Numbered from the stretch's first letter, positions 1 through 64,000 are shown. The stretch is DNA of 64,000 bases from Kudoa neothunni (GCA_964304625.1 OZ199838.1:6621731-6685730); one strand, 5' to 3'. A program made the numbers and translations. Notes: a model not told the origin generated them from the sequence alone.

Positions 1-659
1 AGTTTTAGCCTAGGTTTTAAGAGTTTGAGAACAGCATGGTGAACAGTTTTTAGGATGTGTTTCTGTGCTCTTATCCGAAATTGGGTAGGAAGGCTGTAAT
101 AATCGCAAGGATCTACGATTTATCATGGTCTTGCTTGCAACTGGGAGAAGAGCCTGGCAGAAGGGTAGATTTAGGGCGCTCATAAACGCCGGGATACAGG
201 AACGAAATAAAACCCAGTAGGAGGTTTTCGTAGAGCCGACGCCCACATTCAAGGGACTTCCTCAGACTTTTTCTGGGTTAGTCAAAAGTATGGTTAGGGG
301 TGTCGGATGCTCCAAAACAAGGATGTTTAGTGGGTTAAAATTCCACACTATCGCATAAATGTAAGTCGCCTAAATATGACGCTGCGGTTCCTAAAGCGTA
401 AATGGAAAGGGCCTAACCAGACCCAACTCCACAACCTAACAAGTTGCGCCAGGGGTTTGACCCTGTAAACAAACAAAAAAAGAATAAAAAAGCTTTCAGG
501 ATGACGTTAACTCCTTGAATGTTTTATTTTTATAAGATTAAGGATTATTTTGATTTTGAAAATAATTACATCGTTCAGAATTATTGCTTCTATGTTGATA
601 TGTAATTCTTTTTTCAATATAATATAACTGTATTATATTACTGGGCACATATTCACAAA

Positions 660-830
660 TTATATCAGTACATCTTAAAGACTTGACCTTCATGCCACAC
701 ATTCAAAATTAAATGGCGAGTATTTTACACTTTTTCGTTCACATGACTTTCTTAATTTACCGTTGATCAATGCAGACCTGGAAAAGTGATTGACAACAGA
801 TTTTACTTGAAAAACAGAGTCAAAGTGATT
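660..830 (-). pseudogene. Decayed hAT (Ac/ZBED-like) transposase fragment
   Basis: Minus-strand translation VKSVVNHFSRSALINGKLRKSCE...FECVA*RSSL*DVL resembles the hAT segment leading to the conserved 'DV.TRWNS..DML' motif; contains in-frame stops. Confidence 0.4.
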
Positions 831-1483
831 TGGTAATAGAACAAATTCTAGCTTGTCAGTCACAATTTTGAAATTTTTTAGCTGCTGATTAGAAACCTCC
901 TTGTAAATTGTGTTTTAACAGTTATAAATGAATTTATTGTAGGACTTTAACATTACAACTTAATTACTTAAATTTAATCCATAAAAGATTCACTTTAATT
1001 GCTGAAAATCTAATTCATAAATGCACTTTCCGTGTTAGAGGGTCCATTAGCACAAATAAATAGACTTGATTCCAAAGATTATTGGAAGCTAATGTAGCAA
1101 GAACCGTGAACAAGGTTTAGCATAGTAGAACCAGTTACAGTAGATGACGGGTTGTTCGTAATCCCATTAGGACCTCAAAAAAGTTACGAACCACACGTCA
1201 GTCAATGAAAATAAGGGAAACTTACCAAAATTTAATTATTAGACAACTAATTTTTTTCCACTTAATGTGTTTATTCTAATGTGTACTTTGAGTTAAAATT
1301 TAATAACTCATTTTCTTTATAATTTCTAATTTTTACATATTTTCGAAAATTACGAAACGCACCTCATCGACTGCATTATGATTACTAACTCAAAATTCAT
1401 TCGAAATAATCAAATTAAATTTTTCTTTTAATTCATCAATAAAACTAATAAAAACAGAATATATCTACAATAAATCTAAAAAA

Positions 1484-2317
1484 TCAAGTTTCATTGTCAC
1501 TCGAAGGTTCCTGTTTGATCATTTCAAGTAGATCTTCATCCAGCACACTTTTCTAAATACACGTTACACCTTAGATACAACCAACCACACAATTACGAAT
1601 ACCTTCGGATCAAGTTGCTCGGTTTCTTCGAGGATATCACGACTCTAAGTGAAAATTAATAATAAAAAATAATTTTTTAAATTAATTTCTAGAATCGATG
1701 TGTACCTGAAGCAATGGTAGGATTATATCACAAGCGCGATCTTCTCGCAGCAGCTTGTCAATAAATTCATCCATGTGAATCAGATAAAATTCTATAGAAA
1801 AGCAATTTTAGTGCCGTCGACGTTAACAATTAAAACGAGGATTAAATGGCAGTCATAGATACTTCCATCATTATCCATAGCTCGTAATTTACGATAGTCA
1901 CAATACAACGGTTCGAGATAATTGTAGATATCTACAGAAGAACCAACCAGTCGTAAATAGACAGCCGCTAATGCTCGCATATATTTGTACTCTTCATTTT
2001 TCAGGAATTCGATGACAATATCTTTGTCAGGTTGCAGCTGAAGCATTTTGAGTATAAGACATAAAAATGGTGTAGCTTTAACATTTCCAGCAAAAATTCC
2101 ACCGATATATTTTAATTCAACAATTTTCTCAACGAGCAATTCAGCTATGTAAAGTGTAAACCTGAGAATTCCAACCAAACATAAAACCTGAAAGACCAAA
2201 ACAATCCTCTTTCCAGTATCGTGATTCATAAACACGTTCCCTAATAATTTTTTCAACTAATAATTGTGGGTCAGTTCCGTGAACCGATTTAACGCCCTTA
2301 AAGGTTCGATTAGCCAT
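1484..2317 (-). CDS. PRPF38A: Pre-mRNA splicing factor 38A (Prp38), 5 exons, without C-terminal RS domain
   Basis: Spliced translation MANRTFKGVKSVHGTDPQLLVEKIIRERVYESRYWKEDCFGLSAELLVEK...PFLCLILKMLQLQPDKDIVIEFLKNEEYKYMRALAAVYLRL...YLEPLYCDYRK...HMDEFIDKLLREDRACDIILP follows the Prp38 N-terminal domain closely. ATG at 2317, TGA at 1484-1486, GT-AG introns. Confidence 0.95.
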
Positions 2318-2322
2318 TGTTC

Positions 2323-2332
2323 GCGCATGCGC
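2323..2332. promoter_or_regulatory. Perfect NRF1/EWG-type palindrome GCGCATGCGC immediately upstream of the PRPF38A ATG
   Basis: Exact match to the GCGCATGCGC core in otherwise GC-poor DNA; a near match (GCGCATGTGC) lies at 60638-60647 upstream of ZNF593. Confidence 0.5.
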
Positions 2333-4207
2333 CTCATTTTTTCCACAGAAGGTTCCCCTCTCGTCAATTTTAATTGCGATTTTTCTTTCCTATGGTAGAA
2401 TAACTAATATACGTAATTTTCATCAGTCAAATATACTTTTATTAATTTATTAATGAAATTATTGTTGAATCATCGTATAAATTTTAGCTCTGCGAATAAT
2501 TCGAATTCGAGAAACCTTATTTTATTAATTTATAAAATTAGAATGGATTTAACCGTTATACTTAAAAATAATAGTTTATCTGAAATAAACTCGAACACGC
2601 TAGTATTTGGCAGCAGAAAGTCTGTCGAACTAATCCCTCTGTTAGTTATATGATGCTACAACAAATTTAGTAACTGTTTTCCAGATTTAACGACATGATT
2701 TTCACTCCAATCTCTTCCTGATAAACTTCTAAAGAGGGATATTTAAAAATTTACATTTCGTACGTAACCAATGTAGTAGTACAGGATCCCGGTACTTTTA
2801 CTTTTAACTAATTATATCGGTAATTTTGATTGAAACTGTATTTTCAAAAAAAATACATCATACATACCAAGGAACTACATTGCATAATCAGTTATAACTT
2901 TTCCAAAGGCGGTGACGAGAGGTTAGGAATAATTGATTGTTGTTGGTAAAAATCAATTGATTTTAATTGTACTCTGTCACAATCAACGATTGCAATTGGT
3001 TGATATTATTAAAATTTTGTCTAGAGGTATATTTTCATACTAAATGTGAATAATTGAAGCTAGATTCTTATTTTTCAAATCTATCAGCCTTTAATATTAA
3101 AAATTGAAATAAAAATTGTTAATAACTATAGTTTCGTTGTAATCATTATTTTCTCAATACAACTAAAAATATTTTTTCCTTAAAACCAATTAAATATTTT
3201 ACGAATCCTAAAATTAAACCAAAAAAATAATGCAAAACGCTTGCAATAAACAATCATTTTTATTTTAGCAATAAGAATAAATATGTTCATAAATTATTTT
3301 TACTATTTTCAATCTTAATTAATCAAGGTTATAATTGATTTCGTCTTATATTATTGTCTATTATAGAAAAATTAAATATAAAATCGAGATAAAAACATGG
3401 AAAAATAATAAATGATACATGATACTATAATACTACCGTAATAGAATGACAAAGATAAAAGTAAAAAAATACGTCATTGTGTGAATTTAAAGAAATAATT
3501 CAAATTTTTGTTTCAAAAATCTAGACCCTGATTAAAATTAATTTGTCTATATTGACCTTATGAATTTAAAAAAGAGTATTTAAGGTTTTTGAAGTGGCAT
3601 AAATTGATACACAAATCATAAAAAATCCGTATTCAATTAGTAACTTAGAAAGGACAAAAGTTTACGTCGGAAATTTTTGGTTATAATATTAATTGGAATC
3701 GAAGTTGGTCAATATTTGCATTACATTGAAAAGTTAGTTTATATAATGGTAGACTTTTAAGAATTGGTCCTCATCATTGATCAAAATTAGGTCACGTGAA
3801 TCTGAAAATAGATACGAAGGTGCATTATCAGATCCAAATGAAGTACAAACAGCAAAATATATTGCTCTATGATTAAGAGAAAAATCGTTTATTTATAAAA
3901 TATCTTTTAGAGAGTTAAGATGAATGGATGTAGATTACAACTTAAACAAGAATGAAAATCGGCAAATTATCAATCATTAAAGACAAGATGCCGCAAAATA
4001 TATAACACGGATGAATGGATTCCAAGATAAAAAAAATTATAATAAAAAAGAATTTCCATTATAGTTTATTAATTAAAATTATCATAATTGCAATTAATTT
4101 TTTCCAACCCCTGGAGGTGACTATTGGCAAGGTAAATTTTAAGCCCGAATAGCATATACGAATGCCCAAAGGTAATTTTTAACCCAACAACTCCCTTTTA
4201 TAGTCGA

Positions 4208-5392
4208 CCAGCGCTAACTGCCCAGCGTTGCTTGGGGAAGATTTCGCCTAGAGGCATTTTTTAATAGCATTCAAAAAATATATTGAAATCTCGAATTAAC
4301 CCACAGAAAGAAAATAACTAAAAATTTTTAAGCAACTTACTATAACTATTTGGATTATGCAATTTAAATTATGATAATTTCTGTGAAGGAAAGTATCCAT
4401 CCCTGCGTCCAATTAAAAAATTTCGTGGCTCGGCATTAACGCTAAACAAGTTAAGGTCAGCGTCGTATTTTTTTCATTCCAAATTATTTAAATCCCGTTA
4501 AAGTGTTATCTAAGACGTTATTTTTTGGCCCGGAGGATTTCTAAAAGTCGAATTCTGGCTCGGCTTGGTAACTTTGTGCACCACTAACTTTTTAAGAGAT
4601 AAAATAATAGAAAAAATAAAAGAGATAGAAGAAAACTTATGAAAATTAATCGATATTGCTAAAATTAGCATCGTTTGGCTCGGCATAAACATACATGCGC
4701 TTTTATCATAAACAGCCACAAATCGCGTCGACTTCAACATAAACAATTTAAATAATTTGGTAAAATAAAAGTACAGCCATCGGCATTGAATTTAATCACG
4801 TAAAGTAAAACTTAGCGGACGATTTAATAAAACCTATGAACGCAGTATTTCCCTTATAACGCTTCAATCAATATAACTTTAACGTTCTCCACAAATTCGT
4901 TATTTATGAAACATATATAGATTTTTGGTCACATTGAAAACCATTAATAGAACTTATAAAATATACTTATCAAGTCATATACGTTAAAACTCCACAAATA
5001 AGGAGTGTGTTTAAACAGACACCCAAATAGAAACGCCAACCTTATACATAAGGATAGATAGAAGCAGTTAATGAACATATGATGGAGCATATAAGGATGA
5101 TAGTTAATTTCAACCGACCATCACCATGACATAAGCAAGCGCTAATCCTATAGTCGAACTCATGTAATCCGATAAACAAACTTTAAATCGACAAAATCAC
5201 TATTTCATAAATACTTTTTGGAGACTTTAGTCGCCCGAAAAAAATTGAACGACTTTTCTAAATATCACAAATTTATAAAAATTTTATATATGCCTCTCTA
5301 TAAGGAAAAAATTGTCCGCACATGCGTACTTAGGACATACACACACAAACAAACGTACCGACAGTCCTTTTATATATATATATATATAAGGA
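4208..5392 (-). mobile_element. Non-autonomous Helitron-like element
   Basis: On the minus strand it starts A|TCCTTATATATA... followed by GTTT/GT microsatellite-like sequence and ends with a GC hairpin (CCCAAGC-AAC-GCTGGG) about 10 nt before CTGG|T. This gives 5'-TC, 3'-CTRR, an A|T insertion site and no TSD. Confidence 0.6.
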
Positions 5393-6363
5393 TGTATAAA
5401 GCATATTTTTTAGAACCTGCTAAATTAAATTATTCCTGACCAGTCGCTTTGCTTTTGAAGACCAAGAATAGTTAAATACAATGTATCCTCGGACTTCGAC
5501 CATAATCAGTTCTAGAAGTGTGATCGAACTTCGAATAATTTTTTCCCGAGCAAAATAATGAAAATTTGTTATATCCGTTATCGCACCTCCAATAAATGAC
5601 TATTTTTATTCGTATTTATTAAAATTACATGTATACCTTTTGTTTATAAAATAAAAAACATAACAAATAAATATTAAATATAATAATTAAAATGAAATAT
5701 AGGATAAATATTTCTTGGTTGTCATACGATAGATTATAAAAGTTTCTCCTTCGATGACAGTCGCACAATTTGATTCAGCGAATCTTCTTTTAGAATTTCT
5801 TTTCATCTCTGTTTTTGCTCCAACTAGATTTTTTTTCAATACCCTTTCTGCATGTGTTCGGATTCAAAAGTGCTTTTGACTCAGAATTTTTGTTCGAACT
5901 CCGATTTGCGGGAGCTCCAGGACGTTTGAACTCGGTGGTTGCATTGTATAGTCCCGGACGGTCAGGCATGCCCGGATCGGGAGCTAACTTTAAGGTGGCT
6001 CAAATTTTCAAGGGCCACAAGGCATTGAAATCATTTATATACATCTTCCTTATTTAAAACTTAAATTTTTGGTAAATATTAAAATAGAATGTTTTATAAT
6101 TATAAATAAAGGTTTTTTATTTTGTCTCATTCAGTTAATCGCTAAAAAACTTACATACATTTTTACAGGTATAATTTATGATGGTTTTTCCAACAAAGTA
6201 AATTAATAGTTAATGATCAAACATACTTTTTCTCTATGAAAAATGTCGCGAAAATAAAATATTTTTCACGTTTAATCATGTGTGGTAGTTTGACAATAAA
6301 TAAAATTAAATATTTACGAATAAAGTAATAACAGCAGAAGTTGATGCTTTCGAAAAATTTTAT

Positions 6364-6660
6364 TTAGAAATTGTTTCTAATGTTAATAGTTTTATACGTT
6401 CCCGTATAATCACTGAGCTGACTGTAATCTGGTTCGTATGTTGTTAACGCAGTACGAATTAGCTCTGCCAAGTGTTGGTGTTTGTTTGTGGGGGATTGGC
6501 AACTCTTCAATTTTACAAACTTTATCGTCGATGAAATAAACTCACACCAATAAGTTGTTCCAAGGATAGAAACAAGTTTGAGGCAAATTTGTCTTAATTT
6601 TGAGGATTTAGTTTCTGTAACGTATTCCAAAATTCGCTTAATGAGTTGGAATTATGAATC
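6364..6660 (-). pseudogene. hAT transposase C-terminal dimerisation-domain remnant (GTF2IRD2/SPIN/Buster-like)
   Basis: LRQICLKLVSILGTTYWCEFISSTIKFVK...HLAELIRTALTTYEPDYSQL matches the 'FGSTYLCE..FS.MK..K...L...HL...LR' C-terminus of this family; no upstream catalytic ORF. Confidence 0.65.
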
Positions 6661-7352
6661 ATCTTTAAACGTTAATACGTGTTTTATTCACTCGATATCT
6701 ATCATTTTGGTAATGGATAAACATTAATTCTAATTGTATTTCCTAATGAAACTAGTAATAATTCTAGTTTGCATCAAATATTAAAGCTGTATGGTAGGTA
6801 GCTCGTAACTGTTTTCTAATCAAAAATATTATCTAATCTAGTTTACGATTAAAGAGTTTATTTCGTCATTTGATTAAATAGTTTAAATTTTGTACTTTTT
6901 TAAATTAACGCGCAGGTGAATTAAAAAGATTCAACTTAAAAATAATTTTTTCAAGAGATGCTGTTTGGCCACCATCGGCATGGTCAAAACTAGCGATATC
7001 TAATTATTTTTATCATGCCAGTAGCTATTTTTTTATTGATATTATAACTTGATGTATAATTTATTATTAATTCATTGTGACTGGAATCTTAATTAAGCTA
7101 AATTAAATTTCCTCTAACTACTCAACAAATTAAACCGTAATTTTAAAAAATCTAACGATAACTGCACAATATTGTCGAACAGATTTCGTAACTAATTGGT
7201 TAAAGAAACGAGCACAATAACTGTAACAATGAAATAGATTGGTCGAGCGTAAAATATCAACAACAAATGAAATAACCATAGCAACACTGAAAAATCAAGT
7301 TTAGCATTGTAGACAAAGAGAAAACGACGGTAGAAGTGCGGATGGACAATAA

Positions 7353-8283
7353 TCACTTTCTGCGTTGTTCTTTCTCAAGACGAGCGAGCCGTTCACAAAT
7401 TTTATTAAACCGAAGTTCCAAATCATTCAATCGTGCCAAAATAACATCAGAATGATTGGAAGAATCATGAGTTTTTTTGGGTTTTACAGATTTTTTGTTC
7501 TGTTTACCAAAGAAACGATAAATAATAACGTAGGTGATGTAGGTTGCAAATAGTGACCCTGCGACAATCCAAGTGTGTTCTTTGAGCATGGCAACCATAG
7601 CTAGCACCGGTGAAAAAATAGTCACATACCTAATCGAAACAAAACAATAAAAAAGATCTAAAAATCAATTAAAAACGTACAGGTAGAACAATGTGGTGAT
7701 GCTCTTGAAGGCATACACATAGAGGAAGTATATGAGGAAAAGAATAGCCACAAATGATTGTTTTTTGTTGAAAAGGAAAACCAAAACGGCGACACTTACA
7801 CTAAGAATAATAGGTTCAATATTTTGGGAGTTTCCTTGTTTGAATGCTCTCAAATGGGTCCATGGATTGTATGCAGCTAGCAAATAAATAAGAATCGAAA
7901 AAGAGTGGCGACAGATGGTTACTTTGGCCAGCATGGGAATCGAAGAATTCACGCAACGACTTAATTATTTTGATGCTATACGCATTATAATAAGGGTAGA
8001 CTTTGGTGTAGATTTGATGAAGAGAATAGTGTGTGAATCTTGCCGTTAGATAGATCACTTTTCGAAGTGTAATTCCATCGTAGAGATCTTCCAATATGAG
8101 ATCGAGTTCGAGTTGTGATGGTGGTTCGATCGAGCTCACATAGTTAACAATTGGTTGCAAAGCTGAGCGAAGTAACATTTTAAGATCTTGTGAGGATTTC
8201 TTATTGTCACCATGTCGATTTTGTTGTGAGTCCACATTCGGGGATAACAATACCAAAACTGTGCCAATGAATACAACCCACAT
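7353..8283 (-). CDS. Membrane protein with signal peptide, about three TM segments and a C-terminal coiled coil (architecture like TMEM109/BRI3BP)
   Basis: Three exons joined by GT-AG introns (about 7878-7923 and 7630-7680). N-terminus MWVVFIGTVLVLLSPNVDS, hydrophobic segments, then VILARLNDLELRFNKICERLARLEKEQRRK. The gene is well supported; the family call rests on architecture only. Confidence 0.6.
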
Positions 8284-8490
8284 GACTCAAAATCAACCTC
8301 CAATAGAATCACCAACAGACACAATGGCAAACAAGGCAGTTGTATGCGCAAGCTCAAAGAACGCGGATTAACGTAAGACGTAAGGATTATGTATATGACG
8401 TGTCCTATTTGTGTATTAGTCGGCACCTACCACGGCACAGATTTTCGATTAATTGGTATCACGTAGAAGCAAATAAACAACAGTTATAAA

Positions 8491-10308
8491 CTAGAATATA
8501 TTATTCAATTCTTTAGTGGAAATAGATGTTTTTACAATGGTGACACTTTGTCTACCATTAGAACGATAAATAAATCCGGGAATTATCGAATTTCTGTTTT
8601 CATTTGGCGGCTCAATGTTCCCATCAAAACACGTTAATACAATCTGTCCCTTTGAATCTACATCGACAGTAAAATCGATGGGGATGTTGTCAAATGCTTT
8701 CTCAACATGTTTATTGGTATCGATTAAACTATCGTTATCATTATAATCAACATTATCAGTTGTAGATTCATTGATTGGATTATTTTTAAGTTGATCAAGT
8801 TTTTGTTTGATACTAGTATAGAGTTTATTTTTGGAATTTTCTGACAACACACCATAATCCATAATCTAAAATAATATCACGTTTAATTTGAAAAAAAACA
8901 GCAGAAACGAATATTAACACATTACCTCAAGTTTATCGGCACCATTTTCATTTCTCCATGGTGCTACCTCCCATTTATTTTTGGCGCAAAAATGTTTTTT
9001 ATCTCGAGGATCATTTAATGAAACATTTTTCGAGGGAATAGTTCCATCTACAACAGCTAGCGCAAAATTTTCTTGTTGTTTTTGAAAAACAGTCGGTAGC
9101 TTGAGATTGTTTTCGCTCCTGCTTCCACGAGAAGTTGAACCTTTGCCTTGAAGAGCTTCCCAAACAGTGGGGATATCGGGTTTTTGTAGGAATTCGGGCC
9201 ACGTTTCAACACCATCAGTACCATCAACATTCATATTAATTTGTTCTGCTGACGTTTTAATTTTTTTCTCAATTTTCACTATCGTCCCGTTATCATTTTT
9301 GGCGAGAGCTTTGTTGTATTGAAGTAGGTATTTGTATAAGGTTTTGGCTTGTTTCCTTGGTAACGTCAGTACGATTTTTTCTATCACAAAAGTTTAATCA
9401 CTTTTGATAAAACCAACCAATACCCTCATTTAGGAAAATTTTTAATGGTAGCAACGGTTGAGTTTTGTAGTGATCAAATAGCTGAGCGATATAGGTGTTT
9501 TGTTTTGTGGTGTAAGTTAGATTGAGTTTTTTCAAATGTTCTTTTTCGCGTAAACGTCGATCAATTAAATCTGACTTGTAAGCATAAAAGCGTTCCAATT
9601 GATACCATTTCAGCTGTGGAAAACAACATTAACTATCTCTCTTAATTGAGTTTACAGTTACCAATGTGCCCTTTTTTCTTAAGATATAACCGCTTTCTTT
9701 CAATTTGGAGGGTGGATTTTGAAGGTAATCTCTTGGATCGAGTTTGTGTAGTGGGATTTTCAAATTTTTTCTAGCGTGTTGTTTTGCCAAACGAACCTGT
9801 CGTTGTATTGAAGCGTCAATATTGAATTCATTCTGCTCAAGAGACAACCCAAAGAATTCGGAGGGACATCGCTTTCCCGCACTTTTTTTCCAATTCCTAT
9901 CCCACCATAGTAGAATGATAGCCAACTATAGAATGAGCTCAATCTAATTTGACAGCAAAACCCCACCTCTTCAACATATCCATCATAACCACACCCATAG
10001 ATAGTTTGCCACATTTTGGACATAATCTTCGCCTCCTGCATCACTTCAATTGGTACGGTATTTTTTATTAATGTTTTCTGTTGTTTAATCAACTCAAGAA
10101 TATTATCTTTATTTAATTCATTATAGTGCACTAAATTCTTTGATATCGAACACATAAATCGTAATGAATTCCTTTTAGTCTGATTAATCGCTATACAAAA
10201 ACAGTTATCTGCCAACTAAAATAGTATGATCTATTTTCAATATTCAAAATCAAGTGTAACCTTGGTAAAATTAACAAACTCATCAATAAATAGCAACTTC
10301 GCACCCAT
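8491..10308 (-). CDS. Uncharacterised protein of roughly 500 aa, about 6 exons
   Basis: Consecutive minus-strand ORFs (MGAKLLFIDEFVNFTK | LADNCF...YVEE | LAIILLWWDRNWKK...KGTL | LKWYQLERFY... | EKIVLTLP...DKLE | IMDYGV...NNIF*) join in frame across short GT-AG introns; no motif recognised. Confidence 0.7.
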
Positions 10309-10408
10309 TATAATCTCAAGAATCCTCAATCCTGATCGTAATTAGAATTGGAACTTGGCCTGCGCGAATGCTTAATTTTCTGTTTGGTCCCTAGGTGTTT
10401 TTGCTCGA

Positions 10409-12679
10409 ATGGATGATATCTTTGTTTGGTTTTGTGATGCAAATAATTCCAATGGGTAGTTGGTAATTTTTCCTACTCATAACTATTATTTTGTAGATGA
10501 GAATAACGGCTTTGACAATTCTTATAATTACACCATAGAAGAGATTGTTCCAGGTGGGATTAGGCAGTTTTTAAAATATGCTCAATCTAGATAATTTAAA
10601 ATTAGGTGAAACCAAAGAGGTGCCAATAAGTATGGGCCCACCCGGGAAAAAATCATATCATGGCATCCTGCATATTTATAGAACGCAATCGTAACAAATA
10701 CCAATAATTTGTAGACAGAATTAATCTCTTTATTTTAGCCCAAAAAATTTTTCCGATTGTAGAACGTTAGTAGCTTTAAATATACATGCAAGTGTTCCTG
10801 TGAAGACTGTGGTCTCTCATTTGTTTCCTTACTGGAGTGTTATTGAGCATATCAAAGTGGTCAAAGGTGAGAAAATGAATAGATATTCAGCATTGATTCG
10901 ATTTAAAACTCATGTATGTATTTTTTTGTTCTTTTATTTATATTATTAAAATTAGGTTGATGCAACATTATGCTATCAAAATTTTGATGGCTACACCATA
11001 CCAGATCGTGTTAACACAGTAGTTTAACAAATTTGATGATAATAATAGTAACAACGGATAATTTTAATTGTTTGTTAGGTTTTGAATTTGTCATTTGTTC
11101 ATTCGTTGCAAATCACCAAGTCGGTACGTTAAATTTTTATTAATACGATTGGCTGGAATGGGTGTGTGATCTAGAAAAATTTCGTACCACCAAAAAACTC
11201 AATAGAACTTCCATCTTGTCCAGTTTGCCTTGAAGATCTGGTTGGTTTTCATTTCTTAGAAAGTTTTATTTATACTGGTTGCCAGGACGAAACTGTCAAC
11301 GGTCTTATGACCATACAATGTGATCATACATTCCATAGAGAGTGTATTTATAAATGGCATGATTTCAAGTAATAATTCGATTTGTTGGTATAATCATTTT
11401 GTTTCTTTGGGGTGATTTTAGTTGTCCAGTCTGCCGCCTAGAACAAAGCCCATTGAACACAGGCGACCAAAAATGCAAGATATGCGGCTCTACAGATGTA
11501 ATATTAAAAAATGCAAATAAATAACTCAATTTGTTGTTTGTAGAGTCTTTGGATTTGTTTAATATGTGGCTTTATTGGATGTGATCGCTATCAAAATAAA
11601 CATGCCGTATTGTATATTGTTCTTTGTTGGTTGATTTTATAATCGTCAATAATAATGTTATAGACATTTTGAAGAAACCTGTCACACATTCTCCAAACAA
11701 ATTGGAGGTACAAAAGTTTGGGACTATGTTTCTGGTATTTATTATGCGTATCTTAAACAACTAAAGGATACTTCGTTTAGATTGCTATGGTTCATCGTAT
11801 TATTTCAAACCATGGTGACAACAAATTGGTAGAATGGGAAACAATTGCAAAGGTATGAAAGTTGTCTTGCTGTATTGATAAAAACTCCAATTCTTTGTAG
11901 TCTCCAAATACTTTCACCAGGTGACCACAGTCTCGATCTCAAACTTAACCATATGGAAAAAGAGGTAATGTCAAAATGATAACAACAAATTTGAATAGTA
12001 ACTTCATTAGTACATGGGTTTGATCGCTATCCAATTGGAAAGCCAACAAAATATTTTTGCTGAAAAAATGAATCAATTATCTGAAGAGCACCGTAAAGAA
12101 ATTCAAAAAATTCATGATATTCACCGAAAAGAAATGACCAGTTTCATGACGAATTCGGCGCGCACTATAGACGCTAAATGCAAAGAATTCAACACTCAAC
12201 TCAACAAATATAAATCAACCATTGAAAATTTTTTATGTGATATCAGCAACAAAGACCAACAAATAGTTCAACTTGAACAACAAATTAATGGCTCCTCTGT
12301 TGGTAATGTACCAAAAAAATCAAAAACTCAAGAACGACGATTGAATTCGTTACAGAAAAAGGTTAAGCAACTTCAAGATGAACTTATTGACGAGAAACAA
12401 CTCAGTAATACAATCGGCCTAGCCAAAGTTGAATGTGAAAACAGATTGGCTGATTTCCTAATTCAAGCCGATGAGAAGGAACAATTCTATAAAAAACAAA
12501 TCCAATCATTGGAAGAAAAAGTCAGAGATTTGTCCATTCATCTAGATCTATCCTGTGATATAAAAAATAATCCAGAAAAATACGATCAAATTAATTCTAC
12601 TGACGACACAAGTGGAACAACAGTTAAAATCAAACCTACTCAAGGATCCTTTAATCTTACACGGGACCCTTTTAAGTGA
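10409..12679 (+). CDS. BRAP: BRCA1-associated protein (BRAP2/IMP/Etp1) RING-ZnF-UBP E3 ligase
   Basis: Exons encode the BRAP2 domain (HGILHIYR; VIEHIKVVK...[10 protein letters not shown]), RING ([14 protein letters not shown]...[13 protein letters not shown]...CPVCR), ZnF-UBP ([30 protein letters not shown]...VWDY) and coiled coil ([13 protein letters not shown]). The start is approximate; apparent +1 G indels occur at 10454-10456 and 11789-11790. Confidence 0.92.
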
Positions 12680-13760
12680 TTGCTGTGGTTCGGCCACAAA
12701 TTTTCATATTTATAATACTCATATCAATCCTCTTCCTTAGTAGTTAGTACTCAATTTATGTTTTATCACGGTGTGTATCTCTATTTCATATACATGAATC
12801 TCATTATCGAAAAGTATTAAATAGCGCCTTAGGGCAGGGATAAATTTTAAATGACAGGGAGTAAATTAAGTGACATAAAAATTGAATAGATTAATATTTG
12901 CATAATGTGGTTTGTGACTTACTTAAGGATTTCTAAGGAATTATATTATTTAGGGTTATTAAACTCAATAAGTTGTCAGAAATACTTAAAATGTTTGTAG
13001 GAATAATTATTTAACAACTATTTATAAAAATGCTAGAAATCGCTTTCTTTTATGCCTCGTTTATTTTTTAAGATGTAGCCTAATAATAATAATAATACTT
13101 ATATGGACTATTTGCACAGTAAATAATATTCATGCGATATTAATTTGATTATTGTTCATTATTTCTGGCCTCTAAGAGCGCAGGAATGGGTTGGAAATTA
13201 TTGAATTTAGTAGAACCCACAAAAATAAATCTGTAGACAGCTTGTTAATAAAAGTTCATAGGATTAAAAGCTGTCATTACGCGGGAGTACCTACCTTTTA
13301 GGATTAGAATTTACCCTGAATGTAACCTCTGCCAAAGCTAAACCAGTAAAGATCTAAAATTAAATATTAATTTTTCTTCCAAGTTAAGGGTGTAAATTTA
13401 GATTTTTCAATAGGCCGAGGGGGTAAATTTGAAAAACCGCTGCGAACCCCTGAATTACGCTACGCTGTATGAAGACTCCACTATAATTAAATAAGTTATG
13501 CATAAGGAGAAAGAAGCAAGATATCAGAACGTGTGGGATAAAATTATTTGTATCAAACTATTAAAATTATTAATAATATTAGAAAAAATCAAAATAAACA
13601 ATACAATAGTGTTTCTTCCATTAAACTTTACAAGAAAAAGCAGCGGGGAATTACCCCTCTATTCAGATCAATTTGTCAATGTCAGAATGCGCCAGAGAAT
13701 ATTTCAGAAAATCATTAAAGACAATAGAATTTAACCTAATTTGTCACAACATACTTTATG

Positions 13761-16700
13761 TTAATGATTCCTTGGAGAAAGCTTCTCGTGGAGTAAACAA
13801 AGTTTGTAATGAGATGAGCAGTGAGATAGTAGAGGAGGTATGTTTTTGATGAGGGTTACTTGAGAGGGGTCATCGTTAGTGACCTCCGATAGCAACCCGT
13901 AAGCTAAACATGTTCCATAAAAAACCAACGAGTTTATGGTTTCAAAATGTTCTAAGTTAATGTGCACACGATCTACTACTTGTTTGTAAATGGGAGTCTT
14001 CACACAGTTTGTCACAATGGAGGATAATTTTTTAGTAGATTTCTCGGTAAGAATCCAATCCAAAAATAAGTTTGAACAGGTGTGATTCTGTTGAATAAAA
14101 GTATTAACACCTACGTAGTATGAAAATAGGCAATCTGCAGCACAATTCTGAACTGTGTCCCATTCATAGTAAGAGTTAATTGCACACGAGTAAGTGCCAT
14201 ATTTGTATTGATCGTTAATTGATATGGCAGAGGATGAACCAAAACTCATAGAATCCAAATCGCTGGGACAGATATTCAATTGTTTAATAACACTTTTAAA
14301 TTTATTAGCTGGGTTCACAATCATGTCCGTAATATTTGGATCTGTAAGTAAATCCCAACAAATAAACTCAAATTTAGCAAATGGGCTTCCCTCCATGGAC
14401 TTCATACGGAGAGTATGAAACAGTGTTCTACAGCATGAACGGCTTGACTCCATGTGATTACCGTTGGAACTATCTACAAATGCATTTAATTACTTGGCGT
14501 TAGTTTATATTTAGAAAATATTACCAGCGAATGTTAGAGATTTAGTAATGGAGTTTCTGACATCCCAATCCTCATCAAATATCAATGTGACAGTAGCGTA
14601 AAACCCCGCATATCGAATAAATTCTACAATAAGTACTTTATTAAAATAAATGGATATTTAAATAACCTTTCAAAAATGGATTGGTAAAGCATTCACAAAA
14701 TGAGTTCCATCGAGAGAGAACCACAATAACGCATTGACGACATTGTACAGCTTTACAAGCACTGGAACCGGAAAGAATTATTTCACAGCAAGCATAAATC
14801 AAATATTGAAATTCATTCTGCATAAAAATCCACATTAGTCATTTTAATTAATGAAATTCGCAAAATGAAACATACATCGTTTTCCATTTCGATTGCAAAC
14901 TTAAGAATACAATTTAGATAATATTCAATAAATTCGCCACTCCACTGTATGAAGAGGACCATATTTTGAGTTCTATTAACGAAAACTAACAATAAACGAT
15001 TATCGCATGGAAATATCACGTCAAACTATTAATATCCACGGATTTTATGATGGAATAACATTTTTTGATGTAGGAAGTTGAATCTGATTTGTTAAACTTG
15101 CTTAAAAGTTCCATTTCCAGTAATAAAGCCTGAATAAGTAAGATACATATACTAGATGATATAATGCATATTAAACGGACCAACCTTAATATTTATTTCT
15201 TGTGAAATGGATGGACAATGATAGCTGTTTGAAAGATCCATAATTTTTGAAATTATCTTAAGCCAATCTTTGTCAATATTCGTTGAATTATTCAAAAAGA
15301 TGACATTTTGAAGATAGTTAAATAAGTTGGTAGCTATACGAAAACGAAAATGAAAAACAAAATTTAACAAACTATACCGACAAGCTTCCAATGACAATAT
15401 TTTATGAGAGCCGATATATTCTCCATTAATTTGGAATTATTTGTTTCGACATACAATCGAATGGTATTTTTTAGTAGAGTTTTAAGAATCGTGTTTTGTT
15501 GGAAACTTTCTTTACAAGTTTCGAAAAATTTTGGATCTGTCGCCATTTTTAAGGTACAACTATCGAAAATATCCTTAAATGTTAGCAAAACACCTAAAAA
15601 CTAACTCATTACTGACAAGATCAATAGTAAATTACCTAACCTAGAGTGTATGTCATAAATAAAACTTTTACAATATAGATCCATCCTACCATTTCTAATT
15701 AATAAACAAACAAAGTTAGATAATTTTAAGTAAAATGTCAAATAAATACTCAAGTTGATGATTATCTAAAATGAGGGAAAGTAATATCGGATCAATCGTA
15801 GATCTTAGTTTCGAGACTGATTTATTTGACGCATCTAGACTTCCGTTATTGATAACTTTAAGACTTGCTCTGATCTATAGTTTGATAAATCATCGTGGGG
15901 GAATTTTATGACAAGTTTAAATACATAGAGATAGTCTCCATAGATTTCATCGAGTTTCATTTCATTAATATTTCCATTATTATAACCGCTAATGTAGTCA
16001 GCAAAATTTCGTCAAAATTCAACCGAATACGTTGTGATAATTTCTTTGAATGATGTATATGCAGTTTTGAATAGGTGGCAAGCCCATTCAAAGGAGTACA
16101 AACTAATGATACATTTGTAAGCCATTTGACGTAGATTCATGTATGAAATTGATTTCAAACTAAAACAGCAAACATAAAATGGTTGAAATTTTCAAAAATA
16201 ACTTTTGTAGTAGATTAGAGAGGTTAATCATCAGAGTTTGTTCGTGAGTTGTTAAAGAAGATTGTTCGTTAGTATCCACGGAGAAAGGGTTATTCTCTGT
16301 GGCGGGATGCAGTTGAATAAGTAGATGAAGCAATGCACATATAGGATAGAAATAGTGTTTTATTTCCGTGTAGCTATGTAATAAAGAGTTTCTGATTAAT
16401 CTATCTATTGGATAAAAATATACTAACCTTAAATGATTATCAGCTTTGGAATTGGCCGATAAAATTTTATGATATTTCCCCAGCAGCATGATCGCATCGT
16501 TGAATATTGAGGGATAACGTGTGTTAAATTGTTGAATAGTTAATTTTCTTTTAAAAAAATTATCAAAAAAATTCCTATATAAAAACGCCTAATACTTTGC
16601 CAATAGTTGTGGATTAAAAATGCGCTTGTAGATTTTTCCATACAGCAATTGGCAGGAATTTTTAACCTACAACATTTGATTAATATACTGAAGGTAGGAT

Positions 16701-19700
16701 TCATTTAATTATAACTTACGAGAAACTCCTCACTGCCTAAACCTTCTATCACAAAAACGAACATTTCTCTCACAAAAGACTCCGTTAAACTCGAAATAGA
16801 GGACATTTCTATGAGGTGTTGTAATATGTTGAGAAAGGCCACCTAACAAGCAGTGCTATCACACCAATACAACAATCCAACATCCTAACATAGCTGTTGA
16901 GAAGGTTTTCATTTGCAACGGGGAAATAAGCCCGACCCACTTTTTTCCAGGTACCAACCACAGTTTTTCCAATCTCTAAACAAATATTTTCATGCGTAAA
17001 TTCTAAAAAAGGTACCTTGAAGCAATGTTTGGACTAATGTTTTTCTAAATTGCGGCGGGGAGGACTCAATTATAATCTATTGGTATTTAAGAGGAATTGG
17101 AAGTGCTTTTAATAAACCAAATTTACCTGAAAAAATAAAGGTATTCCAGCGGAACGTTTTCGACGCGGGATCGAAAATATCCCATCCACACGACTATTGT
17201 CTCTGATGATCAACGATAAAACTTGATTCAGTAACTGTTGAGGGATATGATGAAACTCTTGATGTTTCCATACAGCTTCTAATACACGAGAAAAAGCATC
17301 TTTGGTTGCACTGTACAATCCCATGTGGGTGCCATGGATAAAAATGTTCAGGTAATGAGCGCAAAGGTGGAAAATGGCGGTTTCACCAAGTTCGACTGTG
17401 TTATTGGCTTTCAAACCCAAAAGCAATTCAACAAGTGTTGATGATAGCACGCAACATTCTTTAGTGATTTTCCACCATAAAACCACCTGTTCTTCAGCCA
17501 CATTTTCATCGCCTAAGCAACCGTTAAAATAGATCGATAAATTTACAACTGATAATTTATTTTTAATTCTAGTAAAAACTACTCTCTTGGAGAATTTCTT
17601 CTTCAATAACTCTGTTAGAAACCATTGACGAATAACACAACAAACGATCTATTTCATCTAACAAAATGGATGAGTATTTAACTACAAGGAACTCCCGTTC
17701 TTCAGCACCAACAAATTTAAGCATATGAACAGGAAAAGACAGAAATTTTCGCATAGTGCTTAGTCTTAACGGTGAAGACCATAATTTGGGTTGATTTTGA
17801 TGGCTTTGAATAACACTCAATGTGATGTGCCAGAGAAAATCATATCCCGAAACGAATTTTTTATTGTGGATATCTGAAGGAATTAAAGGATAGCCCAGTT
17901 GTTGAAAGGCTTCAATAACCAAATCTTTATCATACAAACCAAGAATCGACAAAAAGTATCCAGAAAAAAACTCGGTGGAAGTAACATTATCGATATCGTA
18001 AGTTAGGATGATTGAGATAAAATTTTTTATGTCGTTTACATTGTAGATTTTTGATGCAGAATACGAACGTCGCACAATGCAACAGAGAGTTTCACAAATT
18101 AGATCTTTGTTCGCACAGTAGTTGTCCATCAACAAGAACATCAGACAACTGCAAACTTTCTTTTCGCCCAAACACAACTCTAACTGTTTAGACACCACTG
18201 AAAGATTGCTGTCTTTGATTTTAGCGTTATTAGAGGATTTCTCTTGTAAAAATGTTAAAGAGATTATCTGAATTACACTGCAGGCGGTGGTATTTTGTCC
18301 AAATGTGGTTGACGGCGTAAACATACTCAAACAACACTTCACAACTTCAATGACACCTTTAACTATATCATCGTTGTGAGAACCCAAATATTTGTCAGTT
18401 AGTTTAGACAAATATTTGGTCAATTCTTTCTGAAATCGTTTCCTAACCACAGAACTCTCATCATTTGAATGATGATCAATAAAAAGTCTTATCATATCGA
18501 ACTGATAATCGAGAGAAAATTTATTTTCTATTATTATAATAGTAGGAGATATTGCGGTTAAAATAAATTTGAGGGCTTCAACTGCTAACACACCATCGGG
18601 ATGAGAAATCGCACGAGCAACAATACTAATCAATATCTGGGGACTGATTGGACTTTTTTGCTGAGTGATACTTAATTTCAACTTGTTCAAAATAACAAAA
18701 ACCGCATCTGTATTCAACGATAACTCAAACAAATGCTGCTGAAGCTTATCCATTGGGATCCATTTCAACAAAATCTTGCTCATACTTGTGTACAGCTTTG
18801 GAATAAACTGACCAACGAACAAATCTTTCAGACCGACTGGAAGCATACAAAACACATCAAGAACCGGTTTCAACCAACAATCCAACCAAACTTTAGCTGC
18901 GTTAGAATTATCATAATTGAATAATTCATTGTCATATTCAATCATCAATGCATATAATGTAGAATATTTGTTAAAGGCGTGCTCATCTTGCAACCCTTTC
19001 AATATATTTTCTTTCAAATGAGGCATTAATTTAAGTATAAGCGAAATGTTTTTAGATTTTTCTATAATTATCTTCAACAAATAGTGACTTTTAAGGGATA
19101 CTTTTCCGTTTGGACGATCCAACTCTAATATTTTCAACATATTTTTCATAATGGCGATCATTTGATTGTCATAATCTTTGGATGAATGTGTTAGCTGCAA
19201 AAATTCCAACACCATCTCGAAAGTTTCACTGGCCAGGTATGTAACCAACTTGGTGGACTTTTGTGCAAATGTATGAACAACTAAATCAACAGATTTTTGA
19301 TGATAGTTACGTCGGGCCGTAATAAAGTCAGTAATAAATTCATCTCTTTTCCATTCGAAATTTAGAGTATTTTTCAAAAACCCGACCACTCTCTTATACC
19401 ATCGATTTAAAGCCGTGATACTGCTCAATAGAACATCATCGTTCACCGAATTTCCCTCACTCATAATACACTCGAAAACCATTAACAACGTATTGTTGCT
19501 AGTCAAAATCTCCACTGATGCTTTGTTCATCAACTGTACGCAGTAGATAATTTTCAAATGGACATTCTGACCAACCAAATCGACGTGTTTATTCCCATAT
19601 TTTTCGTAATTTTGACACAACAATTTCGAAATAACATCAGAATTTGAGCAGAAAATCGGATCAATTGTGACTAACAAATTCATCGCGTTCAACACTGAAT

Positions 19701-20804
19701 ATACTGGGATTTTTAGAGAATCCACATTCTCCAATACTTGACCGATAGTATCTTGGCTGCAAGACTTAGTCAAATCGTAAATGACTTTCGGATTCTCCAC
19801 TCCCCTTCTGCTTATCATATCCACCGAAACCATATCCACCAATAGTGAGAGTATACTCGTAAAAATTGAACTTGTTTCCCAGTTGCTGTAATCAACTTCT
19901 TGGTTCCTATTTATCAATAAAAATAAAGTCAACATAGGAATTAAAGATTGCAATTTATGCAGTTTATTTTCACATGAGATGCATTAAAAACTACTAATAG
20001 GGATCAGCTTACAAAAGTATCTGCAATAACATTCTACTCAACTCATGAAGAACTTTGATCACTATAATCACAATAAATTTAATTAAATATATCAAAGACT
20101 AAATACATTCATCAATGTGGTCCTTGTAGAGAATTCGAGCTAAAAAATGTATAATATATCAGCATATTGAAAAAATACCCATCTCATTATCGGTTCTAAA
20201 ATGAGCCGTCAGGTGTATCATGAGTCGTATTTGAGAGATGGACGATTTCCAATCCACTAACTATACACGATCATATTCTTTAGTTATTTTTAAATCAAAA
20301 AATGATATGTACATTGGGCAATTCTGCTAACAAAAATGAACATTCGTCGTGAAGCATTTTTACAAAATCCTTTCTTCCGGAAATAATTGATAAAAATTCT
20401 CTATACCAACAAATATTTATTGTTCGCAATTTTACCGGTTTACCTATTTAATTTTCTCGTTGCTCGGTGTGGATAATAAAAAAAGTAATACCAAATGTAC
20501 ATTCGAATTAGGTAGGAGTTTTCAGCAGAATAATCGTCTCGTAAAGTCTTAAAATTAAATTTATAACTTTGAAAATTATTTGAAATTCTACTACATTTCT
20601 AAGATGAGAAATCAATCGATTAACATTAATTTCTGGCTTGATTTCAGTTGCGCTTTTAAGAAACTCTCGATTCAATTCAATCAACTCGTTTTCCGTACTT
20701 TCTTCTACTGTAAAATCCAATAAAATTCCTAAATTAAGATTTTTACCACTCGTTGGCTCATTTTCGAATAGATGTTTATCGATGACCCCCTTCAACTGAC
20801 TCAT
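13761..20804 (-). CDS. THADA: THADA/Trm732-family ARM-repeat protein (tRNA 2'-O-methylation cofactor), multi-exon
   Basis: DUF2428 signatures VVLWWKITKEC, THMGLYSATKDAF and RRKRSAGIPLFFQ; one 794-codon open exon plus many downstream exons on the same strand; overall length fits the family. Confidence 0.85.
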
Positions 20805-23565
20805 TCTTGTCTAACGTGGTTACTAATATTTGCGTAAGCAATTTGATAAAAAAAGTTTTTAATTTTTAAATTAACGAAAATTTTTAATTTGATTTTTAAT
20901 GATCAAAAACTTTATTTTTCTTAAAAATTAAATAAAATTCTGTCCCTACGAATCGCTACGACGCAAATTTCGCAACTATTCGTATTAATTTACTACATAA
21001 CTGAACTACTTGACTATTAGAATTTTCGAGCGCTTTTCCACTCTTATTATAATAGAAAATTTCCTTAAATCGGGAGGATAAATTTTGAGAACTCTAAAAA
21101 TTCAAAATTTATAGTTAATAATTATTCTCATTACTCTTTTATTAATTTGGATTTTTTTAACGCCAGAAAATAAAAAAGCCATTTTTAAGTCAGTCTCATA
21201 ATTTTATGTCAATTTAATCTATACCTGGAGGAAAAAGAAAGTTTTATTTATATTCAAACTAATTTGTATAATATTTGATTGATTTGCATCGTGGAATTTT
21301 TTTAATTATTGTGTTTCAACTATCTTCTAAAGTTTTAGTCTAGATTTAATCAAATAAATACTTTTTTTAATTAAACACTCATAATAAATAAAAATATTCG
21401 TCGCTAGCATTTTGAATTGATAACTTTCATCAGAGAAGTCTGTATTATTTTATATTTATTATCATTACAACAAATTAATAGAACATTTATCTCGAGAATT
21501 TTTCAAATACTTTTGACTCTGACACCAATGATTTTTATGTAAAGCTCTCTGAATACTCAGAATTGCATGTGCTTAGCTAGGTTTGAATTGACTTCATGGA
21601 ACTAGTGCGTGTATTCGCTATAGAATTCGACAATGGGTCTTTTAATAATATTTTAACTTCAAATAACTTAAAATACGATTTAAGTTATTCAGTCTATAAA
21701 AATTTAATTCTCCTCATAAAATAGTGTTCGGTAAAACTTTGGTTAGCCAGGGATATATTTTTCAATTGAATCATTTATTGGATATCTGTATTTAAATGTT
21801 TAAGAATAAATAGTTTGAGGTATTGTTTCACCTATTAAAATAACGCTCTTTCATTCATTTAGTATTCGAATCTCAACAAATCAAAGTTAATCACAAAATA
21901 CTGGAATATTTTGATAAAACTAAGGTTTATGATAAAAAATTAATTCAAAAACATACGAACGATAAAATAACCTGAAATTAATCTTGACTAACAGATAAAT
22001 AAATTTATAGAATGCCAAAATAACAATTTTTTTACATTTATAGTATTTAATTCGACGCTGAATAAATTCCAAATTTACGTCTCTAATGGTTTATGAAATA
22101 TCAAAGTCAATAACCTCATATAATATAATTTATAAAATAGGCCATTTTTTAACATGATTCAGAAAACACAATTATCTAATAAAAAATTTATTAAATTTAA
22201 GTATACCACAATTTTTTCAACGAATTAAAAGAAAATAAGCGATTAGTTTTTAATAAAAGCACAACGCTTTCTTTAGTAAAATTTAAAAATGTTATATTTT
22301 ATTTTAAATTAAAATTAAAATCAAAAAAGGGATTAAACATATTATAAGTTATTAACATTATTTATTCAATAAATTAAAAGAGGTTTTGTTTAAAATTCCA
22401 ATGGTTCCTTGCTGATAAATGTATGATATACGGATGATAAACATATTTTCTAATATTCTAATATTAATAATAGAACCTTGACGTTAAATTATATATTTAA
22501 GAAGTATTTTAACTGAAAAACGAATCAAAAATATTTTGAAATTTTAATCTCCAACTGTAATATATCATCATCAGAATCTCATTGGCTCTATTGGTATATA
22601 TCTTAGCCTTATTTTTGTTATTAAGGAAACGCATATATATTGAGGTGTTGTATGAATCTAGCTAAAAATAGAATACATTATTGAATATTTATCATCCGAC
22701 CGTTATATCATAGAAGTATTTTATATAAACAATATATTTTATTTAAAAATGAAATGATTAATTGTGTTATTTAATCCTATTCCCTAAGAAGAAATTTACC
22801 TAAGGAAATTAAAGGATTAGATGATGCATAGTTTAAGAACTTTGATACATTAATTTTAGATAGTTAACTGAATTTTTTATAATAATATGAAATATATTTA
22901 ATAAAATATTTTTCTCATTATAAAAATCGATAAAACATTCAAATTATTTTTTTCTATCCTATTAATAACAAAAACTATTATAAACATGTATGATATAAAT
23001 GTAAAGTATAACAAAGTTTAATTCGTTTTTGAGTAATTAACTTAAATGGTAAAAAATGTTATTGAGGTCAAAACTCCACTAATATAGTAAGTAATATTGT
23101 AACTGCAAACGAATTAACAGGAATGACTCAAAATTTTACATTATAATTTTTTGTATCAAAAAACGTCAACTCAAGCTATAATTATTATGATTTATCTAAC
23201 CTATGGAAAGTAAATTAACTACGCTATTAAACACACAAAAAACAATTATATTTCAACCTTAAAAAGCTTAAATTATTTCAGCATACTCCTTTAATTTGAG
23301 TTCCTGGTTTGGCACATATTTTGTCTAAATCTGATCTTTGAGAGTAAGAAACTGTTAGACTAGAGTTAATTTTAAAAACCGTAGTTAGACTTAACTATAA
23401 ACAACGTTGGATAAAGAAGTAATGGCGATAAGCGCAGAAAATCAGTTTAATTAAGAGCTGCTAGAGGAATAATTTCTAACTTAATTGTGGAAAATTACTA
23501 AAATGTATGTAAGCTTCAGTAGAATATTAGGAGCAATCAGATAAACGGGCATTGGAATTATAGAG

Positions 23566-25779
23566 TTATAGCCCCACAGCGCCTCCAAATCTTCTAAAGT
23601 CACCTACGCCAATTATATTTGTAGGTTTAGCATTCTCATCGAGTGTAAGTTTTATTCCTGAAACAGTCGAAGAAAAAATATATTTGATATTTCGGAATTT
23701 AACTCTTCTTCTATTAGCGATGGACTTACGAGCAAACCTTGGTATTATTTTAACGCGTTCCGAAAGGACACTAAAGAGAATTAGGATGCGTTTAATAATT
23801 CAAATTTACGTCTTGGTATTCGGTATAACAGAAATTCGAAAAGCTTTGATTGATCCTAATAGCGTAGCGTTTCTGTAATAATGATTGAAGAGAACTTGGG
23901 CAATGACAGCTGGAATTCTGATTCCTCCAGTGGCTGATAATATCGCTTCAATGCGTTCATGTTTTTTGTTCAAAATCAGTACTGGCGTCAAGTAGTTTAC
24001 ATGTCTAAAAATTTTGGTCCCATTTTGTGTAGTATTCTTAGAGGACGCAGAGTTGTTTATTTCAGTTTCCCAAGAAATTTGTTTACGATCGACCATAAAA
24101 CCCAAATCAGGATAACTAATCTGATAACCGAATCTAACGATGAAATAAATACAAACTTTTCTGCAATAAAAATAATATTACATGCCGGTTATAAAAGATG
24201 CCATCGATACACCATTTCCGCAGCTATCTATCACACTTACTGAGGCAGTTCCATGAAGTTCGTGGGGAATTATATCGCTTGTGTCGCCGATTGTTTTATT
24301 TTCTGTTGTTTCTGGTTGTTCCGAGGTAAACTCGGGTGGTACATAATTAGGTAGTGTTTCAGTTCCGGCATTTTTGTTTTTGGCGTATTTGTAAAAGTTT
24401 TTACTTTTCTTGATCTATTGTTTAGCTTATTGCACTTTAATTAATGTATATTACTGCATTATGTGCCTTTGAAATTTCTTTTGGAAATCGATAAGCTTTC
24501 TCCACCGAATCATACACACGAACAAAATACATTGGTTTTGGTCTCGCACTCGGCTTAAAAATAGCTGGTGTTTGCTGTTGATAATCTAGTTGGTAAATTT
24601 AAACTGGACTATTCGGATAGAAGAACTTGTTACTTTTTAAATTATTAATAATTGATATAAGGATTGGGCCTCCACTTCTATTGGAAGATGTTACCATATT
24701 TGTTTGGTTATCCAGGGTCTGTATGATTGGGTTGATATTGCTGGTTTTATACTCGGAAAAATCGTTCAAAGAGCTAAAAATTGATTTTTTCTTAAGGAAA
24801 TCTATCATTTTTTTGGCTATATCTCCAGTGTAAATTGTTTTATGGTCCAACGACAAGAGGTGCAATGTTTTCGCTAAAGGCTCATTCGCAATCCGGCTGC
24901 CTACGGGTTTCAGAACATCTTTTTCGAATAGCATTTCCCTACAATTTTTAAATATTAATCACATTACAATAAACTACCTTAAGAATGGATCTTTTTTCAA
25001 TTTCCTAGCATACGATTTAGCCATATAATAAAACGACGGTTTTATTTGCCAACCTTTAAGAGCAATCACAATCGGAAGATCGAAAAGTGATTTCCATTCA
25101 AGATTTCCTCCTGCCTTCCACAAATCATGTAATCCCATTATCATTCCTGGTATTCCAAATGTGCCTTTTTTTATTCGATTGAACAAAAATTAAACATTCT
25201 ACAATTATCTACCTTTCTTTTTTGACTTTGCTTCCTCCAAATTCAAACCTGACGGCTTAATTTGGCGAAAGTCTATTATCTTCAGTTTTCCGTTCATTAA
25301 ACTTAAAGATATACCGCCACCAGCCAATCCTTAAAATATATTGAGTTATAGCGGTAAAATAAATATAATCAAGATACCTGTGGATGAAAATTCAATTACT
25401 GTCAAACAAAGTGATGCAGCAATTGCAGAGTCAATCGCATTACCACCATTAGCAAGATAGAATTCTCCCACTCTAGAACATCTCACGTCATCCGATGAAA
25501 CCATAGCCTTCTTGGATTCGTTAAACATTTTGTAGTTTCTTTTTGAGAAATCAGTGAAATAAGTTAGATTGAACTTTTCGCTGGCCAAAAGTTTTTTCAC
25601 CCTTTCTTCGACATCTTCAACCGATGAATCAGGCTTAGGGGTTACATCCGCACATTCCTTTCTCCTCAGAAAGGTTATTACAACAACTATACCTATCTTT
25701 AACATCAAAAAATGACTATTTAGATATTAAAAAAATATACTATTTTATACAAAGAATCTTTGTTTGTTGATAGCCACAT
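23566..25779 (-). CDS. GGT-family Ntn-hydrolase, array copy 1 (divergent substrate pocket)
   Basis: MWLSTNKDSLYKI|IGIVVVITFL...; VSSDDVRCSRVG...GGNAIDSAIAASLCL...STGLAGGG; GIPGMIMGL; small subunit HG-TASVSVIDSCGNGVS...SATGGIRIP...GDFRRFGGAVGL*. Start codon inferred by analogy with the other copies. Confidence 0.88.
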
Positions 25780-26386
25780 TCTAACTGAGTTAGGTTGTAA
25801 TAGCCTGGCTAATTTTTTCAGTAAATGGTCGCTTCGAACTTACATTCCCCATGATAAATACTGATAATAGAAGCCAGTCGATGATTCCATAGAAGAATAG
25901 TTTTATGGGGTTTCAATTCCCTTGTCTTTTTAATATCAATGTGCGATTGATAGTAGATGAAAAATGAACCTCGTTACTATCCATATCTTAATAAATTGCA
26001 CTTGGTGATAAATATCACATTTTTTTATTAATTCTAATTCATGTTCTAAAAATAAGTGACACAAATATCAAATATGGTAGACTTTTATTTATGCAAGCAT
26101 ATTTCGGATAATTTTTCTTAAATAATAAATGCATTATATACTATAATATATTTCGACGATAAAATAGATATTATAGACAATTGAATTTTGTAAAAAATTA
26201 GAACTGAGTAATAATGTTTTAAATTAATAATTAAGATAACTCTGGTTTATATAAATTAAAAGCACATTCTAAACTATGTAAATAAGCCTAATTCCATCTT
26301 TCATTATGATACAAACTTATTTACAATAAATATTAAAGTCAAGAAATTTTCATCAACCTCGCTTGCTGTGATCTTATAATATAGAT

Positions 26387-27005
26387 CAGCGGTTCTCAAA
26401 ATGGGTTCCACGGAACCTTTGGGTCCATGAAAAAAGCGTAGAGTTCCACAGAGCTACAATAAAAAAAAAATTTAATCATTATATAAGAAATCGGTACAGA
26501 TCATACAACGTCAGTAAATTTTCATTGATAGCTAGAGTTGACGTCACTGGTGATAGCTGGTTTTTGTCGGTTAGCCAAGCACCAACGCACCTCCGGGAAG
26601 ATTGAGCTGCTTTGCTGTTAACAGAAGTATTTCTTCTATTCAACAAATTATTTTTATTATGTTTAAAGCCCTACAATAGACCGGAGCTAAAAAAGCATAA
26701 AATTAGCAATATCATCTAAAGAAGGCACATGAACAGGTGAACTTTCAAACGAACGAGCTGCAAGCATTAGTTAAAAACACTGAATATGTTCCAATATGCT
26801 GAATGTTTTAAATTATTTTTTTTATTATAATATGTTTTTACCACTCCAATTTCGATAAGTGTATAAATAAAATATTTTTTTATCATGAGTATTATCCCAT
26901 TAAGGTTTGTTGAATTAACCTTAACGGGTTATTTAAAATAAGGGATCCATAATATTTCAAATAATGTAAAAGGGTTCCATTTCATATAAAGTTTGAGAAC
27001 CATTG
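26387..27005. mobile_element. hAT (Buster/Charlie-type) MITE
   Basis: TIRs CAGCGGTTCTCAAA / TTTGAGAACCATTG; degenerate 8-bp TSD atatagat / aagtagat with central TA; subterminal GGTTCCA-like motifs. Confidence 0.8.
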
Positions 27006-27343
27006 AAGTAGATTAATGTATATTATAAGAGATTGGGTTCCATTCTAAGAGAAAATGCCTTTTTTTGCAACAAAATACAATCGAAATTGAATAAAATCTT
27101 ATTAATTTTTAACGGTTTACAGAGCTTAAAAAGTTTATTATCAAAAATAAGAGTTGATTAGATTTTGCAAGTGAACAATATAAATTCCTAGTATTTGGCT
27201 TATAGGAAAATGACATATAGCAATTAAATAAAAATAAATTCTATCAGAATTATCTATAGGTTATAAAATTTTTGTAGTTAGACTGGAAAGTGAGTAACTT
27301 TAATGAAGAAATTGATTTGGATAATATTGTTCAATGAGTAATA

Positions 27344-29542
27344 TCAAATCCCAGCAACACCGCCATTTTTCCTGAAATCTGCTGCTCCGAAGATTGTCTC
27401 TGTATTTTTATTTTCCTTGTATGTAACGCTAATGCCAGAAACTGTGCTAGAGTAATCTTGTCTTATATTTCCAATAACAAGAATGTCCTTTTCCTTCAGA
27501 ATTTTTCTGACTTCCAGTGGTATTTGACGTACTTCTTCCGAAAATACTCTAAAGTAAGGTTGAAAGATACCCCAACAATTGTACGTACGCATTGGGTTTG
27601 TAAGGATGGAAAAGACGATAAAGTTCGATTGAGGATTCCAACGAAATGTTTCTGTGGTAATGGTTTACTAATACTTGTGCAACCGCCGATGGTGACTTTC
27701 TTCCTCCTGTTCCCGAAAACACGCCTTGGATTTTATTGATTCTTTTATCGACAACAAATGTTGGGGCCACATAATTTATGTGTCTAGTGGCCATATAGTC
27801 ATCGGTCTTATTGTAGAGAGGTTCTCCCGTATATTTATCGTAGTAAGGCCATGTAAACACTTTGCTGTTGGCCACAATACCTAATGTAGGAAAGGTGTAT
27901 TTGGCACCGAATCTATAACCATTGAAATTAAACTCAACCACTATGTTACTATGTAGAAAACAACTACAAATTGCTAATTGATGACTCAATTGAAACGGCA
28001 TTTCCACATTTATCGATCACGCTCAAAGATACAGTTCCGTGAATACCATCTGAAGTCATGTCATACATTGAATCTGTGTCTGAATTTTGTGTTGGCACCT
28101 GCACCTTCTTCTCAGAATACTTGGTTTGGTATAATGTGTAGGCACGTCGTATCATAGGCATCTACAAAATTCCGCGTATAAATAGTTACATTTCTGTATG
28201 AACCTCACCATATTTATGTTTGGTATGATACTTATATCACGGTAAGCGTGCTTTATTATTTCGACTAGGTTTTTGTAATAATCATCGCTGACACTCGAAT
28301 CTTCATGAAATACTTCACTGCTTACATTTCTATACTCTACATGTTTATTGTATCATCATAAAAACAGTTTTACTATAAATTTACCTCCCATTGCATTCAT
28401 TATATAGGAAAGGAAAGGCCCCCCAGTTCTTCGGGAAGGGGTTACCATATATAAGCTTTGATTAAGTTTTACAAACAATAAATCAAGACTTTGTGTCCTG
28501 TATCGTGAAAAATCAATCGTAGAGTTGATTATTGACATGTTGTTTAATTGACTGACCATAATTTTGTTAATAGTTCCGTTGTAAAAGTCTTGGGGGTTAT
28601 TGGAAAGCATAAACAAAGTTCTCGCCAATGGTACATTGCGAATATACTCACCAACTTTTTTAATTTCACCGTCGTCGAATAACATATTTCTAAGTGAGCA
28701 TCGATTAATTCTAAAGATTCTCAGTAAAATTTACCCCAGAAAGGGATCTCTCATCAAGCTGTTCTTATGATTCTTAACAGTTTCATAAAAACTAGGTTTT
28801 ATTTGCCATCCCTTATAAGCAATCATGATGGGAATATCGAAAAGCGTTTTCCAATCCATTTTTCCACCTTGTTTCCACAAGTCATACAATCCTTGCACCA
28901 TACCAGGTATTCCAAAAACTCTACCATCTATTTTTTAATATCAATTGTGAAAAAGTATATTGGTCAACAACCTTTATTTATTGTGTATGTTCCATTACAA
29001 ATATGACAATGTGATGATGCCTCGCGAAAATCAAGTGCCATTATTTTTCGTTTAATATAACTCAAAGAAACTCCACCACCAGCCAATCCTAAGTAAATCA
29101 AAGCTACCAATGATAGCAATTACATGAACTTACCTGTTGATTGAAATTCTATTACCGAGAGACAAAGAGTTGCAGCAATCGCAGCGTCGATAGCGTTACA
29201 GTGATTTTTAAGGTAGTACGCCCCCACTCTAGAACATCTTAAATCGTCAGAGGAGACCATTGCAATTCCTGAACTGTTCAATAATATGTAGGTTTCATTA
29301 TCGAGATCCGTGAAATGTGACAAATTATATTTCCCGGTCTCCAATAGACCAGATACATGACCTGAAACCCTTTCATTCAAGTCGGACAAGTTTGTACTGG
29401 TATCTGCACAATCGCGTATTCCAAAATTAACTGAGATGACTAAGACTACAACCTTTATAATGATAAAGAATTAATTTTGTTGATCAATGTAATTCTTTAC
29501 CATATGGAATACATATTTTTTTAATTTTAATGGTTCCAACAT
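27344..29542 (-). CDS. GGT-family Ntn-hydrolase, array copy 2 (divergent substrate pocket)
   Basis: MLEPLKLKKYVFHM|VVVLVISVNFG...; VSSDDLRCSRVG...NAIDAAIAATLCL; DFREA; HG-TVSLSVIDKCGNAVS; SGTGGRKSP; AADFRKNGGVAGI*. Confidence 0.9.
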
Positions 29543-30337
29543 TATTTATATTACGGCCTCAAGATTTTGAATATATCATTCACTTTATTCTATTGTAAAC
29601 TGGGTCTATAGTACCCAACTTAAGCTACTAACCAATTCCAATAATAGAAGCTAGTGGGCGAAATCATAAAAGAGTTTTCTAAATGGATTAAATTCCCATG
29701 ACCATCTTTTCCATATTCATATCTTAGTTTATTGAAATTTAATGTCGGGAGAATTGGCTCAATAGTGATGCTAATCTTGAGTTCATTTTGTAGAAATGGT
29801 AACAATTTTTATGAAGTATCTGATACCAAATATTTTATTGCAATCAATGTAGAAGATAATTAAACATTTTAATATATCTTATTTATTTTCAACCCAATGT
29901 AAATTTTCCAACTGTGTCAAGAATTAGGAATATATTGCATTGAAAAACCTTCTCAAACCATTCAAAAATATATTACCCATCAAATTATTTATTTCAGAAA
30001 AATTTATCCCGTGCAGAAGCAGGATCACTCATTGACCTCAGAAAAAATCAGCGTTAATAAACTTTCACTGCACTTAAATTTCGATCATTTGACTTATAAC
30101 ATTGTGCTACGCCGATAAAAACCAAAATCAAACTGAATTTTTATTTCGTGCATTACAAAAAACGACATTCTTTGTCAGTCATACCATTTAGTACACAAGA
30201 GAAAATGAGTAAGCTTAAATTAACCAAACTCGAACCATGCTAATGATTTTATAGACATGATTCCTTTTCCAAATCAGAATCTTAAAAAAAACATAGCTAA
30301 GCATTATAAATGCCATCAGTAACGAATCACACACTAA

Positions 30338-31567
30338 CCCTCGAAGAACCGTACTCAAAAAACTTAAGCCCAACGGGTGTCGGTCAGCGACCCCAATGGT
30401 TTTCTACTATAATGATTGAGTATGATTCTAACTTTTGGTATATAGATTAATTGATCGTTTGGCCATTGAAATATATGCTTAAAATATCAATGCGACGAAA
30501 GAATTTGTTTAAAATATCGTAACCATGTCGGGAGACATTACCAATTAAACTTATCCAAACAAAACTTAGAATGGTGGATGTAATAGATATAACTATTTTG
30601 GGTTCGTTTTTAACTGAACGTAACAAAATAGAAACTTTTGCGCCACTTTAATATCAATATTAGGTCGCCCGGCCACGACGCTAACAGGAGGTAACTCCGG
30701 TAAAGTTCGGTAATCCAATATTGAATTACACTAAGATATGTTTACAGCACATATTGAGAAATAAATAATAATGTTGGGCCTAAATAAGTAAGGATGAATT
30801 TATTTGAATTATGAGTGAAAATATTTTTAATCAGAATATAAATTTGATTCAAAGCTTATTTCTTTCAGCTTGGTTTTAATCGTTTCAATAGTTATAAGGA
30901 AATGGCCCAGATTAATCTCACTAAAAATTAAACCAATAAAACGATTAACATAAATGTTTACTTGTTAGTCTTATGGAATAGGAAATCGTTGAAATTTGGC
31001 GATATCATGACACAGAAATAATGTGACTAAGTTCTAATCTATTAATTATTAGACTATTAATTTTTAGTAAAATATGGCCACCTTGTAATTTACCACAATT
31101 TAAATTTAATTCATGGAAAAAAATATTTTAAAAGCACGTCAGGCAACCTGTTCAGTTTTCGACGCGTAATAACTTGGACGACAACAATAGTGGGATTAAT
31201 CTCTTTTAATTCCATTCCATCTTCGGAATCTTATAACAGATAGCAAGATTAGTTACAAATTACAATATTCTTCCGTTTGGTCGCGACAACATATATTGGA
31301 ATGATCATTTTTCTTATCATATAAATCAAATACATTTGATGCAACCGTATAAAATACTTTTAAATAACATTATCAGTTCTACGTAAACTTAAGCAAAATT
31401 TTTGAACTGTAGAATACTATGATTCATCTCAAATTTTGTATTTCCAAGCAATACACGGCAATCTAAGATTATATGAATCCAAAAATTAAAATGAAAAGTT
31501 TAAGCAGGTAAAAACAAACATTTACCGAAATTGGGGTCACAAATGACCCCAGTTGGTCCCAAGAGGG
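30338..31567 (-). mobile_element. Decayed, internally deleted piggyBac element
   Basis: Ends (c)taa-CCCTCGAAGAACC and GGTCCCAAGAGGG-ttaa; subterminal GGGGTCA-caaa-TGACCCC palindrome; minus-strand remnant TRRKLNRLPDVL resembles the piggyBac 'RRTRRWP' motif. Confidence 0.6.
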
Positions 31568-32178
31568 TTAATGGATATTGTTTTATCACATAACTATAAA
31601 ATTTAATATCGACAATTTAAATAAAACAATCATAATTTTATATACATGAGGATTTAATGTCTCGTAAAGGATGCGCAAACGCTTGATTATTGTATCGAGA
31701 AATTAATGATTTTTATTGTGCTTAGAAATTTCAGAATTTGATCTCTACGTACCCGCCTTTTTTATGCGCATTGTCTACACGAATTCAACTGCTGGCGAGG
31801 AGAAATACTTTCCCGCAAATACAATATACAATACACAAAGAATTATACAATAACTTTACTGCTGTATAAGCTGAATAAACTATATTGTAATTTTACGATT
31901 ATTCTAAACCAATTAATATTTGAATGTTAGATTCGAAGTATTGTTATTAATCTTAATTATATTAACCCTTAGATGTTAATGTGGCTTTGCAACCGAATTA
32001 CCATTTAATTTAATAATAAGTTTACTATCGACCCATTTTAATTGCAAAAAACCATATGAAATTCAACAGATAAATTCTGTTATAATTGGCCAAATAAGGT
32101 GAAATTCATAATGAAATATCACGACCAAATAATTTTGGAAGAAAATGTTCGATTGTTATGAGTGAAACTTGGTAGAAG

Positions 32179-34365
32179 TTACACTCCTTTTAGACCGGAA
32201 TTTCTTCGGTGGTCACCCGAACCGAAAAGTGATTCTGGGAATCCATTCTCATCTCTTGTTACACGGATTCCTAAAACGGAGCTGTCATGACCCATAGCAA
32301 CCTTCATGAGTGTTGTGTTTCTATTTGAAGTTATGATGTTAACTATATTCTCAGGAATAGGTGTCTCATTATCTTCAGAAAGACTAAAATGAATCAGAAT
32401 ATAAATAATGTTCAAAATATTTACATGTTTTTTATATAATGTTTGCCAATTCTAAAGTCTGTTATTGCCTGACCAAGAGGGATATGTCTCCAATAGTGAC
32501 TCAACATAACTTGGGAAAGTCCACTCGGAATTCGTCTTGCACCGGTTGCTGAGAATATTCCATTCACTAGTTTGTCGGTTTTGTCAATAACTATAACAGG
32601 AGCGTGATATGTCTTCATGAAACCCTCTCTAGGTGGAATTGGTTTTAAGTCTTCACCGATTTTAAGAATTGTAAAAGTATTGGCGATTATTCCCAATGGG
32701 GGATAGCTAAAGTCACCGCCAAATCTAGAATAATTAGAGTTGAATGTATATTAACAGTTAATTTTAGATAGTATATTTACAGGGTATTTATAGCAGTTTG
32801 CATTGCTATTGCATTGCCACATTTATCAATAACATTTATGGTAACCGAACCTGGAATATCATCCTCTTCATCACCGATTCCATTTGACAGCGAAAAAACT
32901 CTGCTTACTAATTTTCTTGCTGCAAGCACACCTAATTTTTCGTTATTGTAAGCATTTTCTATTACTTTTAGCTATAAATAATTTTATTTTTACTCTCATT
33001 ATGACGAATTATACTGTATCTTTAAATGCCAAATTCTCTCTATTGAAGTGTGAGTTTCTTATGCTATCATAGAGGGCCAAATAGTAAACGTCATCTACAG
33101 CACCGTTCGAATGTATAACTTGGGGGTTACGGTCAATGTATCCTATTAACCAAGATTTTGAAAAATAATCAGTTCATAATTTACATCATTATGATTTATA
33201 CCTTTCATGGAGTTCAAAATATAAGCCAGAAGTGCTCCACCAGTTCTTTTATTTGTTGTAACCATTTCCAGATTATCCTTCAAATCGAACTTCAATGGTT
33301 CAATGTATTTAGTAGCATATGCGCCCATCTCACTGACAAGAGCTGCATGGTTTTCGGGACTGATTTGTTGCATCATAGTTGAGGGAATGGCTCCTTCATA
33401 CATGCTTCTGTAATTCAACGATAGCAAGTGAAGTGTTCCTGCCAATGGTTTGTTGACAATAACATCTCCAATCGATTTTACTGAATCTCCGTTGAACAAC
33501 ATCGATCTACATTAGTCGAAACGTTAGGTTCAATTTATCAAACTGAGAAAAATCACTTAAGGAATGGATCTTTTTTAAGAAGATGTTTCTTTGCTACCAA
33601 CATACGTCTCAAACTAGGTTTGATGTCCCATCCGTTGTATGCAATTAGGATTGGAATATCGAAAAGAGATTTCCAATCAATTTTTCCTCCTTGTTTCCAC
33701 AAGTTGTGCATTCCCAAAATCATTCCAGGTATTTTAAGGACTTCTCCAGCTTTGTGAAAATTCAAATATATACGTAAATACACATATAATAATTGACTCA
33801 CTTCCATTTACAGCAATGTTATCGTTTGAGATCAGGGTTTTTGATATAGTTCCGCCGAAATCCAATAAATGGAACTGTCCATTCAAATAACTTAAGGATT
33901 GTCCACCTCCAGACAATCCTAGAGAAGATAAAGATACGAGATTATTTGATAAAAGAACCTGTTGATGCTAAGCTGACAACGGTAAGACAAAGAGATGTAG
34001 CCACTGCAGCATCCATTGCGTTTCCGCCGTGTTCAAGGTAAAAAGCTCCTGCTCTAGAACATCTTACGTCGTCGGAGACAACCATTCCATTTTTTGTTGT
34101 GTTATCCCATTTGTTACCAGGACCATGTTCAAAGGTGGTAAAATATGTTAGGTTGTATTTTTCAGAATTCAAGAGATCATTCACGCGAAGCGAAACTTCT
34201 TCCTCCAATGCAGCGAAATCTATTGGTTCAACCTGCACGGAGAAATCAAAATAATTGATAGCCAATAACAAAACAACCTAAAATTTATATATACAAGTTC
34301 GGTCTTAAGGATAAAATCGATGATACCAGCATAAAAGCTGTTCCTCTTCTTTGTATTGCAGACAT
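32179..34365 (-). CDS. GGT-family Ntn-hydrolase, array copy 3 (Ser at the nucleophile position)
   Basis: MSAIQRRGTAFML|VVLLLAINYF...; GMVVSDDVRCSRAG...GGNAMDAAVATSLCL; PG-SVTINVIDKCGNAIA; SATGARRIP; GSGDHRRNSGLKGV*. Confidence 0.88.
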
Positions 34366-35309
34366 TGTTTTCAATTTTACAAATTCTGTCAACTTAAGTA
34401 TTTTTTCTTCTTTTATATACAATTTTTACTATAGATACATATTGGGTTAATTATCAGATTATTATCTAAATTATATTTCAAATCTTATATAGGGAAATAT
34501 TTTAACGGATTTAATTCCCCTATGTCTTGGTTAATTCTGTCAAAGTCGTTATTACATCGTCAAATTATCGAGGGAATATGTACAATGGTCTTTGCTTGAT
34601 ATACAGTGTTGAAAGTTACTAAGTTTTATGGTAGATAAATTAATTGTTTTTAATCATTTATTAATTAAATCACAATTTATGCATATTTTTCAAAGTACAT
34701 TCATTGCTATTAGTAATTATTTTTCTTTTATATTAGATTCAATTTTTTGTAAATTAATTAGAAATACTATTAAAACTTGTCCAATATTTTCTTAACCAAT
34801 AGATTTAATTTTGCAAATGGGCTGACTGGTTTATTTCCACAGGGGAGTTAATTTAAATCGACCAACCGACAATAATCATATATAGGAATTGAAGGTTCTT
34901 CAAAATTTTACGTTGATTATTAATCAAAAGATCATAAATATTATTTAATCCAATCCCCCGTGATGATTTATAATGTTTTATATATTAAATTAATTTAGAA
35001 GAACATAGAAATATAAGTATAAAGCCTTGATAGCATCATTATTTTCTCTTAATGAATCAACAAATAAGGCAAATTCGTAGTAGAATCTAAACGATCCATT
35101 CAGTTTTAGACAGTCTAGCCTCTAATAGAAGAACTTTTTATAAAATATGGCTATAATTTGAAACGTTTTTGAGTATATACAGCGGATGACGGGTCGAATT
35201 CAGCATCACTTGAGGTGACTTATCATGATATCGTGGTTAAAACAACGCTAATATAGTTTAACTACATAAAATCAAAACAATTATAGTGAATTATTAAACT
35301 TTTCTTTTT

Positions 35310-36430
35310 AGTTTTCATTTGCCACAATATGAATCGGCACAAATTTACTACTCGTGGGCATATGAAGAGACCAGGCAGTTTCATTAGATAAAGGACAAAG
35401 TAGACACAATCTAATATTAAAAAAGAATATCGAATGAGAAGACAGCAAAAACAAGAGGTTCAAATATTCTAACTTAAAATAAACCTCATTAAAGAGGATT
35501 TAAAGTAATAAAGTCCATTAAAAAGATCATAATGCAGAAGACTGCAAAAATTCTCGAAGCATTAAAAATGGGTCACTTGGATTCGTAAGGTCAACAAGTA
35601 AACAACTGGATTGAGGTTATGATAACGCTAAATGCGGGAATCTCATCAGATAATATAACCGAAATAGCGAATACTTTGATTTTTAAAGATTCTACTATAC
35701 CCAAAAAATGATCATCTGGTTAACTTAGAGGATTTGAAAGTCATTTTAAAATAAAAACCTCAATTTCGAGCAGAAGAAATAGCGTGGACATTAATATAAC
35801 ATAAGGTTGGAAACTTCCTCTTAAAAATATGAGTCTTGGGAGCATGATAATATATTTGGCCTTGATGAAAGCTAATTATTTTATCAAAAAAGACGTATTA
35901 TTTTCTTAGATAACTTATTTTAATTCAGTTAATAGTAAATAATAATTTGTTATTGTTAGAAGAAAATATCAAAAAAAAGAGTCACCATAGTTATTACATG
36001 TTAAATGAATGATTAAAAAGTAACAGCCTTAATAATCTGACATGCTAAAACGATATAAAGGAATATAAAACTTATTAAGATCCTAATCCATAAATATGGA
36101 TAATTTTACAATTATTTACCTATTACCTATTTAGTTGGAATAAAAATCATATACATTTAAATAGAAAAGTAATTTTATGTTGATAAGTGTCTGACAGATC
36201 TCAACCTGACATTTTCTACTACTTTATTATTTTTCTCCTCGTAAACTCCACCAGTGTGCTATAACCCCAGGATCAAAGTATCATTGACAGTTTCAAGGGT
36301 TGCTGCTGAAATTACCCTATTAATTATATGATGAAACAAACAGAACCCAATTTTAAAATGTAGGAAGAAATATCAATAAAAGTTACGTCTTCCATGTGGA
36401 GAAGAAGACGATTTCATACGCCGAGAACCA
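35310..36430 (+). pseudogene. Possible highly decayed non-LTR retroelement (R2/NeSL-like) remnant
   Basis: FICHNMNRHKFTTRGHMKR near 35315 resembles a degenerate C2H2 finger; PG and SSMWRR fragments at 36260-36410 resemble the start of an RT domain. Many stops; weak. Confidence 0.22.
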
Positions 36431-37550
36431 AAAAGTGTGAATAAATATTACTCCCGTTTCTATTTCTATAATAAAATACGACAAAAAAATGAAAATTTCA
36501 ATGTAAATAACATTACAACCGGGAAAGTATTAATTTATCTGAGTAATTCGAACGTATTTTTCTACAAAAAAATTCTCAAATGTTATCCATGATATTTACG
36601 GTCGTTGACCTAGAAACGGTGAGTTATGATTAAATCAGAGCTACCCCAACAAAATTATTGATCTTTCCAAACAAAAATGTAACAAATAAGTCTGACAAAG
36701 AACTTTAGTAATATTTTATTGTATTTAGGTATGCAAATTGTAGCTATTACCATTTAAAAATGTTTATTGTTTGGTAACCCTCATCAGTTGATCGTCATCC
36801 CGTCTAAATGAGTTGTTTCTACGAATCAAAAATCAAGGATCGACAAGATTAATCACACTTAATCTATACATTATTATTAATTTATTTTTATTAAATATAT
36901 TTTTAAATGAAAATGAACTCATAGTGATGGAAGAGACCGGCTCAATTGTAAAAACCTGCATTAATATTAAAGTGTTATTCTCATACGCTTGGGCGGCTTG
37001 ATGGCACCTCTGAACCAATTCCCATTTTAGTACCCACAACGCATCACCTACTGTAATTTGAAAAATATTGCTAAATGAAGTCTTATCTGAAAGATTTTTT
37101 CGGAATTTTTTCCTCTCCTTAGACGAATTGAAATAATATTTAAATATTAAATACAAAATGTCAATCTTCACAAATAAATTAGTGATATCTTGTTAATATC
37201 AATTAAGTATTAATTTAAAATCCATAATTACACAATTTAAACAATAAATAGCAATCCTTTTTATGATAAAAAAATTAAAATTGGTGCCTTGAGTATGATT
37301 TTACTAGTAGCAATTATAATAATAAGTTTTTGCTTATTAAATGTAACAGCTCTTAATGGAATCCTTAAATTTCGTTTATAATAATATGAATCATTATTGA
37401 AATTCCTATTCATAAAAGAAAGAGACTAATTCATTATATTCACTATACTACTGATAAGTATCAATTTTTCTAATATGTGAATAAGTTCATTTGGCGTTTA
37501 ATTAATGTTAAATTTGAGACAGTTTGCAAAACAGAGTTATAGCTTGGATG

Positions 37551-39764
37551 TTAATATCCTGATGTTCCTCCATTCCTTCTATAATCTCCCATGGCGAAAA
37601 TTGAATCTGGATTTCCTCTTTCATTCCTTGTTATAGAAACTGCTGAAACGGATGACAAATAAGGAACTCGTATATATTTATAAGGAATGTCTTTCCTCAA
37701 AAGTATGTATTCATAGACATATTTATGGATTTGCATCACACCCTCTGAATATAGTCTAAATCAAATTATAAATGAGTTTATTTACGGATTGCTTTACCCG
37801 GGATACAGGTAGTGATTAAACATTCTAAAAACTGTTAAGGCTGAACCAAGGTTCATATGTCTGTAGTAATGATTGATCATAACTTGTGCAACGGCGGGTG
37901 CAATTTTGTGTCCGCCAGTTCCTGAAAACATTCCATAAATGTTGTTATCGGTTTTATCGATGACTATAACTGGTGAATCATATGTTTGTTGGATTTTAAT
38001 GGTGGGTTCAATGATGCTTGAATTTTCATCCATTTGTACATTTGTGTAAGTGTTGCCTATAATTCCAAGGGATGGAAATGCATATCCTCCGCCAAAGCTA
38101 AAATTTCCAACTCAAAACATCATCGACTGGTAACTTTAAATATTTATTTTATTACAGTTGATCGATTTCTGTTACCATAGATATTCCATTCCCACAATCA
38201 TCAAGAACATTTAATGAAACTGTTCCATGGAATTCGTCTTTAAAAGCCTCATCATTTTCAACGGGTGGAGGAGATTTATAATTTCTTGCCAACTTGGATT
38301 TCTTTGTAACATTGTTTGTTTGATTAGTATATTGATAATATGCATTTTTTATTATTTCTATCTAAATTTTTAAAAATTAAGATGGGGCTTGCAATGTGTA
38401 TATCATGCAAAGAGATGGTACTCGTTCATCCGTCATAAAGTTGGGTGAGTTTTTTTCAGCATCTGTTATTATGTTAAAAAGAGTCATATAATAAGTAGCC
38501 TTCATATGGTAACCATGTTGAAATAGTTCAGGATTGGCTTGAGCATAGCCTAATTTTGAATCATCATTTAGTGAATTTTAATTGTTTTATTCATTTTTAA
38601 TTTGAATACATTTGCAAAGTTTGACATACCTTTTACCGCGTTAATTATATATGCCACTAATGGACCACCAGTATTTTTAGACGTTGTTACCATGTACTTG
38701 CTGCCTTCCAGCTGAAGGTTTAATAGATCCAGTTTCTTCGTAGTGTAATTTCCAATTTCAGCAATAATTTTTTCAGGCTCAGAAATGTTTATATGCTTCA
38801 TCATAATCGACGGAATACTTCCAAAGTACATGCTGCTGTAATTTTTAGAAATCAAATGAAGTGTTCTTGCCAACGGTTTGTTGATGATATGCTCACGATT
38901 TGTTTTCACCGTAGTGTCATTAAATAATATAGACCTAAATAATTTTAAAATTAAATCAAGAAAAATCTTCACAAGTCACTTGAGGAAGGGATCATGTATC
39001 AGCCTTTTTCTTTTTAACCAAAGCATACGGTACAAACTAGGTTTTATCTCCCATCCCTTCAGGGCAATCATGATTGGAATGTCAAACAATGTTTGCCATT
39101 CGATTTTGCCTCCTAGTTTCCATAATTCATATAATCCCTTTACGAATCCAGGGATTTTAAATGCCCTCACAACTTTATTGTAATATCAAACAAAATATCA
39201 TCATATCTGAAAATAACCTCCACTTGGAAAATTAACACTAGTGAAGAAGGTTTCGCTAGTCTTTGCCCGGAAATCTAGGGCGCGAAATTTACCGTTAACA
39301 TACATCAACGCTAGTCCACCCCCAGACAATCCTAAGAATCATCAAAACGCGGCATTTACTAATTTGGAACCTGTTGATGCCAATTCTATGACGGAATGAC
39401 AAAGTGAGGCAGCAACTGCACCATCATAAACATTTCCGCCTCTTTGAAGATAATAAGCACCAACCCTGGAACAGCGCGTATCATCTGAAACAATCACTCC
39501 ATTCTTTAATGTTCTGTCAAATAATGTGCGGTTTACGTATTCAAAATTAGTAAAATAAGACAAATTATAGTTTCCAGTGTTTATGAGATCGTTCACTCGC
39601 TTTGCAACTTCTTCGTCCAATAACGTGAAATCTGGGTCTTCTGTAACTGTAATTACTTTATGAAAAAATTGAAGAATTTCAAGGACGATAATCTTAAAGG
39701 AGTCAAATTAAAAACCAACTAAAACATAGCTTACTACACCAAGTTTAATCCTGAAATGTGACAT
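37551..39764 (-). CDS. GGT-family Ntn-hydrolase, array copy 4 (divergent substrate pocket)
   Basis: MSHFRIKLGV|IIVLEILQFF...; VIVSDDTRCSRVG...GGNVYDGAVAASLC; KIPGFVKGL; HG-TVSLNVLDDCGNGIS; SGTGGHKIA; MGDYRRNGGTSGY*. Confidence 0.9.
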
Positions 39765-41189
39765 CTTAAATACTTAACTAATAATAATTATTAAAAACAA
39801 AGTTTTCAAATTTTTAAAAAGTTAGTGAATAATTTACAATTCACGTCAATCTACTTTGGAGAATCTATAATAGACGCCGTAAGGTTAGTCCATAAAAAAT
39901 TCAATGAAAGCATTTCAATTCCCATTTCTACAAAAAAGTATATTCATCCTTAATACTATTTCTCAATTGTCTCGAGAATTGCGGCAAACTATCCTGATAA
40001 ATTTTTTGTTTTGTTACTTAAATTATCTATATTTTTATTATTGTTCCTTAATTTTTTTATAAGCTTTAAAATTTATATCATTTTATATTATCAAAATCCA
40101 TTTTTAAAATTTCAAATTGACCCTTTGATATACAAATTTTCTGAGTATGTTAAATATGTTAATTCTTAAGTTCTGATCTCAAATAACTGATCTTATTACA
40201 TCATCAAACTAATTTGAATAAATGTTGAAACTAAAAGTTGATTTAATCGATAAAAAGAAAATGGATTTGCTGCGCTGAAGAATTATTTCTAACAAATATT
40301 GGAAGATAAACTAGAATCTATTTACATTTTTGGTGTTTATATATAATTAATAATTAAAAGTATTTTTAACAATGTATCTATTCAAAGATTTTATTCAACC
40401 AAATACGACAGATAATGTTTATATGTTTAATATGATTTAATTTATTTAAGATAATAAAAGGAGCATATATAGTGTATTTTGAGAAGGAATATAAAGAAAT
40501 ATTTTATTTTACCAAACATTACCACAGATAAACATAAATTTAATTAATAAAATCAGCATATTTTCCAACTTTATTTCAACTAAGTATTCAATAAATGAGT
40601 TACAATCATTATTTATTTTTAAGTTTACCAATAAATCTTGACTTCATTTATAAAGAATTTTGTTTTGTATTCTACGAAGTTTTCCTAACCGCAAAAAATT
40701 CTTAAGTATATTATTAAATATAACATGGTTCCTGTTGGGTAAAAATCCATTTTTATATTTCCCATTTTATCAATTTTTTTCGATTACAACCATTATACAC
40801 CTTGTACAATGGACGACGTGTGGTTCTTGGTGACGTATAGTTTTTAACTTTTATAACTTGTTGAAAATAACCATTTATAGAATAAATTAGTCTGTAAAAT
40901 TTAGCTGAAAGTGTATACATTCGACATTGTTTATTGCACACTTTTTAAGGGATTCGAAAAAGTATTTAAACACATGTATGCATGCTCAAATGCGTAAAAA
41001 ATCAAATATTTGGATACGTAATATTATTAATTATTATGTTTATTTTATTTTCCTGTAGTGAAATTTTAGTTCATATATTTTAGAATATGGTAAAAACTAC
41101 TTCACTCATTTTTCAACAAATATAAAACAAATAGTTTCTAGGCTATATTTAAGCTGAAAAAATTCTTCAACATGCTTACCGCTCTAAGA

Positions 41190-41836
41190 CAGTGTCTTTC
41201 AACCTTTTTGGAATTGTAGAACCCCCAAGAGATTAAAATTTTTTCGCGGATCCCCACATAAAATTAAACCCAGATGAAGAAAATACAAGTTTTTAAATTT
41301 TCAATTGCGCTCACCAAAAAAATAACAGAAATATGTTCAAAGTTTATTTTGTATTAAAAAAATAGACTAATGTGATATTTGTGACTGGTGATTTCGTATT
41401 ATAACTACAATATTTGGATATTGTTCATAAGTGAAAGCAAGCATGGATCATTCACTTTCTGTTGTTTCAATTGCGACAGAACAACACGATCCCTGGTATC
41501 GCAAAATGTTTGCTGTGTCAGAAAATTTTTAAGGTAAAAAGATGAAACGATGGCAAAATTTGATGAAATTCGGGCTCTTGCATTCAAAAACGAACTCAAA
41601 TCCTTGAAGCATCGCTACCATCATTCAGTGGGGTTTTTACAAATTAAGTTTTTAAATCTTTATTACTAAAATTATTCTAAATTTAGAGACTTGTTATGAG
41701 AATAATAATTAATTAAAATAGACGAATTTGTTCATATTCGACATCGCCAAACGTATCGGCAACATTTATTTAAATTTAGATGCCTATAACAAATTTTCAT
41801 GTGTTCCTGTCGCGGAACCCGGGTTAAAAACCACTG
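41190..41836. mobile_element. hAT (Buster/Charlie-type) MITE
   Basis: TIRs CAGTGTCTTTCAACC / GGTTAAAAACCACTG; perfect 8-bp TSD CTCTAAGA at 41182-41189 and 41837-41844. Confidence 0.88.
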
Positions 41837-43121
41837 CTCTAAGAACTAATTTTCCATGCTACTTATGTAGTTTATTTCGCGAATATAATGTTAAACTGAT
41901 AAAGTCATTCTAGTTTTGGATATTTGATCCCATTATACGATATTTTTTAGGCAGAGGCTATATCTAAGGCAACGAAGTTCTCAAAACCCATAACAAGCAT
42001 GATTATGCAATTTTATTTTTCAATTACCTTTAACCGATCTAGTTTTTTAATAATTTTTAACAATTTCGTAAAGTTAAGATTTTGGTGAGGATATTGATCC
42101 CATATAATCAAAAATAATATTTTCGTAGACTATAAAACTATTTTGTTGTATTTTAAGTATTTAATCGTCGTAGCCGGGAATAAGAAAACAAACATTACTA
42201 TCAATATTAATTTTAACCACGTATGTAATATTGCACTACTCTGGTTTCTGAGATTGAAAATATATGAGATTGGAACTCAATTCAACCCCTTCGAACTTAA
42301 AATCACATAAGTGATTGAGAGCTAGATATTTAGGGACGATTGGTGTTACAAAGATAAAAATAACATTTAACCATATATAAATATTCAAAATTATCCTTTA
42401 GGTTTTTTTTGTTTTATGATAAACCTTGTCGAATTAAATGCTTTCAGGACTTATTAATTCAAAGTTATTAGAAAGTAAGTTTGGAAAAATAATAAATAAT
42501 TAATAAATCTTTCTTTATTATTAAAAAAACGAATAAATTATAAAAGTGTTATATTTTAATGGGAGACACGTATTCATTGATGTTACCGTGGGTTGTCACC
42601 CCTTGTAATACGTTAAGTAACTGAATGCTTTTGAAAACTTGATTTGCTTTCAGTATTATTTAGACAACTCGTAGAAAGTCATCTGTTGTCAATAATATGT
42701 AAAAAAAGTTTAAAAAAATAAAAACTCGTTTATATTCTTTTGTTTATATATTAACAGAAAATATGTGAATATTTAGATTAATGAAACCGATTAAAGTTAA
42801 AAAAATAGTAAACAATTAAAAATGCATCAACGCAACGAGAAAAAGGAGAATTTTTAGTTTTTAACCTATTATTTAAACATATTTTTGCTTAAGATTTATT
42901 AATTTAAAAAGAAACTAACACTTGGAAAATTCCGTCACCTGCTATTAGGTAAAGCTGGGATTTCGCGCTTGTTGATAATAATTGCACAATATCATGAGGA
43001 GTTCGAATTCTATGGGAAATGTAATTTCATCAGTTAACGATAACTTTACTACACCTTCACACTTAAAATAATTTCATCAAATATCACTCTCCATAAAACA
43101 AAAACACGCTTATTAATTATA

Positions 43122-45041
43122 CAGTAGGTAGCCGATTTTCGGTAACTTGGACTTTCTTCCATTAGAATATTGTTTTAAAATTTTAAACCATATATTTGAT
43201 TTTATTTTTAGGTTTTAATAGTAATTTAAAAAAATTTTAAAAATTGAACATCTAAAAGTGGGGGTTTTTACATTATTAGCGCTTAACTGATTTTCCGTAA
43301 CTTTTCAGTCCTAGGCGGATTTAGCGGTATGCCTTTTTTTACATTTATAATGTCTGAAAAAGTTAAAAATAATAAAATAATAAAACTAAAATATAATTTT
43401 ATTGATTTTTTTAAAAGTATACTAAACAGGAGTGCAAAAATACTACTTTTAGTAAATTTAAGCCCCTTGCTATTTCTACTCTAGACATTATCCTGATTAG
43501 GAAGAAGGATATAGTTTTATCTTATAAAATGGCTTAGCTTCTTCAGAGAGAAAAAATTTTAAACAATGTTTAAATAACGACCTCGATACTTTAGTATATG
43601 ACTGGGTGAGTTATTTGAGATAAAAAAATTGAACTATCTGCTCATAATATCACATGAAAGAAACCAATTGACAAAAGAATTGAACCTAAGCGTAGTAATG
43701 ATCCATGATTGATTTCATTGTTTTAAATCACGATTTAATTTAAAAATATCACTGCTCATGGTTATGCTGCTTATGCCGATTAAAGTTTTGTAGAAAATTG
43801 GTTATCTTATTTTAATGACTAAGTCAAAGGTAACAACGATGGCTGTATCTATAACCATGATGAAACTGCATTATTTTAGTAGAAACAAAGAGGTCCATTA
43901 TTTTTAATGCTATTTTTGTCGAGAGAAAAAAATCTAAAAAATAGTTACTGTTTTGCGGCGTGCATCTACGCCTGGAGGTTGCATTGAATCTCTTGTGGTT
44001 GGAAATCACAAAAACTCTGTTGTTTCAAAAATGCTAAATAAAACATTCCTAGTAGAATACAAATCACACAGGAAAGAATGGATGACTAGGGAAACATTTA
44101 ACAAATATCTCTCTAATTTTGACAATGCATTCAAAACGAAGTACAAGTGAGTTTACTACTTCTTAATAATGCCGTTTGCCACGCCGAAATTCATTTGTCA
44201 AATATCTCTTTTATATTCCTTACAACAAAGTCAACTAATGTTTTGCAACTATTAGACCATTGAATCATCTTCACATTCAAACCAAATTACAAAAACGGTT
44301 TAGTAGAAAGCCATATTGCTGCAGTTAGCAGTGATATAATATACATCCTCCCAAGGTATGCTTCAAACATTGTTCCTAATTATAAATAATGGGACGATGT
44401 TTCAAAGGATATTGTATTTAACTGACTCAAAAAATATGAGTTTCCCCCAGCCGATAAATACGATCGTCCAGTAAATATTAATTTAAGCAGTGAAGAATTC
44501 TGTTGTCTCGGCCCCCTCATTCATTGAGTCTCCCGCTGTATCCTGTTTCGCACTCATCCTGGTTAGCGCCCTAGAAACACTTTTGCAAGACACGACACAA
44601 AACGATTAATATCGAGCATAAGTCAAATATAAAAGAATATATATATCCAACAAATTCTTAGCTGGAAATTCTGAGATTATTCAAGAGTAAGTCATTATGC
44701 CTACATCAAAATACTTTGACGAGCTTGCTCTTTTAATTGTTAAATCTGCGGATTCTGAAACTGAAGATTTAGGATCGGAAGAATTTATATCAGAAAAAGA
44801 CATATTTAAATTTTTAAACAAGCAGAATAAGTATACGACAGAGAGGAATTGATTATCTAGGCGAAACAATGAGTTGAGATGATAAAATTACGACATACGT
44901 CTTTAAAAATATAAATAAAAACAACATTAAATAACATATTATTTCAATGAAAATAGATGAATGTATAAATGAAATTAATTTCTTTAAAATAGGTATATTT
45001 TTTGCGTGCGCAGAAAGTTACTGAATATACGTCGCTGACTG
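43122..45041 (+). mobile_element. Decayed Tigger/pogo (CENP-B/TIGD-like) DNA transposon
   Basis: TA-flanked 27-bp imperfect TIRs (CAGTAGGTAGCCGATTTTCGGTAACTT / AAGTTACTGAATATACGTCGCTGACTG); broken DDE_1 transposase IYNHDETALF...EYKSHRKEWMTRETF...LLLNNAVCH...LQLLDH. Confidence 0.82.
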
Positions 45042-45257
45042 TATAACTACAATTTTATTATTTATATCCACTTTTAAAATAATCTCCAAATAATATATAT
45101 TTTGCTTAGAGTTAAAAAGCAAAAATTTAACGCAGCAGATAAATACACTTGCTCATCGGTACCCTTAGAAATATATATTCGCTAAAAAATTCTAAAATGT
45201 ACAAATGAACTAAAATCCATATTTTTCGAGATAAGTTCGGATGCTCATGTATTACAA

Positions 45258-47495
45258 TTACAAACCGACTGCTCCTCCATCTTTTCTAAAATCTGCTGCC
45301 CCAAACACACTAATCGAATTCGAACGCCTATCTCGTAATACACTGATTCCGGTAACAGCGCTTGAATGTGCTTCTTTTAATCCCTTCATTTTAAAATGAT
45401 TTCTTTTTAAATACCTTTTGATACGAGCTGGGATTGGTTTTACTCGTTCATAATGAACACTAAATAGCTTAATCAATCTGATTAGAATATCTAATGGATA
45501 CAGGTTGGGCATGTAAGGATGAAAGACACGAAAGTGAGAAATTGAGGTAGGAAGGGAGATTTTTTTGATATAGTGGTTGATAATCACTTGCGCTAACGAT
45601 GATGGAATTTTCTTGCCGCCTGTTCCAGAAAACAATCCAACCAAGCGTTTGGATTTTTTCTCTACGATAATTGTGGGGGCCATTGCAGATAATGGCCGAC
45701 TATGATAAAATGGGCTATTTTTCTTAACTTTGGGTTTAGGGCTTTTCTTTGTGTATCTGTTGTAATCTGCCAAATTATTGTTGGCTATGATGCCCGTCCC
45801 AGAAAATGAGAATTTAGCTCCAAACCTATAAATGGGTTGGCATACATACCAAATTAATTGATAAAGATTTCATTAAAACATAATATACTGATGGTTGATT
45901 GTGGAAGTAATAGATATTCCATTTCCGTATTTATCGATGACATTCAATGATGAAGTACCTTCATTACCCAAAGTTTGATAAAATTTTAATGGTGGAAATT
46001 CTATATATTAGGTATGATGAGATACGTATTTCATCATTATTATATTACTTCTACGTAAGAATGATTTTGTTGTCATTATTTTATACATTAGCTATATATA
46101 TATAACTTTAAAAAAATACTACGGCTACACAAACCCCCGAAGGTGGAAGTATCTCGGAAACATCTCGAACTGAACTCTTTATCACATTGAGAAGTTTTTT
46201 ATAATAAATATATTCGGTTTCGTCAGATTGATATGACCTCGGCTCCCTGTTAAGGAATCCTAAACAGCGGAATAAAAATTTTCTCTTTTAAAGGCCTCAC
46301 CTAACATAGATTGAATAATGTAAACAAGAGATGGTCCGCCAGTTCGTTCAGAAGTTGTTATCAAATATTTTGATTCATCAAGGTGAAGTACGAGATATTT
46401 AAGGGGTATCACTCGGTAACGCTCAAAATCTCTTAATCTATGAGGCGCTCTCTTTCGCCTCAATATTTTCATCATTGCTCTAGCCAGGATACCTTGATTC
46501 ATGGCTTTGTAGTTTTTGGATAAAATATAAAGTGATTTTGCCAGCTGAGGATTACGAATTCTTGATCCCACTCTTTTAAGCCGTTTATTTTTGAAAAACA
46601 TACGCCTAATTTCAATTATATTTATGGCGATATAAAAATAAAAACCCTACCTCAATAAGGGATCACGATAGATTTCCCTACGATGAAGTTTGGCGTCTAT
46701 ATAACAATGACGCTTGATTTGCCAGCCTTTATAAGCGATAATAATGGGTAGTTCAAAAAGGGATGACCATTTTGTTTTCCGCCCATTTTCCACAATTTAT
46801 ACATTCCATAAGGGATACCCGGTATTCCAAATGAGTAAGGCCCTAAAAGAAAACCAATAAATAATTTATTTTAGAAATTATTTATATAAATATATATATA
46901 TTGAACCTGATTTCTTTGGTTGAAGGTTGCGAGTAATCATTTTTAATGGGGCGGTCTCTCGAAAATTAAGCGCTCTCAATTTCCCATTTAAAAACACTTA
47001 ACGAAAACCCTCCTCCAGCCAGTCCTATAAAATAATACTCTATTCGATGTTTTAAGTCATCATAACAATCATCTTAAACCTGTGGATTGTAATTCAATAA
47101 CTGAGAGACAAAGCTGAGTAGCTATTGCAGCATCAACGGCGTTTCCTCCATTTTCAAGTTGATAAACCCCCACTCTCGAACATCTTACGTCGTCAGACAC
47201 GACCATACCTTCCTGCGATGTGTCGGTTTAAAACACTTGCCATGTTTGAAGGTAGTTCAGTGAAGAATTGCAAGTCATAATTTCTATTTCGCAATAGATT
47301 GTCGACGTACTTTCTAATAGATCTAATTGAATATCTGTCATCTCCGGATATTCTTTTTTTACAATTACTGCACTGCATGCAAACAATAAAAATCATAAAA
47401 AACTATCAGAATTTTATCAAGCCAACACAAAAATTTATTACTATGTTGATATCGAGATTAGGAAAATAATATCTACACATGTTTGTGAAGTGCAT
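45258..47495 (-). CDS. GGT: Gamma-glutamyltranspeptidase, array copy 5 (canonical motifs; two apparent 1-nt frameshifts)
   Basis: NFRETAP; EG-TSSLNVIDKYGNGISITSTIN; GIIANNNLADY; RPLSAMAPTI; SGTGGKKI; AADFRKDGGAVGL*. Alignment to the other copies needs removal of 1 nt at 47225-47226 and addition of 1 nt at about 46770-46778. Confidence 0.88.
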
Positions 47496-48531
47496 TTGAT
47501 TTCTGGCCAGCACCATTCGTGGAAATAGTAAATACTTATTTTGACACCTTACTAATTTACCTTATACATAATTCAATTGATACAATTGGGATACAATTAT
47601 TTTGCTTAGGTAATAAAACTAAAACGTATGAAGTAAATGAACTCAATTATTTCTCTTTATGTTAACTGAATCTTTTTTTATGTTTTAATTTCATCTGAAT
47701 ATATAAACAGGTTGTTCCGGAGTTTTATTTACTTGCTATGTATCCAAGGAAATGTTTGAATCTTTGATTCTAGCTAGAATTAAACTATTCTAAATGATTG
47801 TTTATCTTTACAATTTGAATCTCTCGTGGTCAGAAAATGACAATCATTATTTAAATATAATCTTTATTAATTTATGAATCTCTAAAATTTCTGAGAACTC
47901 AAAATTATACCAAAAAATGTGTAAAACAACTCGCGGCATGAATTCTGAATGAAAATTCAAGTATGCTGGTTTTTTGATCCTCGATTAAGGTAATCACAAT
48001 TTATATTTGATTATCTATATTCGTTGTTTTTAAATTTTTATTAGCTAAATCCAAAATTAGACTGTACCTACCGTTACGAAAAATTTAATTATATACGAAA
48101 AGCGCACATGCGCGCCGTTAAAATATTGAGTACACACTATATGCGAGCAAATTCAAAAAAATTAATAAAAATCCGTCGCGAAATTTTAAGAATACCAAAC
48201 AATACGTAGAGCAGGGAACTCAACCCGTAATGTTTGAATATATTAAACAGCCAAAGACATTAGCGCCTATCAATAAGCTCTTAAATAATCAGAATAAACT
48301 GATAAATAAATGATGAAATAAGTAATAATTCTCCTTAAAAATTCTCGCGTGCATAACTGTCAATATCACTTAACCCTAAATGACATACATATACACATGT
48401 TAGGGAATTCCAAAAGTTTATTACGAGAAAGCAAATTATTAAATAAATTAGATTAATTGATATTTTATTTTCGCAGAAAAAACGCACTGTAGATACGATA
48501 AATCATCCAAATTGATTAAAAATTACAGTGA

Positions 48532-51500
48532 CTACGAAATTTTTTCTTCAATGATGCTATCTAAGACCAGTTGAGCATATCCAATAAGTCTCTCTTCGTC
48601 GACAATTTCATGTGGTTGATTGCTTTTTGATTGCTAAATTCGAATAAATCAAGCGATGAAATCAAATACGAGTCCAAAAATTTAAAATCTCTCAAAACAG
48701 TAAGTGACACATGATTAACACAAAAAAATATTAACGGGTGGTTTTGAGTAAAATTTTGTGCAATAAATAAATATTTATTTTATAACAGAAAAAAAGGCAA
48801 TCAAAAATTTATAGATAATGATAAAACCTAAACAATTAAAAAGAAAAGTACACTAGTAGAAGTTTTAATCCTTAGTAACCATTGCCTCAAACAGAAATAT
48901 CAATCCCAAAACTGCATTAATCCAAATATTTAAAAAAATCACCAGCTAACAAAAAAATTCTCCTATTCGAAAATAATAAAATACCAGGGCAAAAACAACC
49001 TTCTTCTTCGGTAGCCCGCATTTGATTAGCTTTTGAAGATTTGCAGCCACTGAAAAAAATTTAATATAATCCTTTTAAAAAAATCATTACCAACAACCCT
49101 AGCCTGACCACTAATAAGATCGGCAGAAACCAGTTCTTGAGCAATTCCATCACAAGTATCTATGTGAGAGTTTATAGCACAAAATGAGAACAAAGTTAGC
49201 TACATACCAGATTTACTATCAAAGACAAACACTATTTCATTTAGATCATTTTTTTCATTCCTAAGTTAATTGAGTCAACAAATTATTATTAAAAATATAA
49301 TAAAGCAAATAATTACCTCACTCTAAAAATAATATTATATTTTTTGGGTTTTTCTTCCACTTTAGGCTCTAGTTAAATAAGATACAATTCAAAAACAACG
49401 AGCAATAAAAATATTTTACTTTCAACTTCGCTATCCGGTTTATTTGTGATAGAAGTAGCATCTGCATCTGTATTTGTAACAGCAGCTGTAGGTTCAGCAG
49501 AGTTAGAGAGGGCTTCATTGTTAGAAGTTGCAACGGTAGTTTGAATATCCGCAGCATTAGTTGAGTTTGGAGGTTGTTTTGTTGGTGATCCCTCATTGAC
49601 ATTATTATTTAATGCTGTTGTGGCGGCTGTTGATTGTTCCGGCAACAGAACGTTATCATTTGCGTTGTTGTCTTCTCTTATTTCTTCATCAGGCCATACC
49701 CAGTCGCCATTGATGGATTTGACCATTTTCCCCGATGTCCCAAGTTTACGAGTGACTTTGTTGCTACGTTCTCTTAGATCGAGTGCGTTCTTCTTAAGAT
49801 AGTCTGATAGAAATTCCTTTGTCTATGTGGCCAATTAGACAAATCAATTAATATTCGATAGTAAATTAATCCCCCAAATAATTAAATCAAAAATTACACT
49901 AACTCAAACTATCACTAAAAATATGTTGATTGTGTACAATATTAGTCGGTAATAAAACTGTAAATACACGTGGCGTGATTTTTAAATTTTTGATAGCCGC
50001 AAAAAACAAATAAAAGATTATAAGCATAGCTGAGAAAATGCGAAAAGGGGTGGTTTTTGCCGAAAAATATAAGATGTCAATTTAGATTTAATTCCGTTAT
50101 TTTAGTATATATGCGTCTAAAATTAATTAGAAAAAATTATGGATTATAGCAGTTTGTTAACTTGGTGATATAAACAAACAGATCAAGACTTTTTGTGATT
50201 GCACGAGTGTGTTTTAGTTAAACCTTACGGTACGAAGCAGGTTAATTCTGGCCCCAATTTTAGTATTTCAGTGTTTCTACCATTCACGCACTTATCTATT
50301 TCTTCTACATTTCACGAATTCCTATTAAATTAAATAACGCTTAAATTTTGTATTTCAAAATGTTAAAAATTTTTTAATAATACAACTAATTATTGATTTA
50401 TTTCGTATATTCACACATTACCCAGTCTATTTTAACGATATTTTCATATGATCAGCATCATTATAAATTTTATACATTATTGTTATTTCTTATTTTTTTC
50501 AAAAAAAATCTTTTAATTTGCTTTTAAGGAGTTAACTATTGAATAAAAAACAATCACGTGTCAAACACTACGTAACGTTCATTTATAGGATTAGTCAAAA
50601 ATTACTAGGAACGAGAGTTTTTCGAGTGGTCAGCTCGATTTTTTTTATTGGCAACACGGGGTTCTCCCTTTAGTTTTAGAAGCATATTATAATATGTTAC
50701 GAGCCAATGGACAATGATTTCTTTCATTGCCCATCCTGTACACATGGAATAAAAAATATAATGGATCTGTTCAATTTTTCTATGAATTGAAGAATAATTC
50801 CAACGATTTAATCGATTTTTATGGAACTATAAAACATATTAATTACATACTTTGGCAGTTTAAAAAAAAATTTTCTTAAATAACAAAATTCTGGGGGAAA
50901 TTTTGACCCCATATAAGAATATGAATATACGGCATTTATTCGAGCACCGTCCCGCAAAGGTTAATTGTGTTTGTGGCTTTTTCATATACTGCGAATTTAA
51001 AATCATTACGTTTAATACAAATAATCCCATTTATTAATATTTGATACATCGAGTAAATATATATCATATTACGATTAACTAAGAGAAGTGGGTAATACTG
51101 TAAGATTACAATACAAATACAGTAGTGTACGGGTAGTATGCAATTATGGGCCGTACACGAAATCGCAATAAAACATAAATTAGTAAATATCTAGAAAAGT
51201 TAACTTACATTCATTAAAATTTATAAAATTAATAACATATTAAATCAATATGACTTTAGATAAATTATATTATCAGTAGTTTTTATGCATTTTATGTGCC
51301 GAGCGTAATTATTGCCCGTGCGTAATGATTTTGATTACGCACGTATCACAAGTCACTGTACGTGAATTTTTATCCGGTACTAACCCTCTGACAATCATAA
51401 AAACTATGTACGTGTAAAGTAATTTGGGGTAAAAAATACCCCAACTATTTTTTTCGTTTAAAATGCGAAACATTAAAAAGTTTTCAAAACTAGAATCTAA

Positions 51501-54500
51501 CAAATTTCCAGCCGACAGATTTAGTTTAAACCCCACGATAAGGTGATATATTTATTGTCGACGTATGTGCGAGCGTGTGTTTTTTGAATGAGCGGCTCGG
51601 ATGATTTGTACGATGAATTCTGTTCTTCGGAAAATGAGTGTGAAGATCACATTTGCGAGGATTAGGAGTTTTCAGACGAGCTGGAAATGATTGACATTGT
51701 TATTGATGTTCTTACGAGTAAAGATGGTATTCAATGGAATGCTTCAAAGTTTCGTCCAACAAAAAAAGGTTCGGAGAATAAAATGTATCCACTGTCTATG
51801 CTCAAACAAAATAAAAAAAAATGTTGGACTGATTTTTATTATTTTTTAATAATGAAATAAGTAATGATATCATTTTGTTTACAAAGATGTTTGGAAAACA
51901 TCATTTCGGTGAACAATGGTACTATCTTGATTTGGTAGAATTTTGAGGATAATTAGAACTGTTAATCCTCACGGCCACCCACAAGGATAGACAGAGGCCT
52001 ATAAGTGAGTTATTCAGCCAGGAAGGAAGAGAAATCTATCGGCAATTATTCTCACTTTGCCGCTTCAAACATATTTCCCGAGCATTGCATTTGGATAACT
52101 TTAATACACGAGAAAAACGTAAAAAGTTGGACAAATTCTGTGCCATTCGTGATATATGGGAGAATTGGGTTGACATGCTACCTAAATGTTTTGCTCCGAA
52201 TGAGGATGTAAATGTTGATGAATAATTTGTTTCGTTCGGTGGAAGATGTCCTTTCCGCCATTATATGCCCATGATGTCGACAAAATATGGTATAAAATTT
52301 TGTCCACTGGTTGATCCAATCGCCAATCACGGTTGTAATGCCAGCGTTTACTTGGGAAATAATAATTCGGAGACCAACAGACAAACTAACGTAGGTGAAA
52401 ACATCGTACTCAACCTAACAATTCATTTGTTTGATCCTGGCCGAAATGTTGTCGCTGATAATTTCTTCTCATCGATGTCTCTCGCGAAGAAATTGTTGGA
52501 AAGAAAGTTGACTTTTTTGGGAGCAATGAGAAAAAACAAAAAAGAGATACCATCTTATCCTCATTCTACAAGAAAAAATTCTCTATATTCCAGCATTTTC
52601 TTGTTTCACGATAAATATATGCTGTTATCATATGTGGCAAATCTGTGATTCTTCCAACTTCCGGCACGCATGATAACTCTGTTGCTGGAGAATACCTTAA
52701 GTTCAAACCTCAAGTAATATTGAATTATAATAAAACTAAAGGCGGCGTAGATAATATCGGCAGGAAGCTCGCATCGGTTTTTGTTCGTCAATTGACAAGG
52801 AAACGGCCCCTAGTCGTATTCTTTAGCATAGTCGACTTGTCATTGGTGAATGATTTTGTATTGTATACAGAAATATTTGGTGAATCGAATAATAGACGAA
52901 CCTTCCTAGGGAGATCGCAGCGCGACTGTATAAACCGTTGTTGGCCAAACATTCTACCAATGTATCAGCAAAAAGGAACTTCAATAAAGCAAACATTTCT
53001 CACCAGGAGCCACCTGTAAACATAAAGAAAGCACGACGTGAGTTTTGTCCTCGAGAAAATGATAAAAAAACTACAAGATTGTGGCATAAATGCTACAAAT
53101 TTTTTTGTAGGATACATTCTTCAAACATCTCTTTAGATTGTTCAAAATAAATATTCCCTAAAATTAATGTTTTTGCGCTGGACGCTATATTTGATTACTT
53201 GGATGAATCTAACCATAATATAAAATTACAACATACAGATTTATAATGAATTATTAATGGAGCAGATTAAATCACAATTACCTAGCGTGAGATATGTAAA
53301 TTCATTTCAATTGCGCTTATAAAAATATTATATATATATATATATATATGAATTAAGAGAATCTTGATCTGTTTTAATTTAAACGTAAAAAATAGGTGGG
53401 TTATTTCTGCACCAAAATACCTTACAAGATAAACAAGCAATAAATTTTTTAATATCAAATATATAACAAATATTTTAGTCTTGAATTAAAAAGAAATGCA
53501 TGTTACAGGAATTCATAGAATCTTACACACCAACATTTCCAACATAAGAGGATATATGAATTTTAAAATCGCATTGGGTTCGTTTTCTTAATTGTTTTAA
53601 TTAGTTCCTTATTAACAATTTAATGGCTGAATAAGTTGAATAAATAATTAATTGTTTGTTCATAAATTAACTCGTGTAATTCTTTCATCTTGGCTGTTAA
53701 GCATTAATTAAAATATAAAATCTAGTAAAATGTCCAATTTAAAACTACGGACGTAACAAAAATGAGCTAACCCATAACATATAAGCTAGGTCCTAAATAC
53801 ACATTATAACACCTTACTAAAATTAATAACGTACGCTTGCTTAAGCTTTATTTCAGGAGGGTGTTTCAATAGCACAAATATTATACGATCAGTAACAAGT
53901 TGCCAATAAAATTTAAAAAGTTGAGATGCAGGCGTAATATCACAAAGAATTAGAATTACCGCCCTTAATTTTTCAGCCTAGTAAGTATAAAATAGGTAAA
54001 TAGACTCTAATCCATTGAGTATGCAAGAAATGACAAAATAATGAACACAAACATAATCATGCTCAGCACACAGATAATAAATCCTAAATCAACCTTAAGC
54101 TAATTGGTAGCGATTTCCCAACGAGTAATAATAAATAAATATGTGATTACTGAATTAATATCGAAACAATAATGTAATAATAAATTGAATAATCAAACGT
54201 TAGAAATTAGAAAAAAAATTAACTCATAATTAAAATAAATAATTATTATTTAATGACAAAATTCTTAATTTTTGACGTATGTAAAATTTAACTAAACTCA
54301 CTAGAAAAATACCTTGGCAGATTTGAAAAACTTGTGTTTCAGAAGTGTTTTTGCTTCAGGCCTACTTTGTGGATTTTTCTGGAGACATTCGGCAACCATT
54401 TTTCGGAAAACCTTGGAATAACGTTTGTAAGCATCGGCTTTGCCGTCGACATACGTTTCGAGAGTGGGAGGTTCGTTTTGGAGCGTCATTTTCAATACCT

Positions 54501-55528
54501 AGAAACATTTAATCATTGATAATGATCATCAAATAATGGTCACACTTTCATAGCAGGATATTTTGCGTAAGGGGCCGAACCGGTGGCCATCTCCAACGCA
54601 GTAATTCCAAAACTCCATATATCAACTTTGTTATTGTAACCAATTGTTTGTTCCATCACTTCTGGAGCCATCCAGCACGGTGTGCCAACAAATGTCTTCC
54701 TAGATTGTTGATCGATTCTGTCATCATAATCTCTGATGGTGGAACTGACACCGAAATCTATACGAGTAAAGTGATCAGTGACAAAAACAGATACATGCAC
54801 AAATGTATGCCATAATCCAAATTCACTAACCTGCCAGTTGAATACTACCATCCATACCCAAAAGAATGTTTCCAGATTTCACATCACGATGAATTTGGCC
54901 ATTTTGATGAAAGTAAATCAAACCCTTGAGGACCTCTTTCAATATGGTGGCTATAATCACCTCATCTAGAACACCCTCATTCAAATTGACCAAATTGCTA
55001 TCAATAAGATGGTTCAACAAATCTGAAACTGATCCTAGATAGTTGTCACACATTGTTGGAAAAAGTGTATTATTATAATTATGCTTACCTCCATCCAACA
55101 ATTTCATCACTATCCATAATTCCGATTTGTAAACAAATGACGTGTAATAGGTAGCCACATTCTCATTCTTACAAAAACTCATTGCTTGAATCTCTTTCTA
55201 AAAATTCAGATATCGATATTAACTATTTGTTTATGACAACAACTCTCTCATTCTACTTGCATCTCATCAATACTACACGAGCATCTTTCCAAATCTATCC
55301 TTTTAATCGCTACGCGTTCATTTCTACTTCTACAAAGTGCGGAATGAACTATCGATGTCGCTCCACTTCCTAAAGATGCAACAGTAAATGCCTGATGTTT
55401 CCAAAAAACACTATATGCGCTCTTTTTCGGTCTCTCTCACCTATAGTATCTTCGAGAATGTAGTCATCTTTATCGATTGGCCATTTAATTTTAGTGGCTT
55501 GGTTAGTAGTTTTGGTTGGTTGTTCCAT
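48532..55528 (-). CDS. OXSR1: OSR1/SPAK (Fray-like) STE20 kinase with C-terminal CCT domain; includes a 4.49-kb intron
   Basis: Kinase exons at 54313-55528 ([54 protein letters not shown]). After intron 49823-54312 comes TKEFL...[23 protein letters not shown], then the CCT domain ([27 protein letters not shown]...[16 protein letters not shown]). OXSR1 versus STK39 cannot be distinguished. Confidence 0.93.
51384..53150 (+). mobile_element. Decayed piggyBac (PGBD4-like) transposon inside the kinase intron
   Basis: Left end taa-CCCTCTG with TTGGGGTA-aaaaa-TACCCCAA palindrome; acidic N-terminus from ATG 51588; motifs [40 protein letters not shown] and a Cys-rich C-terminus. Stops and frameshifts present; right TIR not found. 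Confidence 0.88.
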
Positions 55529-57659
55529 CGTGAAATAACCTGCACCAATTCCTATGTTACACCACTTCGTAAATCTCGACAAAAACCGTTAGCTATCCTT
55601 CGAGCGCATTTAAATACAAATTTTGTACTCTCATGGTGAGCGAGGATGAAAAATATTTTTATTTCAAAGATTTTTATTATTTTATAACAAAAAATTCATA
55701 AATAAATAATTTTTGCGTGTTTATTTAAGATTAACTCATATCATATTATCATTTTGAAGTCAGTTCGAAATTTCACAGTCTAGCATAAGTGAAGTTTGAC
55801 AGTATTTGTTTGAATGAGATGAAATTTTTGCTTTCCTAGAGTGATATTTTGTAGGAACTTCGTTTCCGTAATAAATTTTAAGATGATTAACCACATCATG
55901 TGACCATTCGTATAAGATATATTTATAACATTTCTGCTATTATAATAATAATAATATTAGTAATACTATCGCACAGTTTCAAATTATCTTTATTTTTGTC
56001 AATTTTTTTGTTTACACTATTTTGTCGGCTGAAAATATTCTTGATATCAGCATTTAGATTTTGGTGCGCTACCCACAATCGCTGATGAGGCAGGCTGCCG
56101 ATTTATCGCACTTTCAGAAATCTCGCTCTACTTTAGTGTTTCCAATACTGCTTGGTTTCAGAATATCATCGAATGTTGCAAGCGTTATACTTTTATAAAG
56201 CAGAGATTAAATATTTTTTCCATTTTATCTGCAAAAAGAGGATTAATCGATTTTCGGTAAAATTTCCAACTCTAATCTTACAAGTGCCGTATCGCGCTTG
56301 CGTCAAAAATATAATCGCACTACAGGTAGCGAGATTATTCAATATTGTTAAAATTATTAAAATATGTCATTATGTCACAAAGTTTTAATTTATATAGAAA
56401 TGAATTTTTTGCATCAACAAAATTTTTGAGTTATAACTACCACCTAGTAAAAAACTTAGGAATAATAATCTAATATTGCAAAACGATTATCTATCTCTAT
56501 AATAACTGTCTTTACCTTTCAATTACGCATATTTTATTTCGAGATAAATTTCTATGTTATAGTTCCTGTTTGATGTAAACTAGGATTTCTGCGCATTGGG
56601 CGACACGCGCGTGATTTGGGGTGAAAACTTCGAAATTCATTACGTTATAGTTTCTTGAGTTATGCTTTTTTTATACCATCGTTTCAAACTTATTTTTATG
56701 TATTTTATATTTTCTTGTGTTTAGATTAAAATTTATTTTATTTTGCACCCTTTAAAATAATTTTGTGGTATACGATCGCCGTTCGATTACCTAAATTCTA
56801 GAAGATAATTAATTAGAAGTTTTGTTACGATTACATAATTTATAATTTTATCTATAATTCATTTTTTTATTGTGAATGACTGAGGTTATTTGTAACTTTG
56901 GGATTAGAAATTTAGAAAACTCAGAGATTAACTTTCTGGATAAGAGCAGACATTTATATACAGTAAACCATCCATGGTTACGAAGGATTCATTTAATGAC
57001 TCATCGTGAATATGGGAAACCGCGGTTAATTGAAGCTCCCTTAAAAATCTACACATAGTGTTCAACCAACAATTTCTACTTACACTTCAAAACGAATAAA
57101 TATTTCTTGAGTCAAAATTATAAATTGAAAGAGAATTGTATAGTCCTGATCAATGGTGAAGTGAATCAACTGGGATTAAAGTATATGCCGTATCAAGCGG
57201 AATCCGGGGTTTGAGTAAAAACCTTAATTGGAGATAGTAATTTGTTCTAACAAAATTTTATTGAATATTTGTGATATTTTAATTTACAAAATAATAAAAT
57301 TCTTTATTAAAAATGTAGAAATTTGGTATAGGGATAAACATTTTTTAGCCACATTATTGAGGGAAATCCAAGAATTAATAAACAATATTTTTTTCATGAT
57401 TCGATTTTTTTTTAATAAATTAGTTTTTTGAAAAATTAACCACACATTAATGTTTAACTGACGTTTTAAAGTATTTAACAGTATATGGGGAAGAGTTCCG
57501 TGCAATAAAGCTCGGAAAAATTCGCACGCAATTTTAGCTTAAATATGAAATAATTTTATATTTGCGGAGAGCACTTAATTCTTTATGTTTAAACGTATGT
57601 CTAAATACAAAAAGGGATTTAGATCGGGGAAAACTTTCAGGACTTTTGTTGGTCACGTT

Positions 57660-58350
57660 TCTGTAATCGCGTTTGGAGGCTCCCAACTAGATTCTATTGG
57701 CGTGGTCATCATAGATCGAAACAAATCTCCTTTTATAAATCATCTGATATGAACAAATTCTAATCTACCAATCGATGAAGCCCAGCCGTCTTCCCATGTT
57801 GTGAGACCTTCTATATTTCCGATTATTATTCTTTCGAGAACACTCTGATTTCTAAAACGGGAAACTTTTAGAAAGGAGTTACCATCATCTATTCTACCTA
57901 TCATCCGATACTATTGACTCTTCAATATTCTTCCAGAATTATATTTTCGTTTTAAGAAGGTCGTTTCATCGATTTTTACAGCGATTTCTTCTCCGCCGAT
58001 TTTTTCCAATTCTCCACCAAGTTGTAAGGCGATTAAGTCATGAAGAATATTCTTCAGTTCAAATATAATAGCATTTGACTCCATATTGAAATAAAATTGC
58101 AAGGTTTCATAACTAGTCACTTAATTCTGAGTGAAGTAAGTCATAAAAAGGAAAAATTCCATATAAGACGCTTGGTTGGTATAGCATCGATTATGACAAT
58201 CTGAGCATCTAAACTGGTAGCCGTCACCGGTGTCCTTTCTTGTCAATGTCTTCATTACCGCGCCACACAAATATTTCATGTAATTACATAAGAATATATT
58301 ATTCTGTAAAACTTGAGTCGTATATGCAGTATCTTCGCTTAAGTACGCAA
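57660..58350 (-). pseudogene. Merlin/ISXO2-like (IS1595-related) transposase remnant
   Basis: Zn-ribbon-like N-terminus (CGAVMK...DGYQFRCSDC) and KIGGEEIAVKIDETTFLKRKYNSGR followed by a degenerate DGW; internal stops. Confidence 0.8.
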
Positions 58351-58463
58351 AATCGAAAATCGTTATATTGTTTGTGTTTTTAAGGTGAATAATTTCCTAA
58401 AACATCCTATCCCGCGCAATTATTCCATAATTTACGAAAAATCTCAAAGTTTGACACATATAC

Positions 58464-59267
58464 CAGGGGTCACCAAAGTACGGCCCGTGGGCCAATTCTG
58501 GCCCTCCGATGCTTTCAATCTTTCCCATGGTGCCCCCTAAGACCTCGAATGCGCACGCGCGCATGAAACTAAATCGGTTCGCTTGAAAGCTATCAATACA
58601 TTATCTTGCTAGATGAACGTTGATTAAAACTCTTCATTTAGGTCCATGTGGTGTTTTTATTTTTTAATTGGAATAAAGACGTAAACGACACACTAATGTA
58701 GCAAGATGCTGGATGTAAAATATACGAATCGGTAAGACATATGTTTTTAGGTTTATTTGATTCCTATGTTTCTAACAATTTAAAATTCTTAAGTATTTAA
58801 ACTTATAGGATAGATTAATCGAATTAGTTGCTCTAATTTTTAATCAGTTGGAGTTTAATTGATTTAATACTATAAATTTTAAAACTCGACGAATGAGCAT
58901 CTTATTAGCATCTACACAACTTGGCTATAATTAAATTAATCAATCACACATTAGACGACAAATCGTTTGTTATTCCACCGAGGCCTCAAAAATGAAATAT
59001 GTTAAACGCTACCACAAGAATCTGTTATTAGATAAACATCTTAATGCATTTCTTATGGTTGGAATTATTTTTGTGGTGAGACGAGACAAAACGGTATTGG
59101 ACAGAAATCAGTTTCATGTTTCACACCAAAAAAATTATAATTTTTTATATTTATATTGTTTGTGTTTCATTTTTATAGTTGTTTTTTGAAACAAAATCTA
59201 ATACGACCCTCGAAACATAGGAGAATCAAAAATGCGGCCCGCTTGTCAAAAACTTTGGTGACCCCCG
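58464..59267. mobile_element. hAT (Buster/SPIN-type) MITE
   Basis: 16-bp TIRs CAGGGGTCACCAAAGT / ACTTTGGTGACCCCCG (15/16 match); perfect 8-bp TSD ACATATAC; CGGCCC subterminal motifs. Confidence 0.92.
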
Positions 59268-59930
59268 ACATATACTACAAAATAACGAACTACTGATCCA
59301 TAACACAGGCAATAATTCTTTGTTATTATCACCCAGGTGTAATTGTTGGAGAATGAATAATGTATCCTGAATGCTGATTGATCGCTAGTTTTCACATCAT
59401 GATAATCCAATTGAAAGTTATGACAATTAAAAAATAAATCGAATGTTTAGAATTTCATTAATTCGTATTGAGCTCTCAGTTATTACGCATTATTTAATAT
59501 GTGCACTATTTCAATTAAGATTTTCTCTATATTTTACAATAAAAAGGTATAAATTTACTGTAATTGTAATAATAACGTGGGAAATAGTCGTGAAAAGTAC
59601 TATTCTCATTGGTGGCTGTAAAATTGTTTTATCAATTTAATTTATCTTCAAGAGAGAATTAGTGCTGAATAATGACGAGATAACTTATCTAAACATTTCC
59701 AACCCTCGTATGAAATCGAATTTCCAAACATAAACCCCATAAAAAGCGCATATATTAAATTATGATACAATCTTCCATTTAAATCCGCATCTCTAATGCG
59801 AACCTGCCACTCACACAAGTTACCATGAAAAAGTGTACCAAGAGTAATCAAGCCAACGTAACATTTTAGCATTGCAATGAAGAAATACACTTGAAATTCA
59901 GTATAAACAATACAACACCTATTTTTAAAT

Positions 59931-60510
59931 CTAGATGATCATTTTTTTAATAGAGTCAATGACCGATGAGTCATCTGCGCGTTTCTTTTTAGAAACGGCT
60001 TTTCTTTTTCCGACAATAATATCAGGATCACTCATGTGTACTTTGAGAACATCCAGATGAACGGGGTCAAAAAAATCGGAAGAATAACTTCCAAAACCTC
60101 CTGCTTTACGTGATTCTTCATGTGAGTATGGCTTTTTTTGAAGCAATTTAATTCTAAATCCAACTTATAATAACCAGTTCCAACACGTCATCAAATACTT
60201 TCGTTTATGGGCTTTGGTTCTTTTGTGAATAGTTAGATTCTCGATTGAAGAAAAGTACTTGCTAGAAAAAGAGAAAAATTCATTATTGAAAGAAAAGTAA
60301 CGAACCATAAATCAACCTGCACACAATACAATATTCATATTCATCAACACTTAGTCCTTCGTTTTCGATAGCTTTCATCACAAACGCAGCACTATTCGAC
60401 ATAAGATCCTCAACAATTTGATCGTCACATCGTTTAAAGTTCTTTCCTTTCATCAACTTTTTCTTGGCCTTATTGGATTTTTTATGTTTCCTCGCAGAAC
60501 ATGCTCCCAT
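59931..60510 (-). CDS. ZNF593: Zinc finger protein 593 / Bud20 (60S maturation factor), 3 exons
   Basis: DDQIVEDL...YCIVCSKYFSSIENLTIHKRTKAHKRKIKLLQKKPYSHEESRKAGGFGSY matches the ZNF593 C2H2 finger and the PYS.EE...AG.GSY tail. Confidence 0.9.
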
Positions 60511-61674
60511 AATGGATTTATTTCTTATTTCTATTTAAATTCATAGCTAAAACAGTGTGACAACTTCATACGATTAAAATTGGTTAGGCTGGCTCTCGAC
60601 CAAATCAACAGATTTTTCAATAAGGCGTGCCAGGTAGGCGCATGTGCAATATATGTAGTGTCCAATAGATAATATTTGTGAAAATAAGAAAATCAAGTCA
60701 ATTATTTCGTATTTATTAATTTAGTTCCAATATAAATTTTCAATAGATGATAGGACGAACTAATTATATGATCCATATATCTATTAAATGTTCCCAACCG
60801 TATAAAAACGATTATTCGCGATAAAAATTTATGTTAAAATATAAGTTTATATCGGTCTCTGGTACAATTTTTTACGAACAATTTATATAAAAGTTTTCAC
60901 AAATAATATAATATTAATGAGGTGGGCAGCGTTTAATCCGCACACATTTAATCCGATATGCCCAATATTTCCATAGGTAATTAATATTAGTCTCTGAAAG
61001 AAACAAAAGCTGTTATAAATTTTTACATCAGGATTACAGCAAAATTAAAATACATTCTTTGAGTCTTAGTTGATGTAATCATCCATGAAAGTAAATTGCC
61101 ATTGAACAATTGACAAAGTATTCAATGGCTCTTATTTAACGCATTCTAATCAGCATACAATGGGTCAGTGCTTCCCAATCTACGGTGTGAAAATTAATCT
61201 GGGCTTAACAAATTGGGATTTTTCCAAATTTGTATGAACTTTTCCATTTAATTGACTATGTTGAAAATATTTATTGAACGTTAATTTCCTCTATTCCGTG
61301 TGATACATTAAGCCATCAATTAACCGTTAAATTAATGAATCAAAAAGTATGTACAATAATGGGCAGGTTGTACGTACATCAGTCATTTTACATAATAAAA
61401 GATGCACTCATATTTTAAATGATTTAAAAAATTATATAATGCCATAATTTCACGCATTAAATAATTTATAATCCCAGTTATTACGAATAAACGAAAAATA
61501 AAAAGTCACGTGAGGATTGGTCGTACGTGCCTTTTTGTTCTGACCGCGTGATTAATTTAAGTTTTTTCTTCCTTTTTTCTATCGCAGTTAAACAATTAGT
61601 AAATTTTTATAGTTTCATAAATGTGGCAGCTAGTTAAAAATGAAGGAGAAACATAGACACGTGTTGTAGATATA

Positions 61675-61792
61675 CAGTAGTGCGATGTATAATGGTATCC
61701 TCTCTGATTCATAATACGGTAGGTTAAGGATAGTTATAGTACGCAATTTTTTTATGGCCCCTAGGGAATTATGTACTACCGGTTACCTACTG
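61675..61792. mobile_element. Tiny TA-flanked Tigger-type MITE
   Basis: TA|CAGTAG ... CTACTG|TA; the right end read inward (CAGTAGGTAACCG) resembles the left TIR of the Tigger at 43122 (CAGTAGGTAGCCG). Confidence 0.45.
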
Positions 61793-62087
61793 TAGTAACA
61801 ATAACGCAATAACAACCGCCCCTTAAAGATTCAGAAACGGAAGATGATGTTATTTATACAAAAATTAAGCCTTTAAAGGACGGCCTTATTTCAGTTAGAA
61901 TAGCTTGGCAACTATTATTCACATCAAGGCTCAACGTAATAAAATTAATACCTGATTCTGTTTCGGATATCTATTCAATTATAAATCGCATTTTTAAACA
62001 ACAAAAATAACTGTCTTTTATTAATATTTAAGTTATAGCTGGTTTTGTGTTAAACTTGTTGTGCGCTTGCGCGATAAAGTACGTACT

Positions 62088-63792
62088 CAGGCACGTGCGG
62101 TGGCCAATTGTTCTGGGTATGCATGGAAGGGATTATAATATAGAAGAAAGAGTTTCTAAAATTTCAACTATTTTTTTCAATCTAAAACAGTCGCAATATA
62201 TTATTATCATTAAATACGTAAATAGGAATGAATATTTTAGATTTAATATACTCATCTAGAGAATTAATTGATTATAAAACAATAATAATGTTTTTTTAAA
62301 CAAGACATGAATTAATCACCAAAATTTCGTTATTTTAAATAAGCGACCTATATTTCAAATTTTTAAATTATTTTCGAGATATTTTCACCATAAATCCAAT
62401 CATTTATAGCCATCATTTGTATGTTAATTAATATGCTTATTTTTATTTCATCAATTAATTAATTTTAACGCTGTTACTGCGTTTAATAAAATTTAAAAAA
62501 CTACAACTATGCGGAGAAAAAATTGTTCAATATTTCCCCGCTGTCTTTGACTTTTTTGCCACGAATTTCAATGCTTAAATTCTTCCGTGTGTCTAATAGC
62601 AGATCAATTCTGGAAGATCCAACCGTTTTCAATATTATTTGATCATGATAATGTTTTGCAGATCACTCATGTTTATTCAAAGCGTTAGGCAAATTATTCA
62701 AACTAGAATATCCTTCTTTTGGTCCCGATATTTTCATTAGACGCCGAAAACAACAGGCAAGGGAAACAACAAAGTTTTTTCGTTGTAATACATCCACACA
62801 ACCATTCTTTTCTCTCGTACTATACATTATGAAAGGTACGAGTAACTTTCTCTCCTTTCTGTTTAGTTCATAAAGTTTTTGTGTTGGTCTACCACTTGTT
62901 ATGATTCTCATCTTTTCTTCATGGGGAAGTTTTGAACATTATTTGAGATAGTGCCTATCCATGTTTGAAAGTAACGTGATCAAAACAAAAAACACTTCAA
63001 CAAATAATCAAAATAGAGATTAAGAATAATTTATGTGTAATTCGCATTTCGTCTGAAATATTACCTAATTTTACTACTTCGGAGGCACTGATTAAGATTT
63101 AAAGATTTAATAATTCAAAAAATAACTAGATTATCCTGTATGAGAGACGCAAATCGGCTCCCCTTACTGCATGTTGTCACGTGAGTGCATAGGATATGCA
63201 GAATTTAGTTTGCACACCTTGGCTAGTACAAAAAATAGAGATGCGTGGAATCGCGCCGCAAGTGCCAGTTACGCGCATCTACGTGTGTTTATATGGGAGG
63301 CCGGAGACAGCCGTGACCTCTGCCTACCTTGACCGAAATATTTGAAATTTTTTTCAATTGTGTGCATAAAATTTTTATTTATATATTCTTTCATAATATG
63401 TACATTATACACTCACAACTGAAAATTTCTTATTCATCTGTATTGGAAATTGGCAAATCAGGCATCGTATGCTTTAATTTGCCAATGCTTTACACACCCA
63501 GGTCCATGAAAATTACTCTATGCCGAGTTATTTCGGACTATTATTGATTACAATTTTATTAATTTTGACTCATATTCTATTTATATTGATTCTGATTTAT
63601 ATATTTGAACCAATACTGAAATAAATACAAAGCATTTTTCCATTTGCGTGCTTCGTTAATACACACATTATTTATTTTTGAATTGGTGTTATCCTATTAA
63701 TTCTCATGTTACATCCTGTAATGCAGGTACAAAAATTTTCCCACCCAACATATTCCAGGGTATGCACTGCATACCCGGATGACACGTGCCTG
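62088..63792 (-). mobile_element. Internally deleted hAT (Tip100/ZMYM1-like) transposon
   Basis: 10-bp TIRs CAGGCACGTG; imperfect TSD tacgtact / tacgtatc; GGGTATGCA subterminal motifs at both ends; TTF-type zinc-finger remnant ...KEGYSSLNNLPNALNKHE*SAKH at about 62600-62911. Confidence 0.8.
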
Positions 63793-64000
63793 TACGTATC
63801 ATTTTCCTCGTCGTAATTAAAATAGACAAACATTAAAATAAGTCAAACAACATCAGTTAACCCTTAAAGGATAACCTTCAGTTCCATGCGCCCATCTTTA
63901 TATTATTTTGTTTATAAATTTTGTTGTTATGCATGTTATATTTTGTGTATATTCGTCAGAATTTCATCTACATCTTTAAAAGAGCATTATCTACCGACCG

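Follow-up and report, generated by a model that had tools for sequence, protein, structure and literature searches.

Canonical gamma-glutamyltranspeptidases (GGTs; PF01019, MEROPS T03), such as human GGT1 and the enzymes of E. coli and H. pylori, have the same whole-length domain as a family of six derived genes from Kudoa neothunni, four of which (copies 1-4) lie in the 64,000-nt stretch of DNA analysed here (the window) and two of which (d1 and d2) map to the 1.5-Mb region of this chromosome, 5 Mb from the array. Common to both are the position of the Gly-Thr self-cleavage/nucleophile site, an oxyanion loop with Gly-Gly, cysteines of the C50-C74 type, a DxRKxG motif at the C-terminus and a predicted N-terminal targeting to the secretory pathway. 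The derived genes differ in the donor pocket, where Asp423 is lost from all six and Ser451-Ser452 is replaced by (N/T/S)(Y/F), in the loss of Thr399 (five of six), Asn401 (three) and Arg107 (two), and in the presence of a Ser nucleophile in three of them. They carry in addition a family-specific N-terminal segment of about 45 residues, marked by the motif KYNLSYFT, and one further Cys (DxCGN) that is invariant.

The nearest full-length relatives of the family are Thelohanellus kitauei KII61910 ('gamma-glutamyltranspeptidase 2') and Henneguya salminicola KAF0989620, which resemble copy 5, the remaining GGT gene of the window, in a signal-like N-terminus and several large-subunit motifs, but differ from the derived six in keeping a canonical pocket (NNQMSDF, PLSSMCP, GSGG); no relative with a derived pocket was found in either species. 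Two GGT-family proteins from the same phylum are linked to stinging cells, the nematocyst-specific NSP7 (Shpirer et al. 2018, PMC6134521), which is present in a myxozoan polar capsule proteome, and the cnidocyte Ggt of Nematostella (PMC5584322). NSP7 is a single-copy protein that combines a canonical pocket with a C-terminal insert, whereas the window family falls into a separate clade. A GGT was found in the polar capsule proteome of Ceratonova shasta, and GGT rises at sporulation of Myxobolus bejeranoi (PMC5566210, PMC10454682). CapD of Bacillus anthracis, a poly-gamma-glutamate transpeptidase, is a GGT-family enzyme using a non-glutathione gamma-glutamyl substrate, but it is bacterial, and its likeness to the window family is one of description. 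The divergent venom gamma-GT of the parasitoid wasp Aphidius ervi is a secreted parasite GGT paralog with a mutated active site existing beside canonical copies, but it is encoded by one insect gene that arose independently and whose conservation among species was not demonstrated (PMC4035087).

The GGT array of the window

Five PF01019 genes follow one another head to tail between 23.5 and 47.4 kb of the window, all on the minus strand (Table 1), confirming the five same-strand GGT genes of the initial annotation, and a search beyond these copies revealed no further GGT relics elsewhere in the window. The exons of all five copies, with those of copy 2 among the Pfam matches, score above the 27-bit cut-off and jointly span PF01019 profile positions 4-512. 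Copies 1-4 encode 598-609 residues and contain 7-8 GT-AG introns each, 39-80 nt in size. The intron positions, previously proposed to be largely shared, agree in these copies at all seven sites, including their phases, and the gene models are complete: exon lengths and phases are conserved, as are the GT-AG introns, and the frames contain no stop. The start MLKIG of copy 1 recurs in its ortholog on contig L019. Two further family members located outside the window, d1 and d2, had been missed earlier and have the same gene structure as copies 1-4. Each protein begins with a short basic start followed by a hydrophobic, signal-like stretch of 10-14 residues, and copies 1-4, d1 and d2 are predicted to be secreted.

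Pairwise identity among the array copies is 35-48%, and the nearest relative of copy 3 is a gene 5 Mb away, ruling out a recent tandem burst as the origin of the array. All four intact copies have the motif GGGAAT[TG]NAA 135-150 nt upstream of the ATG.

Table 1. Positions of the array genes, their exons, the lesions of copy 5 and the upstream motifs, counted from the first nucleotide of the window.
Feature	Position	Strand	Description
Copy 1	23566..25705	-	Intact GGT-like gene, 609 aa, 8 exons; nucleophile Thr (HGTAS); pocket SFIT / D423 absent / NY / TGG
Copy 1 exons	25378-25705, 25213-25329, 24978-25164, 24634-24938, 24455-24585, 24182-24414, 23810-24133, 23566-23770	-	
Copy 2	27344..29542	-	Intact GGT-like gene, 608 aa, 9 exons; nucleophile Thr; pocket SSIS / D423 absent / NY / TGG
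Copy 2 exons	29501-29542, 29134-29452, 28972-29088, 28735-28927, 28385-28689, 28209-28336, 27968-28161, 27589-27912, 27344-27548	-	
Copy 3	32179..34365	-	Intact GGT-like gene, 598 aa, 9 exons; nucleophile Ser (PGSVT), R107 gone; pocket TAIN / D423 absent / TY / TGA
Copy 3 exons	34327-34365, 33959-34277, 33802-33918, 33557-33749, 33202-33506, 33015-33142, 32781-32971, 32425-32724, 32179-32383	-	
Copy 4	37551..39764	-	Intact GGT-like gene, 599 aa, 9 exons; nucleophile Thr; pocket TEID / D423 absent / TY / TGG
Copy 4 exons	39738-39764, 39371-39692, 39218-39331, 38980-39172, 38630-38934, 38422-38549, 38156-38361, 37798-38097, 37551-37755	-	
Copy 5	about 45261..47396	-	Canonical-pocket GGT-like gene, disrupted in the assembly; likely pseudogene
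Copy 5, lesion 1	47222..47230	-	Frame change in exon 1, about 47226/47227, context GTTTTAAACC
Copy 5, lesion 2	46986..46995	-	Frame change in exon 2, about 46990/46991, within a T-run
Copy 5, lesion 3	46770..46778	-	Frame change in exon 3, about 46772-46775, within an A-run
Copy 5, lesion 4	46008..46010	-	In-frame TAA in exon 6, 17 codons upstream of the nucleophile codon
Upstream motif GGGAATGTAA	25840..25849	-	135 nt before copy 1 ATG
Upstream motif GGGAATTTAA	29688..29697	-	146 nt before copy 2 ATG
Upstream motif GGGAATTAAA	34510..34519	-	145 nt before copy 3 ATG
Upstream motif GGGAATTGAA	39914..39923	-	150 nt before copy 4 ATG

Donor pocket and catalytic core

Residue numbering was anchored by mapping copy 5, which has the canonical motifs FRETAP, GTSS, STIN, NNNLADY, PLSAM and TGG, onto solved GGT structures. 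The mapping confirmed the positions assigned to the nucleophile, to the Thr of the dyad and the Asn, to Asp423 and Ser451/452 and to the Gly-Gly pair. The motif changes in copies 1-4 were found as originally listed, with STIN replaced by SFIT, SSIS, TAIN and TEID, the D423 motif gone and LSSM replaced by VNYL, INYV, KTYH and QTYD. Within the window the alpha-amine anchor Asp423 (D433 in E. coli) is present in copy 5 only; the position is occupied by S, T, L and V in copies 1-4 and by V and I in d1 and d2. Positions 451/452, which contribute to alpha-carboxylate binding, read NY, NY, TY and TY in copies 1-4, and Asn401 is kept in d1, d2 and, among the intact copies of the window, in copy 3 only, so that none of copies 1-4 combines Ser451-Ser452 with Asn401. 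These comparisons show that the derived six lack the residues anchoring the free alpha-amino and alpha-carboxyl groups of the gamma-glutamyl donor and would, therefore, be unable to work as glutathione-type GGTs.

Changes extend to the catalytic residues. Position 399 is T in copy 5 and F, S, A and E in copies 1-4, none of which has the Thr-Thr dyad, and the dyad Thr399 is lost in copies 1, 3 and 4 as well as in d1 and d2. R107 is kept in copies 1, 2 and 4 and in d2, and lost in copy 3 and d1. The nucleophile is preceded by Gly throughout, as HGT in copies 1, 2 and 4, GT in copy 5 and Gly-Ser in copy 3, d1 and d2, a hydroxyl nucleophile after Gly thus being invariant in the derived six and in the ortholog. 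The oxyanion loop reads TGG in copies 1, 2, 4 and 5 and TGA in copy 3 and its ortholog, and the derived six also retain the C-terminal motif D-x-R-R/K-x-G and the C50-C74-type cysteine pair. In an alignment of the six genes (627 columns, 92 invariant and 73 conservative) the nucleophile and oxyanion blocks rank among the best conserved stretches. For copy 3, the Ser nucleophile, the loss of R107 and Gly-Ala in place of Gly-Gly had gone unnoticed in the initial annotation. The copy 3 ortholog retains the derived residues, namely the Ser nucleophile, TAIN, Tyr452 and Gly-Ala.

Candidate functions and the proposed founder type

In a phylogenetic tree the six derived genes form one clade (support 100/99). 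Copy 5 and its ortholog on contig L016 branch below it, and the clade of all eight (100/100, stem 1.48) is sister to Thelohanellus KII61910 and Henneguya KAF0989620 (100/97). As the remodelled donor pocket is conserved between species, a non-glutathione function is likely, and the derived family probably does a new job. We consider it rather likely that the six genes constitute a family, specific to this lineage, of secreted Ntn-hydrolase-like proteins that descend from GGT, have no role in glutathione processing and are either enzymes or binding proteins. Such a family would have arisen in the Kudoa lineage from a canonical-pocket myxozoan GGT, the founder type surviving as copy 5, which would be a pseudogene here and intact in a relative. 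The Ntn-hydrolase scaffold is retained: the self-cleavage site with its Gly-Thr/Ser nucleophile, the oxyanion loop, the paired cysteines and the motif at the C-terminus are all kept. Judged from their sequences, the derived proteins would most likely mature into two chains by self-cleavage and may have another amide as substrate or function outside the cell as non-catalytic binding proteins, distinct from the capsule-linked NSP7.

On the enzymatic side, we tentatively suggest that the derived six may be catalytically active, as Ntn hydrolases or transpeptidases of a specificity new to T03 that would be secreted into host muscle or the forming spore and would, in this species, have replaced the ancestral glutathione-type enzyme of their lineage, represented by the dead copy 5. 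A somewhat doubtful alternative is that they are pseudoenzymes that keep the GGT fold, have lost catalysis and work after secretion in binding, as scaffolds or as decoys, the kind of role proposed for the Aphidius ervi venom gamma-GT. Mutagenesis of GGTs (T398 in H. pylori, T391S in E. coli) reportedly demonstrated that loss of the dyad Thr or a Thr-to-Ser exchange of the nucleophile weakens catalysis. As the loss of Thr399 in five of the six genes and the Ser nucleophile in three would have this effect, the pseudoenzyme reading is nearly as good, and the missing R107 in copy 3 and d1 and the Gly-Ala oxyanion pair of copy 3 point in the same direction. The Aphidius ervi gamma-GT, abundant and secreted in parasite venom with active-site mutations, provides a precedent (PMC4035087). 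However, neither an invariant Gly-preceded hydroxyl nucleophile in all six genes and the ortholog nor a nucleophile strand and an oxyanion loop among the best conserved blocks would be expected if the fold alone were important.

The favoured family of secreted GGT derivatives offers a natural experiment in which the GGT donor pocket was rebuilt and the self-cleaving core kept. Myxozoan genomes are strongly reduced. In Thelohanellus the T3 (GGT) family is reported to be reduced (PMC4986447). Against this reduction, a conserved six-gene expansion in a 40-Mb Kudoa genome signals a lineage-specific need, which possibly lies at the fish-host interface. The family supplies candidate Kudoa-specific secreted antigens or enzymes, in a genus relevant to fish quality and food safety.

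In the assembly the reading frame of copy 5 shifts three times and is interrupted once by a stop. Compared with the paralogs and contig L016, the spacing between lesion 1 and the MVVSDD motif suits a one-base indel, not an intron. At lesion 2 GLAGGGFSLSVF and LNGKLRALNFRETAP fall in separate frames, as do LWKMGGK and KWSSLFELP at lesion 3, and the sole phase-compatible acceptor of intron 5 sits upstream of the TAA. The positional ortholog on L016, from a related species, is intact. Copy 5 is likely a pseudogene in the K. neothunni assembly and could not be upheld as a working canonical member; likewise, the reported absence of stops from the translated exons holds for copies 1-4 and fails for copy 5. 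That the four lesions are assembly errors, copy 5 being functional and the array consisting of one canonical enzyme and four derived ones, is improbable. All frame changes do lie in short T or A runs, the usual site of long-read indel errors, and copy 5 retains every catalytic motif and has a dN/dS of 0.31 relative to its ortholog. However, the coding sequence of copy 5, about 1.9 kb long, has four lesions and the roughly 7.2 kb of copies 1-4 within the same 24 kb have none, the TAA is of the substitution type, not an indel, the upstream motif common to the intact copies is missing, and copy 5 is the fastest-evolving gene in the syntenic block.

Capsule-linked GGTs and selection on the array

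It is very doubtful that copies 1-4 are CapD-like enzymes of the polar capsule, with poly-gamma-glutamate or other components of the capsule or spore wall as substrates. The GGT reported from the Ceratonova shasta polar capsule and upregulated at Myxobolus bejeranoi sporulation would fit such a role, as would R107 in copies 1, 2, 4 and d2, N, T or S at position 451 and Asn401 in copy 3, d1 and d2, since the loss of Asp423 with some carboxylate binders kept might suit an enzyme for internal gamma-glutamyl units. However, the published NSP7 alignment, read against the loci, places the canonical pocket and the C-terminal insert before DFRKGG in GGT-A (C1:13.06 Mb), another gene of the K. neothunni genome, and both features are absent from the window family. 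In the tree, in which the Nematostella cnidocyte Ggt was the stinging-cell GGT included, this Ggt clusters with GGT-A and a further gene of the genome, GGT-C (99/95), apart from the window family. The window family was thus rejected as the capsule-linked GGT, and by its sequence features GGT-A looks to be the NSP7 counterpart. PGA_cap (PF09587) gave no match at E <= 0.01 in the 40.3-Mb genome and was detected in control genomes, a weak negative because the search was exon-wise, and a PDB sequence search with the pocket exon of copy 2 matched no solved structure. The proposed polyglutamate or polar-capsule role is hence not supported; for copies 1-4 the intact genes, the purifying selection and the conserved remodelled pocket stand, but the capsule link does not. 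A GGT in a cnidarian need not mean a polyglutamate or capsule function, the capsule-linked lineages being other genes.

Copies 1-4 are genuine genes that are intact and evolve under purifying selection. In a set of 1.84 billion representative proteins, a profile of the pocket exon yielded 98 matches at E <= 0.001, and full-length relatives derived from transcripts were absent. Although copies 1-4 are far diverged from canonical GGTs and rarely matched, we dismiss the idea that they are decaying duplicates without function, as it is contradicted by frames of about 600 codons still open at such low pairwise identity, by splice sites and phases conserved across the copies and by the orthologs. 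Using ortholog contigs from the metagenome ERZ28624939 (another species), we obtained a dN/dS of 0.14 for copy 1 (L019, 147 codons) and of 0.23 for copy 3 (L018 and L017; dN 0.224, dS 0.964, 512 codons), compared with 0.10-0.22 for neighbouring genes, all values being rough because dS is near saturation (about 1-1.5). The dN/dS check proposed for copies 1-4 thus came out in favour of copies 1 and 3, and the low values together with the derived residues kept in the orthologs indicate that these genes are not decaying.

GGT genes of the window and their gene models

The window is AT-rich eukaryotic DNA (about 31% G+C) with very short introns, from a genome of 40.3 Mb in four contigs. A Pfam scan of its open frames and a six-frame genome search placed five PF01019 (gamma-glutamyl transpeptidase, GGT) genes within 23.5-47.4 kb, all in minus orientation, bearing out the initial annotation of five same-strand GGT genes (copies 1-5), and no further GGT remnants were found within the window. 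By domain and core motifs all five are classed as members of the GGT family (PF01019, MEROPS T03). The genome carries at least five more GGT loci beyond the array, including GGT-A, GGT-B, GGT-C and the pair d1 and d2, which lies 5 Mb away on the same chromosome; d1 and d2 share an altered glutamate pocket with copies 1-4, and these six are referred to as derived genes.

Coordinates of GGT loci and associated features (window positions unless a contig is named)
Feature	Position	Strand	Remark
Copy 1	23566-25705	minus	
Copy 2	27344-29542	minus	
Copy 3	32179-34365	minus	
Copy 4	37551-39764	minus	
Copy 5	~45261-47396	minus	
GGGAAT[TG]NAA	25840-25849	minus	
GGGAAT[TG]NAA	29688-29697	minus	
GGGAAT[TG]NAA	34510-34519	minus	
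GGGAAT[TG]NAA	39914-39923	minus	
GGGAAT[TG]NAA	L011 (d1 region)		about 150 nt before d1 ATG
GGGAAT[TG]NAA	L018 (copy 3 ortholog)		
Copy 5 frame change	~47226/47227		exon 1
Copy 5 frame change	~46990/46991		exon 2
Copy 5 frame change	~46772-46775		exon 3
Copy 5 in-frame TAA	46008-46010		exon 6
d1	C1:1.515 Mb		
d2	C1:1.523 Mb		
GGT-A	C1:13.06 Mb		
GGT-B	C3:3.54 Mb		
GGT-C	C2:7.94 Mb		
Open frame, 804 aa	17572-19983	minus	no Pfam match
PiggyBac-type remnant	51953-53016	plus	DDE_Tnp_1_7

Splice junctions were set by listing frame-keeping GT-AG pairs and then comparing paralogs. For copies 1-4 and d1 the resulting models are complete, 598-609 aa long and free of internal stops, with seven common introns at identical positions (phases 1, 1, 2, 1, 0, 2, 2) and an extra 5' intron in every copy except copy 1. 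Introns measure 39-80 nt, exon lengths are near-identical between copies (recurring 117, 193, 305, 128 and 205 nt), and d2 has the same junctions. At their N-termini the proteins have a short basic segment and, after it, a hydrophobic run of 10-14 residues (in copy 3, MSAIQRRGTAFMLVVLLLAINYF), a putative signal peptide that would direct them into the secretory pathway. Copy 1 and its ortholog in another species share their start codon (MLKIG...). In d2 (L012, G000:C1:1522000-1527500, about 940-1170) a long poly-acidic N-terminal region with D/E runs appears to replace the signal-like segment of its relatives.

Each intact copy, d1 and the copy 3 ortholog carry the motif GGGAAT[TG]NAA 135-150 nt upstream of the start codon, with a second motif, TCTATTAT or TCTATAG, nearby; copy 5 lacks the first of the two. 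Its window-wide count (6 vs 3.2 expected) is unremarkable, whereas the fixed distance to the ATG is remarkable, and the motif is possibly a common promoter element. The 804-aa open frame lies just downstream of the array; between 8 and 20 kb there are several more long open frames that likewise match no Pfam family.

A rebuilt donor pocket and a canonical copy disrupted in this assembly

Solved structures of small subunits from bacterial GGTs, aligned with copy 5, set the residue equivalences, and the derived genes were placed via paralog alignments. In copy 5 the N-terminal nucleophile is the Thr of GTSS; STIN supplies the equivalents of the dyad Thr and Asn401, and NNNLADY that of Asp423. 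The counterparts of Ser451/452 fall in PLSAM and those of the oxyanion pair in TGG.

Active-site residues (human GGT1 numbering)
Position	Copy 1	Copy 2	Copy 3	Copy 4	d1	d2	Copy 5
Nucleophile (381)	T	T	S	T	S	S	T
Thr399	F	S	A	E	A	G	T
Asn401	T	S	N	D	N	N	N
Asp423	S	T	L	V	V	I	D
Ser451/Ser452	NY	NY	TY	TY	TF	SY	SA
Arg107	R	R	G	R	A	R	R
Gly473/Gly474	GG	GG	GA	GG	GG	GG	GG

The derived genes have lost the donor-pocket residues for the free alpha-amine and alpha-carboxylate of the gamma-glutamyl donor, the replacement residues are themselves conserved, and on its defining tests none of the six comes out as a glutathione-type GGT. Among their 627 aligned columns 92 are invariant, and the best-conserved stretches include the oxyanion block and the strand that bears the nucleophile, G-[TS]-x-[ST]-[VLI]-x-V-x-D-x-C-G-N. 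They retain C50-C74-type cysteines and a C-terminal D-x-R-[RK] motif and carry about 45 family-specific residues at the N-terminus, KYNLSYFT among them. An extra Cys (DxCGN), nine residues past the nucleophile, is invariant in the six derived proteins and absent from copy 5, its ortholog and canonical GGTs.

Copy 5, the only gene of the window with a canonical pocket, is disrupted in this assembly: its exons contain three reading-frame changes between homologous residues and an in-frame TAA. Every splice junction is sound, as are exons 4, 5, 7 and 8. We regard copy 5 as very probably a real, recent pseudogene, since it holds four lesions while its four neighbours hold none, one lesion is a nonsense substitution rather than an indel, and the upstream motif of the intact copies is missing. 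The three frame changes, each of which falls within a short T or A run, may instead be sequencing errors.

Splicing was considered for two of the lesions. A GC-AG mini-intron was rejected as the cause of the exon 1 frame change because the spacing to conserved motifs, compared with the related-species contig L016, fits an indel, and a 25-nt intron excising the exon 6 TAA would shift the frame into a stop.

L016 (Logan, SRR31175926; 6.3 kb, 21% G+C) is collinear with the window from 60.5 to 45.4 kb and carries the positional ortholog of copy 5, in which each exon lies in a single frame with phase-compatible junctions, indicating that the canonical-pocket gene is conserved in the lineage and disrupted only here. 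The protein kinase on L016 is 80-90% identical to its window counterpart, despite which the difference in G+C content amounts to a strong compositional shift between close relatives. The PiggyBac-type transposase remnant, split across several frames, sits in a stretch of about 49.8-54.3 kb without counterpart on L016.

Relatives, phylogeny and selection

Queries for the public searches were single exons or alignments of exons, and joined models served for local alignment, dN/dS and the tree; since tblastn chaining ran through the very short introns, open-frame-restricted alignment was used instead. Searched against 1.84 billion representative proteins, the pocket-exon (exon 7) profile gave only 98 matches with E no greater than 0.001, just two of which are clear family members, both exon-sized fragments. 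The exon-1 profile found four family members, and the exon-7 alignment, used in a word-indexed search, yielded a single relative. A PDB search with exon 7 of copy 2 gave no match, and with exon 6 of copy 5 chance Kelch matches ranked above the expected GGT match. Contigs with orthologs came from metagenome ERZ28624939 (L017 and L018 for copy 3, L019 for copy 1), and a copy-5-type gene is represented by its exon 1 on L020 (SRR33849685).

In a tree of 30 GGTs (IQ-TREE, LG+C20) the six derived genes form one clade (support 100/99) branching as (c2, (c1, (d2, (c4, (c3, d1))))), where c denotes the copies. Copy 5 and its L016 counterpart branch immediately beneath it, and constraining these two together as orthologs was not rejected (AU p = 0.13). 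The resulting group of eight (100/100) has a long stem of 1.48, and its sister is Thelohanellus KII61910 plus Henneguya KAF0989620 (100/97). These myxozoans provide the nearest full-length relatives of the window genes, and both proteins have canonical pockets, unlike the six derived genes. Judging from their identity of 35-48% the paralogs are old, and copy 3 is nearer to d1 than to its array neighbours, so the array did not arise in a recent tandem burst.

As dS is saturated between paralogs at this level of identity, dN/dS was taken against orthologs.

Pairwise substitution rates
Comparison	Codons	dN	dS	dN/dS
Copy 3 vs ortholog	512	0.224	0.964	0.23
Copy 1 vs ortholog	147	0.211	1.467	0.14
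Copy 5 vs L016	468	0.495	1.59	0.31
Three syntenic neighbour genes	147-395	0.12-0.31	1.2-1.6	0.10-0.22

The values are only rough because dS is close to saturation, but they lie far from 1, and the check for neutral decay of copies 1-4 proposed in the initial annotation found the ortholog values of copies 3 and 1 not near 1. The copy 3 ortholog also retains the derived states, namely the Ser nucleophile, TAIN, Leu at the Asp423 position, Tyr452, Gly-Ala and loss of R107. The derived genes are intact and conserved.

Possible activities of the derived proteins

The array belongs to a conserved, lineage-specific, probably secreted family of a food-fish parasite, with a rebuilt pocket and an ancestral-type copy that is apparently dead. 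From their sequences the derived proteins are predicted to self-cleave at Gly-Thr/Ser and not to use glutathione. Given intact genes and an altered pocket, we tentatively consider them enzymes with a new substrate, a reading we rate just short of even. That they are non-catalytic is, on the same premises, a substantial possibility: the missing dyad Thr and the use of Ser as nucleophile point to weakened chemistry, as reportedly seen in E. coli T391 and H. pylori T398 mutants. An invariant hydroxyl nucleophile and conserved catalytic blocks, on the other hand, speak for catalysis, or for self-cleavage at the least. The nearest parallel in kind comes from the parasitoid Aphidius ervi, whose venom contains an abundant, divergent gamma-GT that carries active-site mutations (PMC4035087). 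Our literature search brought up no paper that describes derived-pocket GGTs or an expansion of the family in myxozoans, Kudoa included; the T3 family of Thelohanellus was reported to be reduced (PMC4986447).

Among the substrates initially suggested, poly-gamma-glutamate appears improbable for the derived genes. The lost amine anchor and the partly retained carboxylate binders would fit activity on internal gamma-glutamyl units. Published work also connects GGT with cnidarian capsules: the nematocyst-specific GGT NSP7 is single-copy in all cnidarians studied, Kudoa iwatai among them (PMC6134521), and belongs to the capsule proteome of Ceratonova shasta (PMC6134521, PMC5566210). However, in the rows compared from its published alignment (PMC6134521), those of species other than Kudoa iwatai, NSP7 has a canonical pocket and a C-terminal insert, and these features recur in GGT-A and not in the window family. 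Moreover, an exon-wise search, hence a weak negative, found no PGA_cap homolog (PF09587) in the genome. In Nematostella a Ggt marks a cnidocyte subset (PMC5584322); its published in-situ primers encode FLPHRKP, which matches XP_032239909 (P0099), and this protein groups with GGT-A and GGT-C (99/95), again arguing against the polyglutamate idea. XP_032239909 is the best full-length match to the family's pocket-exon profile, though of another clade, and its pocket is partly altered (YNDQLAD vs NNEMDDF, PLSLACP vs PLSSM.P; P0099, P0005).
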